Origin: a virus
Taxonomy: Duplodnaviria; Heunggongvirae; Uroviricota; Caudoviricetes
Length of the DNA stretch: 33,862 nt
Strand: one strand, 5' to 3'
IMG/VR virus record: IMGVR_UViG_3300017963_000216
Coordinates: 1-33,862 of that record
Positions 1-33,862 of the stretch are shown one piece after another; position 1 is the first letter of the stretch; the number at the start of each line of letters is the position of its first letter. The translations under genes and the position numbers were made by a program. The notes beneath the pieces were generated by a model. That model worked only from the letters and a program-made list of their open reading frames with translations. It ran no database searches and had not been told where the DNA came from.

Positions 1-476
1 AGCTTGAAGACGCTACAATTGTTGGGACATGCATATTCGTGACGCATCACCAAACCCGCACGACTGACACGATGGAACCTAGCCGGTTCAATCCCGCACT
101 TCCGCATAATCTTACGCCATGGCTCGCCGTGCCCGCCCTCTTCCCTACACCAGCCAGCATTGATATAATCGTCAATGGCATGACAAGCCTCATGAACGAT
201 AGTTTCCTGCCGTTCCTCAGAACCTGCATTACCGAACAAACCGACAGAAAGTGTCATGGTCCAGCGTCGCGGCCCGGAATCACCGTACCCCCCAAAGGTG
301 CGGTTTCGCTGGCGACCGATTTTACCCATTGCGCGGGTCATGCGGTTTGACCATTTAATGTCGATCAGTTCGGCCAAGGCCGGACAACCGTTACATTCGC
401 ACGCGAACTCGATCCACTCACGGACCTCTTTATCCGCTACAATCGCGTTACCCATTGCATTCGCTCTAGTCGTCAT
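1..476 (-). CDS. SprT-like zinc metalloprotease (partial, runs off the window start; not in ORF track)
   Basis: Manual translation from ATG at 476 (ATGA overlap with upstream stop): MTTRANAMGNAIVADKEVREWIEF...IKWSNRMTRAMG...ETIVHEACH...GHGEPWRKIMRKCG..P.RFH...YACPNNC. No stop before position 1. The W-S-x-R-M-T-x-x-x-G, HExxH, HGxxW and terminal YxC motifs are SprT family hallmarks. Confidence 0.85.
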   Translation of the reverse strand, partial: MTTRANAMGNAIVADKEVREWIEFACECNGCPALAELIDIKWSNRMTRAMGKIGRQRNRTFGGYGDSGPRRWTMTLSVGLFGNAGSEERQETIVHEACHAIDDYINAGWCREEGGHGEPWRKIMRKCGIEPARFHRVSRAGLVMRHEYACPNNCSVFK

Positions 477-604
477 AGTCCAAGCCTTTCCCTAGTTTCC
501 GCAAGATCGTTGTACATGCAATCCATGTGATAAACGTCAGCACCGGGATAATCGTTACCAACCGGCTCCCCACATATGGGGCAGTATTGCTGTTCATCCG
601 GCAT
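473..604 (-). CDS. small CxxC/HxxC zinc-binding hypothetical protein (43 aa)
   Basis: MPDEQQYCPICGEPV...YHMDC; ATG at 604 follows a GGAAGGGG RBS and a promoter-like repeat. Confidence 0.65.
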   Translation of the reverse strand: MPDEQQYCPICGEPVGNDYPGADVYHMDCMYNDLAETRERLGL

Positions 605-627
605 GACGTCCCCTTCCGTTGTTCGTT

Positions 628-712
628 GTTGTTCGCGTCCCTTGACTACATTAAACCTACAACGCAAAACGCCACCCGTCCACTAAAATCGCGAAAGAAA
701 GCCAAAGTATTT
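628..712 (-). promoter_or_regulatory. 85-bp direct repeat, copy 1; leftward sigma70-like promoter plus leader
   Basis: Identical to 1081-1165. Minus strand reads TGGACG(682-677)-N17-TAGGTT(659-654)-TAATGTAG, then an A/C-rich leader to ATG 604. Confidence 0.75.
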
Positions 713-843
713 GCAAGCTACTGCCGGGATGCGCAACACATAGTTTATTTCAGGCGTCGGAGACTGTACAACCCCCACTCCCGTCATAACCCAATCGTAC
801 GCAGAGGGTCTGTATTCGGTACGCACCCCCGGCAGTAGCTCGC
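713..843 (-). ncRNA. candidate structured RNA closed by a 16-bp stem
   Basis: Inverted repeat 713-728 / 828-843 pairs fully on the minus strand (one G-U) but has an A-C mismatch on the plus strand. A small hairpin CCCCTC-4nt-GAGGGG lies at 845-860. No credible minus-strand ORF here. Confidence 0.45.
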
Positions 844-849
844 ACCCCT

Positions 850-1065
850 CTAGCGAGGGGCTTTGTCGTATACCTTTTTGCCGTCTGAACCATATCTGCG
901 GATTGTACCGTTTGGAAGGAATCTTTCGATCCAGATTCGGTAATAGCCCGGATTTATGGCCTGTGCCGATTCTACGGCTTGTGCCAGTTTTGCGTGCTGG
1001 CTGTCAATCTCATATCCCTTGGTACCCAATTCGCGGACACAAACGGAATATTCGGCATAGCTCAT
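850..1065 (-). CDS. hypothetical protein (71 aa)
   Basis: ATG follows a GAGGG RBS directly downstream of promoter repeat copy 2. Confidence 0.75.
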   Translation of the reverse strand: MSYAEYSVCVRELGTKGYEIDSQHAKLAQAVESAQAINPGYYRIWIERFLPNGTIRRYGSDGKKVYDKAPR

Positions 1066-1080
1066 AGTTTCCCTCGTTTC

Positions 1081-1165
1081 GTTGTTCGCGTCCCTTGACT
1101 ACATTAAACCTACAACGCAAAACGCCACCCGTCCACTAAAATCGCGAAAGAAAGCCAAAGTATTT
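1081..1165 (-). promoter_or_regulatory. 85-bp direct repeat, copy 2; leftward promoter plus leader
   Basis: Base-for-base identical to 628-712 (offset 453). Confidence 0.75.
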
Positions 1166-1226
1166 TGCCAGCCGTTATAACAATGATCGCGCACGCGTAG
1201 CCCCTAAAACTGGCCGAGTCAAGCGA

Positions 1227-1452
1227 AATCCGGACAGAATCCGGACATTTCCGGCCACCACCGGACAACCGGCACAATCGGCATAACCCCTGCGACCGGC
1301 ACGACTTGCACGATTCGGACGACCCGGACGACCGCTGCGACCCGGACAGCCAGGACTCCTAAGGGCCATATGTCTGGTATCTGGTATCTGGGGTTTTGGG
1401 ATCTGGCCGGATTTCCTTTTGCGGAAACATATGGTATCCAGCATATGGTATC
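1227..1452. repeat. non-coding periodic repeat array at the divergence point
   Basis: (C/T)CGG cores at 1230, 1241, 1251, 1261, 1269, 1278, 1296, 1315, 1324, 1342 (AATCCGGACA twice). TGGTATC at 1375, 1382, 1432, 1446; CATATG at 1367, 1428, 1442. Confidence 0.7.
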
Positions 1453-1465
1453 TGAGACTTTTAAT

Positions 1466-1500
1466 TTGACATCCTCGGAAACGCATGGTAAGATTTAGTG
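1466..1500 (+). promoter_or_regulatory. sigma70-type promoter (subtype B)
   Basis: TTGACA(1466-1471)-N17-TAAGAT(1489-1494) with extended TG, followed by TTAGTG; near-identical 3' half to the promoter at 29849. Confidence 0.85.
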
Positions 1501-1534
1501 ACGTTGAAACACAAACAACACCGAGGACACCAAC

Positions 1535-1951
1535 ATGAGAATGAAGAGAGAGATCGCCAAGCTGAACGTGGAGGGTGCGAAGATGACCTTGCCGCTGGCT
1601 AACCATCCGTTTGACCGCTACCGCTGGGGGCTCAAGGCCGTCCTCCTGGAGAATTGCGGGCGTCCCATCGCCGACACCCTGGACTACTGCGAGTACGATC
1701 AGCGGTTCACCGTGGAACTCAAGGTGGCTGCCATGCCCGCCGACTGCCATGACTCCCTCAAGGCGTGCGACGACTTCCGCATGGAGTTAAGCAAGGTGTT
1801 CGTGATCGACCCGCTAGATGACCTGGAGCCGCAGATCGACGAGCTGCTGGAACTGCGAGCCCACTTGCACCAATCCCACGCACAGATGAGTGTGCTGCTC
1901 TCGCTCTACCGTGAGGGCTACAAGATGGTCGAGGACCGCATCCCGGAATGA
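1535..1951 (+). CDS. hypothetical protein
   Basis: First ORF after the promoter; GAGGA RBS; C/G-ending codon bias. Confidence 0.75.
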   Translation: MRMKREIAKLNVEGAKMTLPLANHPFDRYRWGLKAVLLENCGRPIADTLDYCEYDQRFTVELKVAAMPADCHDSLKACDDFRMELSKVFVIDPLDDLEPQIDELLELRAHLHQSHAQMSVLLSLYREGYKMVEDRIPE

Positions 1952-2018
1952 ACTTGACATAAGACGCAAGCGCACAAGCGCAAGCGCGAATTCCAAATCC
2001 CAAAACGAAAGATGAAAA

Positions 2019-2324
2019 ATGCTGGAACCAGCTAAGCGCCTTGAGAAAATCTCAATCCGATTCATGGGCCCTCACAGCAGTGATCTGTTCAAGTGCCTGT
2101 ACATTCCGCCCGTCGACTTCGAGCACGTGTCCATCGGCACCGGCGAGAGCAAGTCGGTCGCGGCAACCCGTGCCATCGCTCACCTGCAAGGTGAGGGCTT
2201 CTCTCCCATCCTGGACGAGATCCGGGACGCGGTATCGAACATGATGCCGGGAGCGCCAGACGCTGTCGAAGGCGATGGTTTCTGCCAAATCTACTGCATC
2301 ATAGGAGTCACAGCCGAACGATGA
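2019..2324 (+). CDS. hypothetical protein
   Basis: Co-oriented ORF with ATGA overlap to the next gene. Confidence 0.65.
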   Translation: MLEPAKRLEKISIRFMGPHSSDLFKCLYIPPVDFEHVSIGTGESKSVAATRAIAHLQGEGFSPILDEIRDAVSNMMPGAPDAVEGDGFCQIYCIIGVTAER

Positions 2325-2677
2325 AAAAGAAGAAGAAGAAACCAGCCAAGCCAGAGATCGACTGGCTGAAGCGTTGGAAGAAAGCGGACACCCAGATGGC
2401 CGAGCGTCGTGTCCTGGAGTCCCGCTGCCGCATGTACAAGATCGAAGAGAGCAACATCAAGTACGGTCGCAAGTACAAGCGCAACGGCGATTACCTGGGC
2501 TACCCCATCTGGTATCGGGCCATGGCCAAACTGAGGTGCGGGTGGGTCATCCTCTCCAACCACTTCAAGTTGTCGGCGGCTGAGAAGGCCCTGGAGTACC
2601 ACAACCAACACGGGCAGCCGAAGCCCAAGCCGAAGAAGCGAAGAAAGAAGGTGAAGCGTGAAGACGGCGATACTTAA
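2321..2677 (+). CDS. highly basic Lys-rich hypothetical protein
   Basis: MKKKKKKPAKP...KPKPKKRRKK; GGAG RBS, ATGA overlap. Confidence 0.7.
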   Translation: MKKKKKKPAKPEIDWLKRWKKADTQMAERRVLESRCRMYKIEESNIKYGRKYKRNGDYLGYPIWYRAMAKLRCGWVILSNHFKLSAAEKALEYHNQHGQPKPKPKKRRKKVKREDGDT

Positions 2678-2993
2678 AGCGCTCGACCGGGCACGGGAAG
2701 AGGCCAACCTTGGCAACAACGTCATGATCCTCCTGCCCAACACCAACTGGGTAGAGCCCTACAAGCAAGCACACAGTATTATGAATAGGCACCGCGAGTG
2801 CGGCAACTATCTGTACATGCCACATCCGAACGTCTACGTGCGGTACACTCACGCTCACAGCAGCCTGAGAGCCCTTCTGGTGGACGTTCTCATCCTGGTA
2901 GGTGAAGACAGCCCCGGCTGGTGCTGGAGGGGCCTGCAACTCGCACAGGATCGCATGCGGGCTTCCACCGTTCAACGCACAATCAACATCTAG
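2658..2993 (+). CDS. hypothetical protein
   Basis: GTG start overlapping the previous gene; fills the gap in a co-oriented block. Confidence 0.6.
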   Translation: MKTAILKALDRAREEANLGNNVMILLPNTNWVEPYKQAHSIMNRHRECGNYLYMPHPNVYVRYTHAHSSLRALLVDVLILVGEDSPGWCWRGLQLAQDRMRASTVQRTINI

Positions 2994-3001
2994 GTGAAAT
3001 C

Positions 3002-3244
3002 ATGAGAGACAGCCGAAGCGAATTCCAACGAGACATGGATTTTCACAATTTCAGCGGTGGCATGGCAGCCGTCCTGCTGCTTCTGGTTCTCCCGGTAGCG
3101 TTTTCCCTCATAATCACCGACTACATCAAATGGAGCGACAAAGAGAGGGTCAAAGAAGAAGCAGCCGAGCGCAATCGCCCGAAGGTGATCCTCGTTCACG
3201 AAGGCACAGAGTACGAAGTGGAGGTGAGAGATGCCAAGCCATAA
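3002..3244 (+). CDS. single-pass membrane hypothetical protein
   Basis: ATG 3002 after AGGTG; hydrophobic AAVLLLLVLPVAFSLII. Confidence 0.65.
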   Translation: MRDSRSEFQRDMDFHNFSGGMAAVLLLLVLPVAFSLIITDYIKWSDKERVKEEAAERNRPKVILVHEGTEYEVEVRDAKP

Positions 3245-3440
3245 CGGAGGTTTTTACGAGAAGTTCCGCCAGACCCCACCGAGCCCAGAGGGGCAGTGTG
3301 GCTGGTATCTGCTGTGGAGCGACGTGGAGGCCTATCGGTGCCACGAGAGCCACGAAAGGACACATCCGATGTACACCGATGACCACAAGGACACCGGGCG
3401 CGATCTTGTCGACGCCCTGCAAGAGGGCTCGCTCGATTGA
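3231..3440 (+). CDS. hypothetical protein
   Basis: GGAGGTG RBS; last gene before an intergenic promoter. Confidence 0.7.
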   Translation: MPSHNGGFYEKFRQTPPSPEGQCGWYLLWSDVEAYRCHESHERTHPMYTDDHKDTGRDLVDALQEGSLD

Positions 3441-3499
3441 CGCGTCACTGTAAAACGCGAGGTGCCCCCAATTATTTTTGGCGTTTTCCCATTTTGTGT

Positions 3500-3536
3500 T
3501 TGACAACAAAACCTTTTGGTTGTATTGTTTAAGTAG
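3500..3536 (+). promoter_or_regulatory. sigma70-type promoter (subtype A)
   Basis: TTGACA(3500-3505)-N17-TATTGT(3523-3528)-TTAAGTAG in an AT-rich intergenic region. Confidence 0.8.
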
Positions 3537-3540
3537 CAAG

Positions 3541-3583
3541 GGAAACAACACAACAAAGGAAACAACACAACAAAGGAAACAAC
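3541..3583 (+). repeat. 17-bp tandem repeat (2.5 copies) forming the mRNA leader
   Basis: GGAAACAACACAACAAA x2 plus GGAAACAAC directly before ATG 3584. Confidence 0.9.
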
Positions 3584-3982
3584 ATGAACATCACTACGAA
3601 ACTGATCACCGACATCGTCGAGTGCATGATCGCAGACTCTCGAAACGATCTGACCTGGGGCGACGCCCCGGTGGCCCACAAAGCAGTGGCCTTCGCTCTG
3701 GATCAAGCCAACAAGCTGGTAGAAGCCACTCCGATCTACCAAGTGTCCGCCAAGCAAACTGACCGGGACGTGAACCTTGGGTTCTTCACTGGGAAGACTC
3801 ACGACATCGCTTCCTACTGCGACGACCGGAAGGGCTATGGGCTTGTCATCGAAGAGGTGCGGCCCACCGCCATCAAGAGCGGCTACAAGGCACACAAGGA
3901 CAACATCGTGGCGAAGCGCGACCGACTGCAAGCCGAGCTGGATGCCCTCAACGCCCGCCTGGAGTCGGGGGACATCTCATGA
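3584..3982 (+). CDS. hypothetical protein with C-terminal coiled coil
   Basis: Follows promoter and leader; ATGA overlap. Confidence 0.8.
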   Translation: MNITTKLITDIVECMIADSRNDLTWGDAPVAHKAVAFALDQANKLVEATPIYQVSAKQTDRDVNLGFFTGKTHDIASYCDDRKGYGLVIEEVRPTAIKSGYKAHKDNIVAKRDRLQAELDALNARLESGDIS

Positions 3983-4218
3983 ACAAGTACCACGTCTGGC
4001 ACGTCGACGACGGCCCTGACCGGGCAGTAGCAATCGAAGCCCACGACCCGAACGAGGCAGCCCTGGAGGTTGTGAAGGACTGGGCTCTGACCTATCACAT
4101 CAACGACGAAGTCAAAGATGAAGTCATAGTTGAGTCCCTCAAGACTGGTGTCCTTCACAGCTTGACAGTTTACATCCAACCAGAGACCACTTACCACTAC
4201 GAAGTGAGACAACGATGA
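3979..4218 (+). CDS. hypothetical protein, paralog of 24915-25154
   Basis: Shared pattern YxVW...EA....(E/D)AA...V..W...V.V....(T/S)G...V....E.TY. Confidence 0.75.
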   Translation: MNKYHVWHVDDGPDRAVAIEAHDPNEAALEVVKDWALTYHINDEVKDEVIVESLKTGVLHSLTVYIQPETTYHYEVRQR

Positions 4219-4553
4219 GCACTTACACCACCGGCTACGACAACAACGAAGGCGACCGCTACACCGAGGTCGAGATCGACTACGAGTTGGAGAAGGGCGG
4301 GCGCGAATTCCCTTTGGGCGTCCGCCACTGCCACACTTACTACGACATCCCGGACCAGATCGTCGTGAACAGCGTGCGAGTGATGTACGTCGAGTTCTAC
4401 AACCCGCACGGCGACCTGCTCGCCTCCATCAAGCGTGAGGCCCTGAACCCACTTGTGCTGAAGCACGAGGATGACGACGCCATGCAACGCATCATGGACC
4501 AAGTGGACAGCGACGACTGCTTCTGCGAACTGTTAGCGGGGGCGGCAGGATGA
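4215..4553 (+). CDS. acidic hypothetical protein
   Basis: ATGA overlaps at both ends. Confidence 0.75.
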   Translation: MSTYTTGYDNNEGDRYTEVEIDYELEKGGREFPLGVRHCHTYYDIPDQIVVNSVRVMYVEFYNPHGDLLASIKREALNPLVLKHEDDDAMQRIMDQVDSDDCFCELLAGAAG

Positions 4554-4747
4554 ACAAGGAACCCTACGACCCTGAGGTGACCGAGATCATCCTCAGCCAT
4601 TTGGCGGGTGGTAGCTACGACTTCATCCACTACCCGTGGATGAAGCCACTGTACCGCAAGCTGATCAATAAGAATGTGTGCATCAAGTGTGGTGCTAAGA
4701 TCCCACCCGGCAAGGCCGGGAGAAAGTGCAAGTCATGCCGAACCTAG
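4550..4747 (+). CDS. hypothetical protein with C-terminal zinc ribbon
   Basis: CIKC...CKSC. Confidence 0.7.
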   Translation: MNKEPYDPEVTEIILSHLAGGSYDFIHYPWMKPLYRKLINKNVCIKCGAKIPPGKAGRKCKSCRT

Positions 4748-5268
4748 CATCAGCTGTGGCGTACGCCAAGCATGTCCACCGAAACGACCGCCGCAAGTGG
4801 GGCGGGCAGCTTTACATCTACCATCCCATGCGGGTGATGACCGAGGCCATGCTGCGAGGCATGAACGAAGCACACCTAATGGCTGCCGTCTGCCACGACA
4901 TCCTTGAGGACCACCCAGAGCCGACCCCCGAGGCCGCGTACAAGATGCTGAATTGGCACATCGGCAGCATAGCCACCAGCATCGTCGGGATGCTGACCAA
5001 CAGATTCACCAAAGAGGCCTACCCGGACATGAACCGGGCAGACAGGAAGGCCGCTGAGTTCAAGCGTCTGGGCACCTTGCCGGACAGCGTAAAGATCCTC
5101 AAGATGTACGACCGCATCGACAACCTGGAGTCCATAGGGCTCGACATCGGGTTCTCTCGCCTGTACGGTGAGGAGAGCCTCCTCCTGTTCGACCACATCG
5201 GCCATGCAGACCCAGAACTAGATGCCAAAGGCCGACGCCTTGCCATCGAAGCAGCGAGAGCGAGCTGA
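4735..5268 (+). CDS. HD-domain hydrolase, RelA/SpoT hydrolase-like (small alarmone hydrolase-like)
   Basis: AVAYAKHVH..DRRK..GQLYIYHPMRV, AAVCHDILED, KILKMYDRIDNL match the SpoT/Mesh1 HD signature. Start could be 4726. Confidence 0.85.
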   Translation: MPNLASAVAYAKHVHRNDRRKWGGQLYIYHPMRVMTEAMLRGMNEAHLMAAVCHDILEDHPEPTPEAAYKMLNWHIGSIATSIVGMLTNRFTKEAYPDMNRADRKAAEFKRLGTLPDSVKILKMYDRIDNLESIGLDIGFSRLYGEESLLLFDHIGHADPELDAKGRRLAIEAARAS

Positions 5269-5269
5269 T

Positions 5270-5440
5270 ATGATTTCATTTTCTATTGGACAAATAGACC
5301 AGTGTGCGTTATGCTTTAAGCATGGAGGGGAAGCAAAGCTCAGAGCGAAGTGCTGTGAGATCGCACGAGAGTTAACCCGCGACGACGATGAGTTCGACGC
5401 CATCGTCGACGACATTATGGACAGGATCATGAACAAATGA
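5270..5440 (+). CDS. small hypothetical protein
   Basis: ATG 1 nt after the HD gene stop; ATGA overlap downstream; start uncertain. Confidence 0.45.
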   Translation: MISFSIGQIDQCALCFKHGGEAKLRAKCCEIARELTRDDDEFDAIVDDIMDRIMNK

Positions 5441-5820
5441 GTGAGCAAACTGCATTTAAGCAAACTGCATTAGATGTCATCAAGAATCGTGTGCGCAGGA
5501 TGGGCGACCGGATCGAAGCAGGTGAGAAGCTGATGGAAGACGCTCACAATCTTCTCCGGGAGATTGCCGACACCGGGCACACGTTCAAGTGCATCATGAC
5601 GAACAACGCACGAGAGTGTCAACTGTCACACCGCTCCTCCCGAGGCGACCGAGCTTTCGTCTCGGTCTCCTACAACTTCGACGTGGCTGGGGAGCTGCTG
5701 ATCAAAGAGGGTCGTCATTCCGATGACGTCACGCGAGTTACTACTCAGGCAGACCTGAACATCGCCATCGGCGATCTGGTAGTCAAGTATTGTCGAGAGC
5801 ACAGGATCAAAGAACTATGA
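5437..5820 (+). CDS. hypothetical protein
   Basis: ATGA overlaps at both ends. Confidence 0.7.
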   Translation: MSEQTAFKQTALDVIKNRVRRMGDRIEAGEKLMEDAHNLLREIADTGHTFKCIMTNNARECQLSHRSSRGDRAFVSVSYNFDVAGELLIKEGRHSDDVTRVTTQADLNIAIGDLVVKYCREHRIKEL

Positions 5821-6209
5821 ACGAAGACCTACGAATGCGAATAGACCACAGCCCGACCCCGACGGTAGAACAGTTCTTCATCGAACTGATCGACGTCTTG
5901 TGGAAGGCCTGCCGGGACACCGACAAGGCCGGACGCACCTTGTGCGTGGAGATCCAAGAGATCGACGGCGACGAGGACGACACCGGCTATGTGTGCGACC
6001 TGGAGGACGAGTTCTACATGTGCCTGGAGGCCCGTGTGGACTTCGGGACGCGTTGCGACTACCTTGTGCATGAGATGGCACACATCGACTGCTGGGAGCG
6101 CACAGTGAAGCGTGAGGAGGATCACTGCATGATCTGGGGCGTGAGCTACGCCAAGATGTACCGAACCTACCTCAATTTCTACAACAAGTTCTGGGAGTGC
6201 GACGAATGA
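5817..6209 (+). CDS. HExxH zincin/SprT-like metallopeptidase-like protein
   Basis: DYLVHEMAH followed by a downstream H-x3-WG (EDHCMIWG). Confidence 0.65.
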   Translation: MNEDLRMRIDHSPTPTVEQFFIELIDVLWKACRDTDKAGRTLCVEIQEIDGDEDDTGYVCDLEDEFYMCLEARVDFGTRCDYLVHEMAHIDCWERTVKREEDHCMIWGVSYAKMYRTYLNFYNKFWECDE

Positions 6210-6775
6210 ACGACCTGATCATCAACGAACGCAAAGGCGACAAGATCCTGTGGACCTACGACGGGCTCGACGGGACGACCGACATAGTCGACGAAGACTA
6301 CGTCTGCAATACCGAGCTGGTCAACTGCGACAACATACGCCTGACCCGGAGTTGCCAGATATGGATCGAAGAGCAGCTCGCAGCAGCGGTGCTGGTGGCA
6401 GCCGAGTCCGAACGAATCTGGGACGCCTGGGAGCAGTGGGAAGAGGAGACTGGTGACCTGCTAGTGGTCATCCCGTCCATCGACCACACCCCTGACGAGA
6501 TCGCCTTCGAGACTCCCGGCGTGGAGTTCCGGCTGGTGGCTCTGCACGAGGGGTGGGGGCAGGGTAGCACGTTCGTGAGTGCACCCGTGGAAAACCCAAC
6601 CTGGGGCGATGTCATGCGACAGTTTGAGGTGGCCGTACAAATGACCGGCGACACTCACCACAATTTCATGGAGGGGTTGATCCTCCTCCCGGAAAGCAAG
6701 TATCACAAACTGCCTCCGGTGTGCGAGATGCATCCCGAGGACACCATTTACCTTCAATTCTGCACTGGGAGCTAA
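6206..6775 (+). CDS. acidic hypothetical protein
   Basis: ATGA overlap; conserved-looking TWGDV...GDTHHNFMEG...FCTGS C-terminus. Confidence 0.75.
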   Translation: MNDLIINERKGDKILWTYDGLDGTTDIVDEDYVCNTELVNCDNIRLTRSCQIWIEEQLAAAVLVAAESERIWDAWEQWEEETGDLLVVIPSIDHTPDEIAFETPGVEFRLVALHEGWGQGSTFVSAPVENPTWGDVMRQFEVAVQMTGDTHHNFMEGLILLPESKYHKLPPVCEMHPEDTIYLQFCTGS

Positions 6776-6776
6776 C

Positions 6777-7016
6777 ATGCCGGAACCACGAATCGTACTC
6801 AGCCGCCGCAACCTACTGTCCCTGCTCCACAAGCTGGAGATGAAAGACAGTGCTCGGACCATCATCAAGTACACCGACTCGGACGAGCCGCTCCTGGTAT
6901 CCTCCATGGACGACAACGAATACTACGACCGGGCCCCTGGGCAGATGCACCCCGAGACCGAGGCGTTCGTCGAAGACATGATGTGCGCACTGGAGATCGT
7001 GAGGAATGGACGTTGA
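6777..7016 (+). CDS. hypothetical protein
   Basis: Starts 1 nt after the previous stop. Confidence 0.7.
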   Translation: MPEPRIVLSRRNLLSLLHKLEMKDSARTIIKYTDSDEPLLVSSMDDNEYYDRAPGQMHPETEAFVEDMMCALEIVRNGR

Positions 7017-7174
7017 ACTACTTCGCAATCACAGTAGTGCTGATGCAGACCGCCGCCGCCATCCAGTACGCCCGCCAGGGGCTGTACTGGGAGGCAGGGC
7101 TGTGGATGACGTATGGAGCTGGGAACATTATTCTCATGATTCTAGCAGCCAAGCGTTTGACAACTGGAAACTAG
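7013..7174 (+). CDS. small two-helix membrane protein
   Basis: Probable TTG start overlapping the stop (TTGA); hydrophobic NYFAITVVLMQTAAAIQY...LWMTYGAGNIILMILAA. Confidence 0.5.
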   Translation: MNYFAITVVLMQTAAAIQYARQGLYWEAGLWMTYGAGNIILMILAAKRLTTGN

Positions 7175-7192
7175 GCAGCATACTTTAGGTAG
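7157..7192 (+). promoter_or_regulatory. sigma70-type promoter (subtype A)
   Basis: TTGACA(7157-7162)-N16-CATACT-TTAGGTAG; same tail as 10861 and 18788. Confidence 0.75.
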
Positions 7193-7202
7193 AGGACCTA
7201 CA

Positions 7203-7469
7203 ATGCTCAGCAAAAACATGACAGCCAAGGCCGCCGCCTTCCAAGTAATGAAGGACGAGTTCGAGCAGCACATCATGGACGAGATAGTGAAGGTAGCCAC
7301 CCAGATGAACTTGGATGAAGCCGCGTTCCTGCATTACGGCAACATGTACACTAGGGGGCATTACGAAGTCCCGAGCAAGAGACTGGACGCGCTGGACGAC
7401 CTGTATTGTGACAACATCCACAGTGGCGGCTTCCAAGGCATCTGGCAGAAAGAGAAAGGCTGGAGCTAA
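7203..7469 (+). CDS. hypothetical protein
   Basis: GAGGA RBS after the promoter. Confidence 0.75.
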   Translation: MLSKNMTAKAAAFQVMKDEFEQHIMDEIVKVATQMNLDEAAFLHYGNMYTRGHYEVPSKRLDALDDLYCDNIHSGGFQGIWQKEKGWS

Positions 7470-7609
7470 TGAAACGCTACATCGTCATCATGCACGGCGG
7501 CGACGTCCGAGAGTGCACCTTGGAGAATGGTGCCTATGTTCATGTCCTACACAGGGCGTGGCAAGTCTTGACAACCGATTCACGAATCAAGAGAGTGAAA
7601 GAACTATGA
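7469..7609 (+). CDS. small hypothetical protein (46 aa, below ORF-track cutoff)
   Basis: MKRYIVIMHGGDVRECTLENGAYVHVLHRAWQVLTTDSRIKRVKEL; TAATG and ATGA overlaps fill the gap exactly. Confidence 0.6.
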   Translation: MKRYIVIMHGGDVRECTLENGAYVHVLHRAWQVLTTDSRIKRVKEL

Positions 7610-8766
7610 TCGACTCGTACAACATCTACGGCGGCGACGGAATCGACCAGGGGTCACGCACCCAGATGGACAACGCTATCGCCCTGCCGAGCGCACGCAA
7701 GGCAGCCCTGATGCCTGACGCGCACCTTGGCTACGGCCTGCCCATCGGCGGCGTGCTCGCCACCGAGGGAACCATACTGCCATATGGTGTCGGCATGGAC
7801 ATCGCCTGCCGCATGCGGATCACGCTGGCAGCTGCGCACCCTCTCATGCTCAACGTCCTGGAGGGCAACTGCCCGCAAGAGAACGCCTACCTGGACAAGG
7901 GGCTCCGTGAAGGCACCCGGTTCGGGATGGGCAACGACTACTCGCCCGGCGAGCGTCAGAGCCACCCGGTGATGGACGACCCAGAGTGGGACACAACACC
8001 GTTCCTCCGCGAGCTGAAAGACAAGGCGTGGAACCAACTCGGCACCAGCGGTGGCGGAAACCACTTCGTCGAGTGGGGCCTCTGCACATACAACACCCGA
8101 GAGTACATCGCTCTCATGTCTCACAGTGGGTCGCGAGGCTGCGGCCATCAGGTCTGCACACACTACACCAAGATCGCCAAGGAACTGAACCCGGCTGGCG
8201 AGTTGTCGTGGCTGGACCTGAACAGCGAGGCCGGGCAGGAATACTGGCACGCGATGAACCTGATGGGCCGCTACGCTGCGGCAAACCACGAGGTCATCCA
8301 TCGCAACGTGTTCCGTATCGCCGGTCTTGGGCGTGGGGCTCACGTAGAGAATCACCACAACTTCGCATGGATGGAAGAGCACGACGGCAAGGACCTGATC
8401 GTACACCGCAAGGGCGCGACCCCGGCAGCCATCGGCGACATGGGAGTGATCCCTGGTTCCATGGCCACCCCGGCGTACATCGTCTCAGGCAAAGGCAACG
8501 CTGATAGTATCTGCTCAGCGTCGCACGGTGCGGGACGGCTGATGAGCCGCAGCGCTGCTAAGAAGGCCTTCAACTGGCCTGAGTGGCAGGATTACCTGGG
8601 CGAGCGCGGCGTGCGATTGTTGCAGGGTGGCCTGGACGAAGTGCCGGGTGCCTACAAGGACATCACCAAGGTAATGGCAGCCCAGAGCGACTTAGTCGAC
8701 ATCGTAGGGGCGTTCATCCCGAAGATTGTTATGATGGCCCCACCCCAGAAACGAGGACGCCGATGA
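7606..8766 (+). CDS. rtcB: RtcB-family RNA ligase
   Basis: MPDAHLGYGLPIGGV, VGMDIAC, QLGTSGGGNHFVE, HSGSRG, NHHNFAW, VHRKGATPA, IPGSM, SASHGAGR, DEVPGAYKDI. Start set at 7606, not 7315. Confidence 0.95.
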   Translation: MIDSYNIYGGDGIDQGSRTQMDNAIALPSARKAALMPDAHLGYGLPIGGVLATEGTILPYGVGMDIACRMRITLAAAHPLMLNVLEGNCPQENAYLDKGLREGTRFGMGNDYSPGERQSHPVMDDPEWDTTPFLRELKDKAWNQLGTSGGGNHFVEWGLCTYNTREYIALMSHSGSRGCGHQVCTHYTKIAKELNPAGELSWLDLNSEAGQEYWHAMNLMGRYAAANHEVIHRNVFRIAGLGRGAHVENHHNFAWMEEHDGKDLIVHRKGATPAAIGDMGVIPGSMATPAYIVSGKGNADSICSASHGAGRLMSRSAAKKAFNWPEWQDYLGERGVRLLQGGLDEVPGAYKDITKVMAAQSDLVDIVGAFIPKIVMMAPPQKRGRR

Positions 8767-8906
8767 GACTACGACCTAGGCAACGACCAGCCGAGACCCT
8801 TCCACAGTTTCGACACCGGATGAAGTCCGAAGGATTCCAATGGTGTATGGATAGACTGGAGTGGCACACAGACTGGTGCACCTCTTACCCGAATTGGATT
8901 TGGTAA
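8763..8906 (+). CDS. small Trp-rich hypothetical protein (47 aa)
   Basis: ATGA and TAATG overlaps. Confidence 0.5.
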   Translation: MRLRPRQRPAETLPQFRHRMKSEGFQWCMDRLEWHTDWCTSYPNWIW

Positions 8907-9172
8907 TGTTCACAGTGTGCTGGTATTGTATGAGAACGGTGTCCGTTGACAAGAACAACCTGCTGGGCTGCCACGTAGACAACGGATGGATTCGAGGCCG
9001 GAAGGCAGTGCGATGCAAAGGCTTCAAGACGGAGGCCCGGTGGGTTGAGAAGCACAAACTAAGTGCCATGGGCCGGAATCGCCAAGGGGTGTGCATGGCC
9101 TGTGGCGAAACAGAAACCAATCGGGAGTGCCCCCAGTGCTGCCGTGAAAAACGATGGGAAAACAACAAATGA
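8906..9172 (+). CDS. Cys-rich zinc-binding hypothetical protein
   Basis: CWYC, CMAC, CPQC motifs. Confidence 0.65.
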   Translation: MFTVCWYCMRTVSVDKNNLLGCHVDNGWIRGRKAVRCKGFKTEARWVEKHKLSAMGRNRQGVCMACGETETNRECPQCCREKRWENNK

Positions 9173-9618
9173 ATCGCAACGCTTTCTTTGACATCATCAA
9201 CGCCCGCTCGGCGGCTTATGCCGAGGCCAACGCCTACGACGAAGCGATCAGGTCCGCCTCCAAGGCGTGCAACGCCGTAATCGACGGCAAGCAACGCGAG
9301 CCGTGCGACTCGCACAGTTACAAAATCGAGGAGATACTTCGGTACGGCCACAAGTTCATCATCAAGTTCACCGATGGCTCGTGGCTGGGCGTCACCGCAG
9401 ACGACTGCGAGTACGACAACGAAGGGCTGCAATACAACGAGCGACTCAGCTACGATGACGCCTACAAGCTGGGCATCCTCACCGAGGAGTTGTACGGAGC
9501 GTGGCGTGAGGCCTGCGAGAACAAGACGAGCCGCGAGAAGAACACCCGAGGCATGACGGCCTTGCAAGAGGCTATGACCTGCCTCGGCACCGAACGCATC
9601 AAGGAACTGGTCAAATGA
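9169..9618 (+). CDS. hypothetical protein
   Basis: ATGA overlaps; strong coding-like codon bias. Confidence 0.75.
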   Translation: MNRNAFFDIINARSAAYAEANAYDEAIRSASKACNAVIDGKQREPCDSHSYKIEEILRYGHKFIIKFTDGSWLGVTADDCEYDNEGLQYNERLSYDDAYKLGILTEELYGAWREACENKTSREKNTRGMTALQEAMTCLGTERIKELVK

Positions 9619-9797
9619 ATCCACTCACAATCCTAGCATCACAGTCGCTTCACGACTGGCAAGCAGAAGCTAAGGCCGCTGGCTATGACGACACCTATGA
9701 GTACGTCGCCAAGCACACCGGGGCAACGCGACACGAAGTGAAGAACCTTTTCTTCGCTCAGTTGTACGGCGGACCTGGAACAATGAGGAAATACTGA
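9615..9797 (+). CDS. 60-aa protein resembling the family A DNA polymerase fingers (motif B/O-helix)
   Basis: TRHEVKNLFFAQLYGG fits R-x3-K-x3-F-x3-YG, preceded by a D(T/I)(Y/H)-like segment DDTY. Confidence 0.55.
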   Translation: MNPLTILASQSLHDWQAEAKAAGYDDTYEYVAKHTGATRHEVKNLFFAQLYGGPGTMRKY

Positions 9798-10384
9798 TGA
9801 ACCACTGGCGCACCATCCGATACACTGACGACGGCTGTTACCTGTACGAGTGCCTCTCCTGCAAAGAGCGGTGGGAAGCTCGGCAGGCTCCCGGCTACTA
9901 CGACCAGTGGGTCGACACAGAGGTGCAAGTGGAGGGTGGCTGGACCACCACGAGCAGCGGCGTGCCTCACCACTACGCCAAGCGCGCTGTGCCCGTGTAC
10001 GTGCCGCACTGGCGGTTCTGCCCTTACTGCGGCACCACGTGGAAAGGCCCCATCCGTTGCGACATCGACAACCCATACATGTATGGCGAGCGGCGTAAGC
10101 TGGCCTACAACTGCGACCGTGGTGGCTACTGCAACCCGGATTACTGGTACTGCATCATGGTGTCCGAGGGGCGGCAACCCTACATCACCTCCAAGGTGGA
10201 CCCGCGAGAGCACAGCATCATCGAGGTGCATGAGTTCGTCAAGCGGAAGAACGCCGAGGCAGAACCCGAGTTGAGGTGGCGTGGCAATACGCCAGAAGAG
10301 GTGAAAACCATATACTCCATCCGCATCATGAAGGACAGTGCGATGGAGCTTCGAGGTTATGTCCGTTCGGAGTACATTCGATGA
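9797..10384 (+). CDS. zinc-ribbon hypothetical protein
   Basis: YECLSC...FCPYCG. Confidence 0.75.
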   Translation: MNHWRTIRYTDDGCYLYECLSCKERWEARQAPGYYDQWVDTEVQVEGGWTTTSSGVPHHYAKRAVPVYVPHWRFCPYCGTTWKGPIRCDIDNPYMYGERRKLAYNCDRGGYCNPDYWYCIMVSEGRQPYITSKVDPREHSIIEVHEFVKRKNAEAEPELRWRGNTPEEVKTIYSIRIMKDSAMELRGYVRSEYIR

Positions 10385-10689
10385 GAGAAGCAATTAAGAA
10401 GTACGTTGCCCTGAAGCTGGGGTTCAGCACGGTCGTCCACATCAGCGGCAGCCTGCACGACGAACTCGAAGAGACCCGCAAGGCTTACCACAAGGCAGAG
10501 GTCACCGTCGGAATGGACGAAGGCGCTCTAGCCAAGTGCATCGAACTCGGCATGGACTGCTACACCACCAACTCGTGGAAGAGCAACCTGCGGGAAGCCA
10601 AAGCCAAGCGCAAGGTGGCGAAACGCAAGTACGAGGAAACCCTGGCTGCCTACCGAGACTTCCAGGACGCGAGAGAGGTGTGTGGATAA
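10381..10689 (+). CDS. helical/coiled-coil hypothetical protein
   Basis: GGAG RBS, ATGA overlap. Confidence 0.7.
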   Translation: MREAIKKYVALKLGFSTVVHISGSLHDELEETRKAYHKAEVTVGMDEGALAKCIELGMDCYTTNSWKSNLREAKAKRKVAKRKYEETLAAYRDFQDAREVCG

Positions 10690-10856
10690 TGTACAGATTT
10701 CTCATCAATCTATTCGGGTTGTCCTTTCGTCGTAGGCAGCCCTGGCGGAATGACATTGCTCATTTTGACGTCAACGCGGTGATGGCCCGTGACAGGGCTC
10801 GGTTTGAGAGGCGGAGGCTCCTGGCTTTGCAGGTCTGCACAAAGAGCGAGAAATAA
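10689..10856 (+). CDS. small basic hypothetical protein
   Basis: TAATG overlap; ends just before the promoter. Confidence 0.5.
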   Translation: MYRFLINLFGLSFRRRQPWRNDIAHFDVNAVMARDRARFERRRLLALQVCTKSEK

Positions 10857-10860
10857 TTAT

Positions 10861-10896
10861 TTGACACGTCCGTTTCTCGGTGTATGCTTTAGGTAG
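10861..10896 (+). promoter_or_regulatory. sigma70-type promoter (subtype A)
   Basis: TTGACA(10861-10866)-N16-TATGCT(10883-10888)-TTAGGTAG, then an A/C-rich leader and AGGAG RBS. Confidence 0.85.
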
Positions 10897-10932
10897 ACGA
10901 AACAACAAACAACTCAACCAGGAGACACAACG

Positions 10933-12312
10933 ATGGCCTTACTTCTTATCCAGAATCGCGGAGAGTGCCCAGAGGAAGCTTTCACTTTAATGGGTGCCAG
11001 CCTCAGTCGCTCGGACGACGGCCTGCTCGGTCAGTTCGGCAGTGGTGCCAAGCTCGCCATCTGCACGCTGCTCCGCATGGGCAAGAGAGTCATCATTTAT
11101 TCGGGCAAGACCCGCATGGAGTTCAAATGTCGGACAATCGAAATCAGCGACGACATCGAGTCGCAGCAGAAGGAGCGCGTCTTCGTCCAGTACGGCGGCA
11201 CCTCCACCCGCAAGGAAGACCTGGGCTGGGTCGTTGACATGGGTGCCATCGACTGGAAATGCAACCTGGACATGGCCATCCGGGAATTTGCGGCCAACGC
11301 CATCGACCACACCGTCAAGCGTGGGGATGACCTGAAGGAAGCCCGCGCCAACCGCGACCTGTGTGTCGAGATCGTTCCGGACGGCCTTCGTAAAGCACAG
11401 AAGGGATTTACAAGGGTGTACATCGAGTCGTGCGAGAAGTGCGAAGAGTATGTGGACGCACTGCCCCGCAAGTTCCTGCAATTCAGCAACCAGCCGCTGA
11501 ACCAGCCGATCATGCCCAAGATCAACCCGCTCAATAAGAAGGTGCAAGTGTACCTCTGCGGAGCGTTCGTCTGCGAGCTGAAGGACAGTGCGGACAGCAT
11601 GTTCGACTACAACTTCCGCAAGGACCAGATCGCCATCGACGAGAGTCGCAACCTGGGCGAGTACGCGGCCCGTGCCGCCATCGCCAAGCTGTACAAGGAT
11701 GCACCCGCCGTGACGCTCAGCAAGGTGTTCCAAGCCCTGCTGGACGGTGTGGCGTGCCTTGAGACAGGGCTCGACACTTACTACATCAAGCCGGATTGGT
11801 CCGGTGCGAGAGACAGTCAGAAGACACGCTGGCAAGACGCCTGGGCTTCCTGCCACGCCGACGACGCTGTCATCTGCTCTGGGCAGAGCAACGTGGTGGA
11901 GAAGTACGCCAAGCAGAAGGGCTATGTCCTGGGCTCGGTGAGCAACTCAAGCTGGGTCGAGTGTGCCAGCCAGTACGGAATCAAGACCATCACCGACGTG
12001 CTGGATGTGGACGAACGAGAAGGCCGCGTCACACAGCCGCCCACCCTCGAAGCGGAAGCGGCGTTCGTCAAGGCGAGCCAGTTCATGGCTGACCGAGACC
12101 TGCTCGACACCCCGTGCACGGTGTGCGGATTCACTGAAGAGAAGAGCGAGACCGAAGCCTACTACCGCGAGTCGGTCGTGTACATCCGAACCGACGTGTT
12201 CGACAACCTGGAGTCCCTGTGCATTGAGCAGCTGGCCAAGCACAACGTCCGAACCAACAGCGCCCGCATGACGTCCGACGTCCTCCTGCTGGCCTGTGTC
12301 AGGAGCATGTAA
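10933..12312 (+). CDS. GHKL (HATPase-like) ATPase domain protein with rearranged motif order
   Basis: G-box LMGASLSRSDDGLLGQFGSGAK at aa 19-40; N-box-like AIREFAANAID at aa 115-125. Confidence 0.7.
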   Translation: MALLLIQNRGECPEEAFTLMGASLSRSDDGLLGQFGSGAKLAICTLLRMGKRVIIYSGKTRMEFKCRTIEISDDIESQQKERVFVQYGGTSTRKEDLGWVVDMGAIDWKCNLDMAIREFAANAIDHTVKRGDDLKEARANRDLCVEIVPDGLRKAQKGFTRVYIESCEKCEEYVDALPRKFLQFSNQPLNQPIMPKINPLNKKVQVYLCGAFVCELKDSADSMFDYNFRKDQIAIDESRNLGEYAARAAIAKLYKDAPAVTLSKVFQALLDGVACLETGLDTYYIKPDWSGARDSQKTRWQDAWASCHADDAVICSGQSNVVEKYAKQKGYVLGSVSNSSWVECASQYGIKTITDVLDVDEREGRVTQPPTLEAEAAFVKASQFMADRDLLDTPCTVCGFTEEKSETEAYYRESVVYIRTDVFDNLESLCIEQLAKHNVRTNSARMTSDVLLLACVRSM

Positions 12313-12566
12313 TGATACTGGGCAGCTACAACAAGCAGCACTGCGGAGCCATCAAAGTCACCTCAGGACTCTTCGTCCTGGGTGACCAAGTGGACATCAA
12401 CGGCGTCACCTACACGGTCATCAGCACCGACGGGATGATCAGCCCTGGGGTGTACGGCCTGTGGTTGGACCGCCCGCTGGAGGCCGACGTCCGAGACCTG
12501 GACAGCATCAAATATGTGGGCAAGTGGCCCGCAAGCAAATACTTCGTCTTCGGAGGCAAGTCATGA
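12312..12566 (+). CDS. small beta-rich hypothetical protein
   Basis: TAATG overlap; GDQVDINGVTYTV...LDRPL. Confidence 0.7.
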   Translation: MILGSYNKQHCGAIKVTSGLFVLGDQVDINGVTYTVISTDGMISPGVYGLWLDRPLEADVRDLDSIKYVGKWPASKYFVFGGKS

Positions 12567-12829
12567 AATACCTACTCGCCTCGTACCAGATCATCGACGC
12601 CGTCATCTATCACCCAGAGTCCTGCAAGCCGGTCTACGTCGAGACCAGCCACGACATACTCGCGCTCATCAACGCGCACATGAAGGACAACTACTGGGAC
12701 GAAGAGATCACGTCCACCCGGATTGATCTCGACAAGCTGACCGTGATCATCAAAACCGAAGACACTGACGGGAAGTTCACCAACACCCGCACCTTTTACC
12801 TGATCCCAATCCAGAGGTACGTCGGATGA
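12563..12829 (+). CDS. hypothetical protein
   Basis: GGAGG RBS; overlaps at both ends. Confidence 0.7.
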   Translation: MKYLLASYQIIDAVIYHPESCKPVYVETSHDILALINAHMKDNYWDEEITSTRIDLDKLTVIIKTEDTDGKFTNTRTFYLIPIQRYVG

Positions 12830-13677
12830 AAACTCACACTTTCTCCATCGTCGTCGGCACCCGTGCCTGCAACTTCAAGTGCCCGTTCTGTGTCAGCAAG
12901 ATGACCTGCCGGTCTGCGAAGAAGCACGACATCAACTGGAACCGGTTCGATATAGCCTGCCGGATCGCAGAGCAAGCACGTGACGGTCTGGTGAACGCCA
13001 TGTTCACAGGCACTGGCGAGCCCACCCTGTTTCCGGACGACATCACCGACATGCTGCACATCATGAACAAGCGGTTCCCGCTGGTGACGTTGCAGACAAA
13101 CGGTGCACTGTTGACACAGATCCAGCTAAACAAGTGGGCAGCCCTAGGGCTCACAGGGGTGTGTCTGTCGGTGGCCGACTACGACCACACCAACAGCAAC
13201 AAGCTCATGGGAATGGAAGGGCTAGACTACAACTTCTGGGCCGCAGTCGACATGATACATGAGGCTGGCCTGATGGTGCGGCTGAACTGCACCATGGTGA
13301 AGGGTGGCGTCGCCAACACGCACGCAGTTGAGAACCTGATCACCGTCTGCAAGGACAACGAGGTCGAGCAACTGACGCTGCGTGAGGTCGACCGACCCGG
13401 CAACCCCGCTGGTGCACCTGAGGTGGCCGACTGGGTGGACGCCCACAAGCCTGACGGCTTCGCCAAGGAACTGTTCAACTACCTGACGTACCGTGGTGGC
13501 AACCGGCTGCCAGACCTGCCGCACGGCGGCGTGGTGTTCGACTACCGAGATCAGAACGTCTGCATCTCCAACTGCCTGACCGAGTCGCGAGACCCGAACG
13601 ACATCCGGCAAATCATCTTCTTCCCCAACGGGGAGATCAGCTACGACTGGAAGTACAAGGGGGCACGAATACTGTGA
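12826..13677 (+). CDS. radical SAM enzyme
   Basis: CNFKCPFC (Cx3Cx2C), FTGTGEPTL (GGE-like motif), LQTNG. Confidence 0.9.
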   Translation: MKTHTFSIVVGTRACNFKCPFCVSKMTCRSAKKHDINWNRFDIACRIAEQARDGLVNAMFTGTGEPTLFPDDITDMLHIMNKRFPLVTLQTNGALLTQIQLNKWAALGLTGVCLSVADYDHTNSNKLMGMEGLDYNFWAAVDMIHEAGLMVRLNCTMVKGGVANTHAVENLITVCKDNEVEQLTLREVDRPGNPAGAPEVADWVDAHKPDGFAKELFNYLTYRGGNRLPDLPHGGVVFDYRDQNVCISNCLTESRDPNDIRQIIFFPNGEISYDWKYKGARIL

Positions 13678-13820
13678 TGAGTGAACGAGCGAATAAGATT
13701 CGCGACATGCGACCCAAGCCTGCCGCGCTCATGGTCTTCCAGTGGGTGAAGACTGGAGTCATCGGGGCTCGCGAGTTCTACGAGTTGGCCGAACTGATTT
13801 ACGAGGACCTCAATGTATAG
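13677..13820 (+). CDS. small hypothetical protein (47 aa)
   Basis: MSERANKIRDMRPKPAALMVFQWVKTGVIGAREFYELAELIYEDLNV; TGATG overlap. Confidence 0.55.
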   Translation: MSERANKIRDMRPKPAALMVFQWVKTGVIGAREFYELAELIYEDLNV

Positions 13821-14277
13821 CTACCCAGCAGCACCTGACGACGGCACCGACCGACAAGTGACAGTGATCCTGACCGACCAGGGTGGTGACATCATCAACG
13901 ACGCCCTAGAGCTGACGTGGTCGCACGCTCTGATCTACCTGGACAACGACTGGATCTACGAGGCCACTTGGCCATGGGTGCGGAAGACGAACCCCTGGGA
14001 CGGCAGGGCTCTCGGCAAGGCCACCAAGGTCGAGCACTTCGAGCTGTTCGTGACAGAGCAGCAGCAACAAGACATGATCAAGTACGCCGAGTCGCAACTC
14101 GGCAAGCTGTACAACTTCTGGGGATACTTCTTCCCGAAGTTCTACAACAAGACGTACGGCGTCTACTGCTCGCAGTATGTCTGCCAAGTGTTACGGGCGG
14201 GTGACATCAACATTCCAATCGGTGCTGGCTACAGCCCCGACAAACTTCTCAAAACATTAAGGGTTTACAACCGATGA
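13813..14277 (+). CDS. permuted papain-like NlpC/P60 enzyme (YiiX/YebB-like)
   Basis: His before Cys: WSHALIY...IYEA...YAESQLGKLYN...YCSQYV. Confidence 0.8.
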   Translation: MYSYPAAPDDGTDRQVTVILTDQGGDIINDALELTWSHALIYLDNDWIYEATWPWVRKTNPWDGRALGKATKVEHFELFVTEQQQQDMIKYAESQLGKLYNFWGYFFPKFYNKTYGVYCSQYVCQVLRAGDINIPIGAGYSPDKLLKTLRVYNR

Positions 14278-14648
14278 AATCTCTCGAAGACCTAATCCAG
14301 CCGGGCAAACAACTCTGCATCCGGAAGCACTCGGCCCCTGGCATGTCCGGCTACTCATGTACCATCCGCGAGATCCCTGAATGTGAGGAGTCGTTTTCGT
14401 GGGGCGAGGCCGGACACAGCGAGAAGCCTTTGTGTGCTGTGAACAACTTCGTGGCTCTGCAAAACGGCATCGGGGTCTTCCGGGAAACAAGCGAGTTCAA
14501 GGAACTCACCTTGACCGGTGATCAAGTCCAGAAAGTGAAAGCGGCACTCAATGGTCTCAAAGTGGACAAGTACGGGGACGTCATCGTCACCTGCTCGCTT
14601 AGTGCGAAGGTGGACGACGCGCTCGCCATCATTGGAGCGCAACGATGA
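14274..14648 (+). CDS. hypothetical protein
   Basis: ATGA overlaps. Confidence 0.7.
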   Translation: MKSLEDLIQPGKQLCIRKHSAPGMSGYSCTIREIPECEESFSWGEAGHSEKPLCAVNNFVALQNGIGVFRETSEFKELTLTGDQVQKVKAALNGLKVDKYGDVIVTCSLSAKVDDALAIIGAQR

Positions 14649-15187
14649 AGTGCAACAAGTACCAGAAACTGGCGTTGAAGTCTGTGGACTATGGCTGCGG
14701 GCGACCCATTGAGTACCCACCCTACGGCCTGTGCGGCGAGATGGCTGAGGTGCTCAGTGAGTTCCACTCATGCTCTCACGGTGACGATGACGCGTTACTG
14801 CTTGAGATCGGCGATTGCCTGTGGTATATCTCTGCCATGTCCGACGACATAGGGCTGAAGCTGAGCTATGTCCTCGACGTGAAAGACCTCAAGGATGTTG
14901 TTCCGTACCCGTGCCCAGCTAGCAACCTCCCCATCTTCTGTGGGACGGTGGCAGAGCAAGTGAAGAAGATGGTGCGCGACGACTGTAAGCGTCTTTCCAC
15001 CGCCAGGATGAACAAGATCGTAGGGGCCTTACGAGGTGCGGCGAGATGTCTGCAAGGGCTCGCCAACGAACGGGAGGTGGTGCTGGATCGCAAGGGCAAC
15101 CTGATAGGTTACAGCCTGAACGAAGCCGCCTACCTGAACCTCGACAAGCTAAAGACCAAACGAGAGAAGAAAGGCAGTGTAGGATGA
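14645..15187 (+). CDS. MazG-like nucleotide pyrophosphohydrolase
   Basis: YQKLA...YGLCGEMAEV...LLLEIGDCLWYI; second half VAEQVKKMVRD...NLDKL. Confidence 0.8.
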   Translation: MKCNKYQKLALKSVDYGCGRPIEYPPYGLCGEMAEVLSEFHSCSHGDDDALLLEIGDCLWYISAMSDDIGLKLSYVLDVKDLKDVVPYPCPASNLPIFCGTVAEQVKKMVRDDCKRLSTARMNKIVGALRGAARCLQGLANEREVVLDRKGNLIGYSLNEAAYLNLDKLKTKREKKGSVG

Positions 15188-16104
15188 GCAGCATCGTTGA
15201 ATCACTGGCCAACAAAGGCCTGATCGACCCGCCAGACTTCGTGAAGTCCAACACCATGTACGAGTGCGTGGTGGGGTCTGTGGCATACGGCTGTGCCACC
15301 AACCTGAGCGACTACGACACCAACGGCTTCTGCATCCCGCCGAAGAACGTTGTGTTCCCTCACCTGAAGGGAGAGATCGAAGGCTTCGGTCGACAGAAGA
15401 AGCGATTCGGTGGCTGGCAGAAGCACCATGTGTTCGACAAGGACGCCTTGGGCGGCAAAGGCCGAGAGTACGACCTGAACATCTACAACATCGTCAACTA
15501 CATGCACCTGTGCATGGAGAACAACCCCAACATGGTGACGACGTTGTTCGTGCCTCGCGAGTGCGTTCTGTCGACCACCTCGGTCGGCGAGATGGTGCGA
15601 GAGGCCCGCCACAAGTTCCTGCACAAGGGCGCGTGGCACCGGTACAAGGGCTACAGCTACGCCCAGCTGCACAAGATGAAGGGGAAGAACCCGGAGCCCG
15701 GCAGCAAGCGGGACAAGCTACGGAAAGAGTTCGGGTTCGACGTGAAGTTCGGCTACCACACCGTCCGGCTTCTGTACGAGGCCGAGATGATCCTGAACGA
15801 GCACGACATCGACCTGCGGCGGCATCGGGAGCACCTGAAGAGCATCCGGCGTGGCGAGCAGACGATGGACGACATCATCGCCTGGGCGAGCAGCAAAGAG
15901 AAGGCCCTTGAGAAGGCCTACGAGGCCAGCTCGCTGCGTCACAGCCCAGACCAGCCCGCCATCAAGACTCTGCTGTTGGACTGCTTAGAGCACCACTACG
16001 GCAGCCTGGAGGCATCTGTGGTCCGGCCCGACGAGCTGACCCTGATCCTGGACAACATTACTGAACAAGTTCGCAAGTACGAAAGGGTACGTGACCGCAA
16101 ATAA
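15184..16104 (+). CDS. DNA polymerase beta-superfamily nucleotidyltransferase (RlaP/YcgL-like)
   Basis: VVGSVAYGCATNLSDYDTNG (GS-x-AYG...SDxD), NPNMVTTLF, KFGYHTVRL. Confidence 0.85.
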   Translation: MSSIVESLANKGLIDPPDFVKSNTMYECVVGSVAYGCATNLSDYDTNGFCIPPKNVVFPHLKGEIEGFGRQKKRFGGWQKHHVFDKDALGGKGREYDLNIYNIVNYMHLCMENNPNMVTTLFVPRECVLSTTSVGEMVREARHKFLHKGAWHRYKGYSYAQLHKMKGKNPEPGSKRDKLRKEFGFDVKFGYHTVRLLYEAEMILNEHDIDLRRHREHLKSIRRGEQTMDDIIAWASSKEKALEKAYEASSLRHSPDQPAIKTLLLDCLEHHYGSLEASVVRPDELTLILDNITEQVRKYERVRDRK

Positions 16105-16108
16105 ACAT

Positions 16109-16247
16109 TCTACCGTAGTGTTAATGGTGAGCATGACTTAGCCGACGGGCTGGGCCCCAGCGAAGGCGCACTCCTACCATGGGAGGAGAAAGTCGCAAGC
16201 ATGCCGGTTTCAACCCGGTGGAGGTGGTTCGATCCCACCCGGTAGGA
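16109..16247 (+). tRNA. atypical tRNA-like RNA with UCA anticodon-like arm and 68-nt insertion
   Basis: Acceptor TCTACCG/CGGTAGG + A; D-arm GTGT-TAATGGTGA-GCAT; T-arm GGTGG-TTCGATC-CCACC; arm GCCGG-TTTCAAC-CCGGT at 16203-16219; no encoded CCA. Confidence 0.6.
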
Positions 16248-16250
16248 CTC

Positions 16251-16283
16251 AACCCGGAGAAGGGAAACTTTCTTCGGGTTTTT
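16251..16283 (+). terminator. intrinsic terminator
   Basis: AACCCGGAGAAGG-GAAA-CTTTCTTCGGGTT then TTT; 13-bp stem including G-U pairs. Confidence 0.8.
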
Positions 16284-16296
16284 CTATGCGCTTTAC

Positions 16297-16330
16297 TTGA
16301 CTCTGCCTAGGGGCGTTGTATGCTTTAAGT
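16297..16330 (+). promoter_or_regulatory. sigma70-type promoter (subtype A)
   Basis: TTGACT(16297-16302)-N16-TATGCT(16319-16324)-TTAAGT; A/C-rich leader and AGGAG RBS. Confidence 0.8.
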
Positions 16331-16366
16331 GTAAGAGACAAACGAAACACCAACCAGGAGAGACAG

Positions 16367-16579
16367 ATGAACGAAGTCCTAGCCGAACTCGCCAAACACG
16401 AAGATCCTAAAGTCCGAGCCCTGGCCGAGAGAGGCCGGGAGCACCACAACCGACGCACCCGCATCATCGAGCTGGTACAGGAGGCTCTCCAGCAGCTTCG
16501 CCTCGACACGAAGTACCTCGTCTTCGACCTGGAGTGCACCCGCCGCGAGCGCGACGCCGCCATGGGAGATGCCCTGTGA
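16367..16579 (+). CDS. small helical protein resembling a conserved planctomycete hypothetical protein
   Basis: LQQLRLDTKYLVFDLECTRRERD resembles the motif LRLxxKYLVFDLEATRRE that I recall from Planctomycetes; not verified. Confidence 0.65.
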   Translation: MNEVLAELAKHEDPKVRALAERGREHHNRRTRIIELVQEALQQLRLDTKYLVFDLECTRRERDAAMGDAL

Positions 16580-16845
16580 GCGACATATCCCAAGTCTGCA
16601 TCCGATCAATCAGCAATCAAGCACAGACTCTGCTGGAGCTGTCAGACGCCCTGGAGATGGTGGGCAACGAGATCCTGTCAGAGAAGTTGTACTACATCAG
16701 CTCGCAACTCTCTAAGGCAGCCACCATGCTGCACGATGAGGAAGGCAAAGCCATCGGCGAGCAGATGGAGAGAATGAACGAGAGCAGCGCGAACATGTTG
16801 AACGCGTGCCTCGCTGGCGTGAAACTTGGAAGAGGGGACAAATGA
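16576..16845 (+). CDS. helical hypothetical protein
   Basis: GTG start overlapping the stop (GTGA). Confidence 0.65.
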   Translation: MSDISQVCIRSISNQAQTLLELSDALEMVGNEILSEKLYYISSQLSKAATMLHDEEGKAIGEQMERMNESSANMLNACLAGVKLGRGDK

Positions 16846-17474
16846 AAGACATCATCCTGAGAGAACCCGTGGCCGAAGTCTTGGAGCGGGCAGTAAAGAA
16901 GGCCGCTGGCTGGAGTGCCAAGCTCCCCATGGGCGACGAGGCAGCCACCCTGATCAGTCAAGACCAACCCATCGGCTTCTCGTGCCCCGTGTGCAAAGAG
17001 GTGTACGCGACAGCAGCGGAAGCCAGAGAGTGCCGGGACCAGCCGTACGACACTGCTGGGATGGAGATCGGTGACATCGTCGTGGTGCCCGGAGCCTACC
17101 ACAACAGCTATGATCCGAGTGACCCGTGGGTGGCGTTCGTCATCCCGCCAGACAAGGACTCTAACGACCACTTCGAGCGGGCTGGCTACACCATACCTTA
17201 CTTCGTGGTCACTGCCGTCCACAGCGAAGAGCGGAACCCACACCGTGCCCTGGTAACCCTGTGCTCCCTGGCTGGTGGATCGCTGAGGGCCGGTTGGAAC
17301 CCTGCTGACGGTGATGGGCATTATGCCATGTTTAAGCCCAACAGCACCGATAACAGGAGCTACTGGGGCAAAAGAATCCAGAAGTTCCTTGACTGCTGCG
17401 AGCCATGTGCTATTGTTAAGGTAGAAGCAGCTCAACTAGCAAACATCAAACTCAGCACACGGAGCCTTTTATGA
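16842..17474 (+). CDS. hypothetical protein with C2H2/CxxC-like element
   Basis: FSCPVCKEVY; GAGGGG RBS. Confidence 0.75.
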   Translation: MKDIILREPVAEVLERAVKKAAGWSAKLPMGDEAATLISQDQPIGFSCPVCKEVYATAAEARECRDQPYDTAGMEIGDIVVVPGAYHNSYDPSDPWVAFVIPPDKDSNDHFERAGYTIPYFVVTAVHSEERNPHRALVTLCSLAGGSLRAGWNPADGDGHYAMFKPNSTDNRSYWGKRIQKFLDCCEPCAIVKVEAAQLANIKLSTRSLL

Positions 17475-17605
17475 TCAGCATCATCGTCAGCATCATCGTC
17501 AGCATCCTATCCGTCCTTGCCTTCTTCGGGGCGTGGGCGTTCACGATGCTCTTGACACTCAAGCTCGCCTTCTACCTGATGTACCTGATGGGGAACACCA
17601 AATGA
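17471..17605 (+). CDS. 44-aa membrane peptide with a 12-bp internal tandem repeat
   Basis: MISIIVSIIVSILSVLAFFGAWAFTMLLTLKLAFYLMYLMGNTK; CAGCATCATCGT repeated. Confidence 0.55.
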   Translation: MISIIVSIIVSILSVLAFFGAWAFTMLLTLKLAFYLMYLMGNTK

Positions 17606-17784
17606 CCAAATGGCCAGCCAACATGGAAAAGCTTCGCTACTATGTGGCGTGCGTGACCACGATGGTCACAGGTGCGAAGTGCTACATCTGTTTCACGAAC
17701 AACAACAACGTTGTGGACGGCAAATTCAAGTGTGTTCACTGCGGCAACGTAAACCGAGTGAGGCTACCATGGCCAAGCGAGTGA
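17602..17784 (+). CDS. small zinc-ribbon protein
   Basis: CYIC...CVHC. Confidence 0.6.
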   Translation: MTKWPANMEKLRYYVACVTTMVTGAKCYICFTNNNNVVDGKFKCVHCGNVNRVRLPWPSE

Positions 17785-18140
17785 TGCACAAACGATGGGT
17801 GGCGAGAATGTGCTTCGAGGGTGAGAAGCCCCGGATGATTGTCGTGTGTGGCACCGTCCTGGAGACCGACAAGCAATACCGGATCGCCCGGCCAGAGTAC
17901 CAAGCCTCCGACGCTGTCTGGCGGGCCTTTCGTAAAGGCTTCTACCGAGAGGTGTGGCCCAAGGACTGCTACGAGATCGCGGAGATCGGCCACAGCAGCA
18001 AGGAAACTGCGGTGCAAGCATGCGTGGATTGGCACCAGCTTGCAGTGGAGCGGGCAGAGGCCCGGCTTCGGAACGCTCAGCGTGACGCCTGCACTGCGGC
18101 AGGGTTTAAGAACTACGAAGACTATGAGGTGATGAAATGA
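17769..18140 (+). CDS. hypothetical protein
   Basis: ATG 17769 after GAGG. Confidence 0.65.
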   Translation: MAKRVMHKRWVARMCFEGEKPRMIVVCGTVLETDKQYRIARPEYQASDAVWRAFRKGFYREVWPKDCYEIAEIGHSSKETAVQACVDWHQLAVERAEARLRNAQRDACTAAGFKNYEDYEVMK

Positions 18141-18400
18141 GCCCAGTAAGGAAGAAGACGTTGTGCGGCCCTGACGGCTGTCGTGTGGTCCTCGACAAGG
18201 ACGAGGTACATCCAGGCGACCCAGGTGCTGGAACGCCCGCTATGGTGTACTACAGGGGCGGCTCGGCCACTCTGGGGTGCGCCCTGGGCGAGGGTGAGAT
18301 CGAGAGCGGTCGGGATGGGTTCGTGATGCCCATTCCGCGCGACGTGTACGAGTGGCTTGAAGAGGCCGACTTGAAGGCCGACGAATTCCTGGGGTGGTAG
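18137..18400 (+). CDS. hypothetical protein
   Basis: GAGGTG RBS, ATGA overlap. Confidence 0.7.
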   Translation: MSPVRKKTLCGPDGCRVVLDKDEVHPGDPGAGTPAMVYYRGGSATLGCALGEGEIESGRDGFVMPIPRDVYEWLEEADLKADEFLGW

Positions 18401-18562
18401 ATGTTGATACAGCTGATGACCGAGACCCGGTGGCGGTATGTGTGCTCGGAGTGCGGCAAGGTGATAGAGCCGGGCACCATGTACGCCGACCTCTGGACCA
18501 TTAAGGGAAAGATGCACGAACACACTTGGCAGCACGCCGAGTGCAAAAGGGAGAAACCATGA
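18401..18562 (+). CDS. 53-aa CxxC...HxxC zinc-finger protein (not in ORF track)
   Basis: YVCSECGKVIEPG...WQHAEC; abuts the neighbours on both sides. Confidence 0.65.
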   Translation: MLIQLMTETRWRYVCSECGKVIEPGTMYADLWTIKGKMHEHTWQHAECKREKP

Positions 18563-18786
18563 TTATCGAATCCGAACAAGCAGACGGCCCGTGCGACAAC
18601 TGCGACAAGGGCACAGCCACCCACGGGGCGGTCCAGCAAGGTGCTACAGGCCGCTACTGCGAAGTGATGTGGATCTGCAAGACGTGTGCCATCAAGTGGG
18701 TCCAAGGGGATGAGACACAAATCCTCACCACCCAAGAGGCGCGAGACAAGTGCAACGCCAACCCGTACGGTTACGCCGATTTCTAA
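18559..18786 (+). CDS. CxxC hypothetical protein
   Basis: CDNC...CKTC; GGGAG RBS. Confidence 0.7.
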   Translation: MIIESEQADGPCDNCDKGTATHGAVQQGATGRYCEVMWICKTCAIKWVQGDETQILTTQEARDKCNANPYGYADF

Positions 18787-18787
18787 T

Positions 18788-18823
18788 TTGACAACCTCCA
18801 CCTAGGGTGTATACTTTAGGTAG
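18788..18823 (+). promoter_or_regulatory. sigma70-type promoter (subtype A) driving the mini-tmRNA
   Basis: TTGACA(18788-18793)-N16-TATACT(18810-18815)-TTAGGTAG. Confidence 0.85.
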
Positions 18824-18827
18824 AGAA

Positions 18828-18925
18828 GGGGGCGAAACAGATTCGACTACCGCCCGCCTGAGGCTAAAGGCCCATGCTCACAGCCGAGGGTGGCTAGGAC
18901 TCCGGGGCAGTACCGGACGCCTCCA
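18828..18925 (+). ncRNA. tmRNA reduced to its tRNA-like domain (no mRNA-like domain)
   Basis: Acceptor GGGGGCG/CGCCTCC + A with a G3-U70 wobble; stemless D-loop AAACAGATTCGAC; P2-like helix CTACCGCCC/GGGTGG(C)TAG; GAC linker; T-arm TCCGG-GGCAGTA-CCGGA. Confidence 0.85.
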
Positions 18926-18952
18926 CTTACTACAACACTACGAAAGGGAACC

Positions 18953-19414
18953 ATGAGCAATTCATCTGAATCGCTGAACGAAATCACGCAGGACGGCAGT
19001 CGCGCCGCCATGGCCGAGAAGACTTTGCAGCTGCTGAAAGCCAACCCTGGCAAGACGGCCAATGAGCTGGAAGAACTCGGCGGGTTCAAGGACGGCCAGA
19101 TCCGGAAGCGACTGAATGACCTGCTCCGGCAGGAACTCGCCTCACAAGGCCCCGCACGCGTCTCTGAGGTCACGGGGAAGCCCAACCTCACATGGTACAC
19201 CAAAGAGGACGCCGAGCTGTTAGGCATCGAGCGAGAGGCTCGCCCGATCACCTGCAAGGCGAAGGTGACGAACTCTTCAGGCGTGACCGAGTATGACATG
19301 GTCCTGAACGAGTCCACCAAGGACGGCCAGTGCATCACGTTCATGTTCCCAGTAGCCGTCACGATCTACCCTGAAGACTCTGTCAAAATGACCTGGACTT
19401 TCAAAGCGGAGTGA
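18953..19414 (+). CDS. winged-helix DNA-binding protein
   Basis: LQLLKANPGKTANELEELGG....IRKRLNDL...V..G..R....TG..  pattern; AAGGG RBS. Confidence 0.7.
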   Translation: MSNSSESLNEITQDGSRAAMAEKTLQLLKANPGKTANELEELGGFKDGQIRKRLNDLLRQELASQGPARVSEVTGKPNLTWYTKEDAELLGIEREARPITCKAKVTNSSGVTEYDMVLNESTKDGQCITFMFPVAVTIYPEDSVKMTWTFKAE

Positions 19415-19418
19415 ACCT

Positions 19419-19610
19419 ATGAGAAACGAGTACCGCATCAAAGTGTTCGAGGACGGCAGCTACCTGTACCGGATCTACCGGGTGGAGGCGCACACAGAGG
19501 AAGACGCCCGTTCGATAGCCTTCCTCCTGGATGGGGGTAGCAACCGGGTGCCTCACTGGGACACGGGACACATTCAACTGGCCTTCACTTGGACCGAGGT
19601 GATCAAATGA
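19419..19610 (+). CDS. hypothetical protein
   Basis: GGAG RBS; VEAHTEEDAR motif. Confidence 0.65.
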   Translation: MRNEYRIKVFEDGSYLYRIYRVEAHTEEDARSIAFLLDGGSNRVPHWDTGHIQLAFTWTEVIK

Positions 19611-19795
19611 GCAAGACATACGACACGAGCGATCTACACCGAGCCCGCAACGAGCACCCAGGTTACGAGGTGAAGGTTCGGGAGGAGAACGGAAGCACCT
19701 CGTTCATTTACGTCGACACCCGGACCAAGCAGCCGTTCGCAGCATGGACGATGGGCCCCGGCTTGAGCCACATTCACATAGGACCGCTGGCATGA
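19607..19795 (+). CDS. hypothetical protein
   Basis: GAGGTG RBS, ATGA overlap. Confidence 0.65.
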   Translation: MSKTYDTSDLHRARNEHPGYEVKVREENGSTSFIYVDTRTKQPFAAWTMGPGLSHIHIGPLA

Positions 19796-20064
19796 GACAG
19801 TCAATCAAACAACTCGGAATCGAATTCGACAAAGCCAAGCAGGCCTTGCTCGACGAGATCAAGGCAGAGATGTCACTGATCGCCACACGCAGGAACCTCA
19901 GCGCGTTCATCTGCGAGCCGATCAACCCCTGTGAGTTCTGGTCGTCCGATGGCAACCGTGTGGCATGCCCGGAGATCGCCAACCTCGATTACATTTACTA
20001 CATGCATGCGGGCCACAACATGCACGTCGAATGGAAGGATGGCAAGTATGTCGGTGATGAGTAA
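19792..20064 (+). CDS. hypothetical protein
   Basis: ATGA overlap. Confidence 0.65.
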   Translation: MRQSIKQLGIEFDKAKQALLDEIKAEMSLIATRRNLSAFICEPINPCEFWSSDGNRVACPEIANLDYIYYMHAGHNMHVEWKDGKYVGDE

Positions 20065-20314
20065 ACACTACGAGGTTCGCTTGACCCTTGAGAACAAGCA
20101 AGTCATTCACGGCCCCATCATCCCTGAGGAGGATTACGCCGATTGGTACGCGGTGTTCAAGGAGTACCCAGACGGAGGCACCATACGGCTCAAGGATCTG
20201 GACAGGTCGTTTATCATCCCTAACGACGCAGCAGTCAAAGGCTGGCTGGAGTTTCGTCAAATCAGTATCCGCCGCCGACTGTTACGTTGGCTCTGGCGGT
20301 CAATCACACGCTAA
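20057..20314 (+). CDS. hypothetical protein
   Basis: Co-oriented and gap-filling. Confidence 0.6.
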   Translation: MSKHYEVRLTLENKQVIHGPIIPEEDYADWYAVFKEYPDGGTIRLKDLDRSFIIPNDAAVKGWLEFRQISIRRRLLRWLWRSITR

Positions 20315-20333
20315 CAAACCGGAAGGAATCAAG

Positions 20334-20627
20334 ATGCGAAAGGCACCTATCACGTACGACCGAGCCCGTAAGAAATACGTTCTCCGCTTCGAGCGGGGAG
20401 GCAAGCGGCACAACCTTGGCGCACACGAAGAGAGGATCGAACTCGAACGCACTTACGCCGCCTGGATGGCACACCACCACTTGGAGATCTCCAACCAGTG
20501 GTACGACATCGAAGCCGAGCTGACCGAGGAGATCGACCAGAAGGACGGCGAGGCCCGCGACACGAGCACTCTCGGCGACATCTACTGGGACCAGGAAGAG
20601 AACATGTTTGTGAAGGACCGGGAATGA
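20334..20627 (+). CDS. AP2-like / arm-type DNA-binding domain protein
   Basis: ITYDRARKKYVLRFERGGKRHNLG...EL...YAAW; acidic tail. Confidence 0.5.
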   Translation: MRKAPITYDRARKKYVLRFERGGKRHNLGAHEERIELERTYAAWMAHHHLEISNQWYDIEAELTEEIDQKDGEARDTSTLGDIYWDQEENMFVKDRE

Positions 20628-20788
20628 AGGACCTCGAACTAGAACTGCAATGCCTGTACGTCGAACTGGACGCCGTCGATGCAGCCTTAGAAAGGGCCTT
20701 GGACGTGTACACGTACGCAGATCTGAAGAAGTGCCAAGCAGAGATACTTGGCCAAATCAAACTGACAGAGAGAAAACGCCATGCTTGA
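20624..20788 (+). CDS. small coiled-coil protein
   Basis: ATGA overlap. Confidence 0.55.
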   Translation: MKDLELELQCLYVELDAVDAALERALDVYTYADLKKCQAEILGQIKLTERKRHA

Positions 20789-20906
20789 ATTCATCGACTC
20801 ACTACCGTGCCCGCCGATCAACTTGACGGGCTTCTACCTGCTCTACTTCGGCTCGTTCGTCATCGGATGTGCATTACTACTGACAAAGAACGGAGGGAGC
20901 CGCTGA
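20781..20906 (+). CDS. 41-aa membrane peptide
   Basis: MLEFIDSLPCPPINLTGFYLLYFGSFVIGCALLLTKNGGSR; TGATG overlap downstream. Confidence 0.5.
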   Translation: MLEFIDSLPCPPINLTGFYLLYFGSFVIGCALLLTKNGGSR

Positions 20907-21382
20907 TGGGTTTCTACACCTCATTCCGGATCGAGACCGTGCCAACCAACTGGTTCTCTCAGGAGACCGACCAGGAGCTGGAAGACCTGACCGGCTATCA
21001 CCTCAACGATGTCACCTCTGGGTACTTCAGCGAAGAGATTAAGTGGTATGGCAACCACAATGACATGGTGGAGTTCACGGCCCGCCACCCTGATGTGTTC
21101 ATCACGTTGGAAGGGATCGGCGAGGACGGATGCCGCTGGCAGCGGCGATACAACAACGGCGAGATGGTTGCCGCGCGGTACGCCTACACGATGGCCCCTG
21201 ATGATCCACAACCTATCTGGGCCGAGTGGGGTGCAGGGATACCAAACCCAGGGAGCCTCCGCTCAGCGACCAACCGGCTGATCGAGCTGTACAATGTGCT
21301 CGGCGTCGACCCTGGTAGTGCTGACGCTCAAGACAAGGCCTTAGCCGTCTTGGCCCTGGCAGGGCTGGGGCAGGGGAGATAA
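20906..21382 (+). CDS. phage hypothetical protein (MGxYT...KWY...GEDG family-like)
   Basis: GGAGGGAG RBS; ATG 20906. Confidence 0.7.
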   Translation: MGFYTSFRIETVPTNWFSQETDQELEDLTGYHLNDVTSGYFSEEIKWYGNHNDMVEFTARHPDVFITLEGIGEDGCRWQRRYNNGEMVAARYAYTMAPDDPQPIWAEWGAGIPNPGSLRSATNRLIELYNVLGVDPGSADAQDKALAVLALAGLGQGR

Positions 21383-21384
21383 CG

Positions 21385-21585
21385 ATGAGTGATTACAGTG
21401 ACATCACCCCGTCACCCACCTTTCAGCACTTGACGCTGGACGAGACGTTCCTCAAGTTCCCAGCCGTCTTTGAAGAGAAGCTGGCCGAAGGGTGGTCTCA
21501 GCGCAGCGAGCTGAGTCTGGTCGTCAGGGACGGAAGGTACCGAGTCAGAGCCCACCTGCGAAGGATCTGGCAGAATGGCAATTAA
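21385..21585 (+). CDS. hypothetical protein; last rightward gene
   Basis: GGGGAG RBS. Confidence 0.65.
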   Translation: MSDYSDITPSPTFQHLTLDETFLKFPAVFEEKLAEGWSQRSELSLVVRDGRYRVRAHLRRIWQNGN

Positions 21586-21613
21586 GGTCGGAGAGTGGGG
21601 TGTGATAACCAAA

Positions 21614-21644
21614 GCAAGCCCATACTTACAAGAGAGGGGCTTGC
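21614..21644. terminator. probable terminator at the convergence point
   Basis: GCAAGCCC / GGGCTTGC 8-bp stem with a 15-nt loop; followed by TTTGGTTAT on minus and GGGTTCTTT on plus. Confidence 0.5.
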
Positions 21645-21652
21645 GGGTTCTT

Positions 21653-21757
21653 TCACAGTGCCAATCCTTCAAAGAGCAAGTAGACGAAAAGATAAATGCC
21701 TCCGATCACAATCGCCGCCGTGGCTGCGATCCCTAGGAGTATTGTCAAAGCTTTCAT
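21653..21757 (-). CDS. 34-aa single-helix membrane peptide (not in ORF track)
   Basis: MKALTILLGIAATAAIVIGGIYLFVYLLFEGLAL; GAGGAAGG RBS. Confidence 0.6.
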   Translation of the reverse strand: MKALTILLGIAATAAIVIGGIYLFVYLLFEGLAL

Positions 21758-21769
21758 TGTTCACCTTCC

Positions 21770-22135
21770 TCACGCCGATAGCGTGAATACCATTTCTAGT
21801 TCAAGTCCTGCCCCGCCGCCTGACGGTAGCACAGAGTACGTCTCGCCGTCACCACCTTCCCAGTACCAGGAGAGTGTGTACGTGAGCTTCAACATGTCGC
21901 TTTCATACAGTCGGTGAGGCCACACGAACGACAGCACCTTGGTGTCCTCGAAGACCATGTAACCGACGTGGTGATCCTGGTTGTACGTCGCGGTGTACTC
22001 CAGCTTCCACACAGCGGAGCTTACACCACGCTCGCACGACTTCTTCTCGTAGCCATCCACGTGAGCCTCCTGCTCCCTGAACCCCGTCACCATCCGTTCT
22101 AAGAGGGTTCTGTCTAGTATGTCCGACTGCATCAT
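21770..22135 (-). CDS. hypothetical protein
   Basis: GGAGAGG RBS, ATGA overlap. Confidence 0.65.
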   Translation of the reverse strand: MMQSDILDRTLLERMVTGFREQEAHVDGYEKKSCERGVSSAVWKLEYTATYNQDHHVGYMVFEDTKVLSFVWPHRLYESDMLKLTYTLSWYWEGGDGETYSVLPSGGGAGLELEMVFTLSA

Positions 22136-22323
22136 ACTGAGTTGTCCTCTCCGCAGTAGCACACGTACCCGTCAGCGTAATAGCCGGGGCACGCTCTGCA
22201 TTTCCTTATCACGCAGAACGACGACGCCACGTGCAGCCGCTTCTCTAGATCGTCGATCTGCTTCTCGGCCTCTGCCAGCTCTGCCTTGTAGCTTCTTCTT
22301 TTCATGGTGAAGGCCTCTATCAT
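22132..22323 (-). CDS. small coiled-coil plus Cys-cluster protein
   Basis: CRAC...CYC. Confidence 0.6.
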   Translation of the reverse strand: MIEAFTMKRRSYKAELAEAEKQIDDLEKRLHVASSFCVIRKCRACPGYYADGYVCYCGEDNSV

Positions 22324-22544
22324 TGCTCGCCCTGATCTTGCAGGTACTTGCGCACGCGGCCCAGGATGATCTTGTCTACGCGCTGAGCCATCGATCTGGC
22401 GCACTTGCCCTGGTGGGTGAAGGCCTCTAACCACTCAGGGTCAGCGTGCACATATTCATCGTCACCGTGCCCGGCCAGACATCCACCAGTGTGGTGAGTC
22501 TTGCAGGTCTCGCACGGCCCCGAACAATTACTGAACAGCTTCAT
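22320..22544 (-). CDS. Cys/His-rich small protein
   Basis: CSGPCETCKTHHTGGCLAGHGDD. Confidence 0.65.
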   Translation of the reverse strand: MKLFSNCSGPCETCKTHHTGGCLAGHGDDEYVHADPEWLEAFTHQGKCARSMAQRVDKIILGRVRKYLQDQGEQ

Positions 22545-22984
22545 TGCTCGCCCTCCCACACTGGCAGCACGCCATCCAGGTAAGGGGTCGCAATGATCTC
22601 GGTCCCGTAGACCTTCACGGGCCACGTGAACGGGTTCAGGCTCGCGGAGTGTCGCACGTTCCCGATGTCTTTCATGCGTTCATCCTTCATCAGTCCGTCG
22701 AACTGGTCGAAGCCGACGTACACCCGCTTAGGGCGTTCAAACTGCGCTCGCCTGATCTCTGACAGGCCTCGCGTAAGTACGTCCAACATCTGGTGTGAGC
22801 TGATGTCTATGCGCGTGAACGTGCTCGTGTAGTTGGGGTAGTAGGATGACTTCAGCCAGCCCAGCTTCCGGAGCAGCCACGTCAGCCACTTGTACTTGGG
22901 CACATCGTACGACGGGTCTTTGATCCGCATCAGCGACTTGGTCGATGTCTCTTTCAACACCGGGAATGTGTATAAGTCTCTCAT
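22541..22984 (-). CDS. hypothetical protein
   Basis: GAGG RBS, ATGA overlaps. Confidence 0.7.
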   Translation of the reverse strand: MRDLYTFPVLKETSTKSLMRIKDPSYDVPKYKWLTWLLRKLGWLKSSYYPNYTSTFTRIDISSHQMLDVLTRGLSEIRRAQFERPKRVYVGFDQFDGLMKDERMKDIGNVRHSASLNPFTWPVKVYGTEIIATPYLDGVLPVWEGEQ

Positions 22985-23172
22985 TTGAACCTCTTGCAGA
23001 TGAAGTTGAGGAGCATGAACGGGGACAGGCACACGACGATCAGAGCGGTGACGGTTGCGCAAACAGCGAACTCGATCACCTCTCCGAGGACCTTGCCAAC
23101 AGGCCCTAAGCCCTCGACGAGCTTCTCCAGCCCATCGATACCATATTCAACTACGTCGTCTATCCGATTCAT
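22981..23172 (-). CDS. small membrane protein
   Basis: Hydrophobic C-terminus; GGAGGAG RBS. Confidence 0.65.
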   Translation of the reverse strand: MNRIDDVVEYGIDGLEKLVEGLGPVGKVLGEVIEFAVCATVTALIVVCLSPFMLLNFICKRFK

Positions 23173-23432
23173 TTGTCTCTCCTCCATCCAAGTTTCTCCA
23201 CAGTTTCGTCGCTCATCGGCGGAACCGTGAAATCGTGTTCGTGGTCATCAATCATGCGGTCGGCTTCAGGCACGCGTTGTGCACCAGCACCAGCGACGAA
23301 CTCGATGAACGGCCTCGTGGTGTCCACTGTGAGCACCTGCAAGATCCCGTCGTCGATACTGTCGGTGTCCAGGTCCGTCGGGGGCTGCTCGCTCTGAGCC
23401 ATCTCACCCCCTTCAAAGATGTAGAGGTACAT
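23169..23432 (-). CDS. acidic hypothetical protein
   Basis: TAATG overlap. Confidence 0.65.
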   Translation of the reverse strand: MYLYIFEGGEMAQSEQPPTDLDTDSIDDGILQVLTVDTTRPFIEFVAGAGAQRVPEADRMIDDHEHDFTVPPMSDETVEKLGWRRDK

Positions 23433-23632
23433 TACTTGTCGATCTCCGCACACACCTGGGCCATGGTGCCGATCACTTCGTGCGTCACTGGACGCCACTC
23501 GCCGTCCTCCTGAACGCCGTGCACGGTGATGGTGCAAGTGCCTTCGTTCTCTTCGACAAGCTCAATGCCGAATGCCTTGATAGCAATGACTTTGTTGTCG
23601 GAAGCTCTCGTGAATTTACTCATCGTCTTCAT
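23432..23632 (-). CDS. hypothetical protein
   Basis: TGATG overlap; GGAGAG RBS. Confidence 0.65.
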   Translation of the reverse strand: MKTMSKFTRASDNKVIAIKAFGIELVEENEGTCTITVHGVQEDGEWRPVTHEVIGTMAQVCAEIDK

Positions 23633-23700
23633 CAGTCTCTCCAGTATAAGAAAAGTAGAACGGCAACGAACACAGCCCATCCAAGGACCATGATTGTCAT
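23632..23700 (-). CDS. 22-aa hydrophobic micropeptide
   Basis: MTIMVLGWAVFVAVLLFLYWRD; stop overlaps the next ATG. Confidence 0.4.
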   Translation of the reverse strand: MTIMVLGWAVFVAVLLFLYWRD

Positions 23701-23707
23701 TATTGTG

Positions 23708-23968
23708 TTAAGTACGGAGTTGATTGTCTCGGTCATCAGCGTCGCCTCCCTTGGCAGCATTGTCACGTTCGATCATGATACACGCCCCTCGGAACGCAGC
23801 AACAGCCCAGAAAGGGATGGTGCCGAGAACCAACGCAGCTGGTAAGTTCCCGTTGATCTGATAGCAGCCCACACCCATGTAGATGAAGACAGCAATACTG
23901 CCAATCGCCAGGGCCGCTACGAAGAGGCCAAGGACACCGAGGCACAGGTAGTCAAGTAGTTTCTTCAT
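23708..23968 (-). CDS. two-helix membrane protein
   Basis: Two hydrophobic stretches; GGAAGGG RBS. Confidence 0.65.
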   Translation of the reverse strand: MKKLLDYLCLGVLGLFVAALAIGSIAVFIYMGVGCYQINGNLPAALVLGTIPFWAVAAFRGACIMIERDNAAKGGDADDRDNQLRT

Positions 23969-24164
23969 TTGTCCCTTCCATCATCCAGGTCGCCACCCCG
24001 TTGGAAAACATGTAGATCGCCAGCCCGGTTAGGGCCCCGACGATGGCCACCTTAGGGCCTACGGTGTACAGTAAATGGCAGAGGCATCCTAGCACGGTCG
24101 CCAGCACAAGCACGACAGTCACCTGGGCGAATCGCTTGCAGATGTGATCCCAAATCTTCGTCAT
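23952..24164 (-). CDS. two-helix membrane protein
   Basis: Two hydrophobic stretches; TGATG overlap. Confidence 0.6.
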   Translation of the reverse strand: MTKIWDHICKRFAQVTVVLVLATVLGCLCHLLYTVGPKVAIVGALTGLAIYMFSNGVATWMMEGTNEETT

Positions 24165-24727
24165 CAGCAGTCCTCCTTCTGAATAACAGGATTGTCACCC
24201 ATCCAGTTGAAGAAGTACCAGCGTCGCGTCCCGTCGTCCCAGCCTTCGGCCACTCGGATCACGTACGCGTACAGCTCGTTCCAGGTGGAGAAGATGTGCT
24301 CGTGCGGAACCTTGCCGAACAGCCAGTCAGGTGCGTTGCACTTGCCTTGCTCGATGTGGAACAGGTTGGGCTTCTTCTGGCGGTTGGCCAGGGAAGTCTC
24401 CTCGTACGTCCCACACGCATGGATGTCGGTGTCGATGTTGGTGATCTGCCAGTCGCAGATGTCCACCATGCGGAGATCGGTGCAGCGGATGGGCTTCATC
24501 TCGGCCCGCACCAGATCATACTTACCCTCCTGCTTCCAACGACGTCGGCGGCGGCGACTAGCGTCGTCCTCCAGCCCCAGGTCGATGGGCTTGCGGGTCG
24601 GGTCCAGCCACTGGATATCCATGCCCGCCATCTCGCATCGGATACGTTTGCGCCAGCCCACGCCAGCGTCCTTTACCCGGTCCATTGCTCCACACAGGTA
24701 GCACCGTGTACCCTTCATTCGGTTCAT
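24164..24727 (-). CDS. nucleoside 2-deoxyribosyltransferase (NDT)-like protein
   Basis: YLCGAM...WRKRI...LDP...DLRMVDICD...GTYEE...A..QKKP. Confidence 0.8.
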   Translation of the reverse strand: MNRMKGTRCYLCGAMDRVKDAGVGWRKRIRCEMAGMDIQWLDPTRKPIDLGLEDDASRRRRRRWKQEGKYDLVRAEMKPIRCTDLRMVDICDWQITNIDTDIHACGTYEETSLANRQKKPNLFHIEQGKCNAPDWLFGKVPHEHIFSTWNELYAYVIRVAEGWDDGTRRWYFFNWMGDNPVIQKEDC

Positions 24728-24915
24728 TAGTAGCCCTTCCCCCGCCCGATGCGGGCCTCACCCAAGCGGTGGCGAACAATGGCGGTTCGGTTGCGGATTG
24801 CCCGCTTCGCCATCTTGCCACACTTGGGGCACTTGACCGTCTTCTTCATGTCGGCCATGCTGTTGGTTCGTTCGATCTCTTCTCCGCACTCACATTCGTA
24901 TTCGTAGATCGCCAT
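24727..24915 (-). CDS. FmdB-family zinc-ribbon protein
   Basis: MAIYEYECECG...VKCPKCG. Confidence 0.8.
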   Translation of the reverse strand: MAIYEYECECGEEIERTNSMADMKKTVKCPKCGKMAKRAIRNRTAIVRHRLGEARIGRGKGY

Positions 24916-25154
24916 CACGTCATCCTTTTTGCGTAAGAGTAGTAAGTTATCTCTGCTTCGGCTTCGACCACCCACGTGGTCTCTCGCCCTGACCAGACAT
25001 CCAGCACAACGACCGTCTCGGGCTTCTCCATCACCGTGTGCTCTTCGTCCCAGTATTCTACTGCCATGCAGGCAGCGTCGCCCATACAGAACGCCTCGAC
25101 CTCGTGTGGGTGCTCCTCGTCGCCTTCTGACCACACTTTGTACGTTCGCTTCAT
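24915..25154 (-). CDS. hypothetical protein, paralog of 3979-4218
   Basis: MKRTYKVW...EVEAF...DAA..AVEYW...TY. Confidence 0.75.
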   Translation of the reverse strand: MKRTYKVWSEGDEEHPHEVEAFCMGDAACMAVEYWDEEHTVMEKPETVVVLDVWSGRETTWVVEAEAEITYYSYAKRMT

Positions 25155-25378
25155 TGCTTCGCCTTCTTCACGACGACGCATCGCTCAGGGTGCTTGATCG
25201 TCACCCGACGTCCTGTCTCGCTCGTGCACTGAACTCCCGGCAAGATAGAGAAGGCGTCCGCCGCTGGGTCACATGACACAACTGCCTTCTTCAGGGACAT
25301 GTCCGACCGTCGTCTGGTAGGGTACACTATCGTGTCTCCCAACTCGATAATCTCGCCCATGAAATCGACATAGGTCAT
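25151..25378 (-). CDS. small SH3-like beta hypothetical protein
   Basis: DFMGEIIELGDTIVY. Confidence 0.7.
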   Translation of the reverse strand: MTYVDFMGEIIELGDTIVYPTRRRSDMSLKKAVVSCDPAADAFSILPGVQCTSETGRRVTIKHPERCVVVKKAKQ

Positions 25379-25611
25379 TCGTCTTTCTCCGTTTCGATGT
25401 ACTCGATGCTCGACGGTTTCACCACCGTGGTGAAGGCGTTCGAGAATCGCAGTAGGTCTTCTAGATCGCTCTGATAAACGCTGGTCTCCAGCTTGTCAGC
25501 AAGCCAGCAGCCCCAGCACACTGGGCACTTGGTCTTGGGTTGTGCGACAGAGGTCTTGAAGGCCCGCTTACGCTTGTGCGTGGGGCACTCCACAACAGAC
25601 CCGTGTCGCAT
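25375..25611 (-). CDS. small zinc-binding hypothetical protein
   Basis: CPTH...CPVCWGCW; GAGG RBS. Confidence 0.65.
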   Translation of the reverse strand: MRHGSVVECPTHKRKRAFKTSVAQPKTKCPVCWGCWLADKLETSVYQSDLEDLLRFSNAFTTVVKPSSIEYIETEKDE

Positions 25612-25624
25612 TATCGCTTTCCTC

Positions 25625-25696
25625 TTAGCCACGGCTTCTCCTGACGATCCGATAAACAATCCTCGCGGTAACCAGCCAGCATATGAGGTGCATCAT
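25625..25696 (-). CDS. 23-aa micropeptide
   Basis: MMHLICWLVTARIVYRIVRRSRG; TAATG overlap. Confidence 0.35.
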   Translation of the reverse strand: MMHLICWLVTARIVYRIVRRSRG

Positions 25697-26028
25697 TAGA
25701 ACGGCCCTCTCTCAGTCAGTCGAGTTTCCATGTCGCGGACAGTGCCGATCACTTTGTCTTCTTCGTCGCGGACGAGCCCAAGGTGCACGGTGACCTTCTC
25801 GGAGTCGACAGGCCCGCAGTCCAGCCAGTAGTGCCCGTCCAGCAACCACTCTTCTGTGGCGAAGTTCAAGCGGCTGTGTGTCTCCCACAACTTGCCTTCG
25901 TTGAACTGGGCCATGAAGATGCCATCTTCAAGGGTTCCACTGGTGAGCACGAGGTGTCCCGGACGACCATAGAACTGCGGTTCGTTGCCGACGTAGGTGC
26001 CGCTGTAGTCGTTATAAAAGCTCACCAT
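25696..26028 (-). CDS. hypothetical protein
   Basis: Co-oriented; overlaps the MTase stop. Confidence 0.65.
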   Translation of the reverse strand: MVSFYNDYSGTYVGNEPQFYGRPGHLVLTSGTLEDGIFMAQFNEGKLWETHSRLNFATEEWLLDGHYWLDCGPVDSEKVTVHLGLVRDEEDKVIGTVRDMETRLTERGPF

Positions 26029-26747
26029 ATCTTCTTCACTCCCTGGTCTGCCGCAATTTGTTCACACGTCTCCGTTGACAGTTCAACCATGACTCCATTG
26101 ACGCCACATCGCGGGGCAACTCGACCCATTGTTCCTGATCCGGCAAATAGATCGACCACCGTGTCCCCTGGAGCGCAACTAAGCCGAATGCATCGTTCGT
26201 ATAATCCTTCGTGCAGCTGAGTCGGAGAGAACTTCCGCCGTTGCTTGGAGTTCCCAGTAACTCGTGGAAAGTCGAAGACATCCCCAGGAACACGTCCTCT
26301 GGGGTCAGCTCGCTTATCTCCGTTGAGTTGTCGCCAGGATGGTACTCGGATTGCATCAGGGTATAACTCCGTTCCTCTCTTCATGACTCGGTAGAGCAGC
26401 CGGTGGTTGTTCCCCAGGTCGTTGTGGTTGTGTTGTCCAAAAGAGAAAGTCTGGATGCACGACTTGGCTTCCCAGCCGTCGCTCCACGACAGCATGTTGT
26501 GGATCACGTGGCCAGCCAGGAACGCGTGACGCGAGTTCAGGGACAGCCAGATGACTTCCGCCTTTTGCATCGAGCAGTACAAGATGTTCTGAAGCATCAG
26601 CTCGTACTGATACTCTGGCATCTTGTCCTTGAAGCCGTTGTACTTCAGGCCGATGTTATCCGGTGGATCTGCGAACACCATCCGGAACGGTCGGCATGTC
26701 CTCAGGTACTCTTCGTACGACTTGTTAACCAATTTGATCTTCGCCAT
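26022..26747 (-). CDS. N6-adenine/N4-cytosine DNA methyltransferase (beta-class order)
   Basis: Motif IV-like FADPPD at the N-terminus; H-like Q-L-H-EGLYERCI; VVDLFAGSGT SAM-binding motif at the C-terminus. Confidence 0.85.
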   Translation of the reverse strand: MAKIKLVNKSYEEYLRTCRPFRMVFADPPDNIGLKYNGFKDKMPEYQYELMLQNILYCSMQKAEVIWLSLNSRHAFLAGHVIHNMLSWSDGWEAKSCIQTFSFGQHNHNDLGNNHRLLYRVMKRGTELYPDAIRVPSWRQLNGDKRADPRGRVPGDVFDFPRVTGNSKQRRKFSPTQLHEGLYERCIRLSCAPGDTVVDLFAGSGTMGRVAPRCGVNGVMVELSTETCEQIAADQGVKKIW

Positions 26748-27030
26748 CAGGCAGCACCTTTCTCATCACAATCCACAGTTCAGGAACCCACTCGCCTTCG
26801 ACGAACTCGTCGCCATCGTCTATGAACGTCACCACGCACTGACCGGTGTCAGACTGGTGCAGCTCGGCGTCCGCCGCCACCGCCGTCATAGCGGCCAGCA
26901 TGTCGTCGCCGAACTGATCCTTGGTGACTACATCTTTCACACGCGGGATGGCAGGTCCGTGCACCATGCCTGTGGTGCCCAGGTCGTCCAGGTGCGAGTA
27001 GTCCGCCGATCTCGATCTGTCGTCTGTCAT
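26725..27030 (-). CDS. acidic hypothetical protein
   Basis: GGAG RBS, ATGA overlap. Confidence 0.65.
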   Translation of the reverse strand: MTDDRSRSADYSHLDDLGTTGMVHGPAIPRVKDVVTKDQFGDDMLAAMTAVAADAELHQSDTGQCVVTFIDDGDEFVEGEWVPELWIVMRKVLPDGEDQIG

Positions 27031-27503
27031 AGCATCACTCCAAACACGTAGCCGTCCCACAGCTTGCCATAGTGCCAGAAGTAATCGCTCTCGCACCCTG
27101 CGATCTTGAACTCGAATCGCTCCAGCCAGCCGCCGATATAGTCGGGGTCTTCCTTGTCCTCTATGCGGTAGCTGGGCACAATGATCTTCATGTCGTGCAT
27201 CTTGTCCGCCATGCCCCGCTTCGACGCCTCACTGAGCAGCTTACGGCTCACTCCGATGCCTCGGAAGTTGGGCAGCACTCCCAGTGTCAACCACAAGGTT
27301 TGAGCGTCGTGATCGACGCTACACGACGCTAGGCCGACGTTCACCTTGCCGACCCTGGCGATGTACACAAAGTGATCGTTGTCTTCCATGTTATTCTTGA
27401 CGCATTCCAAGTCAAGCGGGAATTGAAACGCCTTGACTTCCAAGTCGCGAATAGTTCCAACGAATCGCACTCCAATCGCAGCTTCTGTATTTATCAGTGT
27501 CAT
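27027..27503 (-). CDS. GNAT-family acetyltransferase
   Basis: LGVLPNFRGIGVSRKLL acetyl-CoA binding motif A. Confidence 0.85.
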   Translation of the reverse strand: MTLINTEAAIGVRFVGTIRDLEVKAFQFPLDLECVKNNMEDNDHFVYIARVGKVNVGLASCSVDHDAQTLWLTLGVLPNFRGIGVSRKLLSEASKRGMADKMHDMKIIVPSYRIEDKEDPDYIGGWLERFEFKIAGCESDYFWHYGKLWDGYVFGVML

Positions 27504-28552
27504 CCTCTGAATGGCCTTTCATTGCACATAGCCCAGAAATCATCGTTGCCATCGTTCGGTGGCGGGATGTCCATCACCTGACAACGTTTGTCGCTATCCT
27601 CGCGACTCAGCTCGGTAAAGATGTGTCCGCTATGAACCGTCTCCCACATCGAGGTGATGCGGTTCATCAGGCTGTGCTGCCAGAACTCGGACACTCGGCA
27701 GCGGTGTTGCGCCACTCGGATGAGCGGCTTGAAGTCCTGCACCTCGATGACCTCATCCGAATCCTTGTTCTCGACCAGCATCTTGTCCTGGGCGATCTTG
27801 TCAGGGTTCGGCTTGCAGGCCAGTTGGTCGATGCCGACGATGGTGTCTTCATCGCCCACTTCCATGCCCATCAGCCACGAGTAGATCGTGATCTGGTCGG
27901 CCCATTTCTTATCGACGTCTTCCATCCAGTGAGCACCAATCTTGTGCCCCTTGTGATCCATCTCCTCAAACTTCGGGTGAGGCTTGGAGTGCCCGCCGCC
28001 GCGAGTGGCCTTGCGAGTCTTGGTCGGTTCCCAGCAGTCGATGCACGACCGGTAGAACTTCTTCGGTGACTGCGGACTCTTCGAGCAGTAGCCCATGACC
28101 TTCCAGTCGTACACCACCTGGACGTCCAGCTTGTACCAGAGGTCAGGCTTGCCCACCAGAGGCACCCCCTTCACGTCTCCGGTCAGTTTGAACTCGAAGC
28201 GGGGATCTTCCTCGCTTCGCAGCAACTCCTGTAACAGGGCGTCGTAGATGCCCCAGGTGCGATAGCAGTCGAAGCAATACTTGCCTGCGCCCCACGCCCA
28301 CTCTCGGTTGGCCTCATCCACCTGCTCGTTGAACAGCCGCTTCAGCTCGTACACGCCATCGCCATCGTTGCCAAAGATGTGATGGTGCAGCGCGCACTTC
28401 ACGAAAGCATCGAACGCCGAGCCCACGCTGGCCGGTCGGCTCTGGGGGTCGTACGGAGCCCGGTAGTCGGACAGGTACTTGCGGTAGAAGTCGTCCTTGT
28501 CGCGCTCCCACTGGAACAGCGACGTAGGGGATATGGCTTTCAGCTCTCTCAT
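27500..28552 (-). CDS. PD-(D/E)xK nuclease (RecB/Cas4-like exonuclease)
   Basis: ISPTSL..W...FY..YL, VGSAFD, RFE...LVGKPDL...VYDWKV. Start set at 28552. Confidence 0.85.
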   Translation of the reverse strand: MRELKAISPTSLFQWERDKDDFYRKYLSDYRAPYDPQSRPASVGSAFDAFVKCALHHHIFGNDGDGVYELKRLFNEQVDEANREWAWGAGKYCFDCYRTWGIYDALLQELLRSEEDPRFEFKLTGDVKGVPLVGKPDLWYKLDVQVVYDWKVMGYCSKSPQSPKKFYRSCIDCWEPTKTRKATRGGGHSKPHPKFEEMDHKGHKIGAHWMEDVDKKWADQITIYSWLMGMEVGDEDTIVGIDQLACKPNPDKIAQDKMLVENKDSDEVIEVQDFKPLIRVAQHRCRVSEFWQHSLMNRITSMWETVHSGHIFTELSREDSDKRCQVMDIPPPNDGNDDFWAMCNERPFRG

Positions 28553-28553
28553 G

Positions 28554-29288
28554 TTATACTCCAGAAAGGTAGTTGCGGAACTCGCGTGCGGCCTCGCGAG
28601 ACTTGAAGTCTCGTTGTCGCTCGGTGCTCGGCACGGGTGGTGACGCCAGCGGGTTGAGGCCGAGTGCGTGCAGCGTCTTGTTCCACGGGCTGGTAGAGCC
28701 GCAAGGCAGCGACCGGAAGTCCTCGTAGGCGAACGCGTCGTCGGTGTGGACGCCCAGCACACGTCGATAGAATTGGTCTTGGTCGATGATGGTGGCCAGC
28801 CGCATGGCGATGTTCTCGAACGACAGGTCAGGCTCTCCCTTGGCCTCGTGTGTGCTCTTCCACTGATTGGTAGAGACGGCCTTGGCCAGCGACACAGCCT
28901 GCTGGACCTTGTCCTCGCGGTAGATCCACACCATGTGGTCGAAGCCCATGTCACCGACAGCGAACTCATACTCTTTGGAGATGTGGAGCAGCTGTCCGAT
29001 GTGGACGTGTAGGCTGAAGCAGCCTTTGGGAGCTGTCTTCCGCGTGACGAAGTCCAGGTACTCTGGCAGGCTGAAGGTGTCATAGTTCATCACCTCTTGC
29101 CACGCGGCAAAGTGCTTCTCGTTGAACCACTCGTCTACGATACCCACCTGCCCGTCGTTCGTCAGCACGTCGCAGAACAGGGTGGAGCCAGACCGAGGCG
29201 TCGACACCACCAAGAGGCCAGTCGTCGGTTCTGGGTTGTCTGGCTGGGTCGCCAATGTCTCAAACAGTTCGATGTGAGGGCTGCTCAT
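28554..29288 (-). CDS. Stf0-like PAPS-dependent sulfotransferase
   Basis: VSTPRSGSTLFCDVL (5'-PSB loop), EWFN, IYREDKVQQAVSLAKAVSTNQW (3'-PB helix). Confidence 0.85.
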   Translation of the reverse strand: MSSPHIELFETLATQPDNPEPTTGLLVVSTPRSGSTLFCDVLTNDGQVGIVDEWFNEKHFAAWQEVMNYDTFSLPEYLDFVTRKTAPKGCFSLHVHIGQLLHISKEYEFAVGDMGFDHMVWIYREDKVQQAVSLAKAVSTNQWKSTHEAKGEPDLSFENIAMRLATIIDQDQFYRRVLGVHTDDAFAYEDFRSLPCGSTSPWNKTLHALGLNPLASPPVPSTERQRDFKSREAAREFRNYLSGV

Positions 29289-29527
29289 TCGACGCTCCCT
29301 GTGTAGCTGGCTGCCCCTTGGTCGCAACCAGGGGTCGTGACGTCGGCCTCTTCATGGACGAACACGTTGAGGATCACGCAGCCATCCCACTTCTTACTCT
29401 TCAGCTTCTTCACATAGAAGTCGACGGGGTTGAGAAATGTCAGCTCGGTGGCGACGTCGGATACCGGCTTCTTCTTCTTTGATTCGTTTGTGAACATCTC
29501 GTAAGTGATGAGATACTGGGTTGTCAT
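29285..29527 (-). CDS. hypothetical protein
   Basis: GGAG RBS; ATGA overlap. Confidence 0.6.
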   Translation of the reverse strand: MTTQYLITYEMFTNESKKKKPVSDVATELTFLNPVDFYVKKLKSKKWDGCVILNVFVHEEADVTTPGCDQGAASYTGSVE

Positions 29528-29802
29528 ATCGGTATAACTCCTGACAGGACAAGGACTAACGTCAACATCAGTAGGGCGATGATGACTGAGAAATACAGAG
29601 GTAAGTGCCGCAGCCACTCGGTCGCGATCCAGGTGCCGAACACCTTGAAGGACACCATGGCCCAGATGCCGAAGTTGACCATGACGATGCGCGCCAGTGG
29701 GTTCAGCTCCATGTCGGCGGTAAGCCATTGGCAGCACCAGACGTCAGCTGCTGTAACCAGCCAGATGAACCCGATCAGGTGCGTGCGAATAATGTTCTTC
29801 AT
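29524..29802 (-). CDS. membrane protein (DUF5658-like E-x-NP motif)
   Basis: Three hydrophobic helices; D...ELNPL...K pattern; first gene after promoter 29849. Confidence 0.6.
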   Translation of the reverse strand: MKNIIRTHLIGFIWLVTAADVWCCQWLTADMELNPLARIVMVNFGIWAMVSFKVFGTWIATEWLRHLPLYFSVIIALLMLTLVLVLSGVIPI

Positions 29803-29814
29803 GCGTTATCTCCA

Positions 29815-29849
29815 CACTAAATCATACCATGCGGAATGGGAGCTGTCAA
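29815..29849 (-). promoter_or_regulatory. sigma70-type promoter (subtype B)
   Basis: Minus strand TTGACA(29849-29844)-N17-TATGAT(29826-29821)-TTAGTG; shares CGCATGGTAnGATTTAGTG with 1466. Confidence 0.85.
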
Positions 29850-30103
29850 ATATAATTATACGGGTTCTGATCACCTTCTTCGAGCCCTACGGCGTATCCT
29901 TCCTCGTAGCCTTCCTCGTGGCCTTCGGCCTTGCCGTCCACCACACCGTCTTCGTAGCCAACGTCGTAGGCGTGCTCATTCGCCTTCTGGCCAGTAGTCT
30001 CCATCTCGTCCTGGAACAGATTCTCCAAACGATCTGCCATTGCAGCAGCCGCTTCCCGGACAGGGATCGCCGTCTTGATCATCGATAGGATCTTGAGGTA
30101 CAT
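29846..30103 (-). CDS. small protein with GxxxG (GYEDG/GYEEG) repeats
   Basis: AYDVGYEDGVVDGKAEGHEEGYEEGYAVGLEEG. Confidence 0.65.
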   Translation of the reverse strand: MYLKILSMIKTAIPVREAAAAMADRLENLFQDEMETTGQKANEHAYDVGYEDGVVDGKAEGHEEGYEEGYAVGLEEGDQNPYNYI

Positions 30104-30341
30104 AAAACTTGCTTCTCTTTCTCCAGTTGTTTCGTTCGTCCACTTCCCTGTACCGATAGTCGTCCTTGTCAGCCTCACACCAGTCGTCGCGAGGGTACTT
30201 CTCAAGCACCTTCTGCGCACCCTTGATAGACTCGAACAGTCCACAGTCTACTCCGGTGCCGTTGTAGTATTCCACGCGGGCACGGAATTTGAGGTTCTCA
30301 AGCCTGATGTTTTTGTCCTTCACATCAGATGAGTTTCTCAT
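29976..30341 (-). CDS. hypothetical protein (3' end overlaps the next gene by 128 nt)
   Basis: Plausible N-terminal 80 aa; the tail looks like off-frame read-through. Confidence 0.45.
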   Translation of the reverse strand: MRNSSDVKDKNIRLENLKFRARVEYYNGTGVDCGLFESIKGAQKVLEKYPRDDWCEADKDDYRYREVDERNNWRKRSKFYVPQDPIDDQDGDPCPGSGCCNGRSFGESVPGRDGDYWPEGE

Positions 30342-30591
30342 AGACTGGCTTTCTCTTGTCTAAGTGGCAGTTGACAGACCAAGGTGCTATGTCGCCCTCG
30401 TACACATCGAGCGGCATCATGTCGTGCAGGGTGCGAGCACGTGCCAGCGTAGGCTGCACCAACACCATCTCCTGATCCCCGCTTCTCAGGATGACGTTGA
30501 ACTGGCCGTCTTCTCGGGGCTCTATTCGCCGCTCGTAGGCGACAGGCTCATACCTGTCGCAAGTAGCGTGCAATCTTCGGAATTCCATCAT
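30325..30591 (-). CDS. hypothetical protein
   Basis: Gap-filling ORF; start overlaps the ligase and is uncertain. Confidence 0.5.
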   Translation of the reverse strand: MMEFRRLHATCDRYEPVAYERRIEPREDGQFNVILRSGDQEMVLVQPTLARARTLHDMMPLDVYEGDIAPWSVNCHLDKRKPVYEKLI

Positions 30592-31642
30592 CGCTCAGCT
30601 CCATGTATCTGAATTCAACTGTGTCACCGATCTTGAAATGCTTGCCCTGGGTGCCGGAAGGCATGTCCTTACCAGGGGCTAGCGCAGCGATGTTCGTGTC
30701 GAACGGGGTGGCGAACCTGCGCTCCTCATCCGTGAACCCACTCAGCTCCAGCCGCTTGCCGTTGTAGTCCAGTATCAGAGCACCGATCAAACCGAGCAGC
30801 TTGGAACCCTTGTTGGTCTTGCGGCCACTCACGAAGCCTGTGACGGTTCCCTGGTCGTCCGCGAACTTCTTCACCTTCAGCAGGTCCTTGACTCGCTTGG
30901 GCAGCCAGATCGAGTCGGGCTGTCTCAGCATGAGGCCTTCGCCTCCAACGTCCAGCACGTTACTCATCATCGTGTCGATCTTGGCCTCGGCCTTGGATCG
31001 GTCACCCGGCAGGAGTACGTGCTGGTGGAGGTAGACGACGTCGCTCTCGGCGGGGAGGCTGGCCTGCAACAGTTGCAGCTCCTGCTCGAACGTCTGACTT
31101 GGGATATGGACGAACGATTCGAGGAAGCCGTTGTCGGCCCGGCGTTGCACGAACTTCATAATGGTCATCTGGTCGATGTCACACACGAAGCCGGGGTTCT
31201 TAATCTCGCCTTGGGCAAACACCTGCGTCGGACACGGGGCCCCGAACACCGCCAGCTTCACATCTCGCCACCGGTCGTCGCTGGCGTCGTGCTTGCCTGT
31301 GATAGACCGCAGCGTCTGGAAGTTACCACGACCAGCGAACAGCTCGCCGTCCAGGAACATCGCAGGCAGTTGGTTGAGCCACCAGTCAGGTGCGCACACT
31401 GGGTTGCCTAGGCGAGTCCACAGACCGGTCGAGAACTCTTTGATCTTCTTCTTCCGCTCGCCGGGTTCCTTCGGGTTCATGATACCAGCCCAGGGAACAT
31501 CCTCTGTACGCATGCCACGGGTGATGCCGCCGTCCCACAGGACTCGTGTACCATCCAGCTTCTCGGAGACGTACATGCCCGATGGGTCGTGCTTGCCTTC
31601 CTCGAAGACCTTTGCCAGTTGTAGGAATTCTCGTCTTGCCAT
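30548..31642 (-). CDS. ATP-dependent DNA ligase
   Basis: SEKLDG (motif I), LDGELF (III), EGLMLR (IV), LLKVK (V), C-terminal OB fold ...IGDTVEFRYMELSDDGIPK. Start set at 31642. Confidence 0.92.
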   Translation of the reverse strand: MARREFLQLAKVFEEGKHDPSGMYVSEKLDGTRVLWDGGITRGMRTEDVPWAGIMNPKEPGERKKKIKEFSTGLWTRLGNPVCAPDWWLNQLPAMFLDGELFAGRGNFQTLRSITGKHDASDDRWRDVKLAVFGAPCPTQVFAQGEIKNPGFVCDIDQMTIMKFVQRRADNGFLESFVHIPSQTFEQELQLLQASLPAESDVVYLHQHVLLPGDRSKAEAKIDTMMSNVLDVGGEGLMLRQPDSIWLPKRVKDLLKVKKFADDQGTVTGFVSGRKTNKGSKLLGLIGALILDYNGKRLELSGFTDEERRFATPFDTNIAALAPGKDMPSGTQGKHFKIGDTVEFRYMELSDDGIPKIARYLRQV

Positions 31643-31803
31643 CAGTTCACCTTGTACAGCCACATCTGGGCTTCTTCGAGTTTGGTTAGTGCGAGGGACA
31701 ACTCCCGCGAGGGTGAGTTGGTCTTCACACGTGTCAAGCAACGCAACGCTTTGATGATGTCCATGCGGGCGTCAGACAGGTCCCGGCTATCGTACTCATT
31801 CAT
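31642..31803 (-). CDS. 53-aa Acb2/Tad1-like helical hairpin protein (not in ORF track)
   Basis: MNEYDSRDLSDARMDIIKALRCLTRVKTNSPSRELSLALTKLEEAQMWLYKVN; overlaps both neighbours. Confidence 0.7.
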   Translation of the reverse strand: MNEYDSRDLSDARMDIIKALRCLTRVKTNSPSRELSLALTKLEEAQMWLYKVN

Positions 31804-32200
31804 CATCGGCGGTCTCCGGTTTCGGGTAAACCATCGCTTCCACGATGTATTGGTGTCGGTCGGGGTTGGGTCGGCGGGCGATGTAGATGTTGACGGGGAT
31901 CTTGCCCTGCCAGCATCGGAAGCCGATCACTTTGTCTTTCTCTCCTGGGAGAGGCATCGCCTTGGTGCACACCCGCTCCAGCTTGTTGATGCAGGGCGCG
32001 ATGTAGTTCTCGATGACAGGTTGCAGGTACAGCATGAACAGCTCTTGGGCAGTCATGCCAGCCACCTCGTCGCTCGGCAACGTGAAGGTGTAGAACACTC
32101 GATGGTCGCCGTTCTCCACCTTGCCCGGCACAACCTCAGCGGTGAGGTAGCGGTCGAGGCATTCGGACAACGAAGGGATTTCACTGGGGTTCATGGCCAT
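31796..32200 (-). CDS. hypothetical protein
   Basis: AAGGA RBS before ATG 32200. Confidence 0.7.
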   Translation of the reverse strand: MAMNPSEIPSLSECLDRYLTAEVVPGKVENGDHRVFYTFTLPSDEVAGMTAQELFMLYLQPVIENYIAPCINKLERVCTKAMPLPGEKDKVIGFRCWQGKIPVNIYIARRPNPDRHQYIVEAMVYPKPETADDE

Positions 32201-32210
32201 GTGTGGTTCC

Positions 32211-32771
32211 TTAGAGTAAGATCGGAATGATTCGGGTAACGGCGTCGAACACATCGAAGGCGTCGAACACATCGAAGGTCGGTTCCGAGGCTGGCTCAGG
32301 AATGCCTTCCTTAATAGTCGGAGGGTTAGTCAAAGCCTCTAGAGCCTTCTCCAGTACGCCCACCTTGAACTGCAACCGGAACATGGAGTCATAGGCGTCG
32401 TTCAGCTCCTCCTGCTGCGTCTCCAGTCGGGCGACCGCTTCTGAGAGCGAGGCCTTCAGACGCGAGTTCTCTTCGCTGAGAGCTGAGACGTATTCGCCGG
32501 TCTTCTTCTCTCGCTCGCACAGGAGTCCATTCTCCAGGGCAAGTGACTTGACCGCGCCAAGCAGGTCTCGGGAGTAGGCCTGTGACTTGGCCACCTGTCG
32601 CACAAGATCTTCCTGGTACTGCACTTGCAGCACGCGGTTGCGCCATTGGTTGTAACCAATCTCTGATCGACCAGCCACCAACAGAGTGGTTGCGAAGATC
32701 CACCCCAGAGCCAGGAGGAGAGAGGCCTTCACAGTGAACTTCAGTATCGCCAGCAAATTCTTCATCGTCAC
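32211..32771 (-). CDS. N-terminally anchored coiled-coil membrane protein
   Basis: TM ASLLLALGWIFATTLLVAG, then a long heptad region. Confidence 0.7.
   Translation of the reverse strand: MTMKNLLAILKFTVKASLLLALGWIFATTLLVAGRSEIGYNQWRNRVLQVQYQEDLVRQVAKSQAYSRDLLGAVKSLALENGLLCEREKKTGEYVSALSEENSRLKASLSEAVARLETQQEELNDAYDSMFRLQFKVGVLEKALEALTNPPTIKEGIPEPASEPTFDVFDAFDVFDAVTRIIPILL
32241..32276. repeat. 18-bp in-frame tandem duplication
   Basis: GGCGTCGAACACATCGAA x2, encoding FDVFDA twice. Confidence 0.9.
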
Positions 32772-33451
32772 CTCGTAAGTTTAAGGAACTCGTCGTACAA
32801 TTCTTTCTTTCTTCGGTGGATGGTGGTCTTGCCTATACCAAACTCATCCGCCAGATCCGCCTCAGTCCTGCCCCAGTTCTCCGGACACAGCAGCATGGCG
32901 TCCAGCCAGTCACGTGCCTCTATCTTCTCCAGACCTTCGTACACGTCCCGGATGTTGAACATCATGCGTTGGTCGTCCACATCCACATCCACATCGTCCA
33001 GGCTAGTCTGGCTGAGATAGATTGGGTCTTTGTCTTCTTTCACCCGTCTGAACTGAGTCATCCTGGATGGTGCCGACAGACTCTGCACCTTGTTCAGCAT
33101 CAGCTCAATGCTGGATTGAATACGTTGAGACGCTACATAAAGTATAGTCCGCCCATTCAATAAGTCAACGCTTAAATTCTCAACTAAGTCACAAATTGCC
33201 AGAAACCCTTCACTGACCATGTCATCCAAGTAGGCCTCGGTCTGGGGGAAGTTGGCGAGATACCTACGGATCATGTGGCGTAGACATGACCTGAGAGCGA
33301 GCACAAGCCTCTCTCCCTCGTCCGGACAGCCTATCACCACCGCACACAGCAGGTCCAGTTCGGAGTCCCTGTAGGGCTTACAGTGGTCCAGGAGAGGGTG
33401 TTTGAATGTCCGCACGTTGGTGTGGAAGTGTCTGAGGTTTATCAAGCTCAT
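32768..33451 (-). CDS. sigma70-family-like RNA polymerase sigma factor
   Basis: Region 2-like ERLVLALRSCLRHMIRRY...LDDMVSEGFLAI...YVASQRIQSSI; C-terminal HTH TEADLADEFGIGKTTIHRRKKEL. Start set at 33451 (ATGA). Confidence 0.75.
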   Translation of the reverse strand: MSLINLRHFHTNVRTFKHPLLDHCKPYRDSELDLLCAVVIGCPDEGERLVLALRSCLRHMIRRYLANFPQTEAYLDDMVSEGFLAICDLVENLSVDLLNGRTILYVASQRIQSSIELMLNKVQSLSAPSRMTQFRRVKEDKDPIYLSQTSLDDVDVDVDDQRMMFNIRDVYEGLEKIEARDWLDAMLLCPENWGRTEADLADEFGIGKTTIHRRKKELYDEFLKLTR

Positions 33452-33862
33452 ACGATTAGCAACCAGAATCTGACCGGCTCGAAGTTTACTTCGGAGCACT
33501 TGTCGAAAGGGTATTTGTAGCCACGAGGATCAAACACCTCGTCGCTGTTCCAGGCGACCATGTGGCCGCTAGCGGAGGGTGGGCTGGCCTTATGGCCGTG
33601 ACCCACCCACGGGTCGATCACTCCCTCCAGTAGTCCCCAGCCAAGTGACAAGTGTTCCTTGAACTTGGCTTCCCCGTCCTTCCACACTGGTACCACGTTG
33701 CACCCAGGGGCACACGTGCATCCAGGGTCGCGATTGAAAGGCATAAGGCCCTGGGAAGTGGTCGTCCAGATCCAGTCGCACACCTCGTCCATGCTCGGGA
33801 CCTTCGGGTGTTTCTTCCAGTGGCCCGTGAATGGGTAGGTCAGCTCTGGGCATAGTGTCGTC
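33448..33862 (-). CDS. hypothetical protein, possibly papain/C39-like (partial; frame open past the window end)
   Basis: No stop upstream of 33792 to the window edge; GHMVAW...VFDP motif. Confidence 0.5.
   Translation of the reverse strand, partial: TTLCPELTYPFTGHWKKHPKVPSMDEVCDWIWTTTSQGLMPFNRDPGCTCAPGCNVVPVWKDGEAKFKEHLSLGWGLLEGVIDPWVGHGHKASPPSASGHMVAWNSDEVFDPRGYKYPFDKCSEVNFEPVRFWLLIV

Follow-up and report, generated by a model that had tools for sequence, protein, structure and literature searches.

The region of this uncultured tailed phage (genome ~100 kb, 96% complete) that holds an RtcB ligase, an RlaP nucleotidyltransferase, an alarmone-hydrolase-like protein, a MazG-like protein and two tRNA mimics is, in the reading that we favour (probability roughly 0.55), an early accessory region whose separate units bring together host-takeover and counter-defence functions acquired independently of one another; two of these functions are provided by bona fide small RNAs, and the shared theme is that translation is kept running under attack. 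In this reading the parts do not make up an obligate genetic unit, and the wider claim of a new multi-part defence-evasion system lacks support. Each part is of a known kind (i.e. RtcB with RlaP sets, tRNA-like RNAs beside RtcB, phage alarmone hydrolases and a TLD-only tmRNA), and the only new variant among them is the 67-nt insertion between the D and anticodon arms of a tRNA-like RNA with a UCA loop. All six components, read from the sequence of the window (the whole stretch of DNA that was analysed, 33,862 nucleotides), do exist as originally predicted, given their profile matches and motifs and the conservation of both RNAs in a close relative (contig L004); for the MazG-like protein the Pfam score is below threshold and the assignment is supported by phrog_229 and the motif. 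The features are as follows:

4735..5268, plus strand: small alarmone-hydrolase-like HD protein of the SpoT/Mesh1 type, 177 aa (PF13328, phrog_990, TIGR00691)
7157..7184, plus strand: sigma-70-like promoter (TTGACA-16-CATACT), ahead of the RtcB-holding unit
7606..8766, plus strand: RtcB RNA ligase, 386 aa (PF01139, 8e-83)
10861..10888, plus strand: sigma-70-like promoter (TTGACA-16-TATGCT), at the head of the unit whose last members are the RlaP gene and the tRNA-like RNA
14645..15187, plus strand: MazG-like all-alpha NTP pyrophosphohydrolase, 180 aa (phrog_229, 1.4e-11)
15184..16104, plus strand: RlaP Pol-beta nucleotidyltransferase, 306 aa (PF10127, 2e-17; phrog_388, 6e-44)
16109..16247, plus strand: 139-nt five-arm tRNA-like RNA, a cloverleaf in which 67 nt are inserted between the D and anticodon stems, with no encoded CCA
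16251..16280, plus strand: strong intrinsic terminator (13-bp stem, GAAA loop, T run), 3' of the tRNA-like RNA
16297..16324, plus strand: sigma-70-like promoter of the next unit
18788..18815, plus strand: near-consensus promoter (TTGACA-16-TATACT, 11/12), 13 nt upstream of the TLD
18828..18925, plus strand: 98-nt TLD-only (tag-less) mini-tmRNA with a fold that fits the TLD plan and an orthologue in L004
65617-66045 (genome coordinates), minus strand: the only Band_7 gene of the genome

With all six parts on the plus strand and within 14 kb, the description as a single rightward, promoter-rich block was right about the strand, only modestly right about the promoters (10 sigma-70-like sites observed versus 5.6 +/- 2.3 in shuffles), and wrong about the block being one, since it consists of at least four or five promoter-defined sigma-70-type units, split by promoters and the terminator. 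Four plus-strand sites (7157, 10861, 16297 and 18788) lie in or adjoin intergenic gaps; the first is situated where the 7013-7174 gene ends, a short way 5' of the gene starting at 7203, and the second in the gap 5' of a 459-aa gene at 10933. An equivalent of the terminator (hairpin and T run) is also present 3' of the L004 copy of the tRNA-like RNA. The promoter at 18788..18815 is not kept in L004, where the stop codon of the ORF upstream is directly followed by the TLD.

L004 is the sole close relative with both RNAs, and it keeps RtcB, RlaP, the tRNA-like RNA and the TLD, as a functional set would also show, an observation that runs counter to a loose collection. Its 19-kb locus has no match to the HD, MazG-like or radical-SAM proteins, and its RtcB (83% identical) is encoded elsewhere in that genome, the module there being downstream of the TLD. 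It seems unlikely that all six components form the one coordinated translation-protection system of the original prediction, which would repair cut tRNA/rRNA, suppress alarmone shutdown and divert ribosome rescue. The common strand, the 14-kb span and the persistence of RtcB, RlaP and both RNAs in L004 are in line with such a system, as is the frequent presence of HD_4 in large RlaP-positive phages (22 of 50 contigs). The case for it is weak, however, since among relatives the parts are for the most part found independently of one another: besides the separate promoters and the losses and relocation in L004, only 3 of 80 other viral RlaP loci have RtcB within 10 kb of RlaP, with 5 for HD and 1 for MazG, while RtcB occurs anywhere in just 10 (and a tmRNA in 13) of the 50 large RlaP-positive contigs. 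Independent distribution is an outcome that the original prediction had named as speaking against itself. Relatives swap in other tRNA- or ribosome-related genes, i.e. Thg1, an RF-1/ArfB-like protein, Ro60 with Y-RNA-like RNAs, and an ATP-dependent RNA ligase.

The HD protein exceeds the HD_4 (PF13328) cut-off (30.7 versus 27.2 bits, E 3e-7), matches phrog_990 (7e-19) and the TIGR00691 N-terminus (1e-9), has Mesh1 (3nqw) and small alarmone hydrolases (7qoc) as its closest PDB matches, and carries intact motifs (H30, HDILED at 54-59 and DRIDN at 127-131, i.e. HDxxED and DRxxN), which makes it a member of the SpoT/Mesh1-type family. It probably hydrolyses (p)ppGpp-type alarmones, the family being evident from the motifs and the substrate predicted. 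Phage alarmone hydrolases are already known as the 'HD-alarmone PDEase' of jumbo phages (PMC7824862); with these, and with Mesh1 and the SAH proteins, it shares a phage-encoded single HD_4 domain of ~180 aa with both motifs, whereas it differs in being absent from the closest relative (19-kb locus searched) and in having a substrate that is only predicted here.

RtcB contains the full-length PF01139 domain with its metal ligands and GMP-histidine. The motifs MPDAH, DIAC, GNHF, HSGSRG, HHN and SHGAGR align with the catalytic residues of PDB 4dwr, and in the alignment with P. horikoshii RtcB the metal and GMP-histidine motifs are matched and every catalytic residue is kept. Judging by the 387 aa of the L004 orthologue, its true start is 7606 and not 7315. 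As established for the family, the phage enzyme would seal 2',3'-cyclic-phosphate/5'-OH breaks. RlaP (64 bits versus a PF10127 cut-off of 23; 75% identical between phage and L004) has 4220 homologues at E<1e-10. The Pol-beta GS...DxD signature (G31, S32, D43 and D45) is invariant in an alignment of the family, and the enzyme would, by the established activity of that family, restore one or two nucleotides to damaged 3' ends. The RlaP start codon at 15184 forms an ATGA overlap with the stop of the MazG-like gene, the two genes being translationally coupled. The MazG-like protein scores 16.6 bits against Pfam MazG (PF03819), i.e. below the cut-off of 22, and has no PDB match and no match in the 19-kb L004 locus, while the EXXE-18-EXXD motif is present (EMAE, 18 residues, EIGD); on the basis of these family motifs it is predicted to hydrolyse some NTP.

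The predicted tie of RlaP-type nucleotidyltransferases to RNA repair agrees with the literature, in which RtcB plus RlaP is an established pairing (PMC7824862; PMC12776372). Compared to the phage and bacterial RtcB/Rnl plus RlaP sets (Burroughs & Aravind 2016 via PMC7824862; the RlaP biochemistry preprint PMC12776372), this phage likewise has intact RtcB and RlaP in one genome, in a region with tRNA-type genes. It differs in that RtcB and RlaP are separated by 6.4 kb and belong to different transcription units, that RlaP is coupled instead to the MazG-like gene and the tRNA-like RNA, and that RtcA and RtcR are lacking.

The TLD has an acceptor stem (GGGGGCG/CGCCUCC) with G3:U70, discriminator A73, a capped P2-like hairpin, a T arm and the 5' GGGG...GAUUCGAC segment of the tmRNA family (RF00023). 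The mRNA-like domain is missing: only ~60 nt with one hairpin separate the TLD strands, there are no pseudoknots, sequence reading revealed no plausible tag frame, and the substitutions relative to L004 are not coding-like. Its best match among the tmRNA-clan Rfam models is alpha_tmRNA at 11.5 bits. It is 95% identical to L004 12666-12763, with flanks that diverge exactly at the RNA ends; judged from these sequences, it appears to be under strong purifying selection. At its two ends, the first 21 and the last 27 nt show no difference from a full-length tmRNA (Rfam 67 bits, E 1e-24) in another viral contig (L002), and a full phage tmRNA thus seems to have given rise to the TLD-only RNA when its tag-coding part and pseudoknots were lost.

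A phage gene that is little more than a TLD has been published for mycobacteriophage DS6A (Hudson, Lau & Williams 2014, PMC4131195, citing Mao et al. 2009), and the present gene answers that definition. Both RNAs are phage-encoded and TLD only, with a G3:U70 acceptor and a T arm and neither tag frame nor pseudoknots; the expected effect, inhibition of host trans-translation by SmpB titration, is also predicted to be the same. By analogy with DS6A and with TLD inhibition data, the RNA would be alanine-charged, bind the SmpB of the host, none being encoded by the phage, and block or divert trans-translation tagging. In contrast to DS6A, it stems from a different lineage and probably a different host phylum, is 98 nt long with the capped P2-like hairpin, and has a sister contig that retains a full-length tmRNA with identical ends, which shows its origin by internal deletion. 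Together with the full gene in the sister contig, it offers a clear example of how phages convert an RNA for ribosome rescue to a probable inhibitor.

The tRNA-like RNA starts 4 nt after the RlaP gene and was picked by a tRNA-shape descriptor that gave 100 matches in real loci and 0 in shuffled sequence. It has the features of an elongator tRNA (7-bp acceptor stem, U8, GG in the D loop, a T arm with TTCGATC, and a 6-bp anticodon stem with the 7-nt loop UUUCAAC, i.e. anticodon UCA, U33 and A37), but its 67-nt insertion at positions 25/26 sets it apart from four-arm cloverleaves of 70-95 nt. Rfam yielded no full tRNA match, only tRNA-Sec at 18 bits for the window copy and a partial tRNA at 30.6 bits for that of L004. 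In the L004 orthologue (9666-9807) all 22 of 22 cloverleaf pairs are kept, with 4 compensatory and 3 wobble changes and none broken, a covariation that rests on two sequences, one orthologue having been found per RNA. The anticodon loop and the insertion core, a strictly conserved 17 nt, are identical in both copies, the core being more conserved than the flanking stems. The 3' style (discriminator, C, T(T)) is common to this RNA, the TLD and the canonical tRNAs of the phage, among which only tRNA-His has an encoded CCA, and no gene for a CCA-adding enzyme, SmpB or Ro60 was found in the 96%-complete genome. The RNA would be transcribed together with the MazG-like and RlaP genes in a unit ending at the terminator, and is probably released by tRNA-processing enzymes.

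That no link between a TLD-only tmRNA, a UCA tRNA and RtcB with a nucleotidyltransferase had been described is true only of the UCA variant with the 67-nt insertion, which is new; the DS6A TLD is published, and tRNA-like RNAs beside RtcB have been described in bacteria, namely the YrlA Y RNAs (PMC4201824) and b7a-tRNA, itself a prediction (bioRxiv 10.1101/312249). All are structured RNAs with genuine D and T arms, an acceptor stem and an RNA-repair gene neighbourhood, and are probably handled by tRNA enzymes. YrlA, however, is circularly permuted (T-AS-D order) and adjoins Ro60 (within ~4 kb of Ro60/TROVE on the same strand), whereas the phage RNA is in normal tRNA order in a genome (96% complete) with no TROVE match; the Rfam YrlA model gave no match, and the core has AGCGAAGG, only a near match to the YrlA motif GNCGAAN0-1G. 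The b7a-tRNA lies beside a Band-7 gene in an operon with RtcB (and RlaP), whereas here the sole Band-7 gene is ~50 kb away and RtcB is 7.3 kb upstream in another unit. Unlike both, the phage RNA has a complete anticodon arm (UCA) and, in addition, a fifth domain inserted at position 25/26. By analogy with YrlA and b7a-tRNA it is most likely a cofactor, substrate mimic or decoy for tRNA-recognising enzymes, which adds a phage case to the puzzle of tRNA-like RNAs that accompany RNA ligases and repair enzymes and makes RlaP and its RNA neighbour a compact pair for biochemistry.

A role as a decoder is unlikely. A working opal (UGA) suppressor, of which the extra arm may serve synthetase recognition, is quite improbable, even though the canonical anticodon loop (U33, UCA, A37) is the same in both copies, the 7-nt extra-arm loop UACCAUG of the window copy puts CCA, the Trp anticodon, at anticodon positions, CCAUGG in the insertion is conserved and suppressor-type tRNAs occur near RlaP in other phage contigs. 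TGA is the main stop codon of the phage (42 of 75 coding-like frames), and the RNA is therefore unlikely to be a general suppressor; no TGA-ended frame runs on into a coding-like extension, no in-frame TGA in (late) genes or read-through candidates were found, and coding density is normal under the standard code. Furthermore, the discriminator is A73 instead of the bacterial Trp G73, the CCA of L004 is in a 10-nt loop in a different register, and we know of no decoding tRNA with a 67-nt domain at position 25/26.

As a speculative and very unlikely option, the 139-nt RNA could be a dedicated RlaP/RtcB partner, either a pre-tRNA(UCA) that loses its 67-nt domain by cleavage and RtcB ligation or a constantly repaired bait for host anticodon nucleases, with the co-retained TLD-only tmRNA then handling the resulting stalled ribosomes. 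If true, the pre-tRNA(UCA) version would mean that a bacterial virus makes use of protein-dependent tRNA splicing. Very unlikely, too, is the insertion as an intron-like element, cut by an endonuclease or ribozyme to leave 2',3'-cyclic-phosphate/5'-OH ends, after which RtcB rejoins the halves to a ~72-nt tRNA(UCA). Removal of the insertion does leave a near-canonical cloverleaf, AGCAUG is repeated at both boundaries, RtcB serves archaea and animals as their tRNA-splicing ligase, and the gene for this RNA is part of an RtcB/RlaP genome. The boundary repeat and the GCAUG/CAUGC helix are not retained in L004, however, the two copies do not both allow a bulge-helix-bulge motif, a splicing endonuclease did not come to light, the sole ribozyme hint is Twister-P5 (13 bits, window only), and a core more conserved than its flanking stems suits a functional domain better than an intron.

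That one or both RNAs are functionless decaying remnants (a pseudo-tRNA, a deleted tmRNA gene) is extremely unlikely, despite both being missed by standard finders (ARAGORN, and Rfam at gathering threshold) and having unremarkable MFE z-scores (0.09 for the tRNA-like RNA and -1.26 for the TLD), as the 95% identity of the TLD exceeds the 75% of RlaP between the same genomes with conservation stopping at the RNA ends, the compensatory changes of the tRNA-like RNA leave no broken pairs, and a dedicated promoter and terminator flank the RNAs. With both RNAs escaping standard annotation, tRNA mimics are probably under-annotated in phage genomes.

The part of the block at 4735-18925 that takes a new form is a five-arm tRNA-like RNA with a UCA anticodon, directly coupled to RlaP (the PF10127 Pol-beta nucleotidyltransferase), while the other components of the block are of known kinds. 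The features on which the argument turns are:

4735-5268: HD protein, above the cut-off of Pfam HD_4 and matching the hydrolase N-terminus of RelA/SpoT
16109-16247: tRNA-like RNA, its 5' end four nt past the RlaP stop; discriminator A
18828-18925: TLD-only tmRNA (TLD, tRNA-like domain), with a 7-bp acceptor stem containing G3:U70 and a 5-bp T stem with a GGCAGUA loop, then A73

In the tRNA-like RNA (139 nt) the acceptor stem (UCUACCG/CGGUAGG) is followed by U8-A9 and a D arm whose loop has GG, directly after which comes a 67-nt insertion. Past the insertion, a stem of 6 bp closes the loop UUUCAAC (U33, UCA, A37); a short variable region and a T arm with UUCGAUC come next, and a 13-bp terminator lies 3' of the RNA. 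A purpose-written tRNA-shape descriptor gave 100 matches in 88 real loci versus none in shuffled sequence, the tRNA-like RNA being among the seven matches longer than 95 nt. An orthologue is present in the closest relative contig (L004), with a 91-aa ORF between RlaP and the RNA. All cloverleaf pairs (22 of 22) are kept in both copies and the anticodon loop is identical; the two differ by four compensatory double changes (3-70, 26-44, 27-43 and 29-41) and by three single changes that wobble pairing accommodates. These pairs were counted by script on the two sequences, because the MAFFT alignment mis-registers their 3' third. Within the insertion, the first hairpin differs in sequence between the two copies yet folds in both, and a 17-nt core (GCCCCAGCGAAGGCGCA), CCAUGG and CGCAAGCA are invariant. 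The second insertion hairpin of the window (16171-16185, CUCC-UACCAUG-GGAG) has a 7-nt loop in which the tryptophan anticodon, CCA, occupies the anticodon positions; L004 keeps CCAUGG, though within a 10-nt loop.

Beyond L004, searches of IMG/VR, JGI metagenomes, GenBank phages and 50 large RlaP-bearing contigs yielded no homologue of this RNA. An exact search for the T arm plus anticodon gave no match, and a 16-nt core search only chance matches in coding sequence (e.g. a cytosine methyltransferase motif). Two metagenome scans returned zero and 73 unrelated matches (the one in locus L140 lies within a 931-aa ORF), blastn against GenBank phages gave no homologue and two short chance-level matches, and the core pattern with three mismatches was absent from the 50 contigs.

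The best reading is that the RNA may be a tRNA mimic connected with the repair and processing of tRNAs. In bacteria, RtcB is accompanied by tRNA-like RNAs, YrlA (PMC4201824) and, by prediction, b7a-tRNA (bioRxiv 10.1101/312249), and RlaP restores damaged tRNA 3' ends (PMC12776372); together with the similar RNAs in relatives, this points to such a role, and the combination of the five-arm UCA RNA with RlaP is worth biochemical attention. That the insertion is an intron is a weak alternative: the window does have a boundary repeat and a closing GCAUG/CAUGC helix, neither of which is kept in L004, and a bulge-helix-bulge intron is not conserved there either. The RNA does not stand in the arrangement of b7a-tRNA. 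In bacterial repair operons Band-7 proteins go along with b7a-tRNA and RtcB, whereas in this phage the gene for a Band-7/SPFH domain protein (E 2e-18) lies outside the window, at G000:C1:65617-66045 (-) of the whole phage genome, ~50 kb from RtcB and RlaP. A YrlA Y RNA is ruled out by the normal tRNA topology, the absence of an Rfam YrlA match and the absence of Ro60 from the genome. A general opal suppressor is unlikely, as 42 of the 75 coding-like frames stop at TGA with no coding-like extension beyond any of these stops, and coding density is normal under the standard code. A Twister-P5 match (13 bits) is confined to the window and was treated as noise because it is absent in L004; a second 5' acceptor strand within the insertion (CCUACCA) also occurs in the window only.

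Across 80 RlaP loci, tRNA or tmRNA genes lie within 10 kb of RlaP in 38, nearly all on the RlaP strand. A different odd tRNA-like element of ~95 nt (L006:10958-11050, equal to L007 and L026) is found 25 nt 3' of an RlaP gene whose product is 73% identical; its T arm and D loop are normal, its anticodon arm is extended and looped internally, and its acceptor stem holds a C-A mismatch. ARAGORN does not call it. Ordinary tRNAs lie 6 nt (L044) and 40 nt (L046) 3' of RlaP. In another contig (L022, from Logan SRR21398042; RlaP at 3332-4279, Ro60/TROVE from 13332), three tandem tRNA-like RNAs of 127-142 nt (12254-12886) stand just 5' of the phage Ro60 gene. The Rfam tRNA model accepts two of the three (52 and 49 bits), and in these a domain of 72-76 nt takes the place of the anticodon loop. 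ACUUGUUG, CAACCGAAG and GGUUAUC recur in the array, which is probably Y-RNA-like but keeps the tRNA topology unpermuted. Suppressor-type tRNAs (ARAGORN) were seen within 2-9 kb of RlaP in several large phage contigs, with a CUA anticodon in L039, L051 and L084 and UCA in L073; in two of these, L051 and L084, RtcB too is less than 5 kb from RlaP.

The TLD-only tmRNA of the window belongs to an already known kind of RNA, mycobacteriophage DS6A having been classed as "TLD only" by Hudson et al. (PMC4131195), according to whom a TLD-only molecule strongly inhibits tmRNA, perhaps through SmpB titration. Its stemless D-loop analogue ends in GAUUCGAC, and a capped hairpin occupies the place of helix P2. 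ARAGORN and Rfam (gathering threshold) called no RNAs in the window. A 20-nt probe led to one IMG/VR contig, L002, where the same 5' end begins a complete tmRNA in one piece (Rfam 67 bits, E 1e-24), the last 27 nt of which are identical to those of the window RNA; the latter is therefore a tmRNA from which pseudoknot 1, the tag template and pseudoknots 2-4 have been lost. In L004 the TLD is 95% identical over exactly 98 nt with unalignable flanks (RlaP there is 75% identical), and of the five differences, as read from the alignment against the fold, three are unpaired, one changes C-G to U-G and one lies at a weak terminal pair. No tag-like frame was seen on reading the RNA sequence, and the substitutions are not of coding type. 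A near-consensus promoter lies 13 nt 5' of the TLD in the window; in L004 the RNA starts directly after an ORF stop codon, which implies release by processing. Genes for SmpB, a CCA-adding enzyme and an RF-1-domain factor are all absent from the phage, so the RNA must depend on factors of the host. Against GenBank phages, blastn of the TLD gave no homologue, only two short chance-level matches. An attempt at host assignment from the tmRNA ends, in which the GGCAGUA T loop was closer to Thermoleophilia and Myxococcales loops than to Planctomycetales examples, was dropped, the 5' 20-mer being spread over Alphaproteobacteria, Planctomycetales, Myxococcales and Thermoleophilia. The 50 large RlaP-bearing contigs hold 12 full tmRNAs and two reduced forms of 135 nt. 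The latter, at G050:C1:7846-7980 (-) in a 572-kb contig and G017:C1:88709-88843 (+) in a 341-kb contig (loci L208 and L209), have a G3:U70 acceptor stem and a T arm without pseudoknots, and one of them may retain a 7-codon tag frame.

All four enzymes named in the original prediction are present by profile and motif evidence. Among solved structures the HD protein is closest to Drosophila Mesh1 and to small alarmone hydrolases of bacteria, and it carries the H...HDxxED...DRxxN motif set. RtcB (PF01139, E 8e-83) aligns with P. horikoshii RtcB across all metal-binding motifs and the GMP-histidine motif; its predicted 483-aa ORF is too long, because the L004 orthologue has 387 aa and an ATGA overlap at 7606 fits a coupled start. 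A peptide-pattern scan for RtcB in IMG/VR gave no match. The MazG-like protein scores under the Pfam cut-off, matches the PHROG MazG family and has EXXE-18 residues-EXXD, and RlaP is above its Pfam cut-off, with its real start at 15184 overlapping the MazG-like stop.

That these parts form a single coordinated translation-protection system is poorly supported: across relatives they are distributed largely independently, the pattern that the original prediction had named as refuting it. Homologues within 10 kb of RlaP in the 80 IMG/VR loci number three for RtcB, five for HD and one for MazG, and genome-wide the 50 large contigs contain RtcB in 10, HD_4 in 22 and tmRNA in 13. L004 shares most of the neighbouring genes with the window. 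Its 19-kb locus holds no match to the HD, MazG-like or radical-SAM protein; an HNH gene there precedes RlaP and the RtcB module is placed after the TLD. Other relatives (RlaP 70-73% identical) have Thg1, an RF-1-domain protein, Ro60 or RNA ligase instead:

L008:2663-3334, L021:1968-2675, L021:5759-6130, L025:1077-1616: accessory genes of relatives

These genes of close relatives encode Thg1-like 3'-5' polymerases, an ArfB-like protein of 123 aa with an RF-1 domain, and an RNA ligase that is ATP-dependent (KIDGTN motif) directly 3' of RlaP; they are alternative tRNA-repair and ribosome-rescue accessories. The block, described as promoter-rich, is only mildly so (10 promoter-like sites versus 5.6 +/- 2.3 in shuffled sequence). 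Four strong promoter-like sites lie in or adjoining the intergenic gaps that precede 7203, 10933, 16367 and 18828, and a single strong terminator stands at 16251, which places the HD gene, RtcB, the MazG-like/RlaP/tRNA-like group and the TLD in different units. The parts thus behave as interchangeable accessories, and what survives of the interpretation is their common theme, which is real and has been recognised before in large phages (PMC7824862).

The window covers the first 33.9 kb of an IMG/VR virus record of 101.6 kb, estimated to be 96% complete, has ~57% G+C and rightward genes up to about 22 kb, its coding frames being recognised from high GC3 and low GC2. By megablast the block has no nucleotide similarity to GenBank phages, and the six canonical tRNA genes of the phage all lie outside the window. 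A radical SAM enzyme (12826-13677) has generic matches only (MoaA, NrdG and viperin-like N-terminal halves); at the equivalent place L004 has another, unmatched radical SAM gene. A 459-aa phage-specific protein (10933-12312) and a 154-aa permuted-papain-like protein (13813-14277; C92/YebB-like, weak) recur jointly 5' of RlaP or Thg1 in L004, L008 and L021; L006 has the 459-aa protein only. For the 459-aa family, the ESM Atlas points to an ATP-binding protein of GHKL/MPN635_N type. Two small Cys-rich (zinc-ribbon-like) ORFs lie ahead of the TLD (18401-18786), of which the 75-aa one (18559-18786) is 67% identical in L004 and is also immediately upstream of the TLD there.

What the first reader, a model, noticed from the sequence alone, without database searches (positions are those of the whole stretch)
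16109..16247. tRNA-like RNA with a UGA-reading (UCA) arm and a 68-nt structured insertion between the D-arm and anticodon arm
Seen: it starts 4 nt after the nucleotidyltransferase stop and ends 3 nt before a GAAA-loop terminator. It has a 7-bp acceptor (U1-G72), a D-arm with GG, and a canonical TTCGATC T-arm. A 7-nt loop TT-TCA-AC has U33 and purine 37. Between the D-arm and this arm lie 68 nt ending in a second AGCAT. Deleting them gives a 71-nt near-canonical cloverleaf that is one base pair short in the anticodon arm. The insert can also form a long stem (GCATG-A-CTT..CGAC / GTCG-C-AAG-CATGC, 16131-16204) that sequesters the D-stem, so two folds compete. A second acceptor-like strand, CCTACCA (16173-16179), sits inside the insert. 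Inference: it may be an intron-containing or switchable opal-suppressor tRNA, or a decoy for anticodon nucleases. The phage's own RtcB is a candidate ligase. It does not fit tRNA-Sec, whose extra arm is 3' of the anticodon.
Basis: partly seen in the sequence, partly recalled or inferred. Interest (0 to 1): 0.85.

Follow-up and report, generated by a model that had tools for sequence, protein, structure and literature searches.

The report
Oversized phage tRNA look-alike, UCA loop
This is a real, conserved gene for a 139-base tRNA-shaped RNA in an uncultured phage: an ordinary tRNA frame with a stop-codon-type (UCA) loop and a conserved 68-base extra domain in its D-loop region. It more likely works as a tRNA mimic than as a stop-codon reader.

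Summary
Window 16109-16247 (+) has a 7-bp acceptor stem, a D-loop with GG, a UUCGAUC T-arm and a UUUCAAC hairpin. A 68-nt insert lies between two AGCAU copies.

ARAGORN and Rfam miss it. After in-silico removal of the insert, ARAGORN calls a tRNA(UCA) at default settings.

I found two close homologs (L164 and a contig in run X6) and a distant subtype (L197). Acceptor, T and UCA stems keep pairing through compensatory changes. The UUUCAAC loop and a 17-nt block inside the insert are invariant. Insert length is 68-69 nt in all four sequences. It is therefore a selected RNA gene, not a decaying pseudogene.

- The competing long stem and the inner CCUACCA strand are not conserved.
- Linkage to RlaP is not conserved.
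- No bulge-helix-bulge motif, splicing endonuclease or archease was found.
- TGA is the phage's main stop codon (61%).
- The UCA stem differs by one pair between homologs.
- The L197 subtype has a 6-nt loop.

The insert most likely lies inside the D-loop, with the D-stem closed by the distal GCAY.

Best reading: a non-decoding, five-arm tRNA mimic matured like a tRNA. An intron-bearing opal suppressor remains possible. This scan has found other oversized or interrupted phage tRNAs on other DNA, but none with an insert at this position.

The parts
7663..8733 (+). RtcB RNA ligase gene (Pfam match range), about 7.4 kb upstream in the same rightward block
   Evidence: PF01139, E 5.4e-84, 277.8 bits
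15184..16104 (+). RlaP-family Pol-beta nucleotidyltransferase gene (306-aa form as called in public data); stop TAA at 16102-16104
   Evidence: PF10127 2.2e-17; 306-aa homologs; the enzyme family adds 1-2 NMP to damaged RNA 3' ends (bioRxiv 10.64898/2025.12.29.696909)
16105..16108 (+). 4-nt leader ACAU between the stop codon and the RNA; probable RNase P cleavage site at its 3' side (inferred)
   Evidence: A similarly short gap is seen in L164 (4 nt after the called ORF's stop) and L197 (5 nt); leaders are UUAU and ACAAU. In X6 the RNA is preceded by CCAA after a TAA of unknown frame
16109..16115 (+). Acceptor stem, 5' strand UCUACCG
   Evidence: 7/7 pairs with 16240-16246; pairs 1, 2 and 3 vary among homologs and stay paired, 3:70 U-A to G-C
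16116..16130 (+). U8 A9, D-stem 5' strand GUGU (16118-16121) and 5' part of the D-loop UAAUGGUGA with G18 G19 at 16126-16127
   Evidence: the UAGUGU..AAYGGU motif is shared with L164, X6 and L197
16131..16198 (+). 68-nt expansion. Contents: proximal GCAU (16131-16134, alternative D-stem partner); hairpin UUAGCC-GACG-GGCUGG (16138-16153); invariant block GCCCCAGCGAAGGCGCA (16154-16170); hairpin CUCCU-ACCAUGGG-AGGAG (16171-16188, conserved CCAUGG at 16177-16182); GCAA (16195-16198)
   Evidence: Insert length is 68, 68, 69 and 68 nt in W, X6, L164 and L197. The GACG-hairpin stem co-varies (AGCC/GGCU, GUCU/AGAC, CGAGC/GCUCG). The 17-nt block is identical in three sequences and unique in the genome
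16199..16202 (+). Distal GCAU, the favoured D-stem 3' strand; it runs straight into the anticodon-like stem
   Evidence: GCAU/GCAC/GCAC/GCAC in W, X6, L164 and L197. It is the only partner available in L197, whose unconstrained MFE forms it. In L164 the distal fold is 7.5 kcal/mol better than the proximal one
16203..16219 (+). Anticodon-like arm GCCGG-UUUCAAC-CCGGU (UCA at 16210-16212, U33, A37)
   Evidence: Loop is invariant in three sequences. Stem co-varies (C-G to A-U, G.U to U.G) and gains one pair in X6/L164 by a paired insertion
16220..16222 (+). 3-nt variable loop GGA (AGA in homologs)
16223..16239 (+). T-arm GGUGG-UUCGAUC-CCACC
   Evidence: G-C to G.U in L164
16240..16247 (+). Acceptor 3' strand CGGUAGG and discriminator A; no encoded CCA
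   Evidence: the L197 subtype encodes GCCA
16251..16286 (+). Intrinsic terminator (13-pair stem, GAAA loop, U tract)
   Evidence: homologous terminators in L164, X6, L195, L197 and L366
16297..16324 (+). Sigma-70-like promoter TTGACT-16-TATGCT for the next gene
   Evidence: conserved in L164 and X6
16367..16579 (+). Conserved 70-aa gene (C-terminal LVQEALQQLRxDxKYLVFDLECTRRERDAA) that always follows the RNA-terminator-promoter cassette
   Evidence: more than 2000 homologs, some named 'transcriptional regulator' in Planctomycetota/Pirellulaceae MAGs

Best explanation
Window 16109-16247 encodes a stable, tRNA-derived non-coding RNA of 139 nt. It has a complete tRNA frame: a 7-bp acceptor stem, discriminator A, a D-loop with G18 G19, a T-arm, and an anticodon-type hairpin showing UCA. 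Its D-loop carries a conserved 68-nt domain of two hairpins plus an invariant 17-nt block.

Shown: the RNA and each tRNA-type helix are conserved with compensatory changes; the insert is conserved in length and in part in sequence; removing it in silico restores a callable tRNA.

Inferred:
- It is transcribed as the tail of the upstream operon, since there is no promoter of its own and it starts 4 nt after the stop codon.
- RNase P frees its 5' end. The 3' end is trimmed back from the terminator and receives CCA from the host enzyme.
- The RNA then acts unspliced as a tRNA mimic. Its acceptor/T-arm/elbow would engage tRNA-handling proteins of host or phage. These could be repair enzymes such as RlaP and RtcB, or host toxins that attack tRNA. 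The extra domain would supply a second binding surface.

It most likely does not decode UGA on the ribosome.
For: Real and selected:
- The L164 homolog scores nhmmer E 2.3e-41. A third copy was rebuilt from run X6.
- Across acceptor, UCA and T stems, all pairs stay paired in all three sequences.
- Double compensatory changes occur at 3:70 and at two positions in the UCA stem. There is also a paired one-base insertion in that stem.
- The GACG hairpin co-varies in W, L164 and L197.
- The UUUCAAC loop and the block GCCCCAGCGAAGGCGCA are invariant, while third codon positions of the neighbouring RlaP gene are only 66% identical.

tRNA origin:
- ARAGORN calls tRNA(tca) in all three sequences after deletion of the insert.
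- Rfam tRNA scores 30.6 bits (cut-off 29) on the 3' two-thirds of L164.

Insert is integral and sits in the D-loop:
- Its length is 68-69 nt in both subtypes despite near-total sequence divergence.
- The distal GCAY is conserved in all four sequences, and L197's free MFE forms that D-stem.

Against decoding:
- TGA ends 84 of 138 ORFs and standard-code ORFs cover 90% of the genome.
- The read-through candidates look like noise.
- The stem under the UCA loop has 5 pairs in W and 6 in X6/L164.
- The L197 subtype has a 6-nt loop but keeps the frame, the insert and an encoded CCA.

Context:
- RtcB and RlaP lie in the same block.
- Terminator and promoter are confirmed.
Against: - There are no RNA data, so expression, ends, CCA addition and absence of splicing are all inferred.
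- Only three close sequences and one distant subtype are known, so the fold of the insert and the choice of D-stem partner are not settled. In W and X6 the proximal and distal folds are within 2 kcal/mol.
- Perfect conservation of a canonical 7-nt anticodon loop (U33, A37) on a co-varying stem is what a decoder would show. Natural stop-codon tRNAs (Sec, Pyl) also have odd shapes; this point is from my own knowledge.
- No binding partner has been identified.
- The RNA is not linked to RlaP in the relatives.
- Overall RNA identity between W and L164 (74%) is no higher than that of the flanking coding DNA (78%). The case therefore rests on the pattern of change, not its amount.
Confidence: 0.5

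Rival explanations
1. Intron-bearing opal-suppressor tRNA. The 68-nt insert is cut out by an unknown nuclease and the halves are joined by the phage RtcB. This gives a 71-73-nt tRNA(UCA) that reads UGA at chosen sites or times.
For: Deleting the insert gives a tRNA that ARAGORN calls at default settings in all three sequences. The anticodon loop is invariant and canonical. Direct AGYAY repeats flank the insert. RtcB is encoded by the phage. Earlier notes of this scan report non-self-splicing inserts in other phage tRNA genes (unchecked leads).
Against: No BHB motif spans the junctions in any of the three sequences. The genome has no EndA and no archease. There is no ribozyme hit, and 68 nt is too short for a group I intron. 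No insert-less allele was found. The insert is present at the same site and length in both subtypes, which is unlike a sporadic intron. TGA is the main stop codon and no gene needs read-through. The L197 subtype would yield a tRNA with a 6-nt loop.
Confidence: 0.2
2. Unspliced five-arm suppressor. The full 139-nt RNA is charged and decodes UGA, with the extra domain protruding from the elbow much as a long variable arm does.
For: The tRNA frame is complete and the UCA loop is conserved. X6 and L164 have a 6-bp anticodon stem with a 3-nt variable loop, a layout recalled from tRNA-Pyl (my own knowledge, not tested).
Against: TGA makes up 61% of stop codons. Stem length differs between homologs. 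The sister subtype has a 6-nt loop. A 68-nt domain at the elbow would lie where the ribosome contacts tRNA (inference).
Confidence: 0.1
3. Processing or stability element. The tRNA shape serves only as an RNase P 'punctuation' signal and 3' cap for the upstream mRNA.
For: It starts 4-5 nt after the upstream stop codon in W, L164 and L197, whatever the upstream gene is. It has no promoter of its own in the 300 nt upstream.
Against: A punctuation signal needs only the acceptor stem and T-arm. It would not need an invariant anticodon-type loop, a 17-nt invariant block or a length-conserved insert. An intrinsic terminator already follows.
Confidence: 0.08
4. Y-RNA-like scaffold. The invariant block, which contains AGCGAAG, binds a host Ro60/Rsr protein, and the tRNA-like part recruits a partner, as in the bacterial rsr-yrlA-rtcBA loci.
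For: The block resembles the proposed Rsr motif GNCGAAN0-1G in 5 of its 6 fixed positions (for the motif, for the block). The RtcB and RlaP neighbourhood is typical of Ro/Y-RNA repair loci.
Against: The phage has no TROVE protein. The Rfam YrlA model gives no match at E up to 10. The arm order is D before T, as in tRNA, not the permuted YrlA order. L197 lacks the motif. A 5-of-6 match to a short motif is weak evidence.
Confidence: 0.07
5. Non-functional relic: a tRNA gene broken by an old insertion and drifting.
For: Standard finders do not call it. The fold is no more stable than shuffles. W's anticodon-type stem is one pair shorter than in its relatives.
Against: No broken pair occurs in three tRNA helices across three sequences that have 34% third-position divergence. 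Several double compensatory changes and invariant loops are seen. The same architecture persists in a distant subtype that is identical in three samples.
Confidence: 0.05

Closest known systems
Canonical elongator tRNA (Rfam RF00005)
   Same: 7/5 acceptor/T-arm layout, U8, G18 G19, UUCRANY T-loop, and a 7-nt anticodon loop with U33 and A37. ARAGORN calls a tRNA once the insert is removed.
   Different: A 68-nt structured domain lies in the D-loop region. The variable loop has 3 nt. The anticodon stem has 5 or 6 pairs with no free nucleotide 26. The intact RNA gets no Rfam or ARAGORN call.
Phage T4 RNAC and RNAD (species 1 and 2 stable RNAs of the tRNA region)
   Same: Small stable phage RNAs made from the tRNA region, with unknown roles (PMC3014915, PMC9697503). 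They are of similar size by my recollection.
   Different: No sequence similarity to any phage record in the INPHARED collection. I did not compare structures.
Bacterial Y RNAs YrlA and Yrn1 (tRNA mimics of the Ro60/RtcB repair loci)
   Same: A tRNA-like module joined to a second module, and neighbourhood with RtcB-type repair genes. M. smegmatis YrlA is cut by RNase P and receives CCA (PMC4201824).
   Different: YrlA is circularly permuted (T-arm before D-arm, closed acceptor stem). It lies next to rsr, which this phage lacks. The Rfam YrlA model does not match.
tmRNA tRNA-like domain
   Same: An acceptor stem and T-arm frame carrying a large internal insertion.
   Different: This RNA keeps a D-stem and an anticodon-type arm and has no tag reading frame or pseudoknots. 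ARAGORN finds no tmRNA.
Archaeal tRNA introns at non-canonical positions (BHB, EndA, RtcB)
   Same: An insertion in a tRNA gene outside the anticodon loop, and an RtcB ligase encoded in the genome.
   Different: No BHB motif, no EndA or archease, and a bacterial virus as host.
tRNA-Sec and allo-tRNAs (Mukai et al. 2017, PMC5389517)
   Same: UCA anticodon; irregular tRNAs that may act as suppressors or regulatory RNAs.
   Different: Those have 8/5, 8/4 or 9/3 acceptor/T-arm layouts and a long variable arm 3' of the anticodon. This RNA is 7/5 with a 3-nt variable loop and its extra domain lies 5' of the anticodon arm.

Membership tests
Canonical tRNA (RF00005) | Reaches the Rfam gathering score or an ARAGORN call as an intact gene | tested here: not met
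   No ARAGORN call and no Rfam hit even at E up to 10 in the window. In L164 only a partial hit, model positions 9-63, 30.6 bits against a 29-bit cut-off.
Canonical tRNA (RF00005) | Cloverleaf helices kept by covariation | tested here: met
   Acceptor, anticodon-type and T stems have no broken pair in 3 sequences and 3 double compensatory changes. A tRNA is called after in-silico deletion of the insert.
Opal suppressor tRNA of recoded phages | Genome uses TGA as a sense codon (in-frame TGA, TGA depleted as a stop) | tested here: not met
   TGA ends 84 of 138 ORFs; 90% coverage under code 11; read-through candidates are unconvincing.
Opal suppressor tRNA of recoded phages | Aminoacylation and decoding of UGA | not testable with these tools
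   Needs acid-gel Northern blots and a reporter assay.
tRNA-Sec | 13-bp acceptor plus T branch (8/5 or 9/4), 6-bp D-stem, long variable arm | tested here: not met
   7/5 branch, 4-bp D-stem, 3-nt variable loop.
BHB (protein-spliced) tRNA intron | Bulge-helix-bulge (3-4-3) across the two junctions | tested here: not met
   No such motif spans the insert boundaries in W, X6 or L164.
BHB (protein-spliced) tRNA intron | Splicing endonuclease available | tested here: not met
   PF01974 and PF01951 are absent from the 96%-complete phage record. The host was not examined.
Group I intron in tRNA | Catalytic core of about 200 nt or more, inserted in the anticodon loop | tested here: not met
   The insert is 68 nt, lies outside the anticodon loop, and gives no Rfam intron hit above noise.
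YrlA / bacterial Y RNA | Match to RF02553, permuted T-before-D order, and adjacency to rsr (TROVE) | tested here: not met
   No RF02553 hit; D-arm precedes T-arm; no TROVE in the genome.
tmRNA | tRNA-like domain plus tag ORF and pseudoknots | tested here: not met
   ARAGORN finds no tmRNA and Rfam gives none.
New family proposed here: 139-nt phage tRNA-like RNA with a D-loop domain | 7/5 tRNA frame, UAGUGU..AAYGGU D region, 68-69-nt insert with a GACG-loop hairpin, distal GCAY D-strand; sits 4-5 nt after an ORF and before the conserved terminator-promoter-small-gene cassette | tested here: met
   W, X6, L164 and L197 (= L198 = L199).

The most novel reading that the evidence does not exclude
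A phage tRNA(UCA) gene is interrupted in its D-loop by a conserved 68-nt non-self-splicing intervening sequence. An unknown nuclease removes it and the phage's own RtcB joins the halves, so that stop-codon (UGA) read-through is switched on by the RNA-repair machinery. This would be enzyme-catalysed tRNA splicing in a bacterial virus, at a position never seen in bacteria.
Probability: 0.12. Interest if true: 0.9.

Novelty: new variant of a known kind. Interest (0 to 1): 0.6.

Why it matters
Phages carry many tRNA look-alikes that gene finders miss and whose roles are unknown; the classic case is T4 RNAC/RNAD, unexplained for 50 years.

This RNA adds a distinct architecture: a full tRNA frame with a length-conserved extra domain in the D-loop, next to a tRNA-repair module (RtcB, RlaP). 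If it is a mimic, it is a handle for finding which host or phage tRNA-binding protein it engages, for example a tRNA-targeting defence toxin or a repair enzyme. If it is spliced or decodes UGA, it would be a new route to regulated stop-codon read-through.

It also shows that annotation pipelines undercount phage tRNA-type genes.

Tried and rejected
- ARAGORN at default settings and Rfam at gathering and at E up to 10 gave nothing on the window. ARAGORN with introns at a lowered threshold gave a forced 'tRNA-Ser(aga), 47-nt intron, long variable arm' parse. Its GACUU/AAGUC-type stem is not conserved in X6 or L164, so I dropped it.
- No similar DNA in the INPHARED phage collection, near or distant mode.
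- In 160 RlaP loci from IMG/VR and JGI metagenomes I found no homolog of the RNA. RlaP is usually followed directly by an ORF or by ordinary tRNAs, so the RNA is not an RlaP partner.
- Pattern scans for the W type found 0 in IMG/VR. The 25 hits in bacterial genomes were all chance by nhmmer.
- A broader D-region pattern gave 116+ loci, mostly tandem tRNAs.
- A scan for an insert-less allele found 0.
- Neighbouring-gene route: 45 IMG/VR loci and 7 protein look-ups added only the L197 subtype.
- Sequencing runs: no RNA holder listed. Runs X3-X5 did not cover the RNA.
- Hammerhead idea (CUGACGAG...CGAAG in X6 and L164): W and L197 lack the core, stem II does not form, and there is no Rfam hit, so I rejected it.
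- Insert as a miniature tRNA (lead from earlier notes): the closing stem and the inner acceptor CCUACC/GGUAGG exist only in W and do not co-vary, so I rejected it.
- Mobile-element idea: the insert and its 17-nt block occur once in the genome.
- attP idea: the 5' and 3' acceptor strands co-vary within phage copies, which an attachment site would not need.
- Protein-coding reading of the region: rejected, because the homologs differ by indels of 1-3 nt.

Full report
**What is there.**
The window belongs to a 101.6-kb, 56% G+C, about 96%-complete IMG/VR virus record. Consistent with that, homologs of a neighbouring small gene are named in Planctomycetota/Pirellulaceae MAGs.

At 16109-16247 (+) the sequence reads, in tRNA terms:
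- acceptor UCUACCG;
- U8 A9;
- GUGU;
- D-loop UAAUGGUGA;
- a 68-nt stretch (16131-16198) bounded by two AGCAU copies;
- GCAU;
- hairpin GCCGG-UUUCAAC-CCGGU;
- GGA;
- T-arm GGUGG-UUCGAUC-CCACC;
- CGGUAGG; and A.

The RNA starts 4 nt after the TAA of an RlaP-family nucleotidyltransferase gene (PF10127). It ends 3 nt before a 13-pair GAAA-loop terminator. A TTGACT-16-TATGCT promoter follows. No promoter-like site lies in the 300 nt upstream, so the RNA is probably the tail of the upstream transcript.

RtcB lies 7.4 kb upstream. The genome has six ordinary tRNA genes elsewhere. It has no Ro60/TROVE, no splicing endonuclease and no archease.

**Why finders miss it, and what it derives from.**
ARAGORN and Rfam give nothing on the intact sequence. 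Its overall fold is no more stable than shuffles.

Deleting the 68 nt gives a 71-nt sequence that ARAGORN calls tRNA(tca) at default stringency. The same holds for both homologs, which give 73 nt with a 6-bp anticodon stem and a 3-nt variable loop.

**Homologs.**
The RNA is not a regular partner of RlaP. Among 160 RlaP loci none has it.

The closest RlaP in the large protein collection (75% identity) led to L164. There the RNA (3698-3839) follows an extra 91-aa ORF (nhmmer E 2.3e-41).

A Logan contig of run X6 covers 16112-16393 with 27 substitutions and 11 indels. I rebuilt that copy from the difference table. Its upstream sequence is unrelated to RlaP.

The gene downstream of the RNA (70 aa, more than 2000 homologs) led to L197 = L198 = L199. 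These are identical in three samples and carry a distant subtype: GCCAUCC-UUAGUGUAAUGGU...UAGCAC...UCUGG-UUCGAUU-CCAGG-GGAUGGC-GCCA.

In the three cases with called genes (W, L164, L197) the RNA starts 4-5 nt after an ORF's stop. In all four it precedes the same terminator, promoter and small-gene cassette.

Pattern scans of IMG/VR and of 185,579 bacterial genomes added no further members. A strict architecture scan of all 2.44 Mb fetched found only W and L164 as true hits, with 0 hits in shuffled DNA.

**Evidence of selection.**
W and L164 are 66% identical at RlaP third codon positions. The RNA is 74% identical overall, so the amount of change is ordinary. The pattern of change is not:
- In the acceptor, UCA and T stems, no pair is broken in any of the three sequences.
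- Pair 3:70 changes U-A to G-C.
- Two pairs under the UCA loop change on both sides (C-G to A-U, G.U to U.G).
- X6 and L164 gain one whole pair in that stem through one inserted base on each strand.
- Three further pairs change on one side only.
- The GACG-loop hairpin in the insert has AGCC/GGCU, GUCU/AGAC and CGAGC/GCUCG stems in W, L164 and L197. It is weakened in X6.
- The UUUCAAC loop, the D-region, CCAUGG, GCAAGCA and the 17-nt block GCCCCAGCGAAGGCGCA are invariant. The block occurs once in the genome.

The insert is 68, 68, 69 and 68 nt long in W, X6, L164 and L197, although the two subtypes share almost no insert sequence. This rules out a decaying pseudogene and argues that the insert is a working part of the RNA.

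**Where the insert sits.**
The D-stem strand GUGU can pair with the proximal GYAU or with the distal GCAY. Both stay compatible in the three close sequences. Three results favour the distal partner:
- Only the distal partner exists in L197, and L197's unconstrained MFE forms it.
- In L164 the distal fold is 7.5 kcal/mol better; in W and X6 the two are within 2 kcal/mol.
- The distal strand runs directly into the anticodon-type stem, as in a normal tRNA.

I therefore place the insert inside the D-loop, after G18 G19, rather than between the D-arm and the anticodon arm. I hold this with moderate confidence.

W's GACUU/AAGUC stem and the inner CCUACC/GGUAGG pairing are absent from the homologs. 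A possible CAUG/CAUG contact between the proximal strand and the CCAUGG loop is compatible in all three sequences but unproven.

**Does it read UGA?**
Evidence for decoding:
- The anticodon-type loop is canonical (U33, UCA, A37) and invariant.

Evidence against decoding:
- TGA is the commonest stop codon (84 of 138 ORFs), and the standard code covers 90% of the genome.
- The seven ORFs with long open frames after a TGA look like shadow frames or have their own starts.
- The helix under the loop differs by one pair between W and its relatives.
- The sister subtype keeps the frame, the insert and an encoded CCA but has a 6-nt loop.

What is conserved across the family is thus the tRNA shell plus the extra domain, not the codon-reading loop.

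**Is the insert an intron?**
- No bulge-helix-bulge motif spans the junctions.
- No ribozyme family matches.
- No endonuclease or archease is encoded.
- No insert-less allele was found.
- The insert is fixed in position and length in both subtypes.

Splicing is therefore unsupported. It is not excluded, because no RNA data exist.

**Best reading and rivals.**
I read this as a tRNA-derived mimic matured like a tRNA (RNase P, 3' trimming, CCA addition) and used unspliced, probably in connection with the phage's tRNA-repair and translation-protection genes (confidence 0.5).

The rivals are:
- a spliced suppressor (0.2);
- an unspliced five-arm suppressor (0.1);
- a mere processing signal (0.08);
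- a Y-RNA-like Ro60 scaffold (0.07), suggested by AGCGAAG resembling the GNCGAAN0-1G motif of PMC4201824, but without TROVE, a YrlA match or the permuted order;
- a relic (0.05).

**Relation to what is known.**
RlaP adds one or two nucleotides to damaged RNA 3' ends and helps restore cleaved tRNA (bioRxiv 10.64898/2025.12.29.696909). Jumbo-phage surveys place RlaP with RNA ligases (PMC7824862).

Stable tRNA-region RNAs of unknown role are known from T4 (RNAC and RNAD; PMC3014915, PMC9697503). Irregular tRNAs are known from bacteria and phages (PMC5389517).

I found no description of a D-loop-expanded tRNA-like RNA in the searchable literature.

Earlier notes of this scan report other oversized or interrupted phage tRNA genes on other DNA. 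The theme is therefore recurrent, but the position of this insert and this family are new to the scan.

**Limits.**
- There are only four distinct sequences.
- X6 is rebuilt from a difference table of one contig at depth of about 7.
- The fold of the insert is unresolved.
- Expression, ends, charging and partners are all untested.

Noticed in passing
window 18788-18925: A second tRNA mimic: GGGGGCGAAACAGAUUCGAC...CGCCUCCA looks like a tmRNA tRNA-like domain with little room for a tag ORF, behind its own TTGACA-like promoter. ARAGORN does not call it.
   Followed up: partly
L003:3963-4053, L003:6575-6675 (-), L003:566-636, L003:28-97: The closest RlaP relative in IMG/VR carries four Rfam-tRNA hits with abnormal anticodon regions (inserts of 32 and 43 nt, or a 4-nt loop). 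One lies directly downstream of RlaP, in the position that W's RNA occupies.
   Followed up: partly
L039:4135-4270: A 136-nt element with a tmRNA-like 5' end (GGGCGUGAUGGGUUUCGAC), a perfect T-arm and a 7/7 acceptor stem, 240 nt downstream of RlaP. It may be another mini-tmRNA-like RNA.
   Followed up: no
L327:3137-3268 and L303:779-916: Two further long tRNA-like genes (132 and 138 nt) in 150-kb and 225-kb phage contigs. ARAGORN with introns calls them Arg(tct) with a 56-nt insert and Asp(gtc) with a 65-nt insert. Both have ..CAAU leaders like L197. L303's insert also contains AGCGAA motifs. L327 is followed by a 56-nt RNA made only of an acceptor stem and a T-arm.
   Followed up: partly
L102:5540-5643: A tRNA-Lys(CUU)-like gene with an approximately 28-nt hairpin inside the anticodon loop and an encoded CCA, in a contig that also carries RlaP.
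   Followed up: no
L195:575-807, L366:680-983, L197:1748-1920: The slot upstream of the conserved terminator/promoter/small-gene cassette holds other non-coding stretches of 170-300 nt that are not tRNA-like (shared GCCGUUACC before the terminator in L195 and L366). The slot seems to host interchangeable small RNA genes.
   Followed up: no
window 16367-16579: A 70-aa gene with a very conserved C-terminus (LVQEALQQLRxDxKYLVFDLECTRRERDAA). It has more than 2000 homologs in phage contigs and Planctomycetota MAGs and no Pfam family. Some records call it a transcriptional regulator.
   Followed up: partly
L163 (Logan contig, 2333 nt): A contig identical to the window ends inside the RNA, at the position matching 16158. 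The same run also holds the L197-type phage (L199).
   Followed up: no

Follow-up and report, generated by a model that had tools for sequence, protein, structure and literature searches.

A tag-less, tmRNA-like RNA gene of the DS6A kind in an uncultured marine phage

The phage DNA analysed here encodes, on the plus strand at positions 18828-18925, a 98-nt RNA that has the fold of the tRNA-like domain (TLD) of tmRNA and contains no tag frame. The gene is very probably real and of the kind found in mycobacteriophage DS6A, and we assign a probability of about 0.6 to the reading that it is a functional phage gene, the product of which, a tag-less mini-tmRNA of the DS6A type, lowers SsrA tagging and trans-translation. 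Most bacteria need trans-translation or benefit strongly from it, and the process is a target for antibiotics. The window, by which we mean the whole analysed stretch of 33,862 nucleotides, makes up the initial third of a viral record of 101.6 kb that was judged 96% complete and comes from an uncultured marine phage. DNA of the phage is present in one sediment and one seawater metagenome run, and the runs listed with it include no RNA run. The genes for the major head protein, portal, tape-measure protein, DNA polymerase, helicase, and primase are those of a tailed phage, and six tRNA genes are located in the genome outside the mini-tmRNA site.

The RNA can be divided into an acceptor stem, a stemless D-loop, a P2 arm, and a T-arm (Table 1), and all the TLD landmarks listed in the first-pass annotation are present in the sequence. 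The acceptor stem consists of seven pairs with a G-U at position 3. The pair G3-U70 together with the discriminator A73 constitutes the alanine identity set recognized by AlaRS. The discriminator is directly followed by CTT, and the CCA end is therefore not encoded. The 3' end of the D-loop can be read as GAUUCGAC and as GATTCGAC. The whole P2 arm between the D-loop and the GGAC connector has a length of 49 nt. P2 had been proposed to start at the C of TTCGAC, which is not supported; the homologues favour a register that starts from the pair U21-A69 and continues through A22-U68, a bulged C67, and C23-G66 to C28-G61. The same register, built from different letters, is found in homologue L001. 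The resume codon, tag ORF, stop codon, and flanking pseudoknots of a full tmRNA are not present in the window RNA. The GCC-UGA inside P2, put forward earlier as a possible release cassette, occurs in the window copy only, where it lies inside a 3-bp hairpin; it is kept in no homologue, and none of the homologues has a conserved alanine codon followed by a stop inside P2.

Table 1. Features of the mini-tmRNA locus and of its rightward gene block (window coordinates)
Feature	Position	Strand	Remarks
RtcB RNA ligase	7315-8766	+	same rightward block as the mini-tmRNA
MazG-like pyrophosphatase	14645-15187	+	same rightward block as the mini-tmRNA
RlaP-type (RNA-repair-associated) nucleotidyltransferase	15046-16104	+	same rightward block as the mini-tmRNA
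Sigma-70-type promoter (predicted from sequence)	18788-18815	+	TTGACA 18788-18793, 16-nt spacer, TATACT 18810-18815
Short 5' leader (inferred)	18816-18827	+	about 5-6 nt past the predicted start; from promoter geometry and the precise point at which the model match begins
Mature mini-tmRNA, TLD only, 98 nt	18828-18925	+	R1 model match and family covariation
Acceptor stem, 5' strand GGGGGCG	18828-18834	+	G3 = 18830; partner 18918-18924
Stemless 13-nt D-loop AAACAGATTCGAC	18835-18847	+	'AG' elbow dinucleotide present
P2, 5' strand UACCGCCC	18848-18855	+	partner 18888-18896, C18894 bulged
P2 interior, 32 nt	18856-18887	+	irregular hairpin extension; neither tag frame nor pseudoknots
P2, 3' strand GGGUGG(C)UA	18888-18896	+	comparative pairing
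GGAC connector	18897-18900	+	a conserved tmRNA element; invariant in 14/14 aligned homologues; present in host tmRNAs
T-arm TCCGG-GGCAGTA-CCGGA	18901-18917	+	5-bp stem, stacked on the acceptor stem; 7-nt loop GGCAGUA 18906-18912
Acceptor stem, 3' strand CGCCTCC, and discriminator A73	18918-18925	+	U70 = 18922; A73 = 18925; trailer CTT
Downstream ORF, 153 aa, phrog_1123 (function unknown)	18953-19414	+	PHROG match

The structural assignment is based on a family of homologues, which were collected by pattern scans of viral contigs and metagenomes and sorted by script. The same one-piece frame was found at 40 viral loci, which correspond to 16 unique sequences from about 12 lineages, and at several additional metagenome loci. 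The form had been regarded as rare; simple pattern scans place it on at least 40 viral contigs, where it is invisible to ARAGORN and Rfam. The letters of the acceptor stem, P2, and T-stem vary between lineages among the 16 unique viral sequences. The covariance model R1 was built on alignment A3 from eight homologues from other loci, with the window excluded. It produced a single match in the window, at 18828-18925 (+), which covers model positions 1-79 of 79 and scores 50.3 bits, with an E-value of 5.7e-12 that is rough, as are all E-values of this short-calibrated model. No second match was found over the 101.6-kb phage.

The window RNA thus belongs to a covarying family that extends across many phage contigs. 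In alignment A5, which has 21 members, 95.7% of the cells are paired, compared with 66.4% in shuffles, and 15 of the 18 pairs changed on both sides; the fitting of A5 to the model favours the structure, and the stems are also directly visible in the raw sequences. When the partners are slid against each other, the pairing falls to 31-47%. The acceptor stem is paired in 100% of family cells, with the G-U at pair 3 in 20 of the 21 members and A73 in all 21. In P2, 87% of cells are paired and all six modelled pairs change on both sides, and in the T-stem the pairing reaches 99%, with four of five pairs changing on both sides. The search for homologues suggested in the first-pass annotation has thus upheld the conservation of G3-U70 and of the P2 and T-stem pairings. 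The D-loop TCGAC is invariant among the aligned homologues; the D-loop of the window RNA conforms to the ending (U/A)CGAC of the DS6A type, with P2 immediately after it and closing directly ahead of GGAC. The P2 interior ranges from 25 to 60 nt among the homologues, and neither its sequence nor a frame is conserved. The compensatory changes across the family show that the structure is under selection.

The fold energy of the lone window sequence is not significantly different from that of shuffles (z = -1.5), and the support for the structure is therefore comparative. ARAGORN, with default and relaxed thresholds, called neither a tmRNA nor a tRNA at the site, and at -ps80 it returned 57 spurious permuted calls. 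Rfam has no match for the RNA at gathering thresholds, and the gathering scores of the full tmRNA families RF00023, RF01849, and RF04321 are not reached. At relaxed thresholds, the Rfam model alpha_tmRNA matches the 3' half only, with 17.8 bits and an E-value of 0.0013 against a gathering threshold of 50, and its T-loop consensus GGCgGUA agrees with the loop in the window. An identity as tRNA-Ala was rejected: there is no ARAGORN tRNA call even with relaxed thresholds and no RF00005 match at E-values up to 10, and the D-stem and the anticodon arm with a 7-nt loop that characterize tRNA-Ala do not occur at the site. When the locus, the RNA, and an abundant homologue were compared by blastn with 50,697 phage records, all matches were 20-30 nt long and at chance level. 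No metagenome sequence matched a pattern tailored to the window and L001, and comparison of the protein encoded at 18953-19414 with viral contigs identified no close relatives of the phage.

Several contigs carry additional TLD-like elements. L028 has two mini-tmRNA paralogues, at 5-81 (+) and 1317-1392 (+), with the identical acceptor stem GGGCCTG/CAGGTCC; one has a GGCAGTA T-loop and a D-loop AG, the other a canonical TTCGATT loop and a D-loop GG. In L002, the mini-tmRNA at 1931-2009 (+) is followed 2 nt on by a second TLD-like RNA at 2012-2114 (+), which scores 41.8 bits. In the second RNA, G3-U70 is replaced by A3-U70 and the D-loop ends in TTCAC, so that it is probably not an alanine acceptor. 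L239 contains, at 1120-1153 (+) directly upstream of its mini-tmRNA at 1154-1250, a second tmRNA-like 5' motif, in which a G-rich strand precedes a D-loop that terminates in GGTATCGAC. L115 (4283-4370), L209, L237, and L240, which are Thermoleophilaceae MAGs and two metagenome contigs, have in common a conserved element about 88 nt long. It contains GATTCGAC, a GGCAGTA T-arm, and CGCCTCC-A, has no obvious 5' acceptor partner, and scores 28-37 bits with R1.

The promoter of the RNA gene matches 11 of 12 consensus positions (TTGACA-16-TATACT) and is the sole such site within 1.2 kb, where 0.4 are expected from shuffles. A strict regular expression applied to the 101.6-kb genome found two consensus promoter sites, that of the mini-tmRNA and one at 33141-33168 (-). 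The minus-strand promoter has the sequence TTGACT-16-TATACT, is directed leftward, and has the same TTAKGTAG downstream box. The TATACTTTAKGTAG context is common to the promoter of the mini-tmRNA and the minus-strand promoter at 33168. Being one of only two strict consensus sites and sharing this context fits early transcription by the host RNA polymerase. The end of the -10 box is separated by 12 nt from G18828, and the leader would be removed by RNase P. The trailer A-CTT of the mini-tmRNA resembles those of the phage tRNA genes, four of six of which have C-T-T after the discriminator, and CCA is absent from five of six. The shared CTT trailer points to one common 3' maturation route, followed by CCA addition by the host.

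The gap between the 3' end of the RNA and the downstream ORF is 27 nt, and no plus-strand terminator-like site was found in it, so the ORF is probably co-transcribed with the RNA. Homologue L073 is located directly 3' of a tRNA gene, and the same placement is found in other members of the family. These arrangements suit a role in cis, in which the fold serves as processing punctuation that recruits RNase P and RNase Z and defines the 5' end of the downstream mRNA, and the RNA would do nothing in trans once released. We consider this quite improbable, because such punctuation would have no need for G3-U70, A73, the D-loop TCGAC, or GGAC, which are conserved across unrelated genomic contexts.

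The host of the phage is more likely to belong to the phylum Planctomycetota, as suggested by a 70-aa protein with unknown function that is encoded at window 16367-16579 (+). Its homologues are found in 24 of 201 Planctomycetota genomes, with a best E-value of 2.7e-12 and up to 71% identity, and in one of 201 Alphaproteobacteria, with an E-value of 8e-4. The capsid and polymerase matches have 22-33% identity and are to phages of many phyla, and the capsid has weak matches in 6 of 301 Planctomycetota genomes, neither of which says anything about the host. An alphaproteobacterial host, first inferred from the elbow of the RNA, was dropped, because the 70-aa protein favours Planctomycetota and phage Melnitz demonstrates a mismatch between elbow and host (PMC9004378). 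Planctomycetota tmRNAs are one-piece and have the canonical T-loop in all 19 that were parsed; their acceptor stem GGGGGCG/CGCCTCC is the same as in the window, and 6 of the 19 lack an encoded CCA. The window TLD is identical to Planctomycetota tmRNAs at 37-38 of 49 positions, and if the host is from this phylum, the RNA was not copied recently from the ssrA of the host. In 151 Planctomycetota genomes, R1 found no mini-tmRNA apart from one weak element of 28.5 bits. This element, located in L283 at about 1501-1586 (G134:C145:6185-6270), has a length of 86 nt, the acceptor stem GGGGGCG/CGCCTCC, a canonical T-arm, an encoded CCA, and a divergent D-loop region. It could represent either a mini-tmRNA, from the chromosome or a prophage, or a fragment of ssrA.

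Since ssrA is a frequent integration site of phages, which then bring along its 3' end (PMC9004378, PMC11915505), the locus might be a remnant of host ssrA, namely an attP core or a fragment from imprecise excision, without RNA function. This origin is highly improbable. The absence of an integrase (no match to tyrosine integrase PF00589 in the 96%-complete genome), the presence and pairing of both TLD halves, and the compensatory changes across the family all disfavour it. Furthermore, the gene lacks the CCA that is encoded in nearly all alphaproteobacterial ssrA genes that were seen, and it is not permuted, in contrast to the cellular genes with a GGCRGUA elbow.

The T-loop GGCRGUA is a hallmark of the alphaproteobacterial two-piece tmRNA. 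A genome scan identified more than 100 alphaproteobacterial ssrA genes with the GGCRGUA loop, of which 103 are permuted, with the acceptor piece before the 5' piece; CCA is encoded in nearly all of these genes. The D-loop covaries with the T-loop: together with GGCRGUA, the dinucleotide AG is found at -9/-8 in 15 of 16 phage mini-tmRNAs and 103 of 104 alphaproteobacterial tmRNAs. Molecules with canonical loops have GG at -9/-8, as observed in the second copy in L028 and apparently also in the parsed Planctomycetota D-loops. The window RNA has the complete alpha-type elbow, a resemblance that the first-pass annotation did not mention, yet in standard gene order. A parallel to the probable mismatch with the host is the Methylophilales phage Melnitz, which has an alpha-type tmRNA and a non-alphaproteobacterial host (PMC9004378). 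Complete two-piece permuted tmRNAs of the alpha type are present in many viral contigs, among them L016 at 9510-9872 (-), L019, L020, L021, L022, and some 50 other loci. With Rfam alpha_tmRNA they reach 88-130 bits, and they resemble the tmRNAs of Melnitz and of pelagimyophages.

The elbow could also be read as a feature of a decoy, in which the RNA mimics tmRNA or tRNA and, instead of affecting trans-translation, absorbs a host defence factor (for example, a nuclease, RNase R, or a sensor) that detects elbows of the tRNA type. The elbow unlike that of the likely host's own tmRNA, the L028 paralogues with two elbow types on the same acceptor stem, and the RNA-repair genes nearby would suit such a bait. 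The decoy is nevertheless improbable, because known defence systems do not include one directed at the TLD, and the kept AlaRS identity and SmpB-side elements fit the trans-translation machinery better. It is rather doubtful that an un-permuted lineage of TLD-only RNAs with an alpha-type elbow spreads among phages regardless of host, the present phage with its probable Planctomycetota host and the canonical elbow of that host's tmRNA included, in which the elbow is adaptive and the RNA acts with the neighbouring RtcB and RlaP in protecting translation against host ribotoxins. An adaptive elbow might provide independence from host T-loop modification, escape from elbow-recognizing defence, or altered handling by SmpB and the ribosome. 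In homologue contig L236, some 440 nt separate the mini-tmRNA from an RtcB homologue downstream of it, and this linkage, together with the RtcB, RlaP, and MazG neighbourhood in the window, offers a thin fit to a translation-protection theme. A relaxed Rfam scan of window 16050-16320, just past the nucleotidyltransferase gene, gave no match.

Judged by analogy with DS6A, the mini-tmRNA is plausibly an antagonist of trans-translation, and membership of the same family as the DS6A RNA makes interference with host ribosome rescue probable. Host RNA polymerase would make the RNA early in infection, at the head of a transcript extending into the next ORF. RNase P and a 3' tRNA-processing nuclease would excise it, and the host CCA-adding enzyme would supply the CCA end. 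Host AlaRS would then charge the RNA through G3-U70 and A73, and host SmpB, possibly together with EF-Tu, would bind it. No SmpB gene was found in the phage genome, and the phage would therefore depend on the SmpB of the host. Because it has no resume codon, the RNA would either take SmpB away from the tmRNA of the host or occupy stalled ribosomes as a substrate that leads nowhere. By either route, SsrA tagging and normal trans-translation would be reduced during infection. It counts against this explanation that the GGCAGUA/AG elbow is unlike the T-loops of the phylum to which the host probably belongs, which are canonical, so that the SmpB of that host might not bind it.

The strict retention of the alanine identity (G3-U70 in all but one of the 21 members, A73 in every one) would suit a productive, tag-less form of rescue, although the inhibition reported for the DS6A-like RNA needs no charging (PMC4131195). 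In this form of rescue, a complex of alanyl-mini-tmRNA and SmpB would take over the stalled peptide, extending it by one alanine, and the ribosome would be freed by Pth after drop-off or by an ArfB-like release. Ribosomes on cleaved mRNAs would be recycled, and phage proteins would remain unmarked for proteolysis. Tag-less rescue would agree with the persistence of CDS-less tmRNAs together with SmpB in mitochondria and plastids (PMC11915505), and with the RNA-repair genes for RtcB, the RlaP nucleotidyltransferase, and MazG in the same rightward block, to which the short distance to RtcB in L236 can be added. Although credible, this form of rescue is unlikely, because a peptidyl-TLD without a resume codon has no known release route and the linkage to RtcB is found in two lineages only.

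If the RNAs block or re-route ribosome rescue, as the antagonist reading holds, many phages would be using them to counter the host at the level of its translation apparatus, and nature would offer in them small inhibitors of trans-translation. The TLD-only kind is already known from DS6A and from CDS-less organellar tmRNAs; DS6A is the only phage example in the literature that we found (PMC4131195, PMC11915505), and no paper on the breadth of the phage mini-tmRNA family was found in open-access text. The window adds a well-supported further example, a tested link to DS6A, and a usable covariance model. It also reveals that phages have the 'alphaproteobacterial' elbow in genes of standard order, probably in hosts other than Alphaproteobacteria, and a probable mismatch between the elbow of the window RNA and that of the host's own tmRNA.

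The two-piece alphaproteobacterial tmRNA (RF01849, RF04321) is similar to the window RNA in its elbow, GGAC, and acceptor stem GGGGGCG/CGCCTCC, and the window TLD halves agree at 43 of 49 positions with tmRNAs from Thalassobaculaceae and comparable marine Alphaproteobacteria. In contrast, the two-piece genes are permuted and have CCA, a tag frame, and pseudoknots, all of which the window RNA is without, and they score 88-130 bits with Rfam, compared with 17.8 bits for the window RNA. An assignment to the alphaproteobacterial two-piece tmRNAs was therefore rejected because the gene order in the window is standard and not permuted. The CDS-less tmRNAs of jakobid and oomycete mitochondria and of Mallomonadaceae plastids also consist of little beyond the TLD and have no tag frame (PMC11915505). 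The mitochondrial gene of Jakoba libera is an alphaproteobacterium-derived tmRNA that was 're-permuted' to the standard order (PMC11915505). The organellar RNAs, which are likened to the window RNA by description, differ in being non-viral and in having a dedicated imported SmpB (PMC11915505).

The closest known counterpart is the RNA of mycobacteriophage DS6A, which was listed as 'TLD only' by Hudson et al. (PMC4131195) and is the mycobacteriophage precedent to which the first-pass annotation refers. A molecule similar to the DS6A TLD is reported to inhibit tmRNA strongly, perhaps via titration of SmpB, and the inhibition is independent of charging (PMC4131195). The 2025 tmRNA database contains nine unique 'standard, no CDS' tmRNA sequences, and the accompanying paper again reports an inhibition of tmRNA by the DS6A form in E. 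coli (PMC11915505). The R1 model that matches the window also identifies the DS6A element, at 28478-28557 with 39.5 bits and a rough E-value of 1.2e-8, in the unannotated gap between gp33 and gp34. The inner hairpin CCGCACGCGG of the DS6A element is also found in homologue L002. Both the DS6A RNA (tmRNA Website tmID 11587) and the window RNA are one-piece molecules in standard order, with a 7-bp acceptor stem, G3-U70, A73, a stemless D-loop ending in CGAC, a short P2 with a small hairpin, and a 5-bp T-stem. Neither has a tag frame, pseudoknots, or an encoded CCA, and both are located in phage intergenic gaps without GenBank annotation. The DS6A RNA differs in its T-loop, TTCGATT instead of GGCAGUA with a D-loop AG, and in having GCAC at the site of the window GGAC. 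It has a length of 80 nt with a 30-nt P2 arm, compared with 98 nt and a 49-nt P2 arm in the window. The inhibition in E. coli was obtained with a canonical-loop molecule, whereas the loop of the window RNA is GGCAGUA. The match of both RNAs to the same model and their common architecture indicate that the window RNA is of the DS6A kind. The earlier description of the RNA as TLD-only and tag-less, in standard gene order under its own promoter, is thus borne out by the covariation, the Rfam alpha_tmRNA match to the 3' half, and the recovery of DS6A. The proposed titration of SmpB or tag-less entry into stalled ribosomes would agree with the reports on DS6A-like RNAs (PMC4131195, PMC11915505).

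Follow-up and report, generated by a model that had tools for sequence, protein, structure and literature searches.

We found that a 54-amino-acid open reading frame (ORF) lying directly upstream of the DNA ligase gene in a Caudoviricetes virus is a genuine gene that is tightly coupled to both of its neighbors, and that it is an insertion, an accessory cassette placed exactly at the ligase start codon. By its sequence, the product (here called the hairpin protein) belongs to the Acb2/Tad1 family, PF24729, and our best reading is that it represents an Acb2-type sponge in minimal form, whose ligands are most likely CBASS signals of the cA3 type. The most useful points to come out of the analysis are the clean insertion of the cassette and the bare-core architecture of the protein that it encodes. 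All coordinates below are those of the window, i.e., the whole 33,862-nt stretch of DNA that was analyzed.

An accessory gene at the ligase start codon

The hairpin ORF is real, as judged from the sequence and from the ORF calls, and its position and those of the surrounding features are given in Table 1. Two ATG codons stand at its beginning, the first at 31806-31804 and the second at 31803-31801; the last codon ends at 31645 and is followed by a TGA stop codon at 31644-31642. The preliminary description had recognized this ORF as a 53-aa reading frame at 31642-31803, which corresponds to the second ATG. A GGAG element, read directly from the sequence, lies 7 nt 5′ of the first ATG, and we therefore prefer the 54-aa form over the 53-aa form. 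The encoded protein ends in the motif SPSRELSLALTKLEEAQMWL, followed by YKVN. The claimed coupling to both neighbors was confirmed. On one side, the TGA of the hairpin ORF overlaps the ligase ATG (31642-31640) as ATGA, the last two bases of the TGA being common to both; on the other, the stop codon of the upstream 134-aa gene (31796-31798) lies 11 nt inside the hairpin ORF.

Table 1. Positions, strands and supporting evidence for features of the ligase region and of other genes, in window coordinates
Feature	Position	Strand	Evidence
Hairpin CDS (54 aa, P0001)	31645..31806	-	ORF; PF24729 at 37.1 bits; AF2 model with two helices; public gene call; GC3 of 0.76
GGAG Shine-Dalgarno-like element	31814..31817	-	Sequence read directly
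Segment lacking in seven related phages, 161 nt	31640..31800	-	DNA alignment; tblastn and motif scans
R34-T41 codons (RELSLALT), predicted cyclic-trinucleotide pocket segment	31684..31707	-	Alignments
E44-K52 codons (EEAQMWLYK), matching CmTad1 Q98, E99, M102, W103 and K106	31651..31677	-	Alignment
ATP-dependent DNA ligase, 364 aa, KxDG motif near N-terminus	30548..31642	-	PF14743, PF01068, phrog_114; homologs named DNA ligase
Conserved upstream 134-aa gene	31796..32200	-	ORF and public gene calls; homologs in seven relatives
184/186-aa gene	32211..32771	-	Homologs in seven relatives
N6/N4 DNA methylase	26022..26747	-	
GNAT acetyltransferase	27027..27503	-	
HD phosphohydrolase	4726..5268	+	
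RtcB RNA ligase	7315..8766	+	
Radical-SAM protein	12826..13677	+	
Nucleotidyltransferase	15046..16104	+	

Several observations bear on whether the ORF is translated into a functional protein. Its GC3 falls within the range of its neighbors (0.76 to 0.79), in a segment whose overall GC content is just 54%, and antisense ORFs across the region gave no family match in the profile search. The ORF had been called hidden, and it was indeed absent from that reader's own gene track, but public gene calls list the identical 54-aa protein on six metagenome contigs with a precomputed PF24729 label. It is thus very improbable that we are dealing with a chance ORF or with a leader whose sole role is to couple ligase translation. 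The ORF is admittedly very short, and related phages translate their ligases without it; against this stand the ORF's own Shine-Dalgarno element and neighbor-like GC3, a Pfam match with an E value of 3.6e-9, the recurrence of the protein on six contigs, and the existence of same-size relatives that are 44 to 55% identical to it.

To place the gene in its genomic setting, we relied on the adjacent ligase. Ligase homologs are numerous on phage contigs of ~90 to 105 kb, and a ligase-based locus search in IMG/VR returned nothing. Seven related phages (L087 to L093; 6 kb each), whose ligases are 66 to 69% identical to the one studied here, were taken from the protein collection via the ligase. All seven share the gene order 184-aa gene, 134-aa gene, ligase, and 88-aa gene, and in seven of seven the 134-aa homolog (36 to 74% identity) directly overlaps the ligase start. 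Neither tblastn nor motif scans found the hairpin gene or its motif in the 6 kb around the ligase of these relatives, which may carry it elsewhere in their genomes. Alignment of the DNA revealed a clean 161-nt indel that starts right after the relatives' ligase ATG and ends with the new ligase ATG. Because the gene is lacking at this locus in seven syntenic relatives and its absence coincides with a clean indel, we regard it as an accessory cassette. The cassette was set exactly onto the start codon of the ligase within a conserved early/replication operon. It took over the start and the ribosome-binding site that the ligase had used, is itself translated by coupling, and passes translation on to the ligase through the ATGA overlap. 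As such, the insertion offers a tidy example of how counter-defense genes may be slotted into conserved operons with translation left undisturbed.

A functional tie between the hairpin protein and the ligase was considered and rejected, given that other bare hairpins adjoin unrelated genes and that the ligases of the relatives come without a hairpin gene. Elsewhere, stand-alone hairpins sit in runs of small early genes, and one of them adjoins a DnaB-type helicase gene. The 134-aa and 184/186-aa genes upstream of the ligase, which have homologs in all seven related phages, matched nothing in Pfam, PHROG, NCBIfam, or the Atlas.

At 26022-29083 (minus strand), the leftward gene block to which the hairpin gene belongs also encodes the methylase and the acetyltransferase listed in Table 1, together with a sulfotransferase-like protein (PF09037, from public gene calls) that is conserved in the relatives; DNA- or host-modification functions are possible for these three. 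The rightward block (4726-16104, plus strand) holds the HD phosphohydrolase, RtcB, radical-SAM, and nucleotidyltransferase genes. The RtcB, HD phosphohydrolase, nucleotidyltransferase, N6/N4 methylase, and GNAT genes of the window are likely counter-defense or host-takeover genes.

Family membership and predicted fold

The hairpin protein scored 37.1 bits against PF24729 (Acb2/Tad1 hairpin), above the curated gathering cut-off of 27 bits, and its gene provided the sole match to this model in the 101.6-kb virus genome (33.3 bits in the genome-wide scan). The NCBIfam models gave no match to the protein, and Tad2 (PF11195) is absent from the genome. The PF24729 match covers only positions 28 to 53 of the 58-position model, that is, its second half. 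The second helix carries the complete motif R-E-x-S-[IL]-x-x-T-K-[LI]-[EQ]-E-A-x-M-W, and helix 1 is, by sequence, divergent.

Close relatives of the protein are rare. HMMER, run exhaustively against 1.8 billion representatives, yielded just eight matches, with three to four close relatives only; the nearest (P0004 to P0006) are three stand-alone proteins of 56 to 69 aa with the identities given above, and natural two- and three-repeat versions were also among the eight. A near-DNA search of the phage collection gave no match, and a word-based protein search with the hairpin protein alone as the query recovered only itself. When the hairpin protein and its nearest relatives were combined into a profile and compared with solved structures, the profile matched CmTad1 (E = 1e-8), CbTad1 (E = 3.5e-5), Acb2 homolog 43 (E = 0.0027), and T4 Vs.4 (E = 0.013). 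PaMx33 Acb2 was not matched by this profile; profile alignment links it to the hairpin protein solely via an intermediate Acb2-like subgroup. By subgroup, the scores were 42.5 bits for the Acb2-like, 38.7 for the FTYH-motif, 37.9 for the Tad1-like, and 31.7 for an abundant 81-aa subgroup. Of just 8,000 candidates that were scored with the profile of the hairpin protein and its relatives, more than 3,000 were PF24729 proteins. Together with the Pfam score, these matches bear out the family assignment made in the preliminary description, and the CbTad1 motif cited there, SSRENACALTHVEEALMWM, agrees with the profile alignment output.

Some of the relatives are built from tandem hairpins. One (P0003; L086:4001-4603) has three hairpin repeats in 200 aa, and its gene adjoins FolD-like and MazG genes; a second (P0007), of 211 aa, contains two repeats, and a third (P0008) has a duplicated motif. 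It is conceivable that such proteins are pseudo-oligomers of the sponge fold made from a single chain. An AF2 model of P0003 alone, as a candidate single-chain trimer, was uninformative (pLDDT of 45.6). A 566-aa entry in the representative library (P0002) comprises nine head-to-tail copies of a 61-aa unit that resembles residues 2 to 41 of the hairpin protein before shifting frame; we left it out as an apparent assembly or rolling-circle artifact of a related gene rather than a real protein.

AF2, run without an alignment, confidently predicted a two-helix hairpin (helices at residues 4 to 30 and 34 to 53; pLDDT of 89). The protein begins three residues before helix 1, and the model contains no strand and hence no β-sheet domain, in agreement with the earlier statement that the longer N-terminal part of Tad1 is missing. 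The stand-alone hairpin is, in effect, just the core common to Acb2 and Tad1, and its architecture is best described, from sequence and model, as that of a bare Acb2-type protomer rather than a truncated Tad1.

The preliminary description had suggested Foldseek searches and oligomer modeling as checks. In the Foldseek search of the PDB, the C-terminal helices of CmTad1 and CbTad1 appeared from the second row on (30 to 35% identity over 40 residues; RMSD of 0.8), but with E values of ~1, and no row from either the PDB or BFVD had an E value of 0.001 or less. Rows of an equal level included designed bundles and small-terminase helices. Weak E values are to be expected, since fold statistics have little power for a hairpin of just two helices; the Foldseek matches are therefore used only as being consistent with the sequence evidence.

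Prediction of a three-copy complex gave a score of 0.43, versus 0.00 for the best control. In the calibration, 20 of the 30 proteins solved as one-chain pairs attained this mark, compared with 1 of the 23 solved single-chain proteins; these counts hold only roughly, since the three-copy prediction used a custom alignment and the calibration used two copies. Contact agreement across the runs was at least 93%, and partner pLDDT was at least 77. The protein is thus predicted to self-associate. The confident contacts were two-fold symmetric (46-46, 43-43, 16-16, and 20-20), however, so that the predicted interface in the three-copy model is dimer-like rather than a three-fold ring. The pass may also reflect likeness, because the family has solved hexamers. 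The predicted two-fold interface does not involve R34, T41, E44, or M48, which leaves these residues free for another interface or for a ligand; this is compatible with a three-fold interface or pocket but no demonstration of one.

Pocket residues and candidate ligands

To assess which residues might contact a ligand, we compared the hairpin protein with characterized family members. In CmTad1, every phosphate of the cyclic trinucleotide is held between two neighboring chains, one contributing R88 and the other T95, and the bases are lined by C87, A91, and M92 (bioRxiv 10.1101/2023.11.15.567273). In PaMx33 Acb2, R67 and T74 form the trinucleotide pocket, and the residues that line the bases are A70 and I71 (PMC10312549). 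In CbTad1, the R90A and T97A mutations markedly reduced cA3 binding (bioRxiv 10.1101/2023.11.15.567273), and across the three proteins mutation of this Arg/Thr pair (CmTad1 R88/T95, CbTad1 R90/T97, and PaMx33 R67/T74) abolishes or sharply reduces it (PMC10312549; bioRxiv 10.1101/2023.11.15.567273). Alignments place R34 and T41 of the hairpin protein at the equivalent positions in all three. The base-lining residues of CmTad1 correspond to S33, S37, and L38, and S37 and L38 also occupy the lining positions A70 and I71 of PaMx33 Acb2.

The residues that assemble the hexamer are likewise largely retained. The CmTad1 hexamer needs contacts of R88 and K96 to T95, Q98, and E99, plus M102, W103, and K106, and a fivefold mutant (Q98A/E99A/M102A/W103A/K106A) forms dimers and does not bind cyclic trinucleotides (CTN) (bioRxiv 10.1101/2023.11.15.567273). 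In the alignment, the interface residues K96, Q98, E99, M102, W103, and K106 fall on K42, E44, E45, M48, W49, and K52 of the hairpin protein; with R88 and T95 included, seven of the eight are identical, the exception being Q98, which is replaced by E44. These assignments use a chain-to-paper numbering offset of 10 for CmTad1, which holds for all eleven named residues.

Conservation within the family points in the same direction but has to be read with care. Among 198 family members, R34 is conserved in 99%, E35 in 98%, and S37 in 90%, and none of these positions was part of the pattern used to collect the sample; the other motif positions were selected for, and their conservation in this sample is therefore circular. 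Moreover, the Arg and Thr also build the hexamer, so their conservation is no proof of ligand binding. T4 Acb2, in which an Asp replaces the Arg, did not gain cA3 binding upon a D61R substitution (PMC10312549), because the geometry of the pocket and helix matters. For cA3 binding, the Arg and the Thr are known to be required, but the pair does not by itself confer it.

We infer hexamer formation, ligand binding, and anti-CBASS activity of the hairpin protein from these homologies. The protein is probably a homo-oligomeric sponge for nucleotide immune signals, one that would self-assemble into the family hexamer, a trimer of dimers, and sequester host cyclic-oligonucleotide signals. The best-supported site, judging from the aligned residues, is a central trinucleotide pocket. 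There, on the three-fold axis, the phosphates of a cyclic trinucleotide would be gripped by R34 from one chain together with T41 from the adjacent chain, and its bases would be lined by S33, S37, and L38. The CBASS signals cA3 and cAAG are the candidate ligands for this pocket, and we tentatively favor one of them as the true ligand, at somewhat short of even odds. The preliminary description had proposed a sponge for CBASS or Thoeris-type signals. The homology of the trinucleotide and hexamer-interface residues is in keeping with the former, and the Tad1-type gcADPR pocket is absent: in the profile alignment, the gcADPR/dinucleotide pocket residues F82, N92, R109, and R113 of CbTad1 fall at approximately R26, L36, V53, and past the C-terminus. 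For the new specificity also suggested there, we found no supporting evidence. In the literature searched, there was no binding or defense assay for any family protein this short, and the smallest solved member found was Acb2 homolog 43, a 76-residue chain whose extra terminal strands build a 3′cADPR pocket (PMC12393519).

The protein may also possess an additional, peripheral pocket like that of Acb2, composed of an N-terminal segment with Y5, a basic residue of helix 1, and K52. This raises an alternative, which we consider unlikely, in which the protein is a sponge whose main ligand occupies peripheral (vertex) pockets, be it a cyclic dinucleotide as in PaMx33 and T4 Acb2, 3′cADPR as in Acb2 homolog 43, or some other signal, and the central trinucleotide pocket is secondary or unused. 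Specificity does vary within the Acb2 family, with Thoeris being inhibited by 10 tested homologs, and K52 aligns with K55 (chain K56) of Acb2 homolog 43. In addition, the Acb2-like IMG/VR subgroup has the columns of PaMx33 Y11 and K26 in the alignment, and one possible register of helix 1 equates K19 of the hairpin protein with K19 of Acb2 homolog 43 and K26 of PaMx33. That register is ambiguous, however, as K19 (hmmsearch), R14 (hhalign), or R22 (shared RDLS) may stand in the Lys column. Y5 is near the Acb2 Tyr column but off by one to two residues, and the hairpin protein has neither the C-terminal tail that holds P90 in PaMx33 nor the β-strands of Acb2 homolog 43, elements which complete such pockets. 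A Tyr does recur at position 4 to 6 of the otherwise variable N-terminus in the bare hairpins P0004, L071, L044, and L019, and this residue may substitute for Tyr11 of Acb2, which stacks on a base.

It is quite unlikely, on the other hand, that the protein is an oligomerizing PF24729 hairpin that does not act as a sponge, for example, a small protein-binding inhibitor or adaptor whose target is a protein of the host or the phage. Hairpins of two helices serve generally as interaction modules, as the designed bundles and small-terminase helices among the Foldseek rows illustrate; the PF24729 domain also occurs in fusions with other domains and repeated in tandem, and the conserved residues have a structural role as well. 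Nevertheless, all characterized family members are sponges, the spacing of the ligand-contacting Arg and Thr is exactly retained, and the behavior of the gene as an accessory cassette fits a counter-defense function.

If the sponge reading with a central trinucleotide pocket holds and cyclic trinucleotides are bound, this protein, with its 54 residues, would rank at or near the lower size limit of the immune-signal sponges known so far, and the two-helix core common to Acb2 and Tad1 would suffice to assemble and trap a signal, a result useful for understanding how the family diversified and for the design of minimal sensors and sponges. Otherwise, the protein, unusually short but ordinary and seemingly unannotated, adds one more sequence to the thousands of which the family already consists. 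A broader and more doubtful proposition is that hairpin-only proteins of ~55 aa are autonomous sponges with central trinucleotide pockets only, representing either a minimal Acb2/Tad1 core that was later elaborated by peripheral pockets or a form with a ligand new to the family.

Comparison with known sponges

Among solved structures, CmTad1 (8KBB-8KBD) and CbTad1 (7UAV, 8KBE-8KBH) are the best matches to the hairpin protein in sequence and fold. The Arg and Thr of the trinucleotide pocket are identical, as are four of the five hexamer-interface residues that were mutated together. Tad1 is nonetheless a protein of ~120 to 130 aa with an N-terminal β-sheet domain, which the 54-aa hairpin protein does not have, and no residue of the gcADPR/dinucleotide pocket is present. 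With these Tad1-specific features absent, we rejected the idea of a truncated Tad1, and anti-Thoeris (gcADPR) activity by the Tad1 mechanism is unsupported.

The Acb2 proteins of PaMx33 (p26; PDB 8H2J and 8IXZ) and JBD67 resemble the hairpin protein in being small, all-helical, stand-alone products of accessory early phage genes. PaMx33 Acb2 has the same Arg-Thr spacing of 7, the residues at +3 and +4 being small or hydrophobic, and it shares with the hairpin protein an RDLS stretch in the first helix. At ~94 aa, PaMx33 Acb2 is longer; the hairpin protein has ~30 fewer residues before the Arg and no C-terminal tail, and the Tyr11/Lys26 dinucleotide pocket maps to no confident counterpart in it. 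T4 Vs.4 (Acb2; PDB 7UQ2) resembles the hairpin protein in the second-helix motif TKL.EA.MW and differs in its longer N-terminus, in the Asp at the Arg position, and in not binding cA3.

Acb2 homolog 43 (PDB 9PTQ; Hadary et al. 2025, PMC12393519) comes close to a minimal protomer, with two long antiparallel helices that assemble into a hexamer, and it retains the Arg, the Thr, and the Lys after the aromatic pair. It differs in having N- and C-terminal β-strands that form the 3′cADPR pocket, and in carrying FF where the hairpin protein has MW. Counterparts of the same overall design are the 50- to 70-aa "Acb2/Tad1 hairpin domain-containing proteins" of UniProt/BFVD and the ESM Atlas, which have the same size, a single domain, and a phage origin; UniProt/BFVD labels proteins of 50 to 66 aa in this way, and the ESM Atlas clusters are of 57 to 62 aa. 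The hairpin protein would join these bare-core members of a family for which 9,141 Acb2 and 2,953 Tad1 homologs have been counted (Hadary et al., PMC12393519).
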